This document shows, piece after piece, positions 1-64,000 of a stretch of DNA of 64,000 nt (within the stretch, counting starts at the first letter, position 1; every line of letters starts with the position of its first letter). The position numbers and the translations under genes were made by a program. This stretch comes from Thalia democratica. Taxonomy: Eukaryota. The notes beneath the pieces are model-generated. The model searched no databases, had not been told where the DNA came from, and saw only the letters and a list, made by a program, of their open reading frames with translations. The DNA lies in assembly GCA_965202585.1 (NCBI GenBank), contig OZ241831.1:5332001-5396000 (forward strand), in the 5' to 3' direction.

Positions 1-3000
1 GTTGAAACCGTTGAAGTGTGTTTTTTTATTTTAAACTTGTTAAGCTGCTAATCGGTTGACAGCTGGAAGTGTGGACGTCTTTCGAGAACATTCCTGGACC
101 GCTTCCCGCAGTTTGTCGGCTCGCAGCGATCGAGCCTTTAAGCGGAAGCGTTTTGCCAACGCGATAAAAACGCGATAAAGACGAATCGATAAGCGAAGCG
201 AGGTCCAACTCTACGACATTTAGCATTTCCCAAAAGACGAAGCGAAAGTTTCAAGTTCGATTTCGCTTGGTGCTTTTCGAACTAAACTTTGAGTTTGATT
301 TGTAAACAAAACTTTAAATGTATCAAGCTTTTATTTTGTTCGTTAATACTTTCCGTTTGTTTTAGGATGCGTCATAGCAAATTAAAACTAAAACTTTAAT
401 CTAATTTAAAAAGCTTTTCTTTTGTTTGTCAAAAAAACATTCTCACTTGTTTAGTTTTTTTTTTCTAAAAACTCGTACATTTTATTTTGCTTTTTTTGTT
501 AAAAATTCAAAAGCTCACGACCCTCGAAAAACTCTTAAATTTTCGAGCAGAATCGCAACGACGTTCGCGACGACGCTCAAGACATTTAAAAAGTCGCGCG
601 CCGAAAGTCAACTGACCCGAAATGCGAAAAGCTTCTTTCAGCGCTCGCTGCACACGCGGCTTGATAAGATGCGACACTTAATCAATGCATTGTCTCCATT
701 CCAACTTGCCGACACTTTCGCGCTTCTGCTAAACTTCGGCCTATTATTACGTCAAAATAAACGCGCGACTAATGGCTACAAGCGCAGAGTTTAAAGCAAG
801 AGTTGAAATGCGCGTGTCGAGCCAAAAACATGTTGCTAATTGTCTTTGCTTTTGCGTTTTTTTTTTTCCGAGTTTGCATGTAAGATGCTTGGTAGAAAGT
901 TTAAAATTAATTAAACAGTGTTTGTTTTTTTTTTCAAATTATCACGCTAAAAAGCTTACACGTTGCACAGCAGATGTAACCGCTGCACTTGAAACAACAA
1001 TGAAGCAAAACGCTGAAGCTCAAATCATCTTGATCAAGCGAATGGAAGCGACTAGCCACTCAAACGAGCAGTTATTAAAAATGAATGCAACAATCAACTG
1101 CGTTTCAAGTGCGACACCATCGATGTGTTTCAATTGTTTCAACGCGCGCTCCAGTTCGACCCGTTCTTTTGAGGTTTGTCTTTTTGCTGCGCACTCGAAA
1201 CATTGCCGTCGAGGTTTAAGAAGAGAACAAAGAAATTTCGACTTTGTGATTGAGTGTGATGCTCCGTTTTTAATGGTCAATAAGAACAAGACAATGGCAG
1301 AGATGATATCGATTATGATTTTATTCCGATTACTTGTCGCTGGGTCCAAAGGACCAATCGAAGCACCCGTGAGAATGCTTGAAAGCCCTTCTGCAAAATC
1401 ACGGGTAAATCTGCTACAAAAGTTTGTAGATTAATGTTTGGGCATCGGATGATTTCGTTGTTCGCAGATGAGTGTTTGTAAGGACGATTTTATTGATTTG
1501 CGGTGCTTGATTTATGCGAAAATTGATAACTTGGAGTTTTGTGTTGGCCATTGTTTGTGTGACTTTAAGTGTGTAATTTTGTGCTCGATTATCGATCGCC
1601 TTTATTTCGTGAAAAGATGAAACTGTTTTGTTTAAAATTAAATTTTTACTTTTGGTTAAATTTGGATGATTTTGTTACGTAAATTAAAATGTCGCCTTGT
1701 CAGTAATTAGAAAAAAAATCTTAAGAAATTTGAAAATTTGCGCACCAATTTTAGATTTTAAAACAAGCTAAGAAAATAAGTAACTAACTAAAATGTAAAT
1801 TTAGTGTAGATTAAGAAAATTATATTTAAAGTTATAATAAAAGAAATTAAAATCAAATATTGAAAAAGAGTTTTACTTACAAGCGAAAATATTTTACAAA
1901 AGTTTCTTTAACTCTAATGAACTTTTGTTAAGTGTTATTATAAGTATTATATATTAATATACTAAGCATTTTACAAAAAAAAAATTTTGTTTTGCTAACT
2001 TATAACAAATTGTCAAGCTTCTTTACTACTAAACCTTCAAAATTAAAATGAAACACTTTCATTTCAAAAATGTTTATAAGTATAATAAAATATTTTAAGT
2101 TTTATGACTTGAATATACTTTTATCATTTGTAAGCTTTAGCGAAAACTTTAATGTTTTTTTAGTGCAGTTTAAGATTTAAATACTTAAGTTTTTACATGG
2201 AACATTTTAGCATTAAATGCATGTTTATTTTAATGGTTTTATTTAAGTTTCCTTTATATGTTTAAAACGCGACAATTTTGTGAGTATAAAATTAGAAAAA
2301 GGTTTCAAATTTAAACTTAAAGTATGCAATAACTAAACCTAAAAAGAAAGTTTACAAATTGAACCTTTTTTTTTTAATTCATCGAAACAGATGTGACAAT
2401 GTACTCTGCTAAACACCCGTCTCGTCTGCTAACAGCAGAGTGTTGCAAATTAAATTTCCGAAATTTAAATTAAAAAGGGGGGTGATGGCAATTTCTTAAG
2501 AAATTCAAATGAAGCACAGGCGCTTAAGCACTCTCGACCGACAACAGCCCACCTGACCGGCAACACTCGATTTTCACACGACTCGTTACAAGGAACACCT
2601 ACCCACTGAAACCTTTCAAGTTTACTTTCTTTTCTTCCCCTGCCCACTCGACAAGCCACTATTTACCTTCTCTCAAGAATAAAGCGTATTATTGACAATT
2701 AGCAGCGAATGGTCGCGGCCACTCCAGCAGCTTTAAGATTTCGTTTTCTCACTGCGGTTTGAATTGAACGTGTAAAGGAGAAGGAGAAAAGTTACAATTG
2801 CACTCAAGGTTTAATTTTGGACTTCTTCACAGACTCTAGCTTGTAATTAAATTATATTGTATATTTGGTTGGAGTGAAAAATTCGTGATGTGTGTTTTTA
2901 CGAGAAAGCTTTAGAACTTTTAAAGAAAAAAAAATACCTTATGCTGACTAGAATACTTTGAAAAGAAAATGTTTTTAATTTTTTTGTTGGCGTGTGCTTA

Positions 3001-3177
3001 AATTAGTAGTGTTTAATTTGATTCTATTTAAACTTGCAATTTTTTGTAGCGCAAATATAAATTAAATTACAATACAAATCACAAGCAGTAAATAATAAAA
3101 TTCCTTAGTAAAAAGAGCTTAAGGAAAACGTTTCGACATAGTTTTTCATTTGTTCACCAACGAAATGCACGACTCAC

Positions 3178-3378
3178 CCTAAACTCGTTGCTCTTGTTGT
3201 AGTGGAGGTTTAGCGCGCGAAACAACTCCCCGTTTCTGGTCACCTGCAGTTGCGGCACCTCGCACAGGGAGGCCGTCTCGGCGAGCGCCTGCCTGGCGAA
3301 CTTCTCCATCTGGATGTAGTAGAACTCCCTGAAGTTGCTGAACCACTTGATCAGCTGGGAGGTCGTCGCTCGTGTAAA
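3178..3378 (-). CDS. PROX1: Prox exon 7, homeodomain helix 3 and start of Prospero domain
   Basis: FTRATTSQLIKWFSNFREFYYIQMEKFARQALAE...LFRALNLHYNKSNEFR; TTCAG acceptor and GTGAGT donor. Confidence 0.97.
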
Positions 3379-6300
3379 CTGAATTTTGAAAATAAAAGTA
3401 ATATTATAAAAACGGAACATAAATCTTAACAAAGTTTACTATTTGATGTTAAATTGAAGCTTATACAGCTTTTAGGTCATGTACATGATTAAAAAAGTTT
3501 AAATTGTCAGAAAAAATGCGTGAGTATAATAAAGTTCAGCGCAATGAAACAGTTGTTTTGACGCATTCAAACTCAAGCAATAAACTTGTGTTTGACATGA
3601 AATAACAAATTCCGATCATTAAACAAGGACTGTTAAAAAAATTGCAGTAACCAAATACGCTTAAGTATATAAACTACTTTATCTGCCCTTTGTGCAAACA
3701 ACGGCAAGCAAATAACTTTTAAGCCCGTACCAGCGCGTAGAAAGGCAAAAGCTGCATTTTGTAACGTTTCAAGCATTTGTTATGAGAAGCCGTAAAAGGC
3801 GCATCAAAGTGGCATTCAAGTCTCTCATAAAGTTTTCGCAAACAGATAAAGCAACGCAAACACACACACAGCGATGTGCAAACAAACAAAATCAAATGTG
3901 TTTGTATGACAGTAAATATCTTATTGCAACCATAACACGCTACTTTGCACGTTATGCAAGCGAGTTCTTTAGAGGAACAAAAATTTTTTGTTGTTTCGCT
4001 GAAGAGTTTTCGCTGCGAAATGGCAGCCAGAGGCAAACGTCAAGCGCTGGCAGCGACGACGAAAGCAAAAAGTTGCAAATTGCAAGGGAAAAGAAAGACT
4101 TGTGCACCGAGGTTTCGCGTACGGAGCAAACTGAGACTTTGACCTTGGTGACAAATGTTTAATCGGGTGCTTAGCGATAAAGATAAAAAGATAACGAGCA
4201 TTCTCAAGTGTTGTTGTACATTAACAGCCAGTTGTTTGCATGCAGTATTAAAAAATAACTTATACACAAACAATAATTATATGCAAATTTTAACTTTTAA
4301 AAAGGTCATGTTTAAAAATACGAGTACTTACTTTAACATCTGAGAAGTAAGTCTTCAGAGTGTTGGCGCTCGGGTACCTCGTGTAGAAGAACATCAGTTT
4401 CGCTTTCTTCAAATGCTGTGGGGTCAGACCTTCCTGGATTGATGCTGCCGAATACGGGCTTATGTCATGCGCTGTGGCGGAAAAATGTTTTATTTTTAGT
4501 TTAAAGAAAACTCTATTTTTTAATATCCTTTTAAATCTTGTCCAGGTTAATTTAAATTTTACTTTGCGCTTATGCCACGCGTTGTTGTAAAAAAAAATAC
4601 TTTAATACAAAACGAAAAGAAACTACTATAACTTATCACAGTTTAAAACAAGCTTTTTAATTTTTAGTTTTACCTTGTGTCCGCTTGTTCCTCGGGTCGC
4701 AGGTGCTGATCCTGCCGGACGACGTCCTCTGGCTCATGTCCACGCCCGTCCGCACCTTCCGCGGGTTCAGGAAGGGGTTCTGCGGGAAGCCGGGCACCAG
4801 ACCCGGGAAGGCTATCTGGCTGCTGAGCATCGAGGTCTGGGGCTGGGCGGAGGTCGACGGCATCGACATGGGGAACAGGAAAGGGGGAACCCCCCGCCTC
4901 ATGAACGGGGGTAACTGTGTTGGGAGGGAGGGTGTGACCGAGTTGTTGACGTTCGTGTTGCTGCTGACGTCAGTCGTCTTCATCCTGAACTCGTTCAGCG
5001 GCTTGAAGTCCTGGCCCTGGCGTTGGGGCCACAGCAGGTTGTTCGCCTCGCCCCTCTGCAGCTGCTGCTGCTGGCGGACCAGCTCGGCCGCGATGCTCGA
5101 GTACTGCTGCCACGGGTGCTGCAGGCCCTGCAGGATGGCCTGCTGGGCGAAGTTGCTCGACGAACCCAAGTCGTTTCCGGAATGGGTAATCCCCATGAGC
5201 GAGCGCGCCAAGCTGGCGTCCCGCTTGAAGGGGCCCCAGAACTGAGACGCCGCCTGTTTGGCGAAGGAGTTCTCGTCCTCGGCCTTGTCCTGCGCCGAGT
5301 CGCCGCTGTCGCTTGCGGAGTTGAGCGAGGTCACGGACTTGGGCGAATGGTGCACTTCGCTTTTCTCCTGCTGGGCCTCGGCGTTTTGAACAGGCTTGCT
5401 GCAGCTCTTTTGTTCGGCTTCGAAGTCGTTTTTGGCATGGTGGTTTTTTGTGGCGTCGTCTAAGTAGCTTTTGCTTTGGGCTGCCTTCGATTTCAGTTTG
5501 TAGTTTTCTTCTAAGTTGACTTTTAACAGATTGATGGATCTGGAATTAGTTAAAATTGTTAAGATTAAAATTAACAAGAAAATTTTTCTCTTTAAATTAT
5601 CCATTTATAGCTTTTATTCACATATTTGCACCTTCTTTATAGAATGAAAATCAATACAGAGGTGTACTGCTAAGGTTTTTACTTTAAAATTTTCAACTAA
5701 CTCAGCTTTCGGCGGTTTAGCAGCTTCGACTTCGTATTTGAAAAAGGGCTGGTGGTTTGAGGTGTTCATGGCAAAACTGCTGTTGTTTTCGCCAAGTTGA
5801 TTTCGCGCAGCGCTTTTCAACGCGCTGTTTGAATCTTCGCTGCTGACAGCTGCCTTGCACTCTGCTATTTTTCTCTTTGCTTTCTTTGAGCTCGGTGCGT
5901 CTAATAATAGAAACTGCTATTAGCAAAAAGCTTTTTCGAAGTGCGAAAAATTCTTAAAAGCATATCACTGGTATTTTTTTTTTACTTTTGGTACGTTTCT
6001 ACTGCAAAGCTTTTAAAGGTTATGTGAGGTAATGTTTTACCTTTTATCAAAACAAAGCACAGTTTAGAAAAATAACAAAAAGCAAACTTCATTTTCAACA
6101 GCTACACAAAAATTATATATTTTTAATATACCAATAAAATTAGGTACTAACTACAGATTGAAATCTTTAAACGCATGAATGCAAAACAAACACCCACCTT
6201 GCTTGCAACTGTTCGCCGATTTCTCCCTGACGCGCTGCTTGCCCCTGCCGCCGTCGTTCCTTCTCACCAGCCTCTCCAGCAGCCTCCGCACCGACTGCTC

Positions 6301-7421
6301 GGCCACCCTCTCGAACGAGGCCATCATCTCCTTCTTCAGCGTCTCCACCAGCGCCCCGATCTCTTCGTCGTCGGACTCCTGTTGCGCGTCGCTGACCGCG
6401 TCAGCAGGTTCGTAGCGGGCCTTCTTCGACCTGCTGCACGGCTCGGCGTTGCCGCTCGACCTATCCAGGTGCTTCTTGAGGCAGGTCAGCACCGCCTGCG
6501 GGTCCTCCGCTTTGCTCGCGCCGCCCGGCAGCACCAGGTTCATCGCGTCCTGGTTGTGGGAAAAGTCTGAAAAAAATGCGAGTTGAGTGAGAAAGGTTTA
6601 AACTGTTTAACTAGAAGTAGCATAATAAAGTGACTAATTAGTTTATTTTGAGCAAAAATCTGAGTAAAAATCTTCATAATAAAACAAAAATCATAAAGTT
6701 TGACTATTGTTTAATATTTTAAATAAAAACTTTAAAAAAAAACGTTTAAAACTCTCATTACCTTTTAAAACGTTGAAGGCGAATTTGTCCTCGAACACGT
6801 TCTTGCTGTAAGCGTTGAAGGTGGCTGTCTTCCTCAGAGCTTCCAAAGTTTTCTCTTGCAGGCTCGTCGCGTCCGTCTTGAAGGAGTTGTTCTGTGTTGG
6901 TCATAATTTAATTTAAAATTAAAAATCTAAAGCTGTTGTTATAAGTAAAAGTGAAACAAATACAATTACAAGGTTTCAGTTTACTTCACGCCACTTACGG
7001 TTTCGTACGACGAAAACAAGTTGTTGCCGTTCACGGAAGAGTTGTCGCGGGCCATTATGCTGGTCACGATGTTTTCCACCCTCTCCCTCTTCTTCGTGGA
7101 CTCCTTGCAGTCGTCTCCTTCCTTGCCGCTTTCCCCCTTCGCACCCGCCTCGAAACTCCTCATCGGGACGGCGCCATTTTCAAGCTTCAGCGCTTGAGCG
7201 TCGTTGAACTTATTGCTATCGTGGGTTCGATTGGGCGAGGGAGTGCCGCTGGAGTACTTTAGGAGGTTTTCCTCCGGTTTTCCGTCGTCGTGGGGGCCCG
7301 GGGAGTTGTTGGGCGAGGAGTCGTGGTTGTCTTGGTACTGATTGGTTGGTTGGAGGAAGGATGTGGCAGCCTGTTGGCTTTCCATTGAGCACGAGCGATG
7401 TCCAGACATTAGCATGGCCAT
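3178..7421 (-). CDS. PROX1: Prospero-related homeobox transcription factor (multi-exon; last exon not found in window)
   Basis: Exons 7421-6999, 6891-6762, 6566-6198, 5900-5702, 5539-4674, 4471-4332 and 3378-3178 all have GT/AG ends and compatible phases (2328 nt = 776 codons). Translation includes KKRERVENIVTSIM, ETLKKEMMASF and the homeo-Prospero domain LTPQHLKKAKLMFFYTRYPSANTLKTYFSDVK|FTRATTSQLIKWFSNFREFYYIQMEKFARQA...LFRALNLHYNKSNEFR. The symbol denotes the family; orthology was not tested. Confidence 0.95.
4332..4471 (-). CDS. PROX1: Prox exon 6, N-terminal homeodomain
   Basis: AHDISPYSAASIQEGLTPQHLKKAKLMFFYTRYPSANTLKTYFSDVK followed by GTAAGT. Confidence 0.97.
4674..5539 (-). CDS. PROX1: Prox coding exon 5 (Q/P/S-rich region)
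   Basis: Within ORF 4657-5604; TTCCAG acceptor, GTAAAA donor; GC-rich codon usage; phase 2 to 1. Confidence 0.9.
5702..5900 (-). CDS. PROX1: Prox coding exon 4
   Basis: TATTAG acceptor, GTTAGT donor; DAPSSKKAKRKIAECK...KPPKAE; phase 1 to 2 fits both neighbours. Confidence 0.8.
6198..6566 (-). CDS. PROX1: Prox coding exon 3
   Basis: TTTTTTCAG acceptor, GTGGGT donor; encodes LVETLKKEMMASFERVAEQSVRRL, resembling the PROX1 LAETLKQEL helix; phase 1 to 1. Confidence 0.9.
6762..6891 (-). CDS. PROX1: Prox coding exon 2
   Basis: CACAG acceptor, NNSFKTDATSLQEKTLEALRKTATFNAYSKNVFEDKFAFNVLK, GTAAT donor; phase 0 to 1. Confidence 0.85.
6999..7421 (-). CDS. PROX1: Prox coding exon 1 (contains KRERVENI motif)
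   Basis: ATG at 7421, 29 nt after an AG acceptor at 7451-7452; GTAAGT donor after ...SSYET (phase 0). The start codon choice among nearby ATGs is uncertain. Confidence 0.85.
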
Positions 7422-10400
7422 CAAAGTAAATTTGTTTGAAAATTTCAAATCTGTTTTAATTTGCGCAGGTTCTAAGAATTTTCGTTATTTTAGAACTAGT
7501 TACTCAGATTTTGAAAATGTGTGCTTATTTGAACGTGACTAGTTCGGAAGAAAAAAGCTTTAAAAACAAAAAAAAAATTAATGATAGAATACCCTTACTG
7601 CTATCCATAAGAACATTTATTAAAAAAAAAAACAACTTAAAATTTAGATGATTAAAACAATATGTTTAGAACCAAAAGTATTTGTTGTGTACAAAACAAT
7701 TGCTTTGATAATTTGTTTTAGTTTTTAATTAACGCTGTGTTTAAATTTTTATTAAGCCCTCTAGTTAATATTTTATTAAATCGTTTCAACTAGCTATATC
7801 TCATTCGAAAAACGTTTTTGTCTTTATGCTTTAGTCAACAAAAAATAAAAAAAATAAAGTTTTGAATTTAAATGTTTTATCTTATAATAAGTATTTAATT
7901 TAGATATATTTGTCTGTTTGAAGGTATACAGCTATTGCCAGTTCTTAACTTAGTTTTTTTAATTTTAAGATTAGATATTTTTTCAAGATTACTCAAAACT
8001 AAAACTCTCATGTTTTTTTTTACAAGTCCGTTGTTTGTACAATGTACATTTTTTGAATTTAATTAAATTACTCAAGGTGGAAATATTTCTTAATATCTAA
8101 TTATTTCTTAATTCGACAATGTTTAAAACAAACGTTTAAGCCGTTTAAAATGAATAAATAAGTATTAACGTTATCTATCCAAAAGCTTTGTAGCTGTTAT
8201 GTTTTAAACATTTTAAAACTGAAGTTTTTTTGAAAATTTGTTTAAACTATAAATAAAAATCTTAAAAAGCTAGGAAGTGTTAACGTTTTTAGTTATAACT
8301 TTGGAATCTAAGTATGTAATATTAGACTTGTCATAAAATAAAAAATCTCAAAATAAAATCTAGGTTTTTGAATCTCACTAGCAAACAAAAACTCTATCTC
8401 AATATAAATCAAAAATTGTTTGAATAAAAACAACTGCATTTTAATTTTCACTTGAAATAAATTATATATTTTTTGAAATACCAGTAAACGACAGTATCAA
8501 AAGTAAAATATTAGGCAAATCAAGTTTTTTTGAACCTCAGTGCAAAATCACATTTTGCAAGCATTTTTATTAACGCGATTGATTACTTAATGAATTCGTA
8601 ATTATCACTGTCGCTTATATATGTACACGAAACTTCCTCTCAAATCTAACAAAAGTTTTTCTTTCGCCACCTTATTATAGCTGCGACAATAAGGGTGGTG
8701 AGAGAAAAGTGAGAAAGCGCATTGAGAGGGGAGCGCAGCAGTTTTGAAAAATATCAATTAAATGTTACACTGGTTACTTGAACTGCTTTTTCATTTGAAA
8801 CATTTTTATTACTCTTCAAAAGGGTGGAAAAATATTTGTGTTTTTTATTTATTAAACATGTGTAACAATTAAGTTAATATTTTCATGTTTGTATGTATAT
8901 AGCTAAGAATTGTTATTATTGATATTAGGAAGAGATGCATAAACTACTTTCAACAACCTTAGTATGTATAACTTATAGTTTATAAGCATAATTTTCTAAT
9001 AAATAAGCAGTGGTCAATAAAGATATGATGATGTTTTTTTCGATAAAAAAAGAAAAATTATTGTCTTACATTGATTTATTTTGATTTTTAAGCTTAACTA
9101 ATCATAAAACCAATGAATAATTGCTTATGTCCTAAATTCAACTGTTGTTTTTTTAATAGGAAAATTTGTAAATTTTATTTACTTCATTAAAAGAAACTTG
9201 TTTTTTTAAACAGTTTGATGCAAATAAAAAAAAAGTAACAAGTTTAATTTAACTTACTTAATTATTTTGTTTTTAAATATTTTTGTACTCTGATCACGAG
9301 AAACAAATATTCGCGTCAAATTAATGTATTAATCACACATATTTTTATTTAATAGAATTTTTTATAAGTTTAATTTATGTACTTCAGGTAAAAGTAAATT
9401 TGTTTATGTGAATTTAGTTAACTTAAAAATTACACTTTAAAGAAAACGCTTTAAAGATATAAAAGACTTTTTATATCAATAATTAATTTTATGTTTGTGA
9501 GCTACAATCATAATAACAAAATGTTAAGTTTGTTTTCTTTCAAGTTTAAGCTGTTAAAAGTACTTCTTTAACATTTGTATGTTATAAAATCTTAAAATGA
9601 AACTATCAGTTTAAAAATATACATTTAAATTAATTAACACTTTTTATTGTAAACTTAAACTTATGATTGTTAAATATATTTATTCTTTTAAGATACCACA
9701 ATACTTTTTAAATAAGTTACTAAAACTTATTAATCTTTGAAACGACAAAACTAGGCAACTTTAGAAAACTAAAGCGCATAACTTTAAATTGTTAAGTAGC
9801 TTTGAAACGAAAATCAACATCATTTGTACTTAATTACCTAGTAGGATTTTATAACTAGTAGATTAATTTTCTTAGCTAAGGATCTAATATTTAAGTAGCT
9901 TTTTTGCAACACTTTAAATTTACAACATACTGTTTTTGCACAACAAAACTGAAATGAAATTATTTATCAAACCAAAATATTTTCATATGCTACTACGATC
10001 CTTTTTGATAAGTTGTATTATCTCTTACACTTTTTATGAGACTTTCTAACACCTAATGAATTTTTAGAATACCTAACTTTTTATAAATTTATTGTATCAA
10101 ACTCTTAGGCAAATAATAGTAACAACAATATATATTAATTAATCATGAAAGTTTGCTTTTAATAACAAGCTAAGTTTTATCGTTGTAAAAACTCAAAACC
10201 TTTTGTTGAAAAACCCCAATTATTTTTTTACCGAAATAAATCGTTAATTTTGTGTCTATCATAAAACTGTTTTACAAAATTCTTTACTTGCTTAAAGATC
10301 TTCCAATTTTAAGAACTTTTGTTGCTGATCGATTCCTAAAATATTATTAGTTCACTCTTTTTGACGGTTTTAATGTTTTATCTTTTACGCTTTTGATATT

Positions 10401-13400
10401 TTAAAAAAACTATTTTTGATAAACAAGTAGACTAAAAGTTTTGAAGAATAAGCTTGCGCTTAGAGTTAAGGTATAGTCATAAACTGGGAAAATTTTACAA
10501 CTGTTTTTATTAAACAAATCATTTGTAAAACTTTACTTTTATAAACAAATTTCCAAGTACTAAGCATCGAAATTTGTTTGGATATTACTATCGATGGACG
10601 AAACGAATTTTATACTTTTTAAAACTCTTATTTTACTTAGGTTTTGGACTGAAAGTTTTGCTAAATAAGCTTGTGTTCAGGTTTAAGGTATAACAAAAAC
10701 TCTTTTTTTTCAACTGGAAACTTTATGTATAGTTTTTGTAAAGCTTTACTTTGTTAATCAACTTATAGCATACAAAACACTGAAGTTGAAGTTTGAGCAA
10801 TACTTTGTTGATGAAACAAAATGGTCTTGTGTGTTTATAACATTTAACGCACACAGAATATATTTTGTGCAGGTATTCTTAAAATGTCGAGTAGAAGATG
10901 CTTCGAAACTAGAACTTACTTACATTTACATGTATATATTTAACATTAATTTACTGATATTTTACCAGTAGTTTGTTTTTTGAAACTTTACTTGTGCTTT
11001 AATTCTCATAATGTTAACTAAATTTCTGTAAACTTGTGTAAAAATAAACAAAAGCATAACATAGTTACAATAGATTTATCAAACAACTGGAAACAATAAT
11101 ATAAAAGAAGTAGACTCAAAACCTAAAAGAAAACTTAAGAAACTTTTTTGATCCTTAAGTTTAGCTTATCATTTTATCATTAACATATTTTACTAAGAAA
11201 GACTAAGTTAAAAATTTAACAAAAAAAACTAAGTTGTCTAGCTTATATTTAATCTGTAAATTTATCAAGTAAAGGTTGTTAGGTATGTTTTAAAATAAAT
11301 GAGTTTTAATAAAAACGTACAATTATTATTCTACCGATCTGAAATTTTGTTTTCTATTTGTTTACGAAGGCTGTTGAAATATTTAGTACCATCAGTCTTA
11401 GAAAGGCACACAGTTTTCTGAAAACTTCGACTTTCATAAGACAACTTAAGACTGAAAGATTTTGGACTTTTGCTCGAAGCAAACTTTGCAAAGTCGAAAA
11501 TATTTGCTTTAGAATTACAAAAATGCAGTGTCTAATCACAGCTAAAGGTGCATACGAAAAACTTGCTTAAATATTTGGTTTGTGTGTGTGTTTGTTTGCA
11601 TGTTATCTGTTATGTTTACCAATGTCACCGTATCAGCTGCTTAGATGCGGCCGAGGCCTCACTGTGCAAACCATTAAAGTCCATTACCCGAGATAACGCT
11701 CACTTAAGCATTTCAACTACCTCCGTCTTCAGCTGCTAAGGAATTTGATAGGAATGATTTGAAGGACCCCCCCCCATGTAAATAACTTCAAAATACAGTT
11801 TGATGCTCTTGTGTCAAAAACTTCTTTGATAAAAAGATTAAACTTCACCTTAATTAATGTAACTTCTTACTTTGTTATATTAGCTCGTTTGGCGATATAA
11901 AGTGTTTTTTTATTATGATTATAAGAAAAAGTTTTACACTTTTTAAAGTTTTAAGTAAATGTTAAATTTTCAATATTTGGTTTAATTTTTTATTTTAAAA
12001 GCTACTAGATAAAAACAAGTTATGAATACCAAGCATAAAAAAATTATTTTAAGTTGAAATGTTGTTTGTTTACAAAACATGTAAACAAATATATGCGTTT
12101 TATAGAGTAAGATACAGCATAGTATAAAAAAATTCCTATACTAAATTTGTTACTTAACTCTGTTACTATTAGCTCGTTTGACTCTTAAATAAATTATCAC
12201 AAAGCTTTTTACTTTTTAGAACAAGTGTTATACCTTATTAAAGGTCAATAAACATTAATAACTTTTTAAATATAAATTGTAAACGATAATTTAAAGTTTC
12301 AAGAGGTTCTTAAAACAAAAGAAAAGTAGTAATTTAAAAAAAATAGAAACTTTAATAAAATATATACTACAATTGACTTAGTTTAAGTAAGTGAACTTTT
12401 ACTTTTAGAAAATCAAAACTTTATTTAGTACTTTTCAAAAAAAAAAAAAACAGTTTTATATAGTAATTTGTGGCAAAATATTTTAAAGTTCATACATAGA
12501 CAGACACCAAATTTTACAAAACTAAACTTAAATAGTTCAACTGGCGTCTTTATTTTAATTGTACTTGTTAATATTTAATTAAACGTTTTAATAAATTAAG
12601 ATATGTTGATGCTCAGTGATAATATTATTAAATTTTAAGTTTAATGCGGTTTGTTGTTAAAACTTTATTATTTTATTTTTAAATAGCACTTTTTCTTAAA
12701 ATCTTAAATTTCTTTAAATTTTCTTATCTTGAATGTTTATGACGGTATTTTTTACGTTAAATTTATGTTATCGTTAAAGAAAACTTCACTGCAAGTTATA
12801 TTTGAATATACACTTTTACAAAACATATGCATTTGGTTTTGGCTGTAGATTTTGTCTTAGTATTGCTTTAGAGCAACTATACTTCAATTTACACAGTTTG
12901 TTGAAAAAGTTAGTTGTGTTTCTGTTAATAACAAGTTAGTTATTCTAAATACTTACCTATTAAACCTTATCAGCAACTAACACTTTTATTTGCGTTTTTA
13001 CAACTTTTATCAACAACGGGTCGCGACTTATCTTTCACAAAAGATAAAAACACGCGATACTTTACATGTGATTGCAAATTCATTGTGTATTTTAACTCTC
13101 AACTTGGAGACGAGCACCGAGATGAATATCCATGCACATTTTATTACACGAGCATATTAACGGCAAAGCAAACATGCTCACAAACAAGCAAACAAGCAGC
13201 ATCGAATTTCGACCGCAACTTTGTGCTACTTAAACTTGACGATTTGAGGCTTTATCGCTTAATTCTCACGCTCCCTGTTTGGCTTTCTTCAAGCAGTAAA
13301 ACGGCGAGGGCAAACAAGTGAAGCAATAATCAGGTGTTATCGAGGGTTAAGCAAACGGAGCTTGTGTTGGACATTTTTTACTGCTTTTAAAGACTTTATC

Positions 13401-16400
13401 TCTGTTAAGTTATTGCCTTAGTTTTTTCTGAGAAAATTTCATGTACTCTTTTAATTGCATCAATAAATATTTTACCTGTTTATTTTAGTAGTTATAGTTA
13501 TGCTTAAATTTATTTACAGTCATTTTCAAAGTTAGTAAAATTATTTGTATGATAAAAAACATATAAAATTAAGATTGTTTTAAATGTTGTGTTTAAGCAC
13601 TGTATTGTATAAGCTTTTAAGTATTGCAAAATACTTACTTATTGTGGTTAAGTTTACATGTATTTAATATTATAATACATTTTTCTTTTATTTGTTATTG
13701 TGTCTTTTAATTTTAAAAACTCAAAATTATATTGATTAAAATTATTATGTTTTATAACTTAACAGCAACTTAAAATTACTAGTTACAAAAACAATCAAAA
13801 CTGTAAAATTAAAAAAAAAAAAATTTTTTTATATAAACATTAATGTTCAAATTTAATAAAAGAATAAGGCTTTGTTTTGATATTTAAAGTTTAATTAGTT
13901 AATTTAGTAAAGTATATAAAATAAAGTAAAGTTATTTAGTATATTAAAAATACAGAGGCTAAGTTTTATATTTTTGCTTAAAAAGTTACATAAAAATTAA
14001 TTTAAAGTATAAACTAGGTCATCCATGATTTAACATAAAAAAATTTCCATTCACTTTATTAGTTAAGGTTTGTTTCAAACTTTACAGAAATTCCTTCAAA
14101 ACTAAAACGCAGTAACATTACTTGTCACCTCAACTAACTTTTGTGCACTTAAAAGTTTTAACAGTTTGAAACAAGCGCAAGTCTCATTGAAAAGTTTGCT
14201 TAATCGCAGCGGAGATTCAAAATGGAGAGGTGAAGTGGTTGTTTTAAGGAAACGACAACAGATACAAGTAACAACAGTTTGCACGCAAATTATCGCATGT
14301 AGACTGTTGGAGTGGCCCTCGAAAATGTGCAAGAACAATTGTAGAGGGTCGCTAAGCAAGCAGCGCACGCGACTTGTTAACATTGGAGTTATTTAGAAAC
14401 ATCGGGTTTAGCCACGTTGTTGTTACTTGCATCTCCATTTGTTTTCTTTGCTGATTTTCTCGAACTGCAAGCCCGCACGCTGTACACACAATTGTTTTAA
14501 GCAGTTACACGTATCAATTTTGTTCATAGTTTCATAAAAGTTTTACTTGCTTGTTATGTTGTTAATCAAGTTGAACACGCTTAAGTTTTTTTTTGCGAGA
14601 AGCCTTCTGAAAAGCACATTAAACATTCTGAAATTTTAGTTTTGTAAACACATAATGTAAATCTTGTAAGTTCAATGTGGCAAAACACTAAAAGTTTATA
14701 AAGTGTAAAAAAAACATAGTTGCTTAAAAGTTTTTAGTACACTTGTTCTAAAATAAGCCCTTAATACAGTAGTAATTTTACTATACAAACCTTATAATCT
14801 AATAGTTTAGATTAGTACAAGAACTAAAAATTTTTAGTATTTTCAGTAAACTACTCTTGCTTGTTTAGAAACATATACTACACGCATATTACTAGTTTAT
14901 TCGGTATATAATTTAGCAAGATTTTTTTAAATCTTGTGAACTTACTTTTAAAAGACAAAGTTTGTGAAGTTTCTAACTCCAAATTTTTTTTTGAATGACT
15001 ACCACTGAAACTATTAATTTTATAAATCAAGTATCAATTTATATGGAGCTACATTAGAAAGCGCATTCACTTTGAAAAATTTATACTAAAAGTGTTTATT
15101 TAAACCAAATTTTTTTTTTATTCACTTTTTTATGAACAGTTTAAGATATAAATAAATAAGAAGCTTTTTAGTTACTTTTAGAATTATTTTAAACTTTTAA
15201 CAAATTACCAAATTGTTGTAATAAATTATTATGCTATAAAACTTTTATTCATTAATAAAGAATGCTTGTGAATTGCTTTAGTAGAAGAACGTTAAAACTT
15301 TACAACGTTACTTAGCAATATCTATAATTTCTTTTATACTTAAATTTATATCGTGAACTTTGTTAAGTTTTTTGTGTTAAAAAAGTTTTGTTAGAAAATA
15401 ACATGAAAAACTCCTAATATTCTCGCTAGTTTATTATAAAGGTAGATTTTTAAAAGTTTACATCTACAATTTTGATTGGTTGCAACTGTATTTATCGGTG
15501 TGAATTTCAAAAACTTGAAATAATTCTTAAACCCGATTTAATTTTCAAATAAACTTTACTGGTTTTTTATAGAAAAATTAACATGCGTACGACAATTGTG
15601 AATTTTATTTTTGACATATTTCAATTTGTTTATCGAAACAATTTTTTTTTGCTGCAAAACAATTTTTCGATGTTGAAAATAGAAAGATTAACAAGCACTA
15701 GTTATTTAAAAACATCTTATTAATGTAGCTTGTTAAATATTTTTTGACCTTTGTATTTACGTTGTTTTGTTTAAAAAAGTGTTGTTTTATGTCTCCCACT
15801 TCTATGAAAAATACTTGTTTTTACTAAAGAATAAAATAATTTTTAATAAAAAAAAAACTAACAACAATATGTTTTTTAGTATTATTATCATTTTATTATT
15901 TTATACTTACACAAACAATTTTACTAGATACCGATTTCTGTAAATACTTACAAACTTTGAAGAAAAAAAGAATACAAGTGATTTAGAATAAACAATAAAA
16001 GTTTCTAATACAATTAATTTGAAAAAGCAGAAGAATCATTCGTCTTAATATAAGTATGTAAGCTAAAATTTAATTTGCTTATTCCGTTGTAGTTTAGTAA
16101 AGAACTAGAAGATATTAAATTTTAGTTATTTACAACTAGCTTAGGTTATACTCGTAAATACACTATAATGAAGACTAAAACAAAGTATATAAGCAATGTT
16201 ACTATTACAATACATTTTAAGTGAAACCTCTGTACAGTTTTATAGTTATAACGCGAGTTTTTTTCACATTTTTATGATTGTGAGTAATTTTGTTTTTAAC
16301 TTTTAAACTGAAGCTAATAATAAAACAAAATATAAAATTTTAAACTTGTCAATTATCTCAGTGTATAAAAGTATAGAAAAGTAAAAAGTATTTATGCGTT

Positions 16401-18994
16401 TATCTAAACGCTTTACAGGAACAGTTTATTATGAGTTTTACAGATTGTTATCTTCAAGTTTAGGTATTTTCTATTTTTAACTCTTTAATAATTCTCCTGA
16501 TTTAGTTTCAATCAAAAAAATTAATGAGGTGTTTATGCTTCAGTAGTTTTCGATCGCTTTCTTTTTTACAAGCTTCTAAAAATACATATTTACGTTAAAA
16601 AAAACTTATATGTGTTATGAATTAATATATTTTCACACTAACAAAAGAAGTTTATTTAATTCTGTACGATTAAAATTTTTTTTTTTCAAAAACTTTTTTA
16701 CAGTAACTACACTAAAACACTTGTATGGGTAACAAAAGTATTTTTAAAAGAACATATACACTTGAGTCTTTTATTCAAAACTTAATAAGTTTTTAAAGAA
16801 CACTAGTTTACAAAAATAAATTGTTAGGAGTAAAAATGATTTAAAAACTTTTAAAATAATAGCCATTTACATTTTTTGAAGCATTTATTTGAAAAACTTT
16901 ACAACTGATAGTTACAATTCAAGCCGTTTTTCAAGAGTTATTTTATATTCATATTATAAAACTTTTCTGGTTTTAAATTTTAAATCAGCATAATCCAGAA
17001 ATCGAAAAAAGTTTAATAAAATATATAAGTATAATTCTACTTCATAACTTTGTATAATCTAAAATAAATATTAATATAAAAAAATTTAATTACGTCAGTT
17101 TACAAATTTTAGTATTTGAAATACAAAAGTTACTTTTATTGAGAAAATAAGGTTCAAAAACCGTACTCTTACACAACTGTATTAATCTCTACTTAAACTT
17201 GAATCTTTATAATCAAACAACGATTTAATACGGCAATAAAAAGCAAACTGTTTAATTACTGCTAAGCACAAAAATTATAGCAAGACAAACAAAACAATGT
17301 TAATTACTGCCTTTGTTGTTTGCTCAAAATATCGCAAATTGCTTGAGAAAAATCAGGGTTAAAACAATAAAAAGTTTACTGCAAAAAATCATCGAGTGCC
17401 GGTGACCTTGATTGTGCAAGTCGTCAAGTTTACTTCAAACCTCACGTGCACTATTAATGATGGCAGTGAATTTACGAGGCGATTTAACGAGTTGTTTGTT
17501 GCCTTCGTCGCGGCGGCAGGCACCGTCTCGTAGTTCTATTGTTTGCGATTAATGCAGTAATCTTGAGAGATGCGACTTATCTGCGCGCTAATTTTTTTAT
17601 TATGGGAAACTCAAACAAGGAAAAGAGTTCACAAATATTTGTGTTGTGTTTGTTTTGTGTGTTTTTTTTTAAGATATTTACTGCGTTGCGGTCGTTTCAA
17701 ATGTCTTGCTTGGATTAAGTATTAAACTAAAGGTTTATATTGATTAAACAAAAGTTCTATTTTTGATCGTCACGTATAATATTTACAATTATAATAATAT
17801 AAAAAATATATAATATTTTTAATATTTATATATAAATATTAACATTGTTTACTAATAGAGGTCTTATTAATTTCTAATAAAATATAAACAGTATAACAAT
17901 TATTAATATCAAAAATTAAACTTGGTTATTTAATGCTTTATAATTTTTTTTTTACGAAAAGAATCAGCTTTATAACAGTCAATAGTTTCACTGAAAAAAT
18001 AAAAGGTATCACCATAGTTTTTGAAACGTCCTTATTTTGTATACATGATTATTTTAAGCGAGGAAAACCAAAATAGCAAGGCAAATAGTTTCATCGCTGA
18101 TATATTTAGCGGTTAAAATAATTTGTCAACTTTCAAACAAAACAGCTCAAAAATTGCTTTTAAGTTTTGTTTCGAGTAAAAATATTTATTCATTATGCTT
18201 GCAGCTTTACTACTTTGTAAAACATGCAGTTCAGTGTACATCTAATTTTTTTTACACTAAAAATGATGAAATAACACTTCATTACTTTTTGTTTTTTTTT
18301 TCATTTATAAATATAAATTTTATAGTTTTAGAATGTATTTGTATATATAAATTAGCCGTTTTTATTTATGAGAAATTATGGTATTATAATAGTTTTGGTA
18401 ATTCTTTTATTTTGATTTCAAAAGCACTCTGGTAACTTAAACTAGGTTTATATCATATAGATTCACGCAAAAGCTTTTCGTGCTACGTAAACAATACAAA
18501 AAACTTTTAAAACCTATTGTTAATATAAGCTTGATAAAGACATTTTTACTTTATTTTAATAACTCTAGACGCAATTTTCATTTTAATTAAATAGTTTGAT
18601 AATTATAGGATAATGTTCTGAATTTTTGCAGTATAATGCTTTAATAAAAGCTGTTAACTTCTCAGCATTCTATTTCAAAGTATGTAATTTTTTAGTTCAA
18701 ATGTTCTGGTAAAATACTACTGATACTAATAAAGTAATTCATTATTAAAGTCTTGACAATTCTCAAATGTGTTTGATTTAATCCAAAAATTGCATACTCT
18801 CAATATATTTTAAGGTACTGATAGAAAGCAATAAGCCTAAAGTTGACGAGTTAAAAAACGATCATAAAAAAGGGAAATGTTAACTGCGGTAAAATTGGAA
18901 ACTTTAAAAAAATTATTTTCTCTAAATGCCTTTTTTAAGTTTTTGTCATGTTTTAACACCACTTTAGATTTTCAAATGCCTTCACCGACTAAAA

Positions 18995-19095
18995 CAGTGG
19001 TTCTCAACCTTCTTGCTTCCTAAGTGGTCCCCAACCTTTTTCTTGCAGCACCCTAAAACGTTTCACCTTATTCTCGCGTGCCTTGCGGTACACGC
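18995..19095. mobile_element. hAT/Charlie-like terminal fragment(s)
   Basis: CAGTGGTTCTCAACCTT at 18995 and AGTGGTCCCCAACCTTTT about 27 bp later resemble Charlie-type hAT termini. No matching right end or TSD found. Confidence 0.4.
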
Positions 19096-20425
19096 AATGA
19101 TTAATTTAGAATAGTTTGGAAGAAAAAGATGAAGATTTGTATTACAATAGGGCACTATACTAGCAAAAGTTAAATATATGGAATTTAAAAATTATAACAA
19201 ACTGCAATCAAACAAGTTTTGTTATTTAATTTTTTTCTTTGGTGTAGTTAATTTACAAATACTTATCAAAAAATGTGTAATTTAAAAGTATAAAAATGTT
19301 AATTACTAAGATATGAATTTTCTATAAGAACAACGATTCGGTATATGATCTCGTCAGTTTGTTCTTTAGGATCTGAAAAAGAATTATTAGAACTGAGAAA
19401 GGCACTAAAAGAGTAAATACATTTTGGGCTTAAACTTGAAACAAAAAGTTTTATACATTTTAATATGAATTAGGTACTAAAGAAATAACTTCAACTATGC
19501 TAGCTTAAGCTAAAGTAATATTTTCAATTAAAACTATACACTCACATTAGTCTAAAACTTGTTCAAAAAACTTTGGTTTTTAAAAAATATAATGAATTTA
19601 ACAAGTTTTAGATTCAGGTAAAGGTAGTAATGTTTTTTTTTTTGTAAAACAACAGTTAAAATCGATATCACAACTACATTAATGTTAAGTTTGAAAGCTT
19701 AATTCAAATGCATTTAGACAGGCAATTCATCTCGACCTACTAAATTTATGTAGTCTAAAACAAAACTAAAAGTTCCAAGTTATTTTGCTGCAATATAAAA
19801 TATAACAATCTCGAATTGTGAAAACCAGAAGTTAAAAATTCATTTTAATAGCAAGTAAACAGCGATTAGAGTTTGTTATGGTAGGAATTAGTAATTTATT
19901 ATTTCTTTTTAATTTTAAAATTTTTACATGACGTCTTTACGTTGTAAATGAACTGTTGATAATTTATTTATTTATTGTTTAAGTAAACTTTTTACTGTTG
20001 TTTGAATAAAAAACTGTTTTATCCATCACTAATTAGTCAGTCATAACGTTAAGAGTTTGACAAAAACATCATTTTACAATACCTTTGCTAAAAGTTAAGA
20101 AGATTTGCTTGCGATGATAAACTTCTATTAGGTAAAACTAAAATACATAAATACTTAAATGGTAACATCAAGAGTTACTGTTTGCTTATAAACAATGCAA
20201 GATTAAAATAACTTTCCTCAAACTGTTTTAACTGTAAATTAATGGATTACTGGAGATGTTAAACTAAATATTTTTATGTTAACTAATAGTAATCAAGATA
20301 ACTGAAGAAGAACATGAACATGTTAAACATAATATCTTTATTTCAACAAAAATTTATTTTATACACAAACGAACAAAAAGAAAAAAAGTTCTTAACTTAA
20401 TCGTAAAGAGCAACTTAGAGAAACA

Positions 20426-21601
20426 CTAAAAATGAAACATCAGCAAATTATGAGGTACTTTCAACTGCCTGGGATTTGAAGTTTCTTCTCTTCCAAAATC
20501 AAGGATGCTCCTCACTATTTGGTCCAAACTCTGGATGTACGGTGTGAACTTCAGCACACCTTTCTTGAAGCACAAAACCTTCAATTGACCCGAGTACCGG
20601 TACTCCAGCGGGAACTCAACAACGTTTGTGACAGTCTTCTCAAGGAGCAGCACTGTGATGTGAAGGTAGTAGAAAGAAAAATCGTGGACCATATTGAAAA
20701 ATACATTTTCGGAATAAATATTTTTCTCATCATCCTTGTCATAAACAAACGCCATGACTGCGGGCTTCTCTTTAATCAGACGCAACGCCTCTTTGGCGCA
20801 AGAGGCAAAAACGAAATTGCAACTGTCAAATACACCAGAATGTTCGTATTTCAACAAACTGGCTATTCCGTGTAAGCTTTGAAAATATTCTTGATGCACC
20901 ATTTGACGGTTTTCGAAGGCAGAAATATGCAACCTATTTTTGCTTTCAACGTTTTTGAATTTGTTCTCGTTATCAGTCGAAACGAACACGCATTCGGGGT
21001 ATGCCTTGGCCAAGTTTCTCACCACTTTTGGGTAGCTGCTGAACAGAAAACTCGAGTCGTATGTGAAAGTTATGAAAGGGTCGTCAGGACCTATTTCTTC
21101 GCTGTTTTCAAATTCTTCGCCGGTGTAAAAGTTTTTAATTTTCTCTTTCTTTTCTCTTTCTTCTTCTTCCTTGTCAGCAGCGTAATTGGTCACTTTGATA
21201 TCGCCTATATTATACTGAAAAGGTTCCTTTTTGAACCTGCCACTTTCAAGACTTATAACCATACAGAGAATATCTAAAAAATCCTGCAGTTTTCTATCAG
21301 ATGGCTTGTTAACAGTTCTTATGCACTGGTGCTGAAAAAAAAGCTCAAACTGTGGGTTTTTGTAATCGTCATGCTGGACTGAGAACCCCGAAAATTTCAT
21401 CCCTGGGCTGTTGGCGTCCGCGAGGCAAAACGAAACTTCCGGAAAGTGCCGCGCCAACAACAAAATGGCGGGAAAGAAGGAGCCGAAGTTGCTGTTGTAT
21501 TTGTGCAAAACGAGCAAGTTGTATTCGTCTTCATACACCGCTTTCATGTACTGTTCGAAATTACCGACTTTGTTGACGACTCTACGGGGTTTGTTTTCCA
21601 T
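20426..21601 (-). CDS. Intronless triple thioredoxin-fold-like protein, paralog 1 (391 aa, no CxxC)
   Basis: Uninterrupted ORF clearly paralogous to 37742-38926 and 49237-50415; conserved AG acceptor 18 nt before the ATG and AATAAA in the 3' flank. The ORF is well supported; the fold assignment is by manual pattern match. Confidence 0.85.
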   Translation of the reverse strand: MENKPRRVVNKVGNFEQYMKAVYEDEYNLLVLHKYNSNFGSFFPAILLLARHFPEVSFCLADANSPGMKFSGFSVQHDDYKNPQFELFFQHQCIRTVNKPSDRKLQDFLDILCMVISLESGRFKKEPFQYNIGDIKVTNYAADKEEEEREKKEKIKNFYTGEEFENSEEIGPDDPFITFTYDSSFLFSSYPKVVRNLAKAYPECVFVSTDNENKFKNVESKNRLHISAFENRQMVHQEYFQSLHGIASLLKYEHSGVFDSCNFVFASCAKEALRLIKEKPAVMAFVYDKDDEKNIYSENVFFNMVHDFSFYYLHITVLLLEKTVTNVVEFPLEYRYSGQLKVLCFKKGVLKFTPYIQSLDQIVRSILDFGREETSNPRQLKVPHNLLMFHF

Positions 21602-24600
21602 TGCAAAACTAATTTAACGCTGAATAGAAACAAATAGTGTTTGTTCACATGCATTTGAAGTTTTTTGACAAATAACTTATGGTTTACTAAGACATAACTA
21701 AAATTTTAATTTCATGGTAGTTGAGATACTATATTAACTTGATTATTGAGTAAATGGAATCTTATTAGGTAAGAAAAACTAAGTGACTTCTTATGGAAGC
21801 TAAAAATAAAACACTTAAAATTTAATTAATTACAAAACAATAACTTTTTTAATGAAATTTTCAACTAGATAACATTGTTTTCTTTGTATCTAATACAAAA
21901 GATAGTCATGTTTTTTGATACCGTAATGAAAAAATAAAACCAAAAGAACTTTAAATTTTTTTTGAAAACTAATCATTGTTGTTTGAAATAGTTTATAAGT
22001 ATAACATCAATTCTATAATCCTGGTTGTATATTAATTAACTCTATTGTAGCTTTCAATAATCTAGTTGCTTTGAATACATGAGAAATAATAAATTTTCTT
22101 CATCGTTTACTAACAACAACTGTTTTATTAAATTTTTCATCAACAAAATATGCAAGTTAAGGAAGAATCATGATCAAAAACGTTTATAAGACCTATTTGA
22201 AATTTTAGATACTTTTAGACAAAAATTTTGTTCAATCTAAAGTTGTTACGTTTAAGATTTCATTGCTTTAATTATACATATTACCAATACGTTTACCTAA
22301 AAGTTTACACTGAAAAAAAACTTGTTACTATTCGATTCTGGACTAGTTACAAAATTTTAAACAATAGTTAAAGTAATTTAATTATAAGCAATACTTGCTA
22401 TTTTAATCTACCAAGCAAAAGTGTTAATTATTTATAAGCAAACTTTAATTTAAATATTCACACAGCAAAGAAAAGTTGAATTAACTGAGGTAAAACAATT
22501 CGATTAAAAACTCATAACGTTTTTTAAATCCTTTAAAGTATGTTTAAAAATGTTAACAAACATTAATAGCTCTGAACAATTTCTTTATATTAGATATTAA
22601 TATTCATTTATTAATTTTTTTAGTTCATTTACTTTACTAAAGAAATCTTATATTTCAAAGTATAAATTTAAAAAAATGTTAAAAATTAAAGTTAATTTTA
22701 CTTATTAGTTTAACAGCAAAACAGCTTTTGATTTGTAAAGGATTGTGAAACAAAATGAAACTTTGATTTTTCTAACAGCTTTACATTTGTCTAAATTATA
22801 TTCGAAAATTGCAAATATTTAATTACCTCAACCTAATTTCGTACTTTTTGCAAAAGCTGTTTACAAAAAAATGTTTTATTTTTTTTTACTAAACATATTA
22901 GCTATACAATTGGAGTTATATTTATTATTTACAACTTGAAATATGTATTTTTACAATGCTCTGTTTAGTTTAAGTCTTTACTTATCGAAGTATAGTTAAT
23001 AAAAAAACTGAACAATTGCATCGTAAAAACTATCAACTCTTATTACTAGCGACCTATACTACAAAACAAATGTTAAAAATAACTGAGAGTGTTGTAGCTT
23101 TAATTAAAAATGGCACAAGAATTATAATAAAACAAATAATTAAAATCGATTTTTTAAATGCTTTAGTTAGTAATTTTAAACATAAAAGTCTACATATCTT
23201 TTATTGTTCTTTTTAATTACTGTTAATAAGCAAATTTAAAGCAATTATTTCAATGTCAAACTGTTTTTTGTGTTTCAAATAGTATTAACTTTAATTTTGA
23301 GATGTAGCTCTTATATGAATTCATTTTAAAATTTTATAAAAGCGTAAGCAGATATGTTACTAATCGTGACTATAAGCTTTATGTGAATATCATAAATTAG
23401 TTATAGTTTTAAAAAAGTGGAAATCATACGACCAGTTGGTAATTTCTAACGTTTCAGCAGAAAATTTTAGTTCGCAACTTATTTTTTGCTTGAAAAAATT
23501 TTGTTTAAATAAATTAAAGTTGTTCATTTTAAGAACAAATGTTTTAAAATGCGTTCATTACCTTTATTTATGCACTTTAGTGCTCTTTAGTTGCTAAATG
23601 ACTATTTATTGCAGTTTTGCTTTTGAATTATTTTGTTTACAGATTATAAAACAATTATTTAAAAATACTCTGTCCATAAAGATTTTTTTGACAAGTCCAG
23701 GTCGAAAATAATTTTCCTGGTAAATATAGGCCGCCAAATAAAAAATTATCTTTCTATAGATTTAAGAAAATATTAATAAGGTTGTTGTAATAAAAAAACA
23801 GTTAACTGTTTTTTAATAATAAGTCGATTTAAACTATATTTATATTTGAGTTAAAGAAATAATCTAGTGCTTAATTTTTGTTTCCTTTTTATTTAACGTG
23901 TTTTAAAATAAGTACGATTTTACTAAGGAACACAAACATTATAAAGAACTAAATATCTTTATATTTCAAAGTTATTTCTTTAAAAATAAAAAACTAGAAC
24001 GTTTTTTGGTATAACAATTTTTCTAATTACTAAATTTAAGATAAATAGAACACTTGAATTTCACAACTTCTACAAAACACGACTAAAGATCATCAAAAAA
24101 GATTATATTTTATTTTTTTAAAGTTATATACCAGGATTGTAATTTTCTTGTAACTTTAAATTTAAAAATTTTGAATGCCTAAATAGTACTATTACAGTTT
24201 GTACAAATTATTAAAAAGCGTATAAAAAGTAAATCGTTACTTTTGCACTCCATATATCATGTTTTAAACAAATTCAGTCATTTTTTTTTAATGCTGTAAA
24301 TTTGCTAGTTATTTGCTAATCAATATTACTAAAACATCGAAAACAAACTTTAAACGTAACACATTGAAAAAATATTTTTAAATAAAGGTACAAACAATAC
24401 ATAAACCTAGGAACATGGTCAGTATTTCTAAAAGGTTATAAATAATTTCAATACATCAGCATTACCCAAGCAAAGAAGTTAAATTTAAATTCAAACTTTA
24501 TAAACGAATCTTTAAAGCAGATAGTTAGAACTAGACGTTTGTAAAAGTATTTATTTACAGTGCATTTAACAATTTGGGCAACAAATATTTAAAATTCAAA

Positions 24601-24879
24601 ATAATTTAATATAAATATGATATAGACATTTAAAACTTATCTTTTAGTTATTTTATCTATGTGTACCGTATAAAATTATTCTTTTAGAATTAAAGCAATC
24701 TTTCAACATATTTCACTTTGAGCAAAATAGCTATTTGTTTATATTAAAATGTTTTTAGTTAACTTCATAATTAAAACAGTTTATTGCATCATGACTTCTA
24801 AAGCCATTTTATTTATAAAACTAGAATTTACAAAAAAAAAATTAGACCATTTTACTTCAGTAATACGGGCTAATTTGTT

Positions 24880-25412
24880 TTATGACATCACACTGAAAGG
24901 TTCTTCTTCGTTCCGCTCCATCAGCTTCCCTGCCTCCTCTGCTCGACCGTACGAGGCAGCAGTTTCTCCTGTTGCTCGTACCGGACGCGTTCGAAGCAAT
25001 CATGGGGCCCATGCTGGTCGTAGTCATCCTTCGCATCCGCCTCGACCTGCGGAAGACGACGACTGAAACGAGCACCACGAAGATCAAAACCGCGAATACG
25101 ACGATCAGCGACGACTTTCCCTGCTTCCTATTGGCTGGCGTCGACACCGGTTGTGACGTCACAGTTCAATTGAGAAACGACGTCCACGACCGAGTTGGTG
25201 AAGTTGACGGGCGGGCCCTGGCACACGTAGTAGCGCCACCCCACCACGTTTATGACGTCACTGTCGAGTATCCAATCAACGAAGGGTAAAAGTTGGCAGT
25301 CGCAATCGAACTCGTTGCCTTTCAGGTCGATTGATTTCAGCGTGGGGGGAAGACGGGTGAGGAATTGTTGGGGAATCACCGAAATGTTGTTGTAGGCCAG
25401 GTTCAGTATTAA
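24880..25412 (-). pseudogene. Inverted copy of LRR receptor exon 10 (LRRCT, TM, tail), frameshifted
   Basis: Near-identical to 45671-46306, but 5'-truncated, with an 8-nt deletion after CDVTT (stop at ...VDASQ*) and deletions in the tail. Confidence 0.85.
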
Positions 25413-25491
25413 CTTATTTGTGAAAAAAGAGTAACTTCAAAACTACTTTTTTAGGTTTTTTTTAACTTACTAAGAACAGGCTAAGAAACTT

Positions 25492-25693
25492 ACTTTCATA
25501 CATTACTAATTCTTTTAACTTCGGCATCGAAACACCAATAAACTTTGTTACTAGGCCACAAATTGCTTTGTCTAAATGTTATAAATGTTTGCATGTGTAA
25601 ATGCACTTTAGTTGTCAATTATTAAACTAGGTTTTCTATACAAGCCGATGTACTTTAATTTTGTATTTCCTTAAAAGCTGTTTCTGGTAACAC
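25492..25693 (-). pseudogene. Inverted decayed copy of LRR receptor exon 9
   Basis: Aligns to 45150-45356 with a lost AG acceptor, 1-nt deletions and in-frame stops (for example TAC to TAA). Confidence 0.85.
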
Positions 25694-26784
25694 TTACAAG
25701 TTTGTTATTTATTTAACCTCCAACATAGTTTATGTTTGATACCTTCGAACTTTACTACAAATCTAAAGTTTTTGGCTCTATTTAAATTTTTATAATATTA
25801 TGCAAACACTGATAACAACTACCTATTTATAATTTTTTATTAGCTTAAAATTTATTTGTTGGAAAAGGTAATTATTTGATTATAATTTATTCATTAAACA
25901 AGTGTTTATCAAAGTGTGCACACCACGGAAGTGTGCATAGAAATAAACTTACGAGCAGACTAATTTTGATGAGTAACAAAAATTTTATATGATTTATCTT
26001 TTTTATTCATAAACAGTTTTTTGAATTAAGTGTTTGAAATAATTCAACTTAGTTGATACACTTTCTATTAATAAAACTAAATATTAGAACTTAAATCATA
26101 GTTTATGTTTTTTGAGAATTGAGTTGCCAAGATCACTTAAATAATAAGTATAAAAAGCCAAGCTTTATGTAACTAAAAATTAGTCATTTCAGTTCTATTT
26201 AACCCAGTGCTTTATGTTTATTTATTCAATTACCTTTCAATTATAAAAATAAAATTGTTAGATAAATAACACAAAGTATTTTCAAAAGATGAATATATTA
26301 GAACTAAGTTACTTGTTATTTGGAAAAGTTATAATTCTTCAAAAATTAAATGAACCAGTTAGCTTTTATGTAAACGTAAAGTTTTCCGTATTATAACTAA
26401 ACTAATAAGAACAAAAGGTCTTCAAATCAAAATTTAGTAGTTTTTCACTCCAGTTAATTACAGTTTTAGATTGTTAAAAGAAACCTAATTTAATTATTTT
26501 GTTCCACGTGATTACGACCAGCCACATTAGCCAATAAAAACAAACTTAAAAATGGTTTTAGCTATTGTTTCGTTATAAACTTGAAATAAGGAAATGTACC
26601 ATATTTTTTAGAAGAACCAATAACAATTAAAAACTTTTAGTATCTAGTAAAACACAACACAAGAAACTAACAAAAATAATAGTAATAATAATAAGTAAAA
26701 TAAAAAAACAATTCAAGTTTTTAGCTTTTAAATATTCTTTATAAAACATTCATAAGTAATTGGCTTTATAAAAAACAAACTAAC

Positions 26785-26940
26785 AGTCAGGTTGTTGTAT
26801 GACAGCACAAGGTGTTCGAGTTTATCAGACTGTAAAATAGGAAATTATTCAACTTGTTCCATTCAAAAGACAGGTAAGTCACTTGTTGGCAATTTATTAG
26901 CAATAAAAAACATATCAAGACATTTTTTATGCTCTGCAAT
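26785..26940 (-). pseudogene. Inverted partial decayed copy of LRR receptor exon 8
   Basis: Reverse complement matches the 3' half of 43590-43823 (SFEWN...LEHLVLSYNNLT|GTTAGT) with a 1-nt deletion; the 5' half is lost or degraded. Confidence 0.8.
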
Positions 26941-29900
26941 TTAGAAGTACAAAGTTATTGTTGTTATTAAATTTTTGATTGGTTTCAATAAAAAATAACT
27001 TAAGCCGTTTGTCTTACTTCATTATTATCAAATACTTTTTGATATTAAAGAAACACATTGAAAAAAATATACCGATTTTATTTTATAAAACTAATTTAAT
27101 ATTTTTAAGTGAGTGTTAAACACTTTTTCTAATCAAAAAAGTAAGAATCTTAAGAAAAACATAATAACTTCACAATAAAAACAATTATGTACTTAAAAAA
27201 CTACAGAGCATATGAAAAGTCTTGATATTTTTTATTGCAAACAAATTTTATTTGTAATTGTAGAAGCGCATTGAAAACAAGTGTGTATTTTTACAAAGAA
27301 CAAATAAGTTTAATTTTCTTAACTTTTAGTGGTAAATAATTTTTTTACACCTTTTTTAATAAAAATAAAGATGTGTTTAAGAAACTAAAACTCACAAGGA
27401 TTGTCCGGAAGTTTTTTTTTTTTTTTGAATGTTAAATAATAATTGTGTGCTCCATAAAGTTTTAAGAAAATGTGTTTGTTGCGAATAAGTGTTTAAAATA
27501 CGATATTTTGATAATATGCGAAACTTCATCTTCCTGATTGTTTTCATAATTTAAGAAACCAGGATAAATCTTTAACAACACGAAACAAGTTACTTTTACT
27601 TATGAAAGTGTGCTTATAGTTTCTGGAAGTCTTTTCTGAATTGACTTCACCACAAATTAATCGTGGGTCAGTCGATCAAGAATGTAATTATTTCGTTTTG
27701 TAGCTGATACGTCTTTAGGTCAGCTGAGTTCTAATAGTCGTTTAAACACAAAAATAAATCTAGTAGTTTTAATTAGTGCTTGTCACTAACTGTTTTTAAA
27801 ACTTTAACATATTTTACTGCAGTGTAAAATTTTAACTGAATTTTGTTAACTGAAATCTTGTTTTACGGTGCAAAATAAACATAAGTCGTTATTCCAAAAC
27901 ATTTTACTTAGACATAAAACATTAGGTAGACTGTTACTTACAGACTGGTATAAAAGGTAGGTAGAATATAATTAAATAGACTTTAAGCTTAACGATAACT
28001 TTTTTTAATAATAAACAAAATTTTATATTTAAACGACTTTCATAAGTGAAAATGTATAAAATAGTTATATAAGTTAGTGTTTTATACAAAAGATTTTATA
28101 TATTTTTTGAGTTTTGTTTTGCTACTAAACTCAGTGTCTTTTATACCAATACTTCAAATTAGTTTTTTTAAATGACTGTCATAAAACTAAGTTTAATGAG
28201 TAATTAAACAAATCTTTGTATTTGGAAAAAAAAACTAAAAACAACAAATTATTATCACTTTTTTTCAAAACTGAAAGGAAAATAAATTATAAAGTCAACA
28301 AACAATCAACAGCACAACAAAGAAATATAATGTTTGTTAGCTACATACAAAGTATAGTGTAGTACAAAATTATACTAATACCAGTCACAAAATTTATAAT
28401 GCATGTTTATTTATATGATAAAAAAGAATACGTTAATCAAATTTAATATAATGATAACTCGTTTTACTGCAGACCATATTAAATAAGTCTGCAATGAAAA
28501 CTACTTAAATTTTATTCGCAGTTCAGTAAGCTGTTTAAACAGGAAAGATAGATTAGTTATTGTTTTGATAACTATTCAAGCATATTATTATAGAAAGTGT
28601 GTTCTGAAAAGGATTGCACAATCAAACATGTTTTGTAGAAAAATGTCTGGTCTTGACCGCAACAACGGCTAAGCATCTCTTTAATAAATTACACGTATTA
28701 AATTAATTATTTTTTAAATAAATTTAAATTTAAAGTAACTTTAAACCTATTTGCCATTGTTTTATGAACTAATTATTGCTATCGATCAAAACAGAAGTCA
28801 GTTCAGTAAATATAAGATAACGTATTAAGTAGTATGTAACACATAGTAGTTTGAAAATTTAGATTAATGTTTAAAATGAAAGTTTTGCAAAGATACATAC
28901 ACAGTTTTCTTTAGGTTATCAAGTTTAAAAAATAAAACTAACTCAATAACTACAATTAGTTTTATGACATTATTTTATTGATTAAAATTTTTATTATTAA
29001 AAAAATAAAAACTAGGCATAAAACGTTTGTTATTTGGTTTATGAGTTCTTTTAAAATAAATTATAAAACTTTTCAGGGAAATTAAAACAAAATTAGTATA
29101 GTTCAAACTTTGACTATGAGCTCTTTGTAATTATACAACTGTCATAAATTTAAAACATATCAACTTAAAGGTGTTCTCGTTAGCTTTTATTGTTGTTCTT
29201 CCTCTTTATTCATAATATTTTGTCGTTTTAAATTTCAACAACTAAACTTTTTATTAAAAATACCACCCGCAGAATATAAAGCAAAGGAAACATTGCAAGA
29301 TTAAAATGTGCTTAATAGGCATGTAATTGTATTAAGTATGAAGGGACAATTGTAATTGTTGTGCTCACGTTTAGATGACTGGTTATGATAACATAAATAT
29401 TTCTAATGTTAAATTCAGCATGTTTTTTAAACCGTTAAATTACCGTTGACCGTTTTTTAAAAGGTTTAGTGTCACGACCCTTGGTTTTAAGTATTAAAAT
29501 ATTTAGATATTTGCAAACAAAGTTTTATGTGTTTTTTATGTATTATGTATTTACCTTAAACTGGCGCAAATAAAGCTATTTAGTCTAAGAAACACCTTAA
29601 TGTAAAATAAAAATAAATTTTAATAAAAGTGTTTTACTTTTTAACTTTTTTTGTAGCTTAAAATTATATGCTCAAATAGTCAAAAAGTTTTAAAAAGTTG
29701 TGAAAGTTTAAACTAACTTTCATTGATTTAATTTTCAGTAGGGACACATTCTATTTTTACCGATTAAATTATGTGCTACAAGATAAAAGTATTTCATTAA
29801 TCAATGCGATGTACAAACAGATGTAAAAAGTATTTAATTAGGAGAGCTTTATTGTTCAGTATCTTTATTTATTTGTAAAAATATTATTGAAGTATGTTTT

Positions 29901-30828
29901 TTCTGTACCTTAATTAAAATATACTTATAGAATAACTTTTTGTTTCATTCAGTTAGTTTAATCAAGTTCTTTTAACGAACTAAAAGTAAAGTTTTAATCT
30001 TTCTCGTTTGCGTTTTTTAGCTAAGTCTTCTCGCGTATTCTTCTACTTTAAAATAAAACCTACTTTCCAACTTGATATTCACAAAATGTTTAAAAGGATT
30101 ACAGCTTTATAACAAATAACTAGAGTATGAAATACTTTAATTTAATTTTTTTTTTTACTTTATTTCAGTTTTTAATAGAGTAAACTTTGTACAGCAACAT
30201 TTAGTAAACTAATTTTGTTACTATTTCAGAGTATGAAGAATCCGAATTTTTCAAAACTATTACAAGTTGATAACTTAAAACTACCTTAAAACAGTTTTTT
30301 ATTGAAACACAAAAGCTAATTTGTAAAAACAGCATGACAAAGTCATAGGTTTTATCAAAAGATCAATAAATAATGTTTTTATAATATTCGTTTATATGTT
30401 AAACAACTGAAACATCCAAAGCATATTAGTCTAATAATGTAAATAGAAAATAGTTTTTTATAAGTTGATACTTGTAATCACACATAAAGCGTTTTTATAT
30501 TTGTTTCGATTTCGAAATAAAACACTACTTGGTTGTTAGAGTTTTGTTCAGTTTATTTATACAAAACAAAACATTTTCCATTTTATACTTGTTTTTCACA
30601 ACTTTATCATTTTTAAATTGATTTTTTTTCAGGTAGTAAGTAAAGTTTAAAAATTAATAACTTGTTTTATGTAAAAACAGTTTACTTTTTTTAACTGAAA
30701 ATATTGTTTAAGTGCATAGCAACCGCGCTGAACTTTTTTTTTTGCGAAAATTATAAAGCGAAGCGTTTGGGAAGCATTCAAGTTACAGGAAGTGTATTGA
30801 CAGCATCAGTTTACAACCAGTTTCAAAT

Positions 30829-30893
30829 TTTTATTTCAAAGTTTTATTTCAAAGTTTCATCTCAAAGTTTTATTTCAAAGTTTTATTTCAAAG
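30829..30893. repeat. 13-bp tandem repeat x5 (TTTTATTTCAAAG)
   Basis: Four exact copies and one variant (TTTCATCTCAAAG), about 490 bp upstream of the LRR gene ATG. Confidence 0.95.
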
Positions 30894-31378
30894 TTTTAAG
30901 TTTAATGCATAGTAGTAGCATATGGCTTAAAAACCTTTTATTGTAAAATAGATTTTTTTTTTTCATATTTTATGTTAATTTACACGTTCATAAACTAAAC
31001 ACGTGTTGAAAGGTTAACTGTTTTTTTTTCAAGTAACTATTGAAGTATTTTAACCAAACTAGAAACTTAAAGCTGCTGTTTTAATAAAAGAAACATTTTT
31101 AAGTTATTTATTTTATTAAAGCAAAACATTCAATCACAAATTGTAAAAAAAAGTTATTGAAAAAAAATCTACAAGTTGCCAAAATATCAGTAAAATATTA
31201 CAAATAAGTAATCTAATTACAACAATAAAAACTAGACAAATTTATCAAAGTTTTGTTTGTTTAATTTGAATATTAGAGAAGAATTTGTATTTTTTTTTTT
31301 TGGCTAGTTGACTACTTAAATAAAGTGTTGTTTATATTTTTCAGCATTTGCTTAAAGAGATAAAAACGACATATAATC

Positions 31379-31426
31379 ATGAAAACAAACTCAAAAATTA
31401 GTTTCATTACTGAGAAACTTACCCTG
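31379..31426 (+). CDS. LRR receptor exon 1 (start of signal peptide)
   Basis: MKTNSKISFITEKLTL|GTAAAT; joins exon 2 LLVFSVSAVAAG to form a plausible signal peptide. Confidence 0.7.
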
Positions 31427-34308
31427 GTAAATACGTAATAAAAAATTACTTTATTTTAACGGTTTCAAAATGGTTTCTTTCTTTTAAACTAATTAGAATT
31501 TTTTTTTTTTTTGAAGATTTTTTATAAATTTTAATAAGCTTATGTGATTTTACCTTAAAGTAATTTTACGTTTTTTTCTTAATTTCAGTTATACTATGAT
31601 AGATACACTATTTAGGGTGAATGAGAATTAAGATTTTGATTTTATTTTTTTATGGCTATCGTTTAAGTGAATGCTTAATGTTTAAAACAATTTTTTGGAA
31701 GATCTAAGCTAGGTACTCAAAAAAAAATTATGTTGATCACTTTTCATATTTATATATATGAATATAACTTTTTCTTTTCTAATTTTACTCTAGCTTCCAG
31801 CTTATATTTATTAAACATTTTCGTTTAAACTATACTCATTTTTTCAGTTGTTGGTGTTTTCAGTGAGTGCTGTTGCAGCTGGTTTCGACTGCCTACCCGG
31901 ATGCATTTGCGACATAAATGAGGACCATTTGCTGGCAAACTGCACGGATACGTCAGTTAGCCAGGTTCCCACGACAGACAATCAGTTCATTTACCAGGTA
32001 AAATGTTCAAAGTTTGTAAAAATGTACTGTTTGTATAAATTAGATATATAAAACTTCATGCTTATTACAGTATTATTGACAGATATAGATTAAACAAAAG
32101 CTTGTGCTTTATAATGCACATTGGTGAACTGCGCGGTATTTGACCTGCCAAACATAAATACTTTGTTTATTTTATAAAAGCGAGTTAAAATTAACTACTT
32201 TATGAATTGTTTTTAATTAAAACTTAGAAGTAAAATGATAATTTAATTGTGGGTAGGCAATGGTAATACTTTATATATTATTAAATTTAAAAACGAATTC
32301 TTTTTTAGCGTAAATTAATCAAAATAAGATGCAAAACATTTGTTGTTTAATCCTAAACGTTACTTATAAAAAGCTGTTGTACGGCACAAGTACTCATAAA
32401 ATGTTGTTCAAATGTTACTTCTAGCAAACAAAATGTTTAACACGTACCAAGTTTGTTACTTTTTTAATTTATTAGTTTTGGAAGCTACAATATTTTAATC
32501 ATAAGCATCTGACTACACTAATGGCCGAACATAAATTTATCAGTACCGATTACGGAAAGTGACTTAACTAACAAATTGAAAGCGTAAAAGGTATTATTAC
32601 CATTTAAAGTCCAAAACTATATTCTAAAAAAAATTTCTAGGTTAACGAACTTATACTGAGTTACAATGGTATAATAAGGATTCGATCAGACAATTTCAAA
32701 AACTACAACAGTTTAGAAAAATTAGTATTGAACGGTAACAAGTTGCAATTTTTCGAAAAAGACTCATTTCTTCCATTTAAAAAAAGGTAAATTATATTAA
32801 AAAGTTGTACACAATTTATTAATAAAAATAAAAAAATCAATACTCTAAGCTAATGAATTTTAATATCCTCTGTTTTAAAACTTTTATTTGGTTATGTTTG
32901 AAAATAAGATTCTTTATTTAAAAATCTAACTTTACATTTACCTCATCTTTTTTATAACTTTTTAGTGTAAAAGCTTTTGAAACCAAGTTTTTTTTTTAAT
33001 TTGCATGGTTATTTTGTATTTATAATTTTATTTTATTTTGGTTGTTTATATTCTTAAAGCTTAGCACCTTTTTTACTTAAAAACCTGTAAAAACTAACTT
33101 CTGTTCCAAGTTTATAAAAAACAATATATCAACTAAACATTTGCTATTTAAGATGATATATTTTCTAAAAATCTACATAAAGTTTGAAAATAGCTTTTTA
33201 ACTAGTGTGTCTAATAATAGCTTTATTTTAATTTTTGATATCAATTTATGAAAAAAAAAGAATTTAAAAATTAATTATTACTTCTATTTTTGTATTTAGT
33301 TTATTTTTTTAAAAATAGGTAAACCTATGATAACTTTAAAATGTATAAATGTTTTACTTAATTTTTACACTTTATAAAAAGTTATTCATCCTACTTTTAA
33401 ATCATGTCAAAAGTTTGAAAATATTTTTTGTCTGTTATTTATTTAGTTAAGTGCAAAATTCCAATTAAAAAACAAAATATTTAAATATCAGTGCAGGTTT
33501 AATATTAGAGTAATTAATTGATAAAGAAACTATAGAAAGACAAGCTGTAAAAAGTGAAAAAAATTATAAAACAAAACAAACAAAGCTTTTTTATTAAGAT
33601 TTTTCTTACCTTAAACTTAAAACTTAAGCATAGCTTTTTAGTTTAAGCGTTTAAATACATTAAACATTTTCCCATTTATAACTATTATTTTAGAAAGTTT
33701 TTACAAGTTTTTTTATGAAAATTGAAATATATTTCTGTTATGTTCAAAACAGATGAATAAAACGTAAACACACAAAGATTAATGTTTGTTATTTCAACGC
33801 CAATTCAAAGCGAGCCTAATCTTACAAAGTTAATGAAGTAAAACAAAACATTTTCGTTCAAAACCAGCTCGTTAACAAAAACGCTTCACCGTGGTAACAA
33901 AAAGGTTTTTTAACTAAAACATTCTAAACACTCACGCTCAAACAATTTTCCACCCGAACAAGTTTAATACCGAAACTTAACAATCCGCAATAAATTACCG
34001 CCGAAACCGAGCGAATAATTGTAATAAATGTTTTTTTTTAATTTCAGCGGCAAACTGACGTATTTAGACGCATCGAGCAATTTTCTGACGAACACCAGGG
34101 GATTGAACGAGTTGGCTGACGTTTGCGGTTCGATCACCCACCTACTGCTGGCCTACAACCGGGTCAACCTGATACCTGATTTTTTCAGGAGGATGGCCAG
34201 GTTGCGGGTTTTGGACCTGAGCCACAACGATGTTGTGACGCTGCCACCAAGTACCTGTTTGTTTGATAAGTAATTTAAATATTTTAAATTAACTTTCATA
34301 TTATTTGT

Positions 34309-34339
<31 letters not shown>

Positions 34340-37300
34340 TTATTTATACATTTATTATATTTTAAAGTTTTCTATGTTGTAGGAAACAAAGACTTTTAAT
34401 AAGCAACCGAATGCCATTTATAAATCCAAATAGTTATTATAGTTGTTTTTAGCTATCCTTTTAAATGTAAACTAACAACGGATGGCTGTAAGTCTTATAT
34501 TTTCAGCAGTCTGTTTCTTTCTTGTTTAATTAAACTGTTTTGAAGGTCGTTTGACTAATTTGTTTTGGACAAAATAAATTGTGGGCGTTAATCATAATTA
34601 CGAGTTATTTTAGGTGCAATCAAAAAATATTATTGAAGTTCTTAATAAAAATTAGCTATTTTTTGTTAAATAAATCTTCAAACTGTATGCCTTACTTCAA
34701 GTAACACTAAAGCTATAAGTTACTTTAACAAAGATTTAAAGAAATCTACCATTAAACAGCTTGTTGATTTTCAACTATTAAAGTTTAAGTTTTTTCTGTA
34801 CTAAGTAATTTAGTATAAAGTTAAGCAGTTTAATCAAAACACTTAACTTTTGTTTTTTCAAAACAAATAAAAGAAACAATGGTGAAAGTTATAATGTTAA
34901 TTAGCTTTCCACTACAATTTGTTGTATAAAACACTTTTCAATAACTTCGTACTTACTTTTAAGTATATTAAATGAAAAATAAACACAAATAAGTAATATT
35001 TACTAGTTATTGTTTTTGATAAGAATAAAATGTACTTGAAATGGAGATATATTCAAAAACTCTTAACTATATATTTTTTGATTTCAACCAATTTAAATTT
35101 TCTCTACTCTACGGGTGGGCAACTTTTTAGTCGGTCGGGCTATATTTAAAAAAAAAGTTTCTTTGTGGTTTGAACCTGTAAAAATAATTTATAGGCTGCG
35201 TATGTTTAAAAAATTTTCTATAAAACGCAAATTTTTTTTTTCTTAAATTGGAATAAGTTAATTATGTAACAACTAAAAAACACTCTAAAATACAAAAAAA
35301 AAGCTAAACGCATATTCTATAACATTTTTTTATTCAAAACACCAACACTAACTTGTTTCAACACGACCTTTTCAAGCTAGAAGTATGCTAGGGCAACTAT
35401 AACAAATTTCAACATTTTAAGTTTTTAGTCACGATATGTAACATATCTGTTATTTTCTTTTAGTATGCTTTTATAAAACTTTTACATTAGTTATGTCATA
35501 GCTAGATTTAAAGATCAAAGTTTGTATTGTGTAAAACATGAAACTTAGTTCGAAAAATAAGCATAAAAGGTTTGAAATCTGTAATTAAATTATAAAATTT
35601 GCTTCTCTTTAACGCATTACTTAAAACAACTAAAAAACATAAAATAAACGACATGTAAATTTTTCCGTTCAAAACTACTAATTGAATCAAATGTTAAAAC
35701 CGATTTTAAGGTTTTTTTTATTACTTTTATACCACTTTTAGTTGCCTACTTAAGCATCCTAAATTTAAATTGAAGAGATTTTGTTTATGTACGTAGAGAG
35801 GTAATAATCATAATCTTAATTGTATAGCTAAACTGTAAACAACTTTTGCTAGGAGTACGAAATTAGATTTTTAAATATGACGTACTTAATTTTTTGCAAC
35901 TTTCATTAACAACTTAGACAAATACGTATACAAACTTAACTATTTAAAAAATAAAAGGTTTATACGATCGTATTTTATATATATAAATTAAATAAATATT
36001 TAGCTCCAAATCAAGTTCTCGAGCGCTATCGACCAAAACTTTAAAAAAGCTATAAATATGTATGGGGTCTAAAAGACGCAAATAAAGACTATAATTTAAA
36101 GTGTGAAAAACTCTGCAGAACTAAAAGAAAACAAAAAAACATGCCATTTATGTTGCTTAGAAAAGTACGAAATCAAAAAATCGAAAAATATTTATCATTA
36201 AATAAAAGAAAAGAAAGGCAGCAACCCTGTCTCCACAATCAAAACATGTATTTTAAAAGAATAAAAACCACTAATCAATAAAAACAAATAGCAATAAAAT
36301 AAAACTAAAAACAAGAAAAAACAACGCAAAAAATAAGTTAACTTGTACATAAGTTATTTTCAAAATAAGATAATTAAAATTATTAAATTAATTTGAAACG
36401 TCATAATGTGTTTTTTGGGTCATTTTAAAAAATTTTGCTGTGTACTTTATTTTGTTCTGAAGATACGGTGTTTAAACGTTGAAACTAAAGAAACGATACG
36501 AAAATTAGTTGTTTATTTGTATTATAAAAATATATATATATATCTAAATAGAGCTTATAAAAAGAATTAAAGTTTAAGTTCGTGATACAACCCTTTTGAA
36601 TCCATTATCGTTTTACTTTTACACTGATAAGTAAATAAACTGTGCACTTTCAACAATTTTTTATTTAAATCCATACTTAAAAGTTTACAAGATACGATTT
36701 CTTTATCAAAATAATTTTATTAGTATTCAAATCTCCAAATTTCTTATTGAAAATCAAAGTTCTAAATGTTCCTAAAAGTATTTAAAATAGATTGAGATGT
36801 TTTTAATCAAGTTGCTTTATGTCATTAACTAAGAATCTTTTATTATTTACGGATCTGAATGCTGAAGTTACTTTGTTGTGTTTCATCATTAAGCTTTTTT
36901 TTATCACGATTAACATATTTGCTTGGTAGCATAAAAGAATAAATACTGCTCAATAATTAAGTAAGAAATATATATTTTTAATTCTAATTTTTATAGTTAG
37001 TTTAGATTCAAAAAATTAAAAGTATTTTTTAGTGTAAATATTAAAAAAAAGGTTTCGGAAACATATCTATTAAAAGCAATGAAAAATAAACCATAATTCC
37101 ATAAGATTGTACTATAGATATGTTTTATACTTACTTTCTGTTAAAAGATATTTGTATATTTTTGCTGTTAAATCTTATTAACGTTTTCGATTATGATTCT
37201 TTCTTAACTGAAAAAAAACTTTTAACCAAAGAAGTTAATAGTACAAGGTTGTTGATAAACTGTAAAAAAAAAATTCTGTTGTATTCAAAACCACTGGATT

Positions 37301-40300
37301 ATTAATAGCTTCAATAAAATTAGTTTTATACAAATAATGTTATATTCAGAATTTTACTTATAAGCTATTTCCAGCAACAAAAACACTTTTCACAGTTTTT
37401 CTTATTACAATTTCTTACTAGGTTATAAAAAACTTGACTATTTTTTATAAAAAACACATAGAAAACAGTGTTATTGGTATAATATTTCATAAAAGTTAAA
37501 GTTTTATAAAAAGAGTTATTTTTAAATGTTTTATTTTTAGCTCCAATAAATAAAGAGTCACATTTAACTCTTTATACCTACTTAGATTACATTTAAAAAA
37601 TTAGAAAGTTAAAATAATATCTAAGTACCAAGAAACAAAAATTTCAATTATGTCTTAGTAAAGCAAAAGTTATTTATAAAAAGTCAAAATGCGTGTGAAC
37701 ATATACTTTTTGTTTCTATTCAGCCATAATTTAGTTCTGTAATGGATAACAAAACCCGCAGAGTCGTCAACAAAGTCGGTAATTTCGACCAGTACATGAA
37801 AGCGGTATATGAAGACGAATACAACTTGCTCGTTTTGCACAAATACAACAGCAACTTTGGCTCCTCCTTTCCCGCCATTTTGTTGTTGGCGCGGCACTTT
37901 CCAGAAGTTTCGTTTTGCCTCGCGGACGCCAACAGCCCAGGGATGAAATTTTCGGGGTTCTCAGTCCAGCATGACGATTACAAAAAGCCACAGTTTGAGC
38001 TTTTTTTTCAGCACCAGTGCATAAGAACTGTTAACAAACCATCTGATAGAAAACTGCAGGACTTTGTAGATCTTCTCTCTACTGTTATAAGTCATGAAAG
38101 TCTCAGGTTCAAAAAGGAACCTTTGCATTATGTTCTAGGTGCAATAGACGTGAGCAATTACGCTGCTGACAAGAAAGAAGAAGAAAGAGAAAAGAAAGAG
38201 AAAGTTAAAAACTTTTATACTGGCGATGAATTTGAATTCGTAAAAAGCGACGAATTTCAAACTGACCAAGCCTTCATGATTTTCACATACGACTCGAGTT
38301 TTCTGCTCGACAGCAGCTACCCCAAAGTGGTGAGAAACTTAGCTAAGGCATACCCCGAATGTGTGTTCGTTTCCAATGATAAAGAAGATTATTTCAAAGA
38401 CAAGGCAAACCACAACAGGCTTCATATTAGAGTTATCGAAAAACATCAAGAATTGCATCATGAAAATTTTGTGAGCTTACACGGAATAGCCAGTTTGTTA
38501 AAATACGAACATTCTGGTATATTTGACAGTTGCAATTTCGTTTTTGCCTCTTGCGCCAAAGAGGCATTGCATCTGATTAAAGAGAAGCCCGCAGTCATGG
38601 CGTTTGTTTATGACAAGGATGATGAAAAAAGTATTTATTCCGAAAACGCATTTTTCAACATTGTCCACGACTTTTCCTTCTACTACCTTCACATCACAGT
38701 GCTGCTCCTTGAGAAGGCTGTTACAGACGTTGTTGAGTTTCCACTAAAATATCAGTACGCAGGTCGCTTGAAGGTGTTAGGCTTTCAGCAAGGCCAGCTT
38801 CGGCACACTTCGTACATCAAAAGTTTGGACCAAATAGTGAGGAGCATCTTTGATTTTGGAAGAGAAGGAATTTCAAATCCAAGGCAGCTGAAAACACCTT
38901 CTAATTTGCTGATGTTTCATTTTTAGGGATGCTTTAGGTAGCTCTATGCGATTAAGTTTATTCAATTTGTTATGAATACCATATGTTTTTGTGAAGTTTT
39001 ATATTTTTGTTCGTTCGTGTATGAAATAAATTTTCGTTGAATAAAAGATCATTTTTGTCAAATATTTAGTGCTTCCTTTAGTTATCTGATCAGTGTTGGT
39101 AGTTTAAAAAAGTAATATTTAGGAGAAGTAGTTCAATTAATACCTATTGTATTTCATGAAAAACGGTTATAATAGTTAAGATAAGTTAAAAGGTATAAGA
39201 AATATGGTATACTTTAACACATCTTTAACTTTGATTTTTTTCGGTTTATTGTCTTTATTTATTTTGAATGTTACTAAATTTATACAACAACTATTTTGCA
39301 TACCCCTATTAACGTTCTTAGTACAATAAAAAACATTTTATGTAGCAGTTTTTTATCGATTAGTTAATTCTTAATTATTTTATACTTATAGTCTTTAGTT
39401 TAACTGTTTATGGAAGAAGGTTATGATATCTAGTTTAAAATTATGCAATGTTCATTGACTTAGCTAGTGCGTGCTACATACTTTTTAAAAGTTTTTGTCA
39501 TAGCTATGCGATTAAGTTTATTTAGTTTGTTAAAAATACCATATGTTTTTGTGAAGTTTTATATTTTTGTTCGTTCGTGTATGGAATAAATTTTCGTTGA
39601 ATAAAAGATTATTTATTTCAAACACATTGTCAGTTATCAGATCAGTTTTGGTAGTCTTTAAAGTATTATTTAGGAGAAGTAGTACTATTAATGCCTATTG
39701 TATACCATGAAAGAATGTTAAAACAGCTGAGAAAAAGCTAAAAAGATATAAGAAATACGATATACTTCTACACATCTTTAACTTATATTTGTTTCGGTTT
39801 ATGGTCTATTTATTTTGAATGTTACTCGATTTTTGCAATAAAAAACAATTTATTTTTCAGTTTTTATCCATTAGTTAATTCTTAGATATTTTATACATAT
39901 GTTTATACTGATAGACTTTAGTTAAACTGTTTATGGAAGAAGCAATGGTTATGATATCTAGTTAAAATTGTGCAATGCTAATACGTGCTACATACTACTT
40001 AAAAGCTTTTGTCATAAATTTAACATAATTCAGGATCACTACCACCATCCTTACTGTTGGCAAATTTTTCATTCAACTCGATCAAATATTTTGAAAATTC
40101 AACATTTTCCAACAACTCGAACCTGCAACACCTCATACTCAGCGACAATCAAGCTTCCAGTGACGTCATATTCCACGTCTCGTCGTTTCTTCCGTTGAAA
40201 AATCTCGTTACGCTTGACTTGTCGAGGTAGTTTACTCAAAATTTAACAGGTTAAAATTAAGTTATAATAATAAGATTACAATCGACATGACATATGCCTA

Positions 40301-43300
40301 GAACGTTTAAAAAATCCTTCATGTCTAAAAAGGCTTAAGGTATCAAGTCTATTTTGTGAAATTAACATTTTTAAAAACACTTATAGCTCTTTATAAATTG
40401 ATATCGAACTAAATAACTGTGTATATCTTTTTGATGAGTATTTAACAAAAAAGCATGCTTTATTTTTTAATAAGTGAATAAAATACTAATAATTCTCTTC
40501 TGTGCTACTAATCGCATGAACTTACTCAGACTGTTACTAAGTAAAATTACTAATTTTGCTAAGTTTAAAATTGTTTTTAAGCATCAACACATACCTTAAA
40601 CATTTATCAAGTTTAAATTTCATGCTTGTTAAATAAGCCCTCTACTTCATACCATAGTTTAATTATCTTTATTGATCATTTTAAGAATACAAAACAACAT
40701 TTCAATGTGTCGTTGTACTTAAAACAGTTTTTGTTATGTTACAATTAATACTTTTGTTTTGAGATAATCGTCTATTTTAAGTTAAATAGTATGAATGTAT
40801 TAAAGTTTTGCGATTTTTTCGGTCGTTCTAACGTACTTATTCTTCAAAAACTATAAAAAATGAAACTTTTATTCAAGATATTTTAAAACTATGCACAAAT
40901 GTTTTAACAGTTGCAAGAATTAAAAAGGTTGAATAGATTATTGAAACATCTTCTGATTTCCTTTAATTTGTTTTTATCGTCAATGTTTTTTTGAGCTACC
41001 GTTCGTTTTTCTCAATTATAACATAAAAGATCAAAATACTGCTCTAAGGCTATGTTGTAGTTTTATAGGGCTAAATATTTTTATAGTTATGTTAAACACA
41101 TTGTATTTAGTAACTTAAGGTTATTAACAAACATATGAGAATAAAACAAATCTCGAGTTTAAAGTATTTCAAAAAACAAAAAAATATTATTCAAATTCTT
41201 GTTTTCGTTTATCACAAATATGTAACTTCAACAAATTATTATTTTTCAGATGCTTTTGTCGTAGAATATCAACAAGCAGCTTTCATACGATGTCCAAGCT
41301 GAAAACACTGAAGCTTCAAAGAAGCTACCTAAGAAAGCTACCAAACTTCAAAACCATCAACTTGACTAAAACCCCCTATACTGAAAAATCTTCTAAGTGG
41401 TTCAACCCAGAACTGGAGGTATTGGACGTTTCGCACAACCTCCACCTGGAAGTATTATCCAGCGGAGGATCGGACACTTTGTTTCCCCCTAACCTGAAAA
41501 AACTAGATTTCACCGGCGACTCAGTGCCGATGGTGAACGGGTTTATGTTTTCCAACTTGCGAAGTTTGCAGTCGCTGAAGCTGGACTTTACGAGGGTCAA
41601 CCACATCAGCAGAGATTCGTTTGCACGGAACAGTGACCTTGAAGAAGTCTCCATAACGCTGAACACTCTGAAGGAGATTCCGCAGCTACCAGCCAGTGTT
41701 AAAAGGCTCAATTTGATGGGCAACCGAATTGAAAATGTGACGAGTTTAACCGGAAACGGCTTGAAAGTTAGTTCAGAGGAAGGAAATGTTACTGTGGGTC
41801 TGAATAAAAGTATTAGAAATTTGTCGAACTTGGAAGTGATAAACTTGAGCAAAGGCAGAATATCGTTCATTGAGAGCGGAGTTTTCAAGAACATGAACAA
41901 GCTTACAAGTTTGAACATGTCAGATAACCACTTACGAGTCATTTCTGACGATGTGCTAGAAATAAGGTCAGTTGAAATACTTTTTTGGAATTAAACGTTA
42001 ATTTGTAAATCACTCTAAATGTTTGACCTTAAAATTTCAAGTTTAGTATGTTGTTTTAAATTTCTATTGGAATGATTTACTTAAATTTGAAGTGAAACAT
42101 AATTTAAAACATCACTATTTCCGACTATTTACTATGTTACATTGACGTAAGTTTGTTTAAAGTACAAGATACATCTGCTCGTATTAAAATTTTGTTTTGA
42201 TTATTTTGTTTCTATATTTTACATAAACAAAGGTTTAAATTTCTGTATTTTTATTTTGATTTAGATACTAATTTAAACTTTAAAACTTATTAAAGTTCAA
42301 TACATGTTTTAAAACCTAAATTTACAACGCAAAATTTATACAGAGTTGTTATAAAAAGTAACCTTTATTGAAGTGTTAAAGTTAAAACAATTATAACTAC
42401 TCTTTATATAGTTTGTTTAAACCTTAAAAAAACGTAAATATTAATTATCATGCTTTATAAAGGATTTCGTGGTTAATACCTGTTAAATTTATTAAATGAA
42501 ATAAAAATGTTTTCTATCATATTTCTTAAAAAAAAACAGTTCAAATTCAACACTAACAACTTTGGACTTATCATCAAATGAAATAGAAAAAGTTGGAAAC
42601 TCCCCTTTTCGTTACCACAACAACCTAGTTGAGCTCTACTTGCAAAATAACTACATTGCATCGGTGAACGAAAACATTTTCACTAATCTTCTGAATGTCG
42701 AACACGTTGACTTGTCAATGAACAACATTGTTGACATTTCTCCAGGTGCCTTACTGCCTTTGAAGAACATTAAAGTCAGTTTTAACTTCAAAATAAAATA
42801 TTTTACTTAAAAAATTACAAAATTTTTATATTACGTTCGATACTTAAACTTATTTATATTTAATTATTACAGCTGAATTTTCAAGACAAAGACAATTTTC
42901 TGGCCCGCACCGTGTTTTTTTAGTTTAAAAGCAATTTATACAAAACAAGCAAACTTAATTTTTGTTTTTTATAATGTTTACAAATATGCTCCTTACTAAA
43001 TAGGGAGTAAACGGCAGTGGTAATTTAATAATGTTTTCATCACAGTTTTGATATTAAAGATTTTACTGAGTTATGCTGCCCGCAAGAAAATTTTACTAAC
43101 AAATTAGCCAAAAACTATTTGTAATAAATACATGGTTTTCAAGGCTGCTGAGCCCGTTGAATTAGCGATACATTACTTGAATAAGCTTTTTAGAACTTCT
43201 CAAATCCAAAATCAAGTAATATTATTGCATAAAAGTAAACATAACTAAGTTGTATCATTACGTATAACATTGTTGGATTGCAATGCTGCTCATTATTTTA

Positions 43301-46300
43301 ATAACTTTTAGTTTTAAATCTGATAAAGTTTACTTACACTCGGTTTCCTTCTATGGAGCCTAATAAAAATTTAAGGTTTTGTTTTCGAACTAATTTTCTT
43401 TAATCTCAAACATTACTAAAACAAGTGTTAAAAATTTACAAGCTTTTTTTTATTGGCTTAATAAACTTTTATATGTTTGTTACTAATCGTGCAATAATTA
43501 ATTTTGAAGTTTATAAGTTCGAAACAGCTAAAATAATAAAAAATAACTTCGTTTTCAATAGATAATATCAAACATATCGTTTTATTCAGGTACTCCTGCT
43601 AAACAACAACCACCTCGAAATAATATGGAAGGATCAGTTCTCAAACCTGAAGAACCTACACACATTGACTTTGCACAACAACAGAATAATAAGAGTGGAT
43701 CACCCTCAGAGCATACCAGCACAAGTAACTCACCTGTCTTTTGAATGGAACCAGTTGAGCACATTTCCTATTTTGCAGTCTGATAGACTCGAACACCTTG
43801 TTCTGTCATACAACAACCTGACTGTTAGTTTGTTTTTAATAAACTAAGTGACGTAAAAATATTTTTATTGAACATTTAAAATTAATTACTAAAACGCAAC
43901 GTTATTAAGTTTAAATAGTTTTTAGTTTGTTAAATACTTTTATTAAGTGTGTTAGATTCCTATGTAATATTTTACTTATTTTTTAAAGTTTTTCTTTTTA
44001 TTACTTTGTCTAAAACTTAAAATATAATTGTTTTAGTTTAGTGCAAGTCTATGATGAGGTTTAAACGAAATTTAATTTATAGTTATCATTATAGGTGTTT
44101 TTATTGACCAATATGGCTGGTTATCATCATTTAGGATATAAAAGTTAACTTTATTGCTAAACTTACTTAAAAAACAACAAAAAATCTATATAAAACTTTT
44201 TGTTTTGGATAATAACTTATTTTTAGCGCAAAAAAAGCTAAAATATAATTTTAAAACTGGTTGGTTTATAAACTTTTGAGTCTTTTTGTTATTTTAAAAT
44301 GACAAGTATCAAAATTTTTAAACAAAAAGCTATTTTAAATTTAACTTTAAAATAAATTTAGAACTATCAAAACACTAAAAGATCAATTAGAAAATAGGTT
44401 TTGAAGCACTAGTTTTAAAAAAACCAATTAAAAAGGAAATATGTAAGAAACTTTGTTTGTTATACATTAAATTTAAAAATTTAACTTTTTTTATCTTGGA
44501 ACTTTGTTTTTCACATAGTGTAAATAACAATTAAAGAAAAATATAACAAAACTTCTTTGAAATTAAATTTGAAGAAAAAGTTGACAAAATCAAGAATTTC
44601 AAAATTTGTAACTGTCAAACACAAACATTCTTAAAAACCAAAACTATAAGTAGTCTTTAAAACTTGTATCCTTTTTAGTCGAATGCTAAATGTTAAACTA
44701 GAACTTTTTATAAATTTAGCCCGAAAAGTCTATAACTTTTATAAGCAACAGAAAAAGTAAAAAGTTTTTTTTTGATGTGTAACTATGTGTACAGTATTAA
44801 TACTTTACTTTGAGCAAATCTTTGTGCATAAAATTATAAGCTTGAAACACATGTAAAGTAAATTCTGTTTGACACAATGTATACAAACCAGTAATTAAAA
44901 AAAAATATTTGAAACTATCTCTATACATAATACTGTTCACAGGTATACACTTTAACAACACTGGCCTATTGACAAATTAGTTATATGTATACTGTTTAAA
45001 TATTTTGAAAAATCAATTTTTAAACTAATGACAAAATTGTTATGCTTATGTCGTCTACGCAAAATTCTAAACAAAATTACAAGTATTTTCCTAAAATAAA
45101 AAGATAATAAAAATAACTACGTTGAAGACTAAACATTATAAAATTTCAGGTGATACCGGAAACAGCTTTTAAAAAAACACAAAATTTAAAGCACATCGAC
45201 TTGTATAAAAACCCGAACCTAATAATAGACGACTACAGTCAATTCAAATATGTAAAAAATTTAGAACATTTAGACATTGCAATGAGTGGTCTAGTAACGA
45301 AGTTTATTGATGTTTCGATGCCGAAGTTGAAAGAATTAGTAATGTATGAAAGTCAAGTAAGAATTGTTTAGTCTTTTTTTGATATAAGACAACAAAAAAA
45401 AAGAATTTAAATTCAAAGTAACGTAACACTTTATCAAGATTCTAGAAAGGTTTCTTGTTTACAAAGAAATACATGATTTTTTAATAACCTTGACTTCTAA
45501 AACTTGGTTTGTTACCAAGTTTATATAAAAATAAAATAGCATTTCTACTTTTCAAACTGTTTATACTTAATAATTATACTATTAAGTGCACTAAATCATT
45601 TATTATAGCAATGTTTTAACTTAAATATTTTAACATTTACAGTTTTTAACATTTAAAGTTTTTCACACAGATCACCACTAAACTCTTATCAAACTCGGAC
45701 ATCCGACACTTCCTCCCCAACCTCCAGGACCTCAATCTGGCCTATAACAACATTTCGGTGATTCCCCAACAATTTCTCACCCGTCTTCCCCCCACGCTGA
45801 AATCAATCGACCTGAAAGGCAACGAGTTCGATTGCGACTGCCAACTTTTACCCTTCGTTGATTGGATACTCGACAGTGACGTCATAAACGTGGTGGGGTG
45901 GCGCTACTACATGTGCCAGGGGCCGCCCGTCAACTTCACCGACTCGGTCGTGGACGTCGTTTCTCAATTAAAGTGTGACGTCACAACGACGATACCGGTG
46001 TCGACGCCGGCCAATAGGAAGCAGGGAAAGTCGTCGCTGATCGTCGTATTCGCGGTTTTGATCTTCGTGGTGCTCGTTTCAGTCGTCGTCTTCCGCAGGT
46101 CGAGGCGGATGCGGAGGATGACCACGACCAGCATGGGCCCCATGATCGCTTCGAACGCGTCCGGTACGAGCAACAGGAGAAACTGCTGTTTAGCTTTCAA
46201 TTGGACGAGGACGAGAGAGGAGCAAGGGAGTTACGAGGAGGCGCAGTGCGAGGAACAGCTGATGGACCGGAACGAAGAAGAAGAACCTTCCAGTGTGATG

Positions 46301-46306
46301 TCATAA
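31379..46306 (+). CDS. Type I membrane leucine-rich-repeat protein, TLR-like ectodomain without TIR domain (about 922 aa, 10 exons)
   Basis: Exons 31379-31426, 31848-31997, 32641-32786, 34048-34250, 40034-40226, 41250-41966, 42540-42774, 43590-43823, 45150-45356 and 45671-46306 are GT/AG and phase-compatible (2769 nt including stop). Signal peptide, LRRNT (CLPGCICD...ANC), about 27-29 LRR units, LRRCT (NEFDCDCQL...CQGP), TM helix, about 70-aa tail. The exon 4 donor (GTACCT) is weak. Confidence 0.88.
31848..31997 (+). CDS. LRR receptor exon 2 (signal peptide end and LRRNT)
   Basis: LLVFSVSAVAAGFDCLPGCICDINEDHLLANCTDTSVSQVP; TTTTCAG acceptor, GTAAAA donor. Confidence 0.9.
32641..32786 (+). CDS. 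LRR receptor exon 3
   Basis: VNELILSYNGIIRIRSDNFKNYNSLEKLVLNGNKLQFFEKDSF; not in the ORF track, read directly. Confidence 0.88.
34048..34250 (+). CDS. LRR receptor exon 4
   Basis: LTYLDASSN, ITHLLLAYN and LRVLDLSHN repeats; 3' boundary inferred from phase. Confidence 0.85.
34309..34336. repeat. (TA)14 microsatellite
   Basis: Direct reading, just inside LRR intron 4. Confidence 0.95.
37742..38926 (+). CDS. Intronless triple thioredoxin-fold-like protein, paralog 2 (394 aa), nested in LRR intron 4
   Basis: Uninterrupted ORF between LRR exons 4 and 5 on the same strand; acceptor AG at 37722-37723; AATAAA at 39025 and 39040. Confidence 0.85.
   Translation: MDNKTRRVVNKVGNFDQYMKAVYEDEYNLLVLHKYNSNFGSSFPAILLLARHFPEVSFCLADANSPGMKFSGFSVQHDDYKKPQFELFFQHQCIRTVNKPSDRKLQDFVDLLSTVISHESLRFKKEPLHYVLGAIDVSNYAADKKEEEREKKEKVKNFYTGDEFEFVKSDEFQTDQAFMIFTYDSSFLLDSSYPKVVRNLAKAYPECVFVSNDKEDYFKDKANHNRLHIRVIEKHQELHHENFVSLHGIASLLKYEHSGIFDSCNFVFASCAKEALHLIKEKPAVMAFVYDKDDEKSIYSENAFFNIVHDFSFYYLHITVLLLEKAVTDVVEFPLKYQYAGRLKVLGFQQGQLRHTSYIKSLDQIVRSIFDFGREGISNPRQLKTPSNLLMFHF
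38940..40020. repeat. About 560/520-bp tandem duplication of the paralog-2 3' flank
   Basis: 38941 and 39501 both begin ..CTATGCGATTAAGTTTATT...TTCGTTCGTGTATG..AATAAATTTTCGTTGAATAAAAGAT and stay colinear; only one copy is present at 50415-51000. Confidence 0.9.
40034..40226 (+). CDS. LRR receptor exon 5
   Basis: SLPPSLLLANFSFNSIKYFENSTFSNNSNLQHLILSDN...LKNLVTLDLS; AG/GT ends; phase 1 to 2. Confidence 0.88.
41250..41966 (+). CDS. LRR receptor exon 6
   Basis: ORF 41290-41994 with about 9 LRR units; TTTTTCAG acceptor, GTCAGT donor. Confidence 0.92.
42540..42774 (+). CDS. LRR receptor exon 7
   Basis: LTTLDLSSN, LVELYLQNN, VEHVDLSMN; ACAG acceptor, GTCAGT donor. Confidence 0.92.
43590..43823 (+). 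CDS. LRR receptor exon 8
   Basis: VLLLNNN, LHTLTLHNN, VTHLSFEWN, LEHLVLSYN; TTCAG acceptor, GTTAGT donor. Confidence 0.92.
45150..45356 (+). CDS. LRR receptor exon 9
   Basis: LKHIDLYKN, LEHLDIAMS, LKELVMYES; TTTCAG acceptor, GTAAGA donor. Confidence 0.9.
45671..46306 (+). CDS. LRR receptor exon 10 (last LRRs, LRRCT, TM, cytoplasmic tail)
   Basis: LQDLNLAYN, LKSIDLKGNEFDCDCQLLPFVDW...CQGPP, TM SLIVVFAVLIFVVLVSVVVF then RRSRR, acidic tail, TAA. Confidence 0.92.
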   Translation: MTTKLLSNSDIRHFLPNLQDLNLAYNNISVIPQQFLTRLPPTLKSIDLKGNEFDCDCQLLPFVDWILDSDVINVVGWRYYMCQGPPVNFTDSVVDVVSQLKCDVTTTIPVSTPANRKQGKSSLIVVFAVLIFVVLVSVVVFRRSRRMRRMTTTSMGPMIASNASGTSNRRNCCLAFNWTRTREEQGSYEEAQCEEQLMDRNEEEEPSSVMS

Positions 46307-48067
46307 TTCTTCCGTGGCAACGAATTGATAAATTGAATTGGTAACAATTGAGTAAAGTGGTTTAAAAAATAACCTTAAAGGTTTAGTGTTGTGTTAAAGA
46401 CTAGTTTTAAAGTCATTTCAATTTTAAAGCTTAATTAATTTTTTTTTTTTTTTTCCTTTAACTAAATGATTAAAGTTATACTTTAATTGACTTTTTCTAA
46501 TTTTGCACGCATACACATAGACACAACTGTAAGATAAGTTTTAAATAATTAAATTAAAAGATGAATTATAAACATTTTTTACTTTTAAAAGTTTGTATTT
46601 TAGATAGTTGTTGTTACGATGTATTTTTCAAAATGATATGTTTTTATTTTCGTTTAATTCTAACCAACTGCTTTAAGCATACTTTTTAGAAAATTAACTG
46701 CAATTCAATCTGATACAACTGAGTATTGCTGCTGTATTGCAGTTATTTTTTAATTTGCTTTACTTACTGACCTCTTTTTAAAGTTGGTGTAAAGTATATT
46801 TAATCGTAATGTAAGCTTTAGGCAGCTTAATGATTATTTATTAACGAGATTTAAATTTTTCTTAAATTAATTTTTTGATTTATAAATTACTTGTTTTTAA
46901 AAACAAAAATAAGACAAGTTTAATATCGTGTATTATTATAGCATTTAAAAACATACAATATAATTGTTTTTATATTTAAATCGTGTTTTTAAAAATTTTT
47001 AGAAGCTTAAAAATTTCATTTATTTTATATGCAAAGTTGTGTACAACAAAACATTTTAGTTTTTCTTTGTTTTTGTTTTTCTTTTTTTCTTTGAAATAAA
47101 TGATTTTATATTGTCAACTATTTCATAGTTTGTACATAGCAAAAATAGTACAATATAAGATATAGACTGACAAATAAATAGTAATTATAAAAAGTAGATA
47201 TATACACAAAATATAGCTTGTCATTTTATCTTGCATTATTTTTTAGGTTTCGTTTAATAGTTAGATTTAAGCAAAAATTGAAGCTTATTTTAGATTAAGT
47301 TCATATATATTTGGTCTTGTTTAACGCAATTAAAACTTAGAAAGCATTAGTTTTTAAAAAAAATCTAAAAAAGACTCTACAATCAGCTGCTGTAAGGTCA
47401 ATAGAATTTTAAAAGATTAATTAACGAAGGCCTAATAAAAGTCTAATTGAAACAAAGTTTTACTAAAAGACAAAACAAAACCTTTTTTTTGTAGAATTTT
47501 GTTTTACATTTCAATTCTTTATTTTAATTCTTGGTGAAAAACAAAATGTTTTTAGGAAATCTAAATCCACTGAGAAACTAAGTTTTTTTGTTAAAAATTT
47601 TAAAATAAGAAGTGCTACTTTTAATATTTTTTTTTCAATTATGTCACAAAATAGGAAAGCCTGAAGTTGTTGTTGTTTTTATTAAGGTACTTGTTTGAAT
47701 AAGAAACTGTTGTTTAGAGAAGACCGTCTGAGTTTGAATTTATTTAAACAATTTTGTATTAATAAACGTAAACAAATATAAAGCTGTTACGTTGTAGGTC
47801 AGCTAATTTTTAGTCGGTAGACAAAGATTACCAAAAAATCTTATTTTGGTCTGACTTATCATAAAAAAAGCTAGCATCGTAATTTCGAAAAACAATAAAA
47901 ACACTAAACTAAAATAAAAACCGGACACTTTGGAAGGAAATATCAAAATTAACTAACTACAAATTAGTCACAAGCTGATTGATTTTAATTATAAAATGTT
48001 ATGCCGCATTAACTATCAAATTAAAAGAAAGAAAAAAATAACGCAAGCAATAGTAGCAACCAACAAT

Positions 48068-48165
48068 TAGTGATCTACCGAATTCGAAAATTTTGGATTA
48101 GGCCAGATCCGAATCCGAATTTTATTTTCAAATAAGAATTCGGCCCAATCCGGATCTGAATCTCA
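48068..48165. mobile_element. Possible hAT-like terminal fragment with CCGAAT/ATTCGG motifs
   Basis: TAGTGATCTACCGAATTCG...GATCCGAATCCGAAT...GAATTCGGCCCAATCCGGATCTGAATC resembles motif-rich hAT subtermini; no partner end found. Confidence 0.35.
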
Positions 48166-49236
48166 GTTTTGAAACGATTGCTTTACTTATATACTGACAG
48201 TAAATATACAGTTCACTTTTAACAAATTAATTATTCAAATCTACACTTTACAGTTTTCAAGATGTGAATTCTTTATCTAAAATATTTTATTAGTGTTCAA
48301 ACTTCCAAACTTTTGTGAAAAATCAAAATTATAAATGTTCTTAGAAATATTTAAAATATCTTATAAGAGTTTCAGTCTAATTCTTTTTAGTCGGACTGAA
48401 ATTCTTTTATTTGTTTACTGTTCTGAATACTGAAGTTATTTTGTTGTAAAATCATCATTTAACTTTTTTAAGAAGGATTAACATATTTCCTGGGTAATAT
48501 AAAATATTAAATACTGCTCAATAGTCAACTAAAACTTATAGATTTTTAAATTTAATTTTTATAGCTGATTTCGATTGAAAAATTAAAAGTAAGTTTTAGT
48601 TTAAACTAAGAAAAGGTTTTAGAACAATTTTTATAAAAGAAATGATAATTTAAGCATAACAACATTAGATTGTTTGAGCTTACTATCTGTAAAAAGGTTT
48701 TTTTTCAATTAAGTCTCATTAACGTTTTGATCATGTTTCTTTCTTAACTTATGAAACTTTTTACAAATATACATTTATAATACAAGTTTATTTGGATAAA
48801 CTATAGAAACAATTTCTGTTTCTGTCATACTTATAACCGCTACAACAAAGTTAGTTTTTATACAAATGAAATTTATATTTAAAGTTTTACTTATAACATA
48901 ATTCAAGCAACAAAAATATTTCAAAAGTAATTTCAAATTTTTCTTATTACAATTTATCACTATTTTATAAAATAGATAACTATTTATATATAATGTACAA
49001 AGAAAACAGTGTTATTGGTATAAAAGTTAATATTTAGCTCCCATAAATAAAAATAAGTTAATTTTTCATACCTAATACGATTGTATTTACTCAATAATCA
49101 AATAAATGTAATATCTCAGCTACCATGAAATTAAAATTTCAGTTAGGACTTAGTAAAGCAAAAGTTATTTATAAAAAGTTAAAATGCGTGTGAACATAAA
49201 CTTTTTGTTTCTATTCAGCGCTAAGTTAGTTCTGTA

Positions 49237-50415
49237 ATGGATAACAAAACCCGCAGAGTCGTCAACAAAGTCGGTAATTTCGACCAGTACATGAAAGCGG
49301 TGTATGAAGACGAATACAACTTGCTCGTTTTGCACAAATACAACAGCAACTTCGGCTCATCCTTTCCCGCCATTTTGTCGTTGGCGCGGCACTTTCCAGA
49401 AGTTTCGTTTTGCCTCGCGGACGCCAACAGCCCAGGGATGAAATTTCCGGGATTCTCAATCCAGTGTGATGACTTCAAAAAGCCACAGTTTGAGCTTTTT
49501 TTTCAGCACCAGAGCATAAGAACTGTTAACAAGCCATCTGATAGAAAACTGCAGGATTTTGTAGATCTTCTCTCTACTGTTATAAGTCATGAAAGTCGCA
49601 GATTCAAAAAGGAACCTTTGCAGTATGCTCTAGGTGCAATAGACGTGAGCAATTACGCTGCTGACAAGGAAGAAGAAGAGAGAGAAAAGAAAGAGAAAGT
49701 TAAAAACTTTTATACTTGCGAAGAATTTGAAAACAGCGAAGAAATAGGTCCTGACGACCTCTTCTTAACTTTCACATACGACTCGAGTTTTCTGCTCGAC
49801 AGCAGCTACCCCAAAGTGTTGAGAAACTTGGCCAGGGCATACCCCGGGTGCGCGTTCGTTTCCATGGATGAGGAGGATTATTTCGATGATGTTGGAAGCC
49901 GCAATAGGCTGCATATTGTTGCCATGGAAAGCGGTGAAGAATTGCATCATGAATATTATGAAAGTTTACACGGAATAGCCAGTTTCTTAAAATACGAACA
50001 TTCTGGTATATTTGACAGTTGCAATTTCGTTTTTGCCTCTTGCGCCAGAGAGGCGTTGCGTCTGATTGAAGAGAAACCCGCAGTCATGGCGTTTGTTTAT
50101 GACAAGGATGATGAGGAAAATATTTATTACGAAAACGCATTTTTCAACATTGTCCACGACTTTTCGTTCTACTACCTTCACATCACAGTTCTGCTCCTTG
50201 AGAAGGCTGTCACAAACGTTGTTGAGTTTCCACTGGAGTATCAGTACTCAGGTCGCTTGAAGGTGTTAGGCTTTCAGCAAGGCCAGCTTAAGCACACTGC
50301 GTACATCAAAAGTTTGGATCAAATAGTGAGGGGCATGCTTGATTTCGGAAGTGAAGAAATTCCGACTCCCAAGCTGCCGAAAGCACCTTCTAATTTGCTG
50401 ATGTTTCATTATTAG
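49237..50415 (+). CDS. Intronless triple thioredoxin-fold-like protein, paralog 3 (392 aa)
   Basis: Uninterrupted ORF; same upstream acceptor (49217-49218) and homologous flanks as paralog 2. Confidence 0.85.
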   Translation: MDNKTRRVVNKVGNFDQYMKAVYEDEYNLLVLHKYNSNFGSSFPAILSLARHFPEVSFCLADANSPGMKFPGFSIQCDDFKKPQFELFFQHQSIRTVNKPSDRKLQDFVDLLSTVISHESRRFKKEPLQYALGAIDVSNYAADKEEEEREKKEKVKNFYTCEEFENSEEIGPDDLFLTFTYDSSFLLDSSYPKVLRNLARAYPGCAFVSMDEEDYFDDVGSRNRLHIVAMESGEELHHEYYESLHGIASFLKYEHSGIFDSCNFVFASCAREALRLIEEKPAVMAFVYDKDDEENIYYENAFFNIVHDFSFYYLHITVLLLEKAVTNVVEFPLEYQYSGRLKVLGFQQGQLKHTAYIKSLDQIVRGMLDFGSEEIPTPKLPKAPSNLLMFHY

Positions 50416-51026
50416 TGTTGCTTTAAGTTGCTCTTTACGATTAAGTTCATTTAGTTTAATGTGTTTTAAATATCCTAGGTTTTTATGAAGTTTTATGTTT
50501 TTGTACATTTGTGTATGAATTAAATTTTCGTTGAATTAAAATACATTTTTATCTAATACACAGTGCTTCGTCTAGTTATCTAGATCATTGTTGGTCGTCT
50601 AAAAAAGTATTATTTAGCAGTGGTACAATTAGTACTTATTGTATTCCATGAAAGACCGTCAAAACAGTAAAGAAAAAGTTAAATAATAAATACTGTATAC
50701 TTCAACACATCTTAAACTACAATTTGTTTCGGTTGTACAGTTTATTGTCTTTATTTATTTTGAACTTTACTCAACTTTATAAAATAACTACTTTGCCCAC
50801 CCTTACTATACTAACATACTCAATACTATAATAAAAACATTTTTATTTTTTTGTTTGTATCGATAAGGTTTTTGTTAAATATTTTATGTTTTGAGATTTT
50901 AGTCTAACTGTTTATGGACGAAGCAATGGTTACGAACTGAAGTTAATATTGTGCAAGGTTCATTGACTTTAGTAGTACGTGTTACAAATTACTTGAAGCT
51001 TTCGTCATAAGCAAATTAAATTTCAG

Positions 51027-51216
51027 TATTTCTAACACCATCTTTACTGCTGGAAAATTTATTCAACTCTATCAAATATTTTGAAAATTCTACATTTTCC
51101 AACAACTCGAACCTGCAACACCTCATACTCAGCGACAATCGAGCTTCCAGTGACGTCATATTCCACGTTTTGTCATTTCTCCCGCTGAAAAACCTCGTTA
51201 CGCTTGACTTGTCGAA
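51027..51216 (+). pseudogene. Orphan duplicate of LRR receptor exon 5
   Basis: Aligns to 40034-40226 with one in-frame 3-nt deletion; AG and GT are retained; no other LRR exons nearby. Confidence 0.8.
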
Positions 51217-52284
51217 GTAGGTCAATGTTTTTGATAGATTGTAAAATGATAACATGTAACTAAACTAAAATTGATATTAGCCAAAAATCAAATTGAGATC
51301 TCTGATCATGTTTTTTCGATCAGTTAGTGTGTATTTTTATGATGAATACGTTGATTCTAAAAACTTGCTCAAATTTTAATTAAATTAAATAAACATAAAA
51401 AAGTGGTTATAGTTTTGTTTAGTATTTTGTATCAATAAATATTGTAAGAATGCAACAAAGTTTTAAAATAGTTTATAATCACTTTTAGGTGACATTTTTA
51501 TTTATTGTTTAAAAGCCTTGACAAGCTTTAGATGAAATCTCAAGTCTCCTTACTTTTTTTTGAATAACTTAAGTAGAACAAAACTGTTTTAAGTGTTAAG
51601 TTAGTTGCTAAACGTTATATTATAACTTAAAATCGCTTTCTTTAAGTTAAAGATACTAAAACATTTTTAGATGCATTTTTTTATTTTCAACTTAACATTA
51701 CACAACATATTTAAACTTAATAATATTTCTCTTCAGTAAGTGTTACAAAGTTAGCTGTCCTGGACAAGACGTTAAAATGTATCAGTGGTGTGCAACTTGA
51801 CAACCGAAAGGTTCTTTTTGCACCAGGTCTTAAGATCAAATGTATTGAGCGTTTTTATTTGTCTTTCAATAAAGTATAATTATAATAAGGTTGTTTTAGG
51901 TACACATTTTCCGTTGATTAAAAACTTTTTAATCAATAATTTTCAGTTAAAAATGAAAACTTGTTTTTTCGAAATTTTGTTTAAAAACTAGGTTAATTGA
52001 ATTTTTTATTTTCTTATTATATTTTTAAATAATTTTCACTGGTGAAATGGCAAAAAAATAAATTAGCTATCAAGGGTAAGTTAGTCATTAAGAATAATTT
52101 CGCTATTTAAAGAAAGATAGTATGTAATCAAAAGTAAAAAAGCTATTGAGGGTTACGTGACGATTCAAACTCAGATAAATCAAATTCTTTGAAAAAAAGT
52201 TAAAGACATTATATCTTACTAAATAGTGTATTCTTTTTAAAATGATTAAATAACTATTTAGGTCTTATTAATGGGTAGCTGTCT

Positions 52285-52469
52285 AAATTGCGCGAGCGTA
52301 CAAAATTGCACGAGGAGAAAAAATTGCACGAAGGTTCACTTTTGCACGTAGACACTTATGCACGAGAGTATATTTTTGCACGAGCAGACAATTTTGCACG
52401 CAGACACTTTTGCACGAAGGGTCACTTTTGCACGAGTGACAATTTAGCATGGAGGGTTAATTTTGCACC
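52285..52469. repeat. Array of 11 degenerate 16-19-bp units with (T/A)TTGCACG core
   Basis: Cores are separated by variable 6-8-bp linkers; one inverted core at 52675-52685. Confidence 0.9.
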
Positions 52470-53949
52470 TTGAGAACTTGAGCAAGAAATCCCTCAAATA
52501 GCGTTGCTAAGAATTTAGGTAAAACTTGTATGGGTCATATATTTCAAAAGAAATAATAAACTGGGAAAAATATTACAACATCATAAAACAGAACTATACA
52601 AATCTTTTAAGAATAAAAATTAATAAAAAAATTTTTTATTTTGCATAAGAGGTTGTATACTGAAAAACAAAAATCGTGCAAAATTGGAATTTTTCTGAAA
52701 ACTTTGTTCAGGTTTATGGTATAAAAAATAAAATTCAAAAAAAAGTTTATAGCATCATTAAACTCATTTTAATAAGTATGTTTAAAAAAAAATATAAAAA
52801 AATTTATTTTTTTTTGAGAAAAGGTTGTATAAATAAAAAATAGAAAAAAACACAACATCTTTAAATAGACCCACTCAAAAAGTCAAACCCCAATTCAATG
52901 GATCATTTTTTGATTAAAGACAAAGGACCGTTTTCTAGAATAAAAAAAAGTTTTTAATTAGCTATTAAGATAAGGAAAATAATTGGGTCTTAAGTTTGGA
53001 CTTTTTTTAGTATCCTAAAAAACGTTCTCAAGCTAAGTTCACGCTCGTGTCTTCATCTCCATCTGTAAATAATTAGAGTTATTTAGTATTATGTGCTAAA
53101 AAAGCACCTCTAAATATAAACAAAAGAGTGCGTGCATTTTTAGAAATTTTGTCGTAAGTACATACATAAAACAAGAACTTAAAATTAAAAAAATATTTTA
53201 AAAATTAGTGCGTAATACTTATAACATGTACTCACTGCGTACTTTACGCGGGTGTACGTCGCTCTATCTATAGTCTATATTATTAAGGTTTAGTTTAGAT
53301 TTAGAGCGTTTAAACTCTATGCTTGTATTATCAAAGTATAAAATTAAAAGTGTAATATAATTTCACTTTGATATTGGTGCGACATTATCCTAGGAAGTTA
53401 CCTAAAAAAAGTTAATACATATTGCTGTTTTAGATTAACATTATATCATTTAGCAATGTAATTCTAAAGTGATAAACCTTTAGATTTTTAATTATTTAAT
53501 TAATATTTTATTATGTTGTAACTAACAAATTTAGACCATTTTTGCTGCAAACAAATAAAGCATGTTTTATTTTCTTAAAAATACAACACCCAATAAATAA
53601 TGAATATCCACATATCATTGAAAGTAATTTTGTTTTTTGCACTACAATTTTGACTTGTAGTTTAAGACATGAAAACCAGGCAATTAAGCTTAATAACATT
53701 CTACTTAAATAATAGATACCACTTCCAATTTTTAACAGTAAAATTATTGTTACACAACAAGTTACTCTGCTAATTTTTTCTCCAGCTGCATCAGATTTGA
53801 TTTCTTAATTCTCATCAATCAATGAGCCAAATTTTTGAACTTTTCCTTTTCTGGTTTTAAAGTTTTTAAGTTAAAGCAAGCCTCCTGTATGTCATTTAAT
53901 TTTACAAGCCACCTTTTAAGTTAATTAAGATCTCTATCTTGCCTTGAAA

Positions 53950-54914
53950 ATTATGTAAGACACTTATTTCACAATTTGACAGGGTTGCCACTTTACCTGT
54001 AAAAAACTGGAATTTTGATCAAGAAACCTGGAAAGCCTGGAATTTTTAATAATTTTAACATTTTCAGTTGTAAAGTTTTGACTTGACACAAATGATCTAT
54101 CATATAATTAAGATTTTTTGTCATCATCAAAAATTTTTCATTAAATGACATATTTAAAGTAACTTTAAAATATTTTTTCAACATTTTTATACTATTCAAC
54201 ACAGTTTCTTAAATAGAAATTAACTTAAAACTAAAAATAGACCCAAAAATGTGTACTTTTAAAAATCTGGAAGAAATTTAAAAACCTGGAAAAAAATTGA
54301 AAAAACGAGTGACAACCCTGATTTGATCTTATTTTATATAGTTTTTACTAAGCTACAAGTTGCTTTTTACAGATTTTAAAAATTCCAAAAAAAAATTGAG
54401 ATATAGCCAATCAAAGTCTGAGGCAACACATAGTTCCAATTGGGAAGCGCAAACTAAAACAGCAAATAACTAGAAATCACTAAAAAAATCTATATTTTCC
54501 TACGTTTTTAGAGATAAATATCCAAATTTTGAAGAAATGTTTCTTGCAATATTTAAAAAATTGTTTTAAAACTAAATTTAGAAAAATTAAAATATAAAAG
54601 TTGTATAACAAAAATAACAAAAAAAAAACTTTTTTTTTTTAATTCTTTCCAACAGAATTTTCTTAATATATCAAGGAACACTTCCTGAAAATTTGAGGTA
54701 GGTATCTCAAAAAATGTAGAAGAAGATAGATTTTTAGTGAAATAGTCTATGAAGTTTCAGTTTGCTCCTCTCATAAGGAATCTATTGTTGCCTCCAACTT
54801 TGACTGGCTATATCTCAAATTATTTTTTTGAAATCACTTGTAGCTTAGTAAAATCTATATAATATTAGATCAAATTGTTAAAAAAGTCTTTTTACCCCCC
54901 CCCTATGCCCTTAA
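53950..54914. mobile_element. Foldback/MITE with about 200-bp internal inverted repeats and a ...ATGCCC-TTAA end (Kolobok-like, tentative), copy 1
   Basis: 54321-54530 is the imperfect reverse complement of 54690-54875; a homologous copy lies at about 56700-57216. The superfamily guess rests only on the TTAA-GG end. Confidence 0.65.
53980..54320. mobile_element. hAT-like MITE with CAGGGTTG(C/T)CAC terminal inverted repeats
   Basis: 11/12 TIR match; flanked by direct ATTTGA; internal CCTGGAA motifs; inserted in the foldback element. Confidence 0.8.
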
Positions 54915-55134
54915 CAGGGTTTCCCAAAGTGGGCCAAGACAGATATTCAGGAGGCCATGAGGTCATAATTTGAAACTTTCACTAGATACTCTGGTGTTGT
55001 TGATAAAACTCAAAAAAGAAAAGATCTTAGGTATTTTTTATGGTAATTATTTTTGAGTAATAATGTTGAAGGGGGCCACAGCTTTTTCAATTTGTTTAAA
55101 GAGGGCCATTTGAGAAAAAGTTTGGGAAACACTG
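54915..55134. mobile_element. 220-bp hAT/Charlie-like MITE
   Basis: CAGGGTTTCCCAAA ... TTTGGGAAACACTG (13/14 TIR match); TSD not conserved. Confidence 0.8.
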
Positions 55135-55659
55135 CTTGAAATCTTTGTTGGATTGTAGTGTGAACTGTTTTCCATTTACAATTTTTGGTGTTCAGTTGTA
55201 AATATAGTCTTTTTTGTTTTCTATTGATAGTATATTTCTTGTGAATGCAACAACACAAAGTTTTCTTGTTTGTCAAACAAACAAGTTACTCTGTAACATT
55301 TATCTTTAAAAGTTTTTCATTAAAGATATTTTTTTTACTTATACCAAAATCACAGCTCTATAATTCAAATCTGATTATTTAATCTTATGAAAGTTACTGA
55401 ATCTTTTAAAAGTTTATTTAACTTCAATTCTCCTTTAATAGTTTTTCATTTCATAACCTTCACTTTGTGAAACTTGGATTTCATATATATGTCTTTAACA
55501 AAAAAGTATGAAAGAATCTAAACAGATGTATATATCTATTACCAACTTAAATAACTTTAATTGTTTTTTAATATGTATTAGTATTAAATTAGAATACTTA
55601 AACTACATTTCTAGTATGTGTTATTAATGATGAATTTAGTTTTCAGCAATTTTTAAAAT

Positions 55660-55720
55660 ATGAGAATAGCATCCCTGAATTTAGCTTTTCGCGCAATCAT
55701 AATGGGACCCCCAGGATCTG
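55660..55720 (+). CDS. AK3: Adenylate kinase (AK3/AK4-like), first coding exon; remainder not found in window
   Basis: MRIASLNLAFRAIIMGPPGS-G|GTAAGT matches the adenylate kinase P-loop start (RAVIMGAPGSGKGT in AK3); strong donor. Only 20 codons are visible, so subfamily is tentative. Confidence 0.75.
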
Positions 55721-56699
55721 GTAAGTTAAACTGCTATACTTGATAAATAAAATTAAGAAAAATGTTTTTTTTTATGTGAATTAAAGCTTTTAAAGAAAGT
55801 TTTATTGAAATATGAAGTTTAAGCTTATATAAGTAAACAAAAAATTATTTTACTTAGCTTATACCATTTACATCTTGTGAACTTTAATTCATTAATAATG
55901 ATGGACTTTGCTAACTTAGCTTTCTTAAAAGATTGAAAAAAAATGTTGAATCAAATAAAAATTTCAGTATTGATTCAATTGATTAGTGCTGGTAACTTTT
56001 TATTTTATTATATCTTAAAGATGGTTTTTAATGATGCCAACGAGATTTCATATCTTACAAAATATTATTAAACTCAACAATTGATGCATATTGTGTGAAA
56101 AAAAGCTTTTGCTGGTTTAGTTTGTATAAAACTACTTTTTCAATAGTATAAATATTGTAGTTATGCTTCTCTGACAAGTGTTTAATATTAAAAGTTAAAA
56201 AAAAGTCCACTCTAAATCTTAACATTTGCAATGTACATTGTTATTTGTTAAACAATTAGCATCTAAAAATCAAAAATCATAGTTTTTGGGAATGAAATTA
56301 ATCTTAATTTTGTAAGCAGCAATATGCTACAACCAGAAGTAAACCATAAATTTGCAAATTAAACATCAGTCAACTTTTCACTGCAAACCTGAAATCCTTA
56401 AATTTTCTTAAAAATCAAATATCTAAAACACTTTATAATAAAGCAGAACAAAGTTTAGTATAATAGCTGTTTAACAAAACAGCAGTTCTTACAAAATAAA
56501 TGGCAACAAAAATTGTCATGATAAAAAACATTTAAGGGCCACACCAATCATGAAAAACGCTACCAGTTTACTAAATCCTAAATTTATTAGCAACTATACT
56601 ATTTACAATCTCCTACAATATTTCACTGATTGTTTTATTTTTCACAACCTTTAAAAATTAAGTCTTGTAGAATTTTTTAATTTTCTTTTGTAGTTACTA

Positions 56700-57216
56700 A
56701 AAATTTAGTACAGAGTGGTAAATCACTTTTTTCATAATTTGATCTTATTTTGTAGAGTTTTAATTAAGCTACAAGATTCTTTTTACTGATTTAAAAATTT
56801 CAAAATAGTTTTTGAGCTATAGCAGGTCAAGGTCAGAAGCAACAATAGGTTCCTTATGGGAGGCGCAAAGTAAAATACTTTACTAAAAATCTATTTTCTC
56901 CTGGGTATTTTGAGATAAATACCTTATTTAATAAATGTTTATAAAAATCTCTAGGAAGATTTTTTTTTAAATATAAAAAAGTTAACAAAAAAATAATTCC
57001 AACATAATTTTTCAAATATTGCAAGGAATATACTCTGAAAGTTTGTGGTAGTTATCTCAAAAAAAACGTAGGAGAAGATAGATTTTTAATGATTTCTAAT
57101 TATTTGCTGTTCTAGTTTGGGCCTCTTATAAGTGGCCTATTGTAGTCTCTGACTTCAACCGATATCTCAAAAATAATTTTGAGTTTTAAAAACAGTAACA
57201 CAACCTATGCCCTTAA
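56700..57216. mobile_element. Foldback/MITE copy 2 (same family as 53950-54914)
   Basis: Colinear blocks (TTTGATCTTATTTT, AAGCTACAAG, GAGATAAATA, GAAGATAGATTTTTA) and end CCTATGCCCTTAA. Confidence 0.7.
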
Positions 57217-58945
57217 ATAACTCTATTCAATATATTTTTTTTAGATATGGTCTCAGTAACACACTTAAAAACGCAAAAAGCAGTACCAGCCTTAACAAGA
57301 TAAGGTAGATATGCAGCATCAATTTTTAAGCAATTACTAAATATACATTTGGTTTATATATTGAAACTTAGTTGTATCGATTAAGATTATATTGGCAGAA
57401 GCATTTTTATTATTTGTTCAACAGACGATTAAGTCTAGCTGTGTTTTCAATAAAACTTTGTTAAAGTACTTTGAAGAACTTAACTCCTTGATTTTTTAAC
57501 TGGGCTAACCCAAAGTATCTTATGTTATCTTAGTTCCATTCATGCATACGTTTTTAGCAGTTTTACTTTCAGGAAATATTTTAGTGGTATTTTTTTTAAA
57601 CTGGAATTTATTGACCAATTTCCTTTAACACATTCTTGAGTCAAATATATTTCACATTTCTTAAGTCAAAGATATTGTTTACTTGAAAAAAAAACTAAAA
57701 CAATCATAAAAACAAAAACACACAAGTTTTATTTAGTAAAAATGATTTTGTATCAAAAATTTGTATGTTAAAATTTTGTATGTTAAAATTTTGTTGTTTG
57801 AAAGTTTGTTAAAAAATAAACTTAAAAATCTTGTTGAAGAATTCCTTTTCTAAGTCTTCCTACTCAATTAAAAAGTTAATTGGTTTGACCTTGAAGGCGT
57901 ATTTTTTCTAAAAGCTCTAGCACATTAGGATTATGCATTAGTTTAGAAACTAAAAATTATTACAATCAAATTATAAATTTGTTAAAATGCTAACTTATCC
58001 AGTAATTTATTAATGACAATTGGCTTGATTAAACTTCATTTATGATTTCTAAAAAACCATCAAATTGTAGTAACAGCTTTTAAAATAATTTAGATATAGG
58101 TAGACCTTTAAATGTTTATAAATACCATTCTTTTGCATATATTTAAGTGCTTTAGGAACTAACAAACTCCCTTGTCAAAAATACTAAGCACTCACAAAAT
58201 TACTAAAAACAATATAAATTGTGTGAAATTAAATTAAATATAAAAAAAAGAACAATTAAAACAAAATTGATAGTTTGAATATGTTGATAGTTACTCTTAA
58301 TGCTTTATCAGGACCAAGCTGATTATTCAATTTGTTAAAGTTTTTTAATTAGTAAATCTTCTGTAGATAATAGATCAATATAAGAACTGCATGTTTTAAT
58401 GATTTCTAAACAATTATAAATATTGTTATTATTTTAAGTATGCACTATTCTCAATATGTTAAAATACTGCTCTATTAGTTGAGAATTACGTGCTCCTTGA
58501 TTCTTTGAACAAAAATTGTCTTTCAGTCTCACCAATACATTGGTTGTTCAAATCACCTGGACACGTAAACTTCTAGACTAAGCAACTTTGATTCATACAA
58601 TCTATTGAGGAGAAATATTTCCCTGCCTTTTGTGTTTTATCTGCAGTATGTGTTTTTACTCCTATCTCTTCAAACATAGATTTGATGTTCTTGGATATCT
58701 TTCTAACATATGGTATTGTAATGTATTAAAGTTTATTGCAAACAAAATACAAAATAGAAGTACTTTTTGGACACGCTCTTCAGTATTTTTTGGTGTCAAA
58801 ACAAGCTGAAATAATGATTTACTGATAAAAACTAATAAAACTAAGTATTTAAGAAAACAAATTAAATTTAACACAATAGTAATAATTAACAAATTAAGGC
58901 AATCGTTTAATCAGAAGTAATATAAATGTAACACAACTTTACTAA

Positions 58946-59550
58946 TCAACTAATTAATAAGTTCAACGAATTAAACAAAATGGTCGAATAAACAAATTTC
59001 TTTTGTTTACAGAGATCTGGCTTAAAGCTTAAAATGTATATAGCTTTTAAAGTTTTTAGGTGAAATTCATTACGAGCAACTGATATTATTTTGAAGTTAT
59101 CCACTTTATAGTTTTCGACACACTTAGGATTAGTAATCAGGTGTTGGCCAATTGCTGAACTGCTATTTAGTTTTTTCAAATCATCAAATTTCTTTTCCTC
59201 ATTACATGACTTTATCTTGTTTAAAAGGTTTTTTGGTATGTGTTGGTTAATTCTTGCAATCAAATTGTTACTCGTTCTACCCACGTATGTTATTTTACAT
59301 AAACATACAAATTTATAAATTTGGGTGGGTAATTTATCTTTGTTTTTAATCTGAAACAGTTTATTGGTTGAGTATACTATTCGTAAATTAACAGATCTAT
59401 AGCCATTTTCTACTATTTTCTTCAAATTATTATACAAAACTGTATTCTGATTGTATGGCAACTGGTATACTGGACACTTTTTTGGACCAAATTTTATTGA
59501 CTCAAACCTTGTCTTTGTTTTTTGTATGGTGTTCTTTATTATGTCTAGAG
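58946..59550 (-). mobile_element. Penelope-like retroelement, GIY-YIG endonuclease portion
   Basis: ...FGPKKCPVYQLPY...IYKFVCLCKITYVGRTSNNLIARINQH...SAIGQHL...FKII is typical of the Penelope GIY-YIG region. Confidence 0.9.
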
Positions 59551-62500
59551 CAGGGGTTGGCAGGCAGTTGGTGGTCGCGGGCCAAATTTCAAATTTACAA
59601 AGTCCTTGCGGGCCGCAGTTTTAGTTTTAGTGACATTTGAATAATCTTTTGGTTCCAGTTTTAGTCACACGAGAGAAAAGTTTTACTTTTATTCACCTTA
59701 TCATTTTAAATGACTTTTAGTTATACATAGAATGCTTAGTTAAAAATACATTTATTAGAATAAAATTTACATTGACTAATATACTTAAGTGTTAATAACT
59801 ATGTACTTTCATAAGCATTAATAAGTTAAACTTAATACTTTTGTAACTTTACTAACAACCTAACTCTTTATAAAAAACAAATTTGAAAGACAATTTATGG
59901 GTTACTTTTATATATTTGTTATACTATTAACCCCTTTTTTCATATTTCTAAGGATATTTACTTCAAAAAAATGTTTTTGCGTGTTAAATAGTTTACATTC
60001 ATTAAAAAATTTAGTAATTAGTTAACTTAATAAAATTAATACCTGTTTGTATTCCAGAAAGCTAGAACAAATTCTTTAAGATAATTAATTCTCGAATACT
60101 TAAATAAAATATCTTATTAGTAACTAGTCTTTTATATAGTTGCCACTTAAAAAGCAAAAATGTCTGAGTTGTATCAAACCAGCCTAAGTTTATTAAAAGT
60201 TGAAAAAACTAATAAATCGTTGTTAATTAAGCTTAAATACCTAGTAAAAATATCATCATCATCAAAAAGTACACATAGTGTAAGAAAACAAGAAAAAACT
60301 ACAATTAGTAAACTACACTACAATCATAAAAACTATTCTGGAAATTAAAAGATTTCTTTAAAGTGTTTGAAATAAAAGTTTCACACAAACCTAAGTTTTT
60401 AAGCTTTTAAAATAGCCTGTTTGTGTAGCAACCCAGTTAAAACAAAGTTCACAGCATAAAGAAATAACGAAAGTTATTAACAGTAAATAAATTACATGCC
60501 AAAAAAACTTACAAGTCAGCTGGAATGGACAATTAAGTTTCTTAAACAATTTTAACAAAAGTATTAAACTTTATTGAGTCATTAGCAAAATAGAAAAACT
60601 TGTTTTTTATTAAGCATTATAGCAATTCTTTATCTGCAATAAGAATATTGCATTTAAAAATATTAATTGCAAAATATTAGACGAGCTACAAAAATAAAAA
60701 AAAGTTAGTTAGGAGTTATTGCGAGAAACGATAAAAAAACAAATCACTAAAATCAGTTCCAACAAAGCACAAAATTATTTTTAGTTACCTTTGTATTGGT
60801 GCATTGCAGCTTTACTTTACTCAGAATTATCAGAAAAAAACTGTTAAGGAAAGTTATAAAGTAGCAAAACTTATTATTTAAAATGAGATACCGTTTATAA
60901 TTGAAAACTTTTTTAAAGAATTTATGTTGGTAGCAATGAAAAACTTTTGTTTATTTCTTCAATGACAACAAAAGGTTGTATTTAGAAAATGCATTAAGGT
61001 TATAAAGTCGCATAAATCAAATTAAGACTTTAATCAATATGTTAACAAGAGAACACTGATAGAAAAACTATTGCTCATCTGAGAATTTTTATTAGAGATG
61101 TTTTTACTAACTTTTACATTTTAGTAGAATTTCTTGGTTTAGTTTCAACATGAAGCACAACAATCGGTGAAATTTTACAAGTAAAGCTGCAATGCACCAA
61201 TACAAAGGTTTTAGAAGTACAATTCCTTCTTTTTATTTTAGTATAAAGTTTAATTAAAGTTTATAATGTGTCTTAAAAAATATATCAATATTAAAAAACA
61301 TTGTTAAGCTACTTTAGTATATTTTTTAATAAAGAAATGTTTATTTGCTAAATTTTTTGTGTCAAATCGAAATTTCATTACTTTACATTGAAAAATTGTT
61401 TGAAATTCCAAGTTTATTCAAAAAATCTCAAATTCAAGTTTTTTTCCAGAACTTTTAAGCATTAATTTTCAAGTTCAAAGCTTTTCCGGGACTCAAGTTT
61501 TTTTAGCAACACTGATTGTTCACACTTAAATGTACATAATAATATAAATAATATATTGAATTATATCAGCTGGGAGACTTAAAATTTAACATATATTTTA
61601 ACTCAAACTAACACTGTGAGTTGAGCAAAACATACATCATAAGTTTAATTTGCCACTTTTTCTAGCAAAAAGCCAGCCTAAGTCAACAAAAACATTTCTG
61701 ATATTTTTGTATACAAAAAACAGTTCTAGCCAAAAACTTATAAAATGACTTAGTTGGCTTGAGATTTGAAGTCTACAAATAGCGATAGTCTAAGTGTGTG
61801 TCAATGTTTAGTTGTTTATTAGCTTGAATTTGAACTATTTTGATTAACAGTGTACAACCTTGATAAATTTACCATCCCTAAGTCTAGTTTATATTAATTA
61901 GGTAGCTCCAAAAATCAGCAAATGTGTGTATTGATATGCAAGGCATAAAAGTTAACTTAGTTTTACAAAAACAATGTTTGAAAAATGAAAATGTATACCT
62001 AACAAAAACTATTTTAATTTATATCATATATACTGTTTTAAATGTGTCTGTACAAATTTAGATGATACATGTAGAAACAACAATGTTAGATAATTATGCA
62101 TAAACTAAACTTAGACTAACTAAAGCATTAGATAAAAAGTGGTTTAAAATATGAGGATCTTTTTAAGTTGGTGTGCATATAAATTAATTTAAGTACAAAG
62201 AAAACTTCTAAAAAATTAAAATGTGTCAAAAGAAAAATTAAAAAAAACTTATTTCTTATTACTATGTTATTTTAAATGTTTTTACACTAAAATATAACAT
62301 TTACAAATTAAAAAATCTATAAAAAAAACTTAGGTATAAAAAACAGTGAAAAGGAATATCAAAGCTATAAAGAAATGACACTTTAGTTAATTACTGTGAA
62401 TTACTTTTGTACAAAATGGAAAACACTTGCATTTAGTTTATTTAATAAATATATATTATATAACTAACTTATTAAGTTCAAGCACTCTTTAAACTCTTTT

Positions 62501-62853
62501 TTCAGATAATCACTTGCTGTTGTAAAAAAGAAGTTATTATGAAACTCAGAAAAATATCCTGTTAAAATGCTAATTTGTCTTTTTCACATTTTTAAACTAA
62601 AGCGGTAATTTCTTCTAATTATTTTTAAATATTATACAGACTTAAAACCAAACTAATCAAATTAAATCGAGTTACCGAAAAAAATTTAGCTTGAAACATA
62701 TTTTTGCTCAGCGGGCCACATTTACATGCTTGCGGGCCGTAAAATTTTCTTTTGCGGGCCGCATTCCATTTAAAAAAATAACGTGCTTGCGGGCCGCAGA
62801 TTTACCCTTCGCGGGCTGCAATTGGCCCGCGGGCCGCAGTTTGCCGAACCCTG
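59551..62853. mobile_element. 3303-bp non-autonomous hAT (Charlie-like) element
   Basis: TIRs CAGGGGTTGGCA / TGCCGAACCCTG; perfect 8-bp TSD GTCTAGAG (59543-59550, 62854-62861); repeated GCGGGCCGCA subterminal motifs at both ends; no transposase ORF. Confidence 0.92.
60787..61209. repeat. Perfect 31-bp inverted repeat pair
   Basis: ACCTTTGTATTGGTGCATTGCAGCTTTACTT (60787-60817) and its exact reverse complement (61179-61209). Confidence 0.92.
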
Positions 62854-64000
62854 GTCTAGAGGGTAACCTAAAGTCGCAAAGATTCTTTCCACATTTGATA
62901 ATTCTGTTTCTAAATATTTTTCAGAACAAATTTTCATTGCTCTATATGTAAGGCAACTGATTAGATTTAGTTTTTGTCTCATTGGACTGTATGAGTTATA
63001 AGGGACATAGTCCCCACTGAAGGTACTTTTTCTAAAAATGTTCGTATAGAACATTTGATTCTCCCTATTGACCATAACATCTAAGAATGTTAAATTGTTT
63101 TCAGTTGCTGTTTCCATAGTAAATTCGAGGTTTGCATGCATGCTATTCAGTTTTAATAGAAATTCATCTCTGTCTTTATCGTCCTTAAAGATGGCAAACG
63201 TGTCATATACATAACGTTTGTAATAAATGGGAGAGATATCTTTTATGAGTTGTTGTTAATGGAAACCAACAAAAATGTTTGAGAGAATAGGACCATGTGG
63301 CAACCCCATTGATATACCGTCAATTTGCTTATACATATGGTTATTAAAGCTAAATTCTACTCCACAAAATGCTAATATTAATAATTCTTTGAAGACTTCT
63401 GGATTTAGGTATTTTGGAGCTAATCTGTATTTAAATAGTTCATTCACAACTAAATTAATGCACTCCTTAATCGGTAAGCTGGTAAAAAGAGACTTGATAT
63501 TGAAGGAACACATACTAATGTTTTCCTGACTGATTTTTAACTGTCTAATATCATCAGCAAAACTGAATGAGTCTTTAGTACAATAGATTGAGTATACTGA
63601 TTCTAATGGTTTCAACATTTCCACACACCATTTAGCAATCTTATGTTGCGGTGAATTAATCATTGAAAGGACTGGTCTCAGAGGTACTTTTGCTTTGTGT
63701 GTTTTTGGTAACCCATACAGTCTGGGTCTGCATGACCCGGATGGGCGTATAGCGTCATAAACGCTTGCAATGATTTTATTATTATTTTTCAAAGATAGTA
63801 ATCTTTGTTGAGTTGCACTTTCTATTTTTTGGGTATTATCACAATTATTCGCTGGACCCAATTTTACAAATTTATGGGTGTCCAATAGGATATCATTCAT
63901 TTTTGCCAGGTAATTGTACTAAATTTACTTTTTATAAATAATTACTGTACAACAGATTCTCTAGTTTGACATTCAAATGAAAACTTCTTTTTACTTAAGA
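62854..64000 (-). mobile_element. Penelope-like retroelement, reverse transcriptase portion (pseudogenised)
   Basis: LYGLPKTHK...PLRPVLS...DSFSF...SFNIKSLFTSLP...YKQIDGISMG...ILSNIFV, a premature TAA, catalytic motif reading YVYD, then LTFLDV...FRKST; degenerate sequence continues to the window edge. Confidence 0.92.

Follow-up and report, generated by a model that had tools for sequence, protein, structure and literature searches.

TXNDC5/ERp46 and similar PDIs are ER-luminal, catalytically active (CGHC) and KDEL-bearing, and calsequestrin, a secreted protein of the SR, combines extreme acidity with an acidic tail. In ERp44, a C-terminal tail comes after three thioredoxin-like domains (PMC10170084), and plant nucleoredoxin (NRX1) contains three thioredoxin (Trx) domains and is predicted to be cytosolic (PMC12688404). 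Here we describe three genes, located in a 64,000-nucleotide stretch of Thalia democratica DNA (contig OZ241831.1; hereafter the window), whose predicted products share features with each of these systems.

The likeness to ERp44 extends to size, to the order of three Trx-like domains with a tail at the C-terminus, and to the lack of CxxC, and ERp44 structures (5xwm, 5gu6) are among the best full-length fold matches (E 6e-8 to 1.7e-7). ERp44, however, has a signal peptide, an RDEL retrieval motif and a reactive cysteine (CRFS, domain a), none of which the family has, and the PDI-family Pfam models, including Thioredoxin_6 (PF13848, b/b'), do not match it at E up to 10. With TXNDC5/ERp46 and other multi-a-domain PDIs the family shares several classical Trx-type domains on flexible linkers; a-type motifs (the alpha2 proline and a 'P-x-F/T...N-G'-like beta4-beta5 hairpin) are kept in domains 1 and 2, and in domain 3 of clade B, yet there is no detectable sequence homology to these PDIs. 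Calsequestrin likewise places three redox-dead Trx folds in one chain of ~350-400 aa and is a recurrent fold match (1a8y, 2vaf and others, E 6e-6 to 5e-5), whereas the family has a pI of 5.1-6.5, no signal peptide and no PF01216 match. The claim that no cytosolic triple-Trx protein is known overlooks nucleoredoxin: NRX1 is also non-secretory, with three Trx modules, but differs in having WCxPC in two of them and a C1-like Cys-rich domain and in being recognisable by Pfam. Finally, phosducin-like proteins, TXNDC9 and TXNL1 are cytosolic Trx folds with binding or co-chaperone roles, the phosducin-like proteins being redox-inactive, and the best structural neighbours of domain 1 include 3evi (Z 11.1), 1b9y (Z 11.0) and 1gh2 (Z 11.4). 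These proteins combine a single Trx domain with accessory domains, in contrast to three units and no helical N-domain here. Since ordinary thioredoxins score equally well against domain 1, no specific kinship is indicated; the window proteins have no Phosducin (PF02114) match in Pfam, and thioredoxin PF00085 does not match them above its gathering threshold or at E up to 10.

Three genes in a duplicated LRR-receptor locus

The features of the locus, in window coordinates, are as follows.

20426-21601, minus strand: first triple-Trx-like gene (copy 1), encoding 391 aa in one coding exon
24860-25436, minus strand: final exon of an LRR-receptor gene copy in inverted orientation, with copy 1 ~3.3 kb downstream
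34251-40033, plus strand: LRR-receptor gene intron (GT..AG, 5.8 kb) enclosing copy 2 on the same strand, from a spliced X9 contig
36594-39502, plus strand: unit of segmental duplication containing copy 2; the matching stretch at copy 3, 48167-51009, shares 79.6% identity with it
37706-37723, plus strand: putative 3' splice acceptor (polypyrimidine and CAG), 18 nt before the copy 2 ATG
37742-38926, plus strand: copy 2, the reference copy, 394 aa
~37760-38116, plus strand: copy 2, domain 1
38117-38209, plus strand: copy 2, charged disordered linker
38210-38509, plus strand: copy 2, domain 2
38510-38857, plus strand: copy 2, domain 3
38858-38923, plus strand: copy 2, C-terminal tail with a hydrophobic/aromatic motif at its end
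38856-39006 and 39018-39166, no strand assigned: two exact 151-nt contigs of run X9, in the 3' end of the copy 2 CDS and the 3' flank
39025-39045, plus strand: pair of AATAAA poly(A) signals, lying 99 and 114 nt past the copy 2 stop
49237-50415, plus strand: copy 3, 392 aa
51020-51217: relic LRR exon copy, duplicated along with copy 3

All three predicted ORFs are present, each with an ATG start and no internal stop, and they contain the peptide strings from which the thioredoxin pattern had first been read by eye. At the stop rate of the flanking non-coding DNA (0.081 stops/codon), a 392-codon frame would stay open by chance with a probability of ~4.5e-15. GC3 of the ORFs is 0.47-0.52, against a GC of 0.23-0.25 in the surrounding intron. 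The copies are 80-83% identical to each other, and dN/dS is 0.42-0.49 among them (dS 0.18-0.26), 0.39-0.42 against the other-species orthologue and 0.19-0.36 between clades, where dS is saturated. These ratios indicate that the window copies evolve under purifying selection. A dN/dS of ~0.45 is in itself a rather relaxed constraint.

The copies arose by segmental duplication of DNA, together with pieces of the LRR-receptor gene. A 1921-nt X9 contig joins 34221-34250, 40034-40226 and 41250 onward, and copy 2 lies within the first of the introns so defined; for copies 1 and 3, the last exon of an LRR gene lies ~3 kb upstream in each case. Upstream, the copies remain homologous for ~1.1 kb, and downstream for 0.2-0.6 kb, a span that takes in LRR exons and DNA that does not look transcribed. 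Between copies 1 and 2, the stretches 20264-22428 (inverted) and 36909-39122 share 77.9% identity; the duplication that gave copy 3 also carried along ~1.1 kb upstream, ~0.6 kb downstream and the relic LRR exon. It is these 2.2-2.9 kb of common flanks and LRR exons that identify the event as one at the DNA level.

Each copy would probably be expressed through its own spliced 5' leader. Copies 1 and 3, like the Tara orthologue from another species, have polypyrimidine-CAG sites equivalent to that of copy 2, also 18 nt ahead of the ATG, and the copy 2 site is similar to both verified acceptors of the host LRR gene. The site would act as the acceptor of a 5'-UTR intron or of a spliced leader; an in-frame TAA (37727-37729), 15 nt upstream of the copy 2 ATG, shuts the upstream frame. 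The AATAAA block is conserved in all copies and the orthologue. No RNA run holding the gene was found, and the two 151-nt X9 contigs, the one faint sign of copy 2 transcription, could come from host pre-mRNA.

A narrow family of three thioredoxin-like units

Elsewhere in the Thalia genome are one more intact, diverged paralogue (L004; other chromosome, 39% identity), with no LRR ORFs within ~20 kb on either side, and one pseudogene fragment of the family (L005). All four full-length genomic copies are intact, and both clades have intact orthologues in other species. The taxonomic range called for by the original prediction proved very narrow: a profile search of 1.84 billion representative proteins returned nine relatives, all unnamed marine-metagenome sequences, and no relative outside the family. 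None was found in IMG/VR viral sequences, in JGI metagenomes or among prokaryotes. The expectation that no characterised family would match also held, since no Pfam family matched the window proteins at E up to 10 and 14 family members gave no Trx-clan match. By these searches, the family is unnamed and appears restricted to close relatives of this marine planktonic animal.

The three predicted thioredoxin-like units are supported to different degrees. Two AlphaFold models have mean pLDDT of only 50.5 and 49.4, a low confidence attributable to an alignment of just 6-9 sequences. DSSP nevertheless assigns the order beta-alpha-beta-alpha-beta...beta-beta-alpha three times (residues 9-120, 158-252 and 263-371), and the charged linker predicted between units 1 and 2 (residues 143-154) falls within a stretch of pLDDT 26-41 flanked by two folded units. 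As predicted, Foldseek on the full model (pLDDT ~50) returned Trx/PDI-type folds: ERdj5, PDI, ERp44, ERp72 and calsequestrin at E 4e-8 to 1e-5 (probability 0.97-1.0) and, against AFDB clusters, top rows that are mostly thioredoxin-domain/PDI entries (E 2e-9 to 1.5e-6). For two paralogues that share 39% identity, language-model features in each case indicate Trx/PDI clusters. When PDB sequences were searched with the family profile, thioredoxins made up three of five matches (E 0.09-0.95), aligned in register at the alpha2 proline and the cis-proline.

There is strong evidence that unit 1 is a classical thioredoxin fold. By VIA-align it superposes on TXNL1 (1gh2) over 102 residues (rmsd 2.5 Å, Z 11.4) and on many thioredoxins and phosducin-like proteins at Z 9-11; its invariant Pro83, at the putative cis-proline site, is HMMER-aligned with the thioredoxin 'MPTF' proline, and the earlier hand alignment has the same register as the HMMER alignment to 5jy5. 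Evidence is moderate that unit 2 is thioredoxin-like, a weak sequence duplicate of domain 1. In support of this, hhalign pairs the two domains with P 0.003 over 102 columns (score 22.9, shuffles 11.7±2.4, reached by 1 of 60 shuffles), and together (residues 7-252) they align with ERp27, PDILT and ERp57 (VIA-align Z 9.1-9.6). Domain 2 has no proline at the corresponding place. Unit 3 appears thioredoxin-like at the level of fold only, in a low-confidence model. Modelled alone, it retrieves nearly all thioredoxins in the Foldseek PDB top 50 (E 5e-3 to 6e-2, target TM <=0.62), thioredoxin-4 as the best Swiss-Prot AFDB match (E 1.6e-3) and, in the ESM Atlas at TM 0.51-0.55, thioredoxin-fold families in nine of ten rows, the tenth being unnamed. 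These structural matches reach Z <=6.2, under the usual significance bar, at a model pLDDT of ~50, and the domain 3 sequence profile retrieved no thioredoxin. Its putative cis-proline site holds a proline in clade B ('TPT') and clade C ('RPS') that is absent from the window copies, and the diverged paralogue clade keeps a thioredoxin-like 'TPT...Y.NG' hairpin motif in this domain. In the proposed model, domains 1 and 2 look as if a classical (a-type) thioredoxin domain had been duplicated within the protein, with domain 3 sharing their topology.

The prediction that no unit has a redox motif was borne out, with CxxC in 0 of 25 family sequences; CxxS or CxxT strings occur off-site and at no active-site-equivalent position. 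As the catalytic cysteines are lost in all domains, dithiol-disulfide chemistry is impossible for the protein, and binding rather than redox catalysis is probable. Nor do hydropathy and sequence inspection reveal the signal peptide, TM segment or KDEL-like C-terminus whose absence had been predicted: the N-terminus of the window copies is hydrophilic (10-residue maximum -0.06), the 19-residue Kyte-Doolittle maximum is 1.2-1.4, and the C-termini read LLMFHF/Y. Because targeting signals are missing, the protein would be cytosolic.

Proposed role and alternative readings

We favour, with somewhat better than even confidence, the reading that these selected, single-coding-exon genes encode lineage-restricted, soluble and non-secreted triple-Trx proteins with a conserved hydrophobic/aromatic tail and without redox chemistry, likely to serve in binding or as a scaffold or chaperone-like module. 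The role is proposed by analogy with other dead Trx folds that bind partners, those found in PDI b/b', ERp27, phosducin-like proteins and calsequestrin. On this reading the most constrained surface is the domain 3 loop at the CxxC-equivalent place, whose AFVYDKDDE motif is nearly invariant across all three clades; domain 2 offers a fast-evolving, paralogue-specific one. The locus itself grew by segmental duplication together with LRR-receptor gene pieces.

The intronless ORFs had been taken to suggest retroposition or transfer. Intronlessness held for the coding part and probably fails for the whole gene, given the conserved putative acceptor before the ATG in all copies, and the conclusion drawn from it is not supported in view of that acceptor, the duplicated flanks, native composition and the lack of donor relatives. 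Horizontal acquisition is likewise unsupported, there being no viral or prokaryotic relatives in the searches made and a GC3 close to that of the neighbouring LRR exon (0.54). Nor do the copies look like processed retrogenes, since the homology between them runs on into non-transcribed-looking DNA and LRR exons; there is no poly(A) run or remnant in their aligned 3' flanks, and no intron-bearing parent gene among the genome matches. The family could have begun with an ancient retroposition. It is very unlikely that the genes lack a host function and are either retrocopies in decay or an acquisition from a foreign source, viral or bacterial. A coding region without introns, a small lineage-restricted family, the pseudogene fragment and barely documented expression would fit such a history, but none of the four full-length copies has been disrupted despite their divergence (dS as above among window copies, saturated between clades), dN/dS stays under 0.5, and other species keep intact orthologues of both clades. 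The conserved acceptor and poly(A) block, the host-like GC3, the empty IMG/VR, JGI and prokaryotic searches and 3' flanks common to the copies as genomic DNA also speak against it.

Three further readings concern what an intact protein might do. Partnership with the neighbouring TIR-less LRR transmembrane receptors, for example by binding their cytoplasmic tails, is suggested by the nesting of copy 2 in a same-strand LRR intron, the position of copies 1 and 3 behind LRR last exons and the co-duplication of copy 3 with an adjacent LRR exon. We hold it unlikely, as segmental duplication by itself is expected to produce nesting and co-duplication, and the diverged paralogue has no LRR ORFs within ~20 kb. 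Calsequestrin-type cation binding or buffering could use the acidic linker and the DKDDE loop of domain 3, an invariant acidic motif at the active-site-equivalent place. Calsequestrins are among the full-model fold matches and copy 3 has a net charge of ~-20, yet calsequestrin's extreme acidity is absent (Asp+Glu 54-62 vs Lys+Arg 42-50, an acidic excess of just 4-20 at pI 5.1-6.5, with one clade B orthologue at pI 7.3), as are a Pfam calsequestrin match, a signal peptide and an acidic C-terminal tail, so that this role seems unlikely. Equally improbable is redox activity retained through non-canonical cysteines, in a monothiol mixed-disulfide chemistry such as that of ERp44 (CRFS type). ERp44 does rank among the top fold matches, Cys59 is the only invariant cysteine of the family, and clade B has a Cys-Cys pair directly N-terminal to the alpha2 proline of domain 1; Cys59, however, sits in strand beta3, away from the active-site loop, the window copies carry Ser/Phe in place of the pair, and active-site-equivalent positions lack CxxC, CxxS and CxxT. 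A bolder view, which we regard as very unlikely, would make the family a pseudo-PDI class not described before, non-secreted and all-dead, that arose in one lineage of planktonic animals and partners TIR-less LRR receptors inside the cell; the invariant acidic loop of domain 3 would do the binding, and the fast-evolving domain 2 would give each paralogue its own recognition.

Returning to the favoured reading of a non-catalytic binding protein, few folds are better known than this one and dead Trx binding modules are common, and the discovery is therefore not a categorical one. What is new is a taxonomically very narrow sequence family without a curated model or named member, and its arrangement of three inactive Trx units in a protein that seems to lie outside the secretory pathway. 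If true, a link to the interleaved LRR receptors, so far suggested by adjacency, would matter for invertebrate-chordate innate immunity. Altogether, this work gives a concrete annotation to several 'hypothetical' genes of the Thalia genome and of Tara Oceans data, and provides a clean example of a lineage-specific family derived from internal domain duplication and catalytic loss.

Intact copies, relatives and constraint

The prediction of three ORFs of about 390 aa between 20426 and 50415 was borne out, each reading frame being intact, and the three proteins are 80-83% identical to one another. A search of the 800-Mb genome added one diverged paralogue and one pseudogene fragment.

Members of the triple-thioredoxin-like family in the genome
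20426-21601, minus strand: copy 1, 391 aa, ATG to stop, intact
37742-38926, plus strand: copy 2 (the reference), 394 aa, ATG to stop, intact
49237-50415, plus strand: copy 3, 392 aa, ATG to stop, intact
L004:1501-2664, another chromosome: intact clade B paralogue, 387 aa, 39% identity
G000:C6:53344535-53344738: pseudogene fragment, residues 1-70 only, two stop codons

At the density of stop codons in the flanking non-coding DNA (0.081 per codon), the chance of an open frame of 392 codons is about 4.5e-15. The GC3 of the copies (0.47-0.52) is near that of the neighbouring LRR exon (0.54), while the GC of the surrounding DNA is 0.23-0.25. The pseudogene fragment is 50-58% identical to members of clades A and B, and the full-length family members are all intact, across several species.

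The taxonomic range proved narrow. An exhaustive profile search of 1.84 billion representative proteins returned nine sequences, each a member of the family or a fragment of one, and a word-indexed search of 5.8 billion proteins returned two relatives. Every one of them derives from an ENA or Tara Oceans marine metagenome assembly and none is named; our literature searches turned up no account of such a family. Pfam models for cellulose synthase, GH6 and GT2, run against the genome, gave no clear confirmation that the animal is a tunicate.

Clades of the family (P numbers are marine-metagenome relatives)
Clade A: the window copies and the P0001 cluster
Clade B: L004, P0003 (91%) and the P0002 cluster (71%)
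Clade C: P0005 and P0011, possibly also P0008

Nei-Gojobori dN/dS ratios demonstrate that these genes are under purifying, though rather relaxed, selection: 0.42-0.49 among copies 1-3 (dS 0.18-0.26), 0.39-0.42 between the window copies and an orthologue from another species on a Tara Oceans contig, 0.45 between two clade B orthologues and 0.19-0.36 between clades. Constraint is tightest in domain 3, the third thioredoxin-like unit (0.24-0.33), and the final 22 residues are near-neutral, the terminal hydrophobic motif excepted. By domain, dN peaks in domain 2 (0.17-0.21), and variation between paralogues is therefore concentrated in this unit. We rejected positive selection on it, as its domain-level dN/dS (0.45-0.61) does not exceed 1 and its greater divergence is accompanied by greater dS. 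The unusually low dS of domain 1 (0.10-0.13) suggests gene conversion there.

Predicted thioredoxin folds of the three units

The original prediction of three thioredoxin (Trx) folds largely held, at a strength that differs between units: domain 1 is shown to have the fold, domain 2 probably has it, and for domain 3, whose assignment draws on low-confidence models (pLDDT 49-50.5), it is likely. An AlphaFold2 model built from a six-sequence alignment was of low confidence (mean pLDDT 50.5), and in its secondary structure the thioredoxin element order, strand-helix-strand-helix-strand followed by strand-strand-helix, occurs three times (residues 9-120, 158-252 and 263-371). The charged linker noted between units 1 and 2 falls within a stretch of pLDDT 26-41. 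When the full model was compared with the PDB by Foldseek, it matched ERdj5, PDI, ERp44, ERp72, PDILT and calsequestrin (E 4e-8 to 1e-5), and its best AFDB-cluster matches were mostly thioredoxin-domain or PDI entries. Exhaustive VIA-align gave Z 9-11.4 for residues 7-121 against TXNL1, numerous thioredoxins and phosducin-like proteins, with 102 residues superposed on 1gh2 at rmsd 2.5 Å, and Z 9.1-9.6 for residues 7-252 against two-domain PDI relatives. In addition, protein-language-model features of two paralogues that are only 39% identical each led independently to thioredoxin/PDI clusters.

At the sequence level, neither the window proteins nor any of 14 family members had a relevant Pfam match at E up to 10, and phmmer against PDB sequences gave only metallo-beta-lactamase-like matches at chance level. 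The family profile gave five weak matches to PDB sequences, three of which are bona fide thioredoxins (E 0.09-0.95). These alignments, which reproduce the register first proposed by eye for unit 1, place the family's P-A-I-L...F-P-x-V-S-F on thioredoxin helix alpha2 and strand beta3, and P-Q-F-E-L-F on the cis-proline strand. By hhalign, domain 2 aligns with domain 1 in the same register over 102 columns (P 0.003), with a score of 22.9 against 11.7±2.4 for column shuffles, 1 of 60 of which reached 22.9. Domains 1 and 2 are thus likely to be an internal duplication.

Domain 3 showed no similarity to domain 1 (hhalign P 0.38) or domain 2 (P 0.1), and its profile found chance PurK matches and no solved thioredoxin among PDB sequences. 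Modelled alone (pLDDT 49), it matched thioredoxin folds almost exclusively: TM by target reached 0.62 in the PDB by Foldseek, the best Swiss-Prot AFDB match was a thioredoxin (E 1.6e-3), and 9 of 10 ESM Atlas rows (TM 0.51-0.55) were thioredoxin-fold families, the tenth being unnamed; VIA-align Z was no higher than 6.2. Thioredoxins and PDI a-domains carry a hairpin motif, P-T-x-x-x-F-x-N-G, and this is mirrored by the T-P-T-x-x-x-Y-x-N-G hairpin that clade B retains in domain 3, as read directly from the alignment.

Gene structure, nesting and expression

Features at copy 2, and duplication units found by self-comparison
34028-46303, plus strand: multi-exon LRR transmembrane receptor gene (the host gene), two splice junctions RNA-verified by sequencing run X9
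45650-46303, plus strand: its last exon, with LRR C-terminal cap, TM segment and short Arg-rich/acidic tail; no TIR visible
37706-37723, plus strand: polypyrimidine tract and CAG, ending 18 nt before the ATG of copy 2
36594-39502 and 48167-51009: duplication unit, 79.6% identical
20264-22428 and 36909-39122: inverted duplication unit, 77.9% identical

In a 1921-nt X9 contig, 34221-34250 is followed immediately by 40034-40226, and that in turn by sequence starting at 41250. Since the contig is spliced across two GT..AG junctions (34250|40034 and 40226|41250), X9 is RNA-derived, and since it joins exons on either side of copy 2, this copy is nested, on the same strand, in a 5,783-nt intron of the host gene.

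The suggestion of retroposition or transfer was not supported. The genes are intronless in the coding region only: the polypyrimidine-CAG site is conserved among copies 1-3 and the orthologue of a second species, an AACAG lies about 25 nt 5' of the clade B start, and the motif, which resembles two RNA-verified acceptors of the neighbouring gene, is a putative 5'-UTR intron or spliced-leader acceptor. The copies arose by DNA-level duplication with their flanks included, and even the LRR exon adjoining copy 2 was copied along with copy 3 (40024-40227 and 51020-51217). Scans of IMG/VR and JGI metagenomes found no relatives.

Several other repeats and ORFs were observed. The relic of LRR exon 40034-40226 at 51020-51217 (plus strand) has no further LRR ORFs downstream to 58000 and may be a stranded exon. 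The LRR last exon has an inverted duplicate (24957-25406, minus strand, versus 45731-46188, plus strand) that is 95.4% identical. As the triple-Trx copies beside it reach 78-80%, this far higher identity suggests that the exon was duplicated later or underwent recent gene conversion. Inside the host intron, a tandem duplication of the 3' flank of copy 2 pairs 38944-39502 with 39504-40016 (75% identity).

Further features of the window and genome
4001-8000: GC-rich island, GC 0.40-0.47 versus about 0.25 around it
4657-5604, minus strand, in this island: 315-aa ORF, signal-peptide-like start, Gln/Ser-rich
58946-59461, minus strand: GIY-YIG-type endonuclease-like ORF, by eye
62770-63141 and 63256-63900, minus strand: reverse-transcriptase-like fragments, by eye
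58946-63900, minus strand: endonuclease and reverse-transcriptase-like ORFs together recalling a Penelope-like retroelement, by eye
L013:3495-5422, plus strand, about 17 kb upstream of the clade B paralogue: ORF string resembling a hAT/ZBED-type transposase, domesticated or decaying, by eye

Expression of copy 2 is unproven. No RNA run contained the gene at the index threshold; runs picked via an actin gene yielded, over copy 2, two short contigs at its 3' end and no more. This actin gene (G000:C7:49743731-49744957) is apparently intronless, because its 409-position match is uninterrupted, and is present in X9, a small RNA-like run, at a share of 0.93. The two contigs, both from X9, are exact and 151 nt long (38856-39006 and 39018-39166), at a depth of about 4. 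The rest of the host intron from 36400 to 40033 is empty in X9, and metatranscriptomes X4 and X7 lack coverage of copy 2. The contigs could come from a transcript of copy 2 that is low-level and 3'-biased. Two AATAAA signals lie 99 and 114 nt past the stop, within a conserved block, and because the second contig extends beyond the first poly(A) signals, host pre-mRNA could also be their source.

A non-catalytic reading and its alternatives

The predicted absence of WCxxC was confirmed, with no CxxC in any of 25 family sequences; the equivalent position of domain 1 has Asn/Asp-Ser-x-x instead. The window copies also lack the signal peptide, TM segment and KDEL that the original prediction had said were missing: the N-terminus is hydrophilic, 19-residue Kyte-Doolittle hydropathy never exceeds 1.4, and the C-terminus is LLMFHF/Y. 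An in-frame TAA lies 15 nt 5' of the ATG in all three, and therefore no upstream coding exon could supply a signal peptide in that frame. With these signals absent and the frame closed, a cytosolic or nuclear location is a reasonable inference.

The nearest architectures are ERp44, with three Trx-like domains, a C-tail and RDEL (PMC10170084), ERp46/TXNDC5, calsequestrin and plant nucleoredoxin, which is non-secretory with three Trx domains and WCxPC sites (PMC12688404). Each of these is defined by sequence, targeting and active-site features that the family lacks, and the family thus falls outside them.

Residual monothiol chemistry, a role with LRR receptors and cation binding are minority readings of function. 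Cys59, on strand beta3, is the sole invariant cysteine, and clade B has a Cys-Cys pair immediately N-terminal to the alpha2 proline of domain 1, a caveat to the redox-dead reading. Upstream of copies 1 and 3, at a distance of about 3 kb in each case, is an LRR last exon. No LRR ORFs flank the clade B paralogue over about 20 kb to either side, and the LRR association is therefore local, not family-wide.

Altogether, the triple-Trx proteins belong to the thioredoxin-fold class and form a new sequence family in it. In PDI b/b', ERp27, phosducin-like proteins and calsequestrin such folds are binding surfaces, and by analogy we favor a non-catalytic protein whose thioredoxin folds would serve in the same way. 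The family's most conserved stretch, P-A-V-x-A-F-V-Y-D-K-D-D-E, lies at the beta2-alpha2 junction of domain 3, the active-site-equivalent position, and would be the likely functional site; the variable surfaces are those of domain 2 and the tail.

Follow-up and report, generated by a model that had tools for sequence, protein, structure and literature searches.

Over a tenth of mammalian genes harbour a nested gene, and expression is uncorrelated in most host/nested pairs (10.1101/2023.05.02.539096). The locus described here lies in a window of 64,000 nucleotides, by which we mean the whole stretch of Thalia democratica DNA that was analysed and whose positions are used throughout. It resembles the host/nested pairs and segmental tandem clusters of animals in having a full open reading frame (ORF) within an intron and block copies that drag host flank along, while it is less usual for host and nested gene to share a strand and for one host to have three intact paralogs about it. 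The host gene encodes an LRR receptor, and the nested gene encodes a thioredoxin (Trx)-like protein.

On the receptor side, the closest described proteins are the TIR-less CD180/RP105 and the extracellular LRR superfamily (LRRC4, GPIb, LRRTM, LGI1), with which the host protein shares the ectodomain, one TM segment and a short, TIR-less tail. LRR-TM proteins with short tails are common, and such a tail alone gives no reason to postulate an absent adaptor.

On the Trx side, tandem Trx folds are found in the PDI family (PDIA5, ERp27, ERp44, PDILT) and in calsequestrin, with three of them, as here, in calsequestrin and ERp44; the PDI b/b' domains, ERp27 and calsequestrin also lack a redox motif, as the Trx-like copies do. 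In contrast to the PDI family, the Trx-like copies show no Pfam or HMM relation to it, and the signal peptide, ER retention and catalytic CGHC that together mark its members are all missing from them; the low global TM-scores of our model further indicate a different domain arrangement. Calsequestrin (PF01216), which carries an SR signal peptide and is very acidic, shares the three-Trx build, but the Trx-like copies have neither its Pfam domain nor a signal peptide and, at pI 5.1-6.5, are only mildly acidic. The phosducin-like proteins (PhLP2/PDCL3 and TXNDC9, redox-inactive co-chaperones of CCT) are likewise cytosolic Trx folds without CXXC, but differ in that the Trx-like copies have three domains and no N-terminal helical extension before the first fold.

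Partnerships between thioredoxins and immune receptors are also on record, although none of CITRX/Cf-9, thioredoxin-h/SRK and TRX1/NLRP1 is known to be encoded by nested or linked genes. In these cases the thioredoxin is single-domain with an intact redox site, whereas the proteins of this locus have three domains and no CXXC. CITRX binds Cf-9 according to work cited in PMC3346213, and NLRP1 binds specifically the oxidised form of TRX1, via a transient disulfide (10.1101/2023.09.27.559829).

The host receptor gene

The receptor gene lies on the plus strand and consists of the following parts.

31830-32000, plus strand: receptor exon (approximate), with a hydrophobic signal-peptide core and the LRRNT cysteine cluster CLPGCIC...C
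32641-32787, plus strand: receptor exon 3 (approximate), an open frame matching LRR_8 at E 2.2e-8
34046-34250, plus strand: receptor exon 4, LRR by Pfam; 3' end RNA-supported with donor GT, 5' end inferred from AG
34251-40033, plus strand: receptor intron 4, 5783 bp, host of Trx-like copy B
40034-40224, plus strand: receptor exon 5, LRR, 191 nt, from a spliced contig
41248-41970, plus strand: receptor exon 6, a large LRR exon, from a contig piece; LRR_8 at E 3e-20
42520-45371, plus strand: receptor exons 7-9, LRR, delimited only by their open frames (42505-42810, 43566-43847, 45126-45371)
45690-46306, plus strand: last receptor exon (5' boundary approximate), with the last LRR, LRRCT (CDC...C...C), TM from 46031 and the stop codon

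The product is a single-pass LRRNT-LRR-LRRCT-TM protein of about 10 exons and about 20 LRRs, with a signal peptide and a 70-aa cytoplasmic tail (46094-46303, directly before the stop) that is probably disordered. The open frame over the signal-peptide exon (31815-32048) has no ATG, so the initiator Met must come from a further exon, upstream of those listed; the intron hosting copy B is intron 4 when this Met-bearing first exon is counted. A spliced contig of 1921 nt from an RNA-like run (X5) joins the last 30 nt of exon 4 (34221-34250) to 40034, and the same contig joins 40224 to 41248 over a GT..AG intron. The earlier note on this DNA had placed a Trx-like gene in intron 4 on the strand of its host, and this contig bears that out.

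The same note was also right to describe the host as an LRR transmembrane receptor without TIR, since the 70-aa tail runs straight into the stop codon and genome-wide scans for TIR (PF01582, PF13676) gave matches only on contigs C1, C2 and C6, with none on the receptor's own contig, C7. Set beside a Toll-like receptor, the protein has the LRRNT-LRR-LRRCT ectodomain and the single TM and lacks the cytoplasmic TIR. The LRRCT exon matches LGI1, TLR13, TLR9, CD180, LRRC4 and GPIb, with E between 1e-8 and 1e-4; such matches are generic across the extracellular LRR superfamily and do not demonstrate that the ectodomain is close to TLRs in particular.

Three intact Trx-like genes around one receptor

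Three Trx-like ORFs surround or lie within the receptor gene.

20426-21601, minus strand: Trx-like copy A, intact ORF, 391 aa
37742-38926, plus strand: Trx-like copy B, nested in receptor intron 4, 394 aa
49237-50415, plus strand: Trx-like copy C, downstream of the receptor, 392 aa

All of them are intact and intronless, with no internal stop in 391-394 aa, and their proteins are 79-83% identical (83% for C and B); at the nucleotide level their coding sequences share about 85-89%, few enough identities for the copies to be distinguished. The stop codon of copy B is 1.1 kb from receptor exon 5; the ATG of copy C lies 2.9 kb past the receptor stop codon, with a copy of exon 5 (51026-51216) 0.6 kb past C; and the ATG of copy A lies 3.3 kb downstream of the last receptor exon as copied on the minus strand. 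In every case, the ORF and the adjoining receptor exons point the same way. These measured distances agree with the spacing of 1-3.3 kb and the shared orientation reported previously. The receptor exons next to A and C, however, do not form a receptor gene but are copied pieces, exons 8-10 with two frameshifts in the last of them in the one case and a lone copy of exon 5 in the other.

The three copies are under purifying selection. dN/dS between them is 0.42-0.49 overall (0.49 for C and B) and 0.2-0.6 when the three Trx domains are taken singly, so that positive selection among the paralogs was not seen in any of these domains, all of which have dN/dS < 1.

The only sign of expression from any of the Trx-like copies consists of two 151-nt contigs of low depth in run X5, which span 38856-39166 and cover the 3' end of B and 240 nt behind it. 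We rejected copy B as a fusion partner or alternative terminal exon of the receptor, because the spliced contig skips the ORF and only 4 in-frame codons precede its ATG. The nest might instead matter through transcription alone, with the two proteins not interacting: transcription of copy B would affect splicing, polyadenylation or isoforms of the host, or the host would repress B. The position of B on the host strand inside a 5.8-kb intron, the X5 host contig spliced over that intron and the two short contigs exactly at the 3' end of B are all in keeping with such interplay, as is the higher isoform diversity of mammalian hosts of nested genes (10.1101/2023.05.02.539096). The X5 contigs cannot, however, show starts, ends or isoforms, and copies A and C, outside the gene, are equally conserved, so the survival of B does not depend on the nest. 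We consider this explanation unlikely.

Predicted fold and family of the Trx-like proteins

The structure of copy B was modelled from 14 sequences (pLDDT 72, pTM 0.72), an earlier model from 5 sequences (pLDDT 42) having been discarded. Three thioredoxin folds are predicted, at about residues 7-125, 156-262 and 263-372. In VIA-align, Trx-fold matches to residues 7-125 reached Z 10-11.5 with an rmsd of 2.6-3.0 over 100-114 residues, and those to residues 265-360 reached Z 10.2-10.6. A Foldseek search of AFDB returned multi-Trx PDI-like matches over residues 9-375, with E down to 8e-13, and phosducin and PhLP chains were also among the structural matches of the model; the global TM-scores of the structural matches were low, at 0.17-0.33. 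By its predicted fold, the family belongs to the thioredoxin-fold superfamily.

In sequence searches, the Trx-like ORFs matched no Pfam family at E<=0.1, thioredoxin (PF00085) included, and the family profile found thioredoxins among PDB sequences only at E 0.09-0.95, which is not significant. The best local sequence likeness of domain 1 was to the PhLP2 chains 3evi and 2dbc, aligned with strand2-helix2-strand3 in register, at a nonsignificant E of 0.47-0.79. None of the three copies has a CXXC anywhere; where the CXXC site would be, the loop of domain 1 has the sequence NSNFGSSFP and that of domain 3 DKDDE(K/E), and out-paralogs have SCCP or LCCP in domain 1. The most conserved motif of the family, FVYDKDDEE, occupies the position expected for the active-site loop of the third fold. 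The label "redox-dead thioredoxin" given to these proteins previously thus stands as regards the modelled Trx fold and the absent CXXC, but only at the level of fold, as no Pfam family was matched.

By inspection, the N-terminus (MDNKTRRVVNKVGNF) is hydrophilic, the C-terminus ends in ...LLMFHF, and no signal peptide or ER-retention motif is present. Lacking a signal peptide, the proteins are presumably cytosolic. Judged from the fold, they may be non-catalytic modules with a binding or chaperone-like role, comparable to PDI b/b' domains, calsequestrin or the phosducin-like proteins.

A profile search of 1.84 billion proteins yielded 10 matches at E<=0.001, of which the 6 that were read are members of the family or fragments of them and the other 4 are short. 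The ENA/Logan contigs with homologs were all from Tara Oceans and 0.9-3.5 kb long, which leaves no room for neighbour genes, and a scan of JGI metagenomes found no relatives. By these searches the family appears to be lineage-restricted and almost an orphan, with relatives in only a few marine metagenome contigs. It is this putatively non-catalytic, lineage-restricted family, with its three predicted Trx folds in tandem and neither redox motif nor signal peptide, that makes the locus of interest.

Duplication history of the locus

Three features record how the receptor and the Trx-like genes came to be interleaved.

36594-40230, plus strand: duplication block around copy B, shared with the C block at 48167-51220
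51026-51216, plus strand: orphan copy of receptor exon 5 behind copy C, an open frame with 90% protein identity and a 3-nt deletion
24398-26886, minus strand: inverted copy of part of the receptor, covering exons 8-10 and 0.5 kb past its 3' end

The homology of the C block to the B block ends at 51220, only 6 nt past the exon-5 copy. Homology between B and A reaches further upstream, where 34552-39168 matches 24280-20221, and the A region is collinear with that of C over 43721-46791 and 48179-50619. The last exon of the inverted receptor fragment carries two frameshifts. In the receptor paralog L011 on contig C1, the coding sequence of exon 5 is contiguous with the equivalent of exon 6; exon 5 is thus an original part of the receptor, and it is the sequence at 51026-51216 that is the copy. 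Copy B in intron 4 is the source of copy C.

A first duplication carried part of intron 4, the Trx-like gene and exon 5 to a point about 0.5 kb behind the receptor 3' end, giving copy C and its orphan exon, and a second, inverted duplication took exons 8-10, the intergenic DNA and that Trx-like copy to the position of A. The blocks were later blurred by deletions, a tandem repeat and gene conversion. Within intron 4, the 3' flank of copy B is tandemly duplicated (38944-39502 and 39504-40016), and the 95% identity between 24957-25406 and 45731-46188 is probably the result of gene conversion. This order of events predicts that A groups with C, whereas the informative coding sites put B with C (27 sites, against 12 and 12 for the other groupings), and gene conversion after the duplications must therefore be invoked for the Trx-like copies as well. 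A relative of 68% identity on a 1.7-kb contig is 76.5-76.8% identical at the nucleotide level to all three copies, and its equal distance gives no pointer to the ancestral position.

The earlier note had allowed that the linkage might be just a by-product of duplicating a segment that contained a retrogene. Segment duplication is indeed the better explanation, but its retrogene element, a processed copy of an intron-bearing parent that was inserted in the intron and later copied, is extremely unlikely. The coding region is intronless in all copies, as a retrogene would be; no intron-bearing parent, however, was found among the best candidates in the genome, the distant paralog L004 is itself a single open frame, and the relatives on contigs of other plankton metagenomes each consist of one ORF as well. 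Furthermore, the copies remain homologous for 1.1-3.2 kb ahead of the ATG and past the 3' end, and homology reaching 3.2 kb upstream indicates duplication at the DNA level. We also rejected a mobile-element origin of the Trx unit, as a search scoring the best candidates found just five Trx-like loci in the 802-Mb genome.

What these duplications made of the receptor is a lone orphan exon and a 3' fragment with frameshifts, and no complete second receptor arose from them. The claim that receptor and Trx-like gene were repeatedly co-duplicated therefore does not survive: two contiguous segmental duplications took place, and the receptor was never duplicated whole. Because all three cases of proximity derive from these two block duplications, they are not independent events, and paralogs adjoining pieces of one gene count as one linkage event, not three. 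The process at work is ordinary local segmental duplication that drags neighbouring exons along. Since selection seems to have kept the Trx-like copies and not the receptor pieces, their proximity is best read as physical hitch-hiking. Our preferred reading, to which we give a probability of about 0.72, is that two independent kinds of gene have been interleaved by local DNA rearrangement and that their closeness is not a sign of a receptor-adaptor system.

Besides the grouping of B with C, two observations count against this preferred reading. Conservation is higher in the exon-5 copy behind C than in the sequence on either side of it. Moreover, the nested copy occupies the oldest of the three positions, and the nest may therefore be ancient and conserved.

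Is there a receptor-adaptor pair?

Outside the window, the out-paralog L004 (C1:46.96 Mb) is an intact single open frame of 387 aa with no LRR exons within +/-20 kb, and L005 on contig C6 is a fragment of a Trx-like gene with no LRR exons in the flanks that were checked (about 11 kb upstream and 1.5 kb downstream). The receptor paralog L011 lies at C1:71.67 Mb, 25 Mb from L004. The older paralogs of the two genes are thus not linked to each other, and within this genome the linkage does not recur across independent paralog pairs.

These data bear on the proposal that the tail of the TIR-less receptor recruits a cytosolic Trx-fold scaffold and that nesting and linkage were selected for co-regulation. 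Such a pair, if true, would be unusual among animal receptors, the adaptor being encoded within the gene of its own receptor. The proposal draws on a receptor tail of just 70 aa without a known signalling domain, on Trx-like proteins that have no signal peptide and evolve under purifying selection, on the host-strand orientation of the nested copy and on the binding of immune receptors by Trx-fold proteins elsewhere (CITRX/Cf-9, TRX1/NLRP1). Against it, no whole receptor was co-duplicated and receptor pieces decay while Trx-like copies persist, the out-paralogs are unlinked, and nesting is in general no predictor of co-expression. The cited precedents do establish that Trx-fold proteins can bind immune receptors, but their thioredoxins are single-domain and redox-intact, and NLRP1 is bound via a disulfide, which makes them weak analogies for proteins that have no CXXC and no detectable sequence relation to them. 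With receptor pieces broken or orphaned where Trx-like genes are intact, and with the older paralogs unlinked, the notion of a co-regulated receptor-adaptor pair finds no backing here, and we regard it as very improbable.

A prediction of the complex between copy B (394 aa) and the 70-aa receptor tail gave a score of 0.00, with a pLDDT of only 23-24 for the partner, and carries no weight either way on binding. A related reading, in which the three-Trx proteins would be lineage-specific cytosolic adaptors or chaperones for the receptor tail, the nest would be ancestral and selected, and the copies would diversify the adaptor, with domain 2 changing fastest, would amount to a new receptor-signalling module that evolved in an animal of the marine plankton; we hold it to be a very long shot. 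Only in the C-terminal tail of the Trx-like proteins (22 residues) does dN/dS rise above 1, for some of the pairs and from a very small number of sites.

The receptor gene and the nested Trx-like gene

The window is very AT-rich (GC 23-35% over most of its length) and carries a multi-exon LRR receptor gene on the + strand, from ~31.8 to 46.3 kb, together with three intronless Trx-like ORFs (A, B, and C) that share 79-83% protein identity, none of the three having an internal stop.

Receptor exons and Trx-like loci, in window positions unless a contig of the same genome is named
20426-21601 (-): Trx-like ORF A, single-exon, 391 aa
31815-32048 (+): open receptor frame with hydrophobic signal-peptide core and LRRNT cysteine cluster
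32641-32787 (+): receptor LRR exon
34028-34270 (+): receptor LRR exon, given as open frame
37742-38926 (+): Trx-like ORF B, single-exon, 394 aa
40034-40224 (+): receptor LRR exon
41248-41970 (+): receptor LRR exon
around 42.5, 43.6, and 45.1 kb (+): frames of further receptor LRR exons
stop at 46306 (+): last receptor exon, with LRRCT, TM helix, and 70-aa tail
C1:46961749-46962912: Trx-like out-paralog L004, 387 aa, intact, intronless, about 39-41% identity
C6: Trx-like fragment, 70 residues, two stops

A spliced contig of 1921 nt from the RNA-like sequencing run X5 joins 40224 to 41248 over a GT..AG intron, and its 30 nt before 40034 are identical to window positions 34221-34250, after which the genome has GT. 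These joins set the end of receptor exon 4 at 34250 and exon 5 at 40034-40224, and the reading frame is unbroken over both junctions. ORF B is thereby placed on the same strand inside the 5783-bp intron between exons 4 and 5, as the earlier note had proposed, and the distances of 1-3.3 kb that it gave between Trx-like copies and receptor exons were confirmed. Two low-depth X5 contigs of 151 nt each, at 38856-39166, take in the end of ORF B plus the 240 nt that follow, with no contigs elsewhere in intron 4; they hint at a B transcript, and pre-mRNA is also possible. Nested genes lie within more than a tenth of mammalian genes, and expression is uncorrelated in most of these pairs (10.1101/2023.05.02.539096). 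A purely transcriptional interplay of the host with its nested gene seems unlikely to us.

The receptor is a single-pass extracellular LRR protein. Its description as TIR-less holds, as the last exon stops after the 70-aa tail and a whole-genome scan with the TIR and TIR_2 profiles gave matches on C1, C2, and C6 alone and none on C7, the receptor's chromosome. In 802 Mb, TIR-like open frames numbered only about six (C1, C2, and C6), a lower bound, which suggests that the TIR repertoire of this genome is small. The LRRCT exon gives similarly weak E-values against LGI1, TLR13, TLR9, CD180, LRRC4, GPIb, and others, a likeness generic to the extracellular LRR superfamily. Short-tailed LRR-TM proteins are a common type, so the missing signaling domain alone demands no adaptor.

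An orphan family with three predicted, redox-dead thioredoxin folds

Pfam searches of the Trx-like ORFs returned no family at E<=0.1, and the evidence does not support placing them in any named Trx family. Two relatives turned up in a word-indexed search covering 5.8 billion proteins and ten in an exhaustive HMMER profile search across 1.84 billion cluster representatives, all six sequences read among these ten being family members or fragments thereof; the four relatives' contigs that were looked up came from marine metagenomes (three labeled Tara Oceans). With these few database relatives and only five loci in the whole genome (802 Mb), three of them in the window, the family is small and lineage-restricted, and the low locus number rules out a mobile element.

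Fold comparison gives much stronger evidence than sequence searching. A structure model built from a 14-sequence alignment (mean pLDDT 72, pTM 0.72) was compared with 48,161 PDB representatives; residues 7-125 matched thioredoxin and thioredoxin-like domains at Z 10-11.5 and rmsd 2.6-3.0, in alignments of 100-114 residues spanning nearly whole chains, and residues 265-360 reached Z 10.2-10.6. All matches among AlphaFold DB clusters were multi-thioredoxin, PDI-like proteins (lowest E 8e-13, over residues 9-375), an ESM Atlas shape search agreed, and a poor first model had already drawn PDI, thioredoxins, and phosducin-like proteins. The family profile gave only non-significant E-values (0.09-0.95) against thioredoxins and phosducin-like protein 2 (PhLP2), although the PhLP2 alignment falls in the expected strand2-helix2-strand3 register.

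CXXC is absent from all three window copies. The description as three redox-dead Trx folds is thus supported at the level of fold. The pseudo-active-site loop of domain 1 reads NSNFGSSFP in the window copies, and the most conserved family motif, FVYDKDDEE, fills the corresponding position in domain 3. Where the window copies have SSFP, L004 and the out-paralog proteins P0002 and P0003 have two adjacent cysteines and then P (SCCP or LCCP); a thiol lost from the window copies may survive in the older branch. By inspection, the Trx-like proteins contain neither a signal peptide nor an ER-retention motif, and they are probably cytosolic. To us, this orphan three-Trx family is a more interesting object than the proposed receptor-adaptor system.

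Two local duplications as the probable source of the linkage

Self-alignment of the window resolved two blocks. The first relates B to C (36594-39502 versus 48167-51009, 80% identical; 39504-40230 versus 50433-51220, 74%) and spans the Trx gene with 1.1 kb upstream and its downstream flank, as well as receptor exon 5, whose copy lies at 51026-51216, with homology ending 6 nt past the exon end. In the second, A, read on the minus strand, is collinear with C over exons 8-10 plus 0.5 kb downstream (26886-24398 versus 43721-46791) and over the Trx unit (22723-20257 versus 48179-50619), and with B over sequence from intron 4 together with the Trx unit (24280-20221 versus 34552-39168). Because exon-5 and exon-6 equivalents are contiguous in one open frame in L011, the receptor paralog at 71.67 Mb on C1, exon 5 is ancestral to the receptor and the copy behind C derived; this indicates that the block was copied from the intron (B) to a site behind the gene (C).

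Three steps make up the simplest history. First, part of intron 4, Trx, and exon 5 would have been copied, as a block of at least 5.7 kb, to a site ~0.5 kb past the receptor. Next, exons 8-10 and the new Trx copy would have been duplicated in inverted orientation, over at least 6.9 kb. C would later have lost its upstream intron-derived part.

Two local features accompany these blocks. The orphan exon-5 copy (+ strand) is uninterrupted in frame, retains its AG/GT borders, and is 90% identical in protein, with flanks about 73% identical. B's 3' flank is itself tandemly duplicated within intron 4, immediately before exon 5 (38944-39502 and 39504-40016, ~0.56 kb, 75% identical).

The case for a receptor-adaptor pair

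Neither of the two duplication events copied the whole receptor. Beside A, the last exon is frameshifted twice compared with its functional counterpart and exons 1-7 have no copies, and beside C there is one orphan exon only; neither set of pieces is a functional receptor. For the three intact Trx copies, overall dN/dS is 0.42-0.49, and the three Trx domains taken singly give 0.2-0.6; we infer that the Trx genes were kept by selection and their linkage partners were not. No LRR exon lies within +/-20 kb of L004, the receptor paralog lies 25 Mb from it, and the flanks checked beside the C6 fragment contain no LRR exons. Because the receptor copies are incomplete and the older paralogs unlinked, the "repeated co-duplication" that had motivated a functional system comes down to a single independent observation, the nest itself, and the system is left unsupported. 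Contigs of Trx-like relatives in other species are all under 3.5 kb; a very close relative, with intron, ORF, and exons at 90-99% identity, is seen in short contigs only, which fit the same arrangement but say little.

The precedents cited for such a pair are genuine, but they are single-domain thioredoxins with an intact redox site, unlike the Trx-like copies. NLRP1 binds oxidized TRX1 via a transient disulfide (10.1101/2023.09.27.559829). This type of binding is impossible for a protein without CXXC. A true receptor-adaptor pair is, in our judgment, highly improbable. Our results instead favor independent genes linked by two local duplications, to which we assign a probability of roughly 0.7. 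The earlier note had offered, as its fallback, a by-product of duplicating a segment that contained a retrogene; the segment duplication is the best explanation, while the retrogene element is dropped, a retrogene origin of this intronless gene being scarcely credible to us.

Signs of gene conversion and other features

By informative coding sites, B pairs with C (27 versus 12 and 12), and all pairs of Trx-like copies show unusually little synonymous divergence in domain 1; we take both as signs of gene conversion. The inverted last-exon copy (24957-25406) is 95% identical to the functional exon (45731-46188) over the LRRCT, TM helix, and start of the tail, against 80-86% in neighboring exon copies and about 80% elsewhere, which suggests recent gene conversion between the pseudo-exon and the live receptor gene. 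Gene conversion would also reconcile the B-with-C site counts with the block structure.

Elsewhere in the window, a GC-rich island at 4000-8000 (40-47% GC versus about 25% around it) has long ORFs on both strands that lack Pfam matches, among them a 315-aa Q/S/P-rich ORF with a hydrophobic N terminus (4657-5604, - strand). At 58946-63900 (- strand), ORFs on the same strand show weak matches to RVT_1 (E 0.009) and GIY-YIG nuclease (E 0.003), a combination typical of Penelope-like retroelements, and this element is probably a decayed copy.
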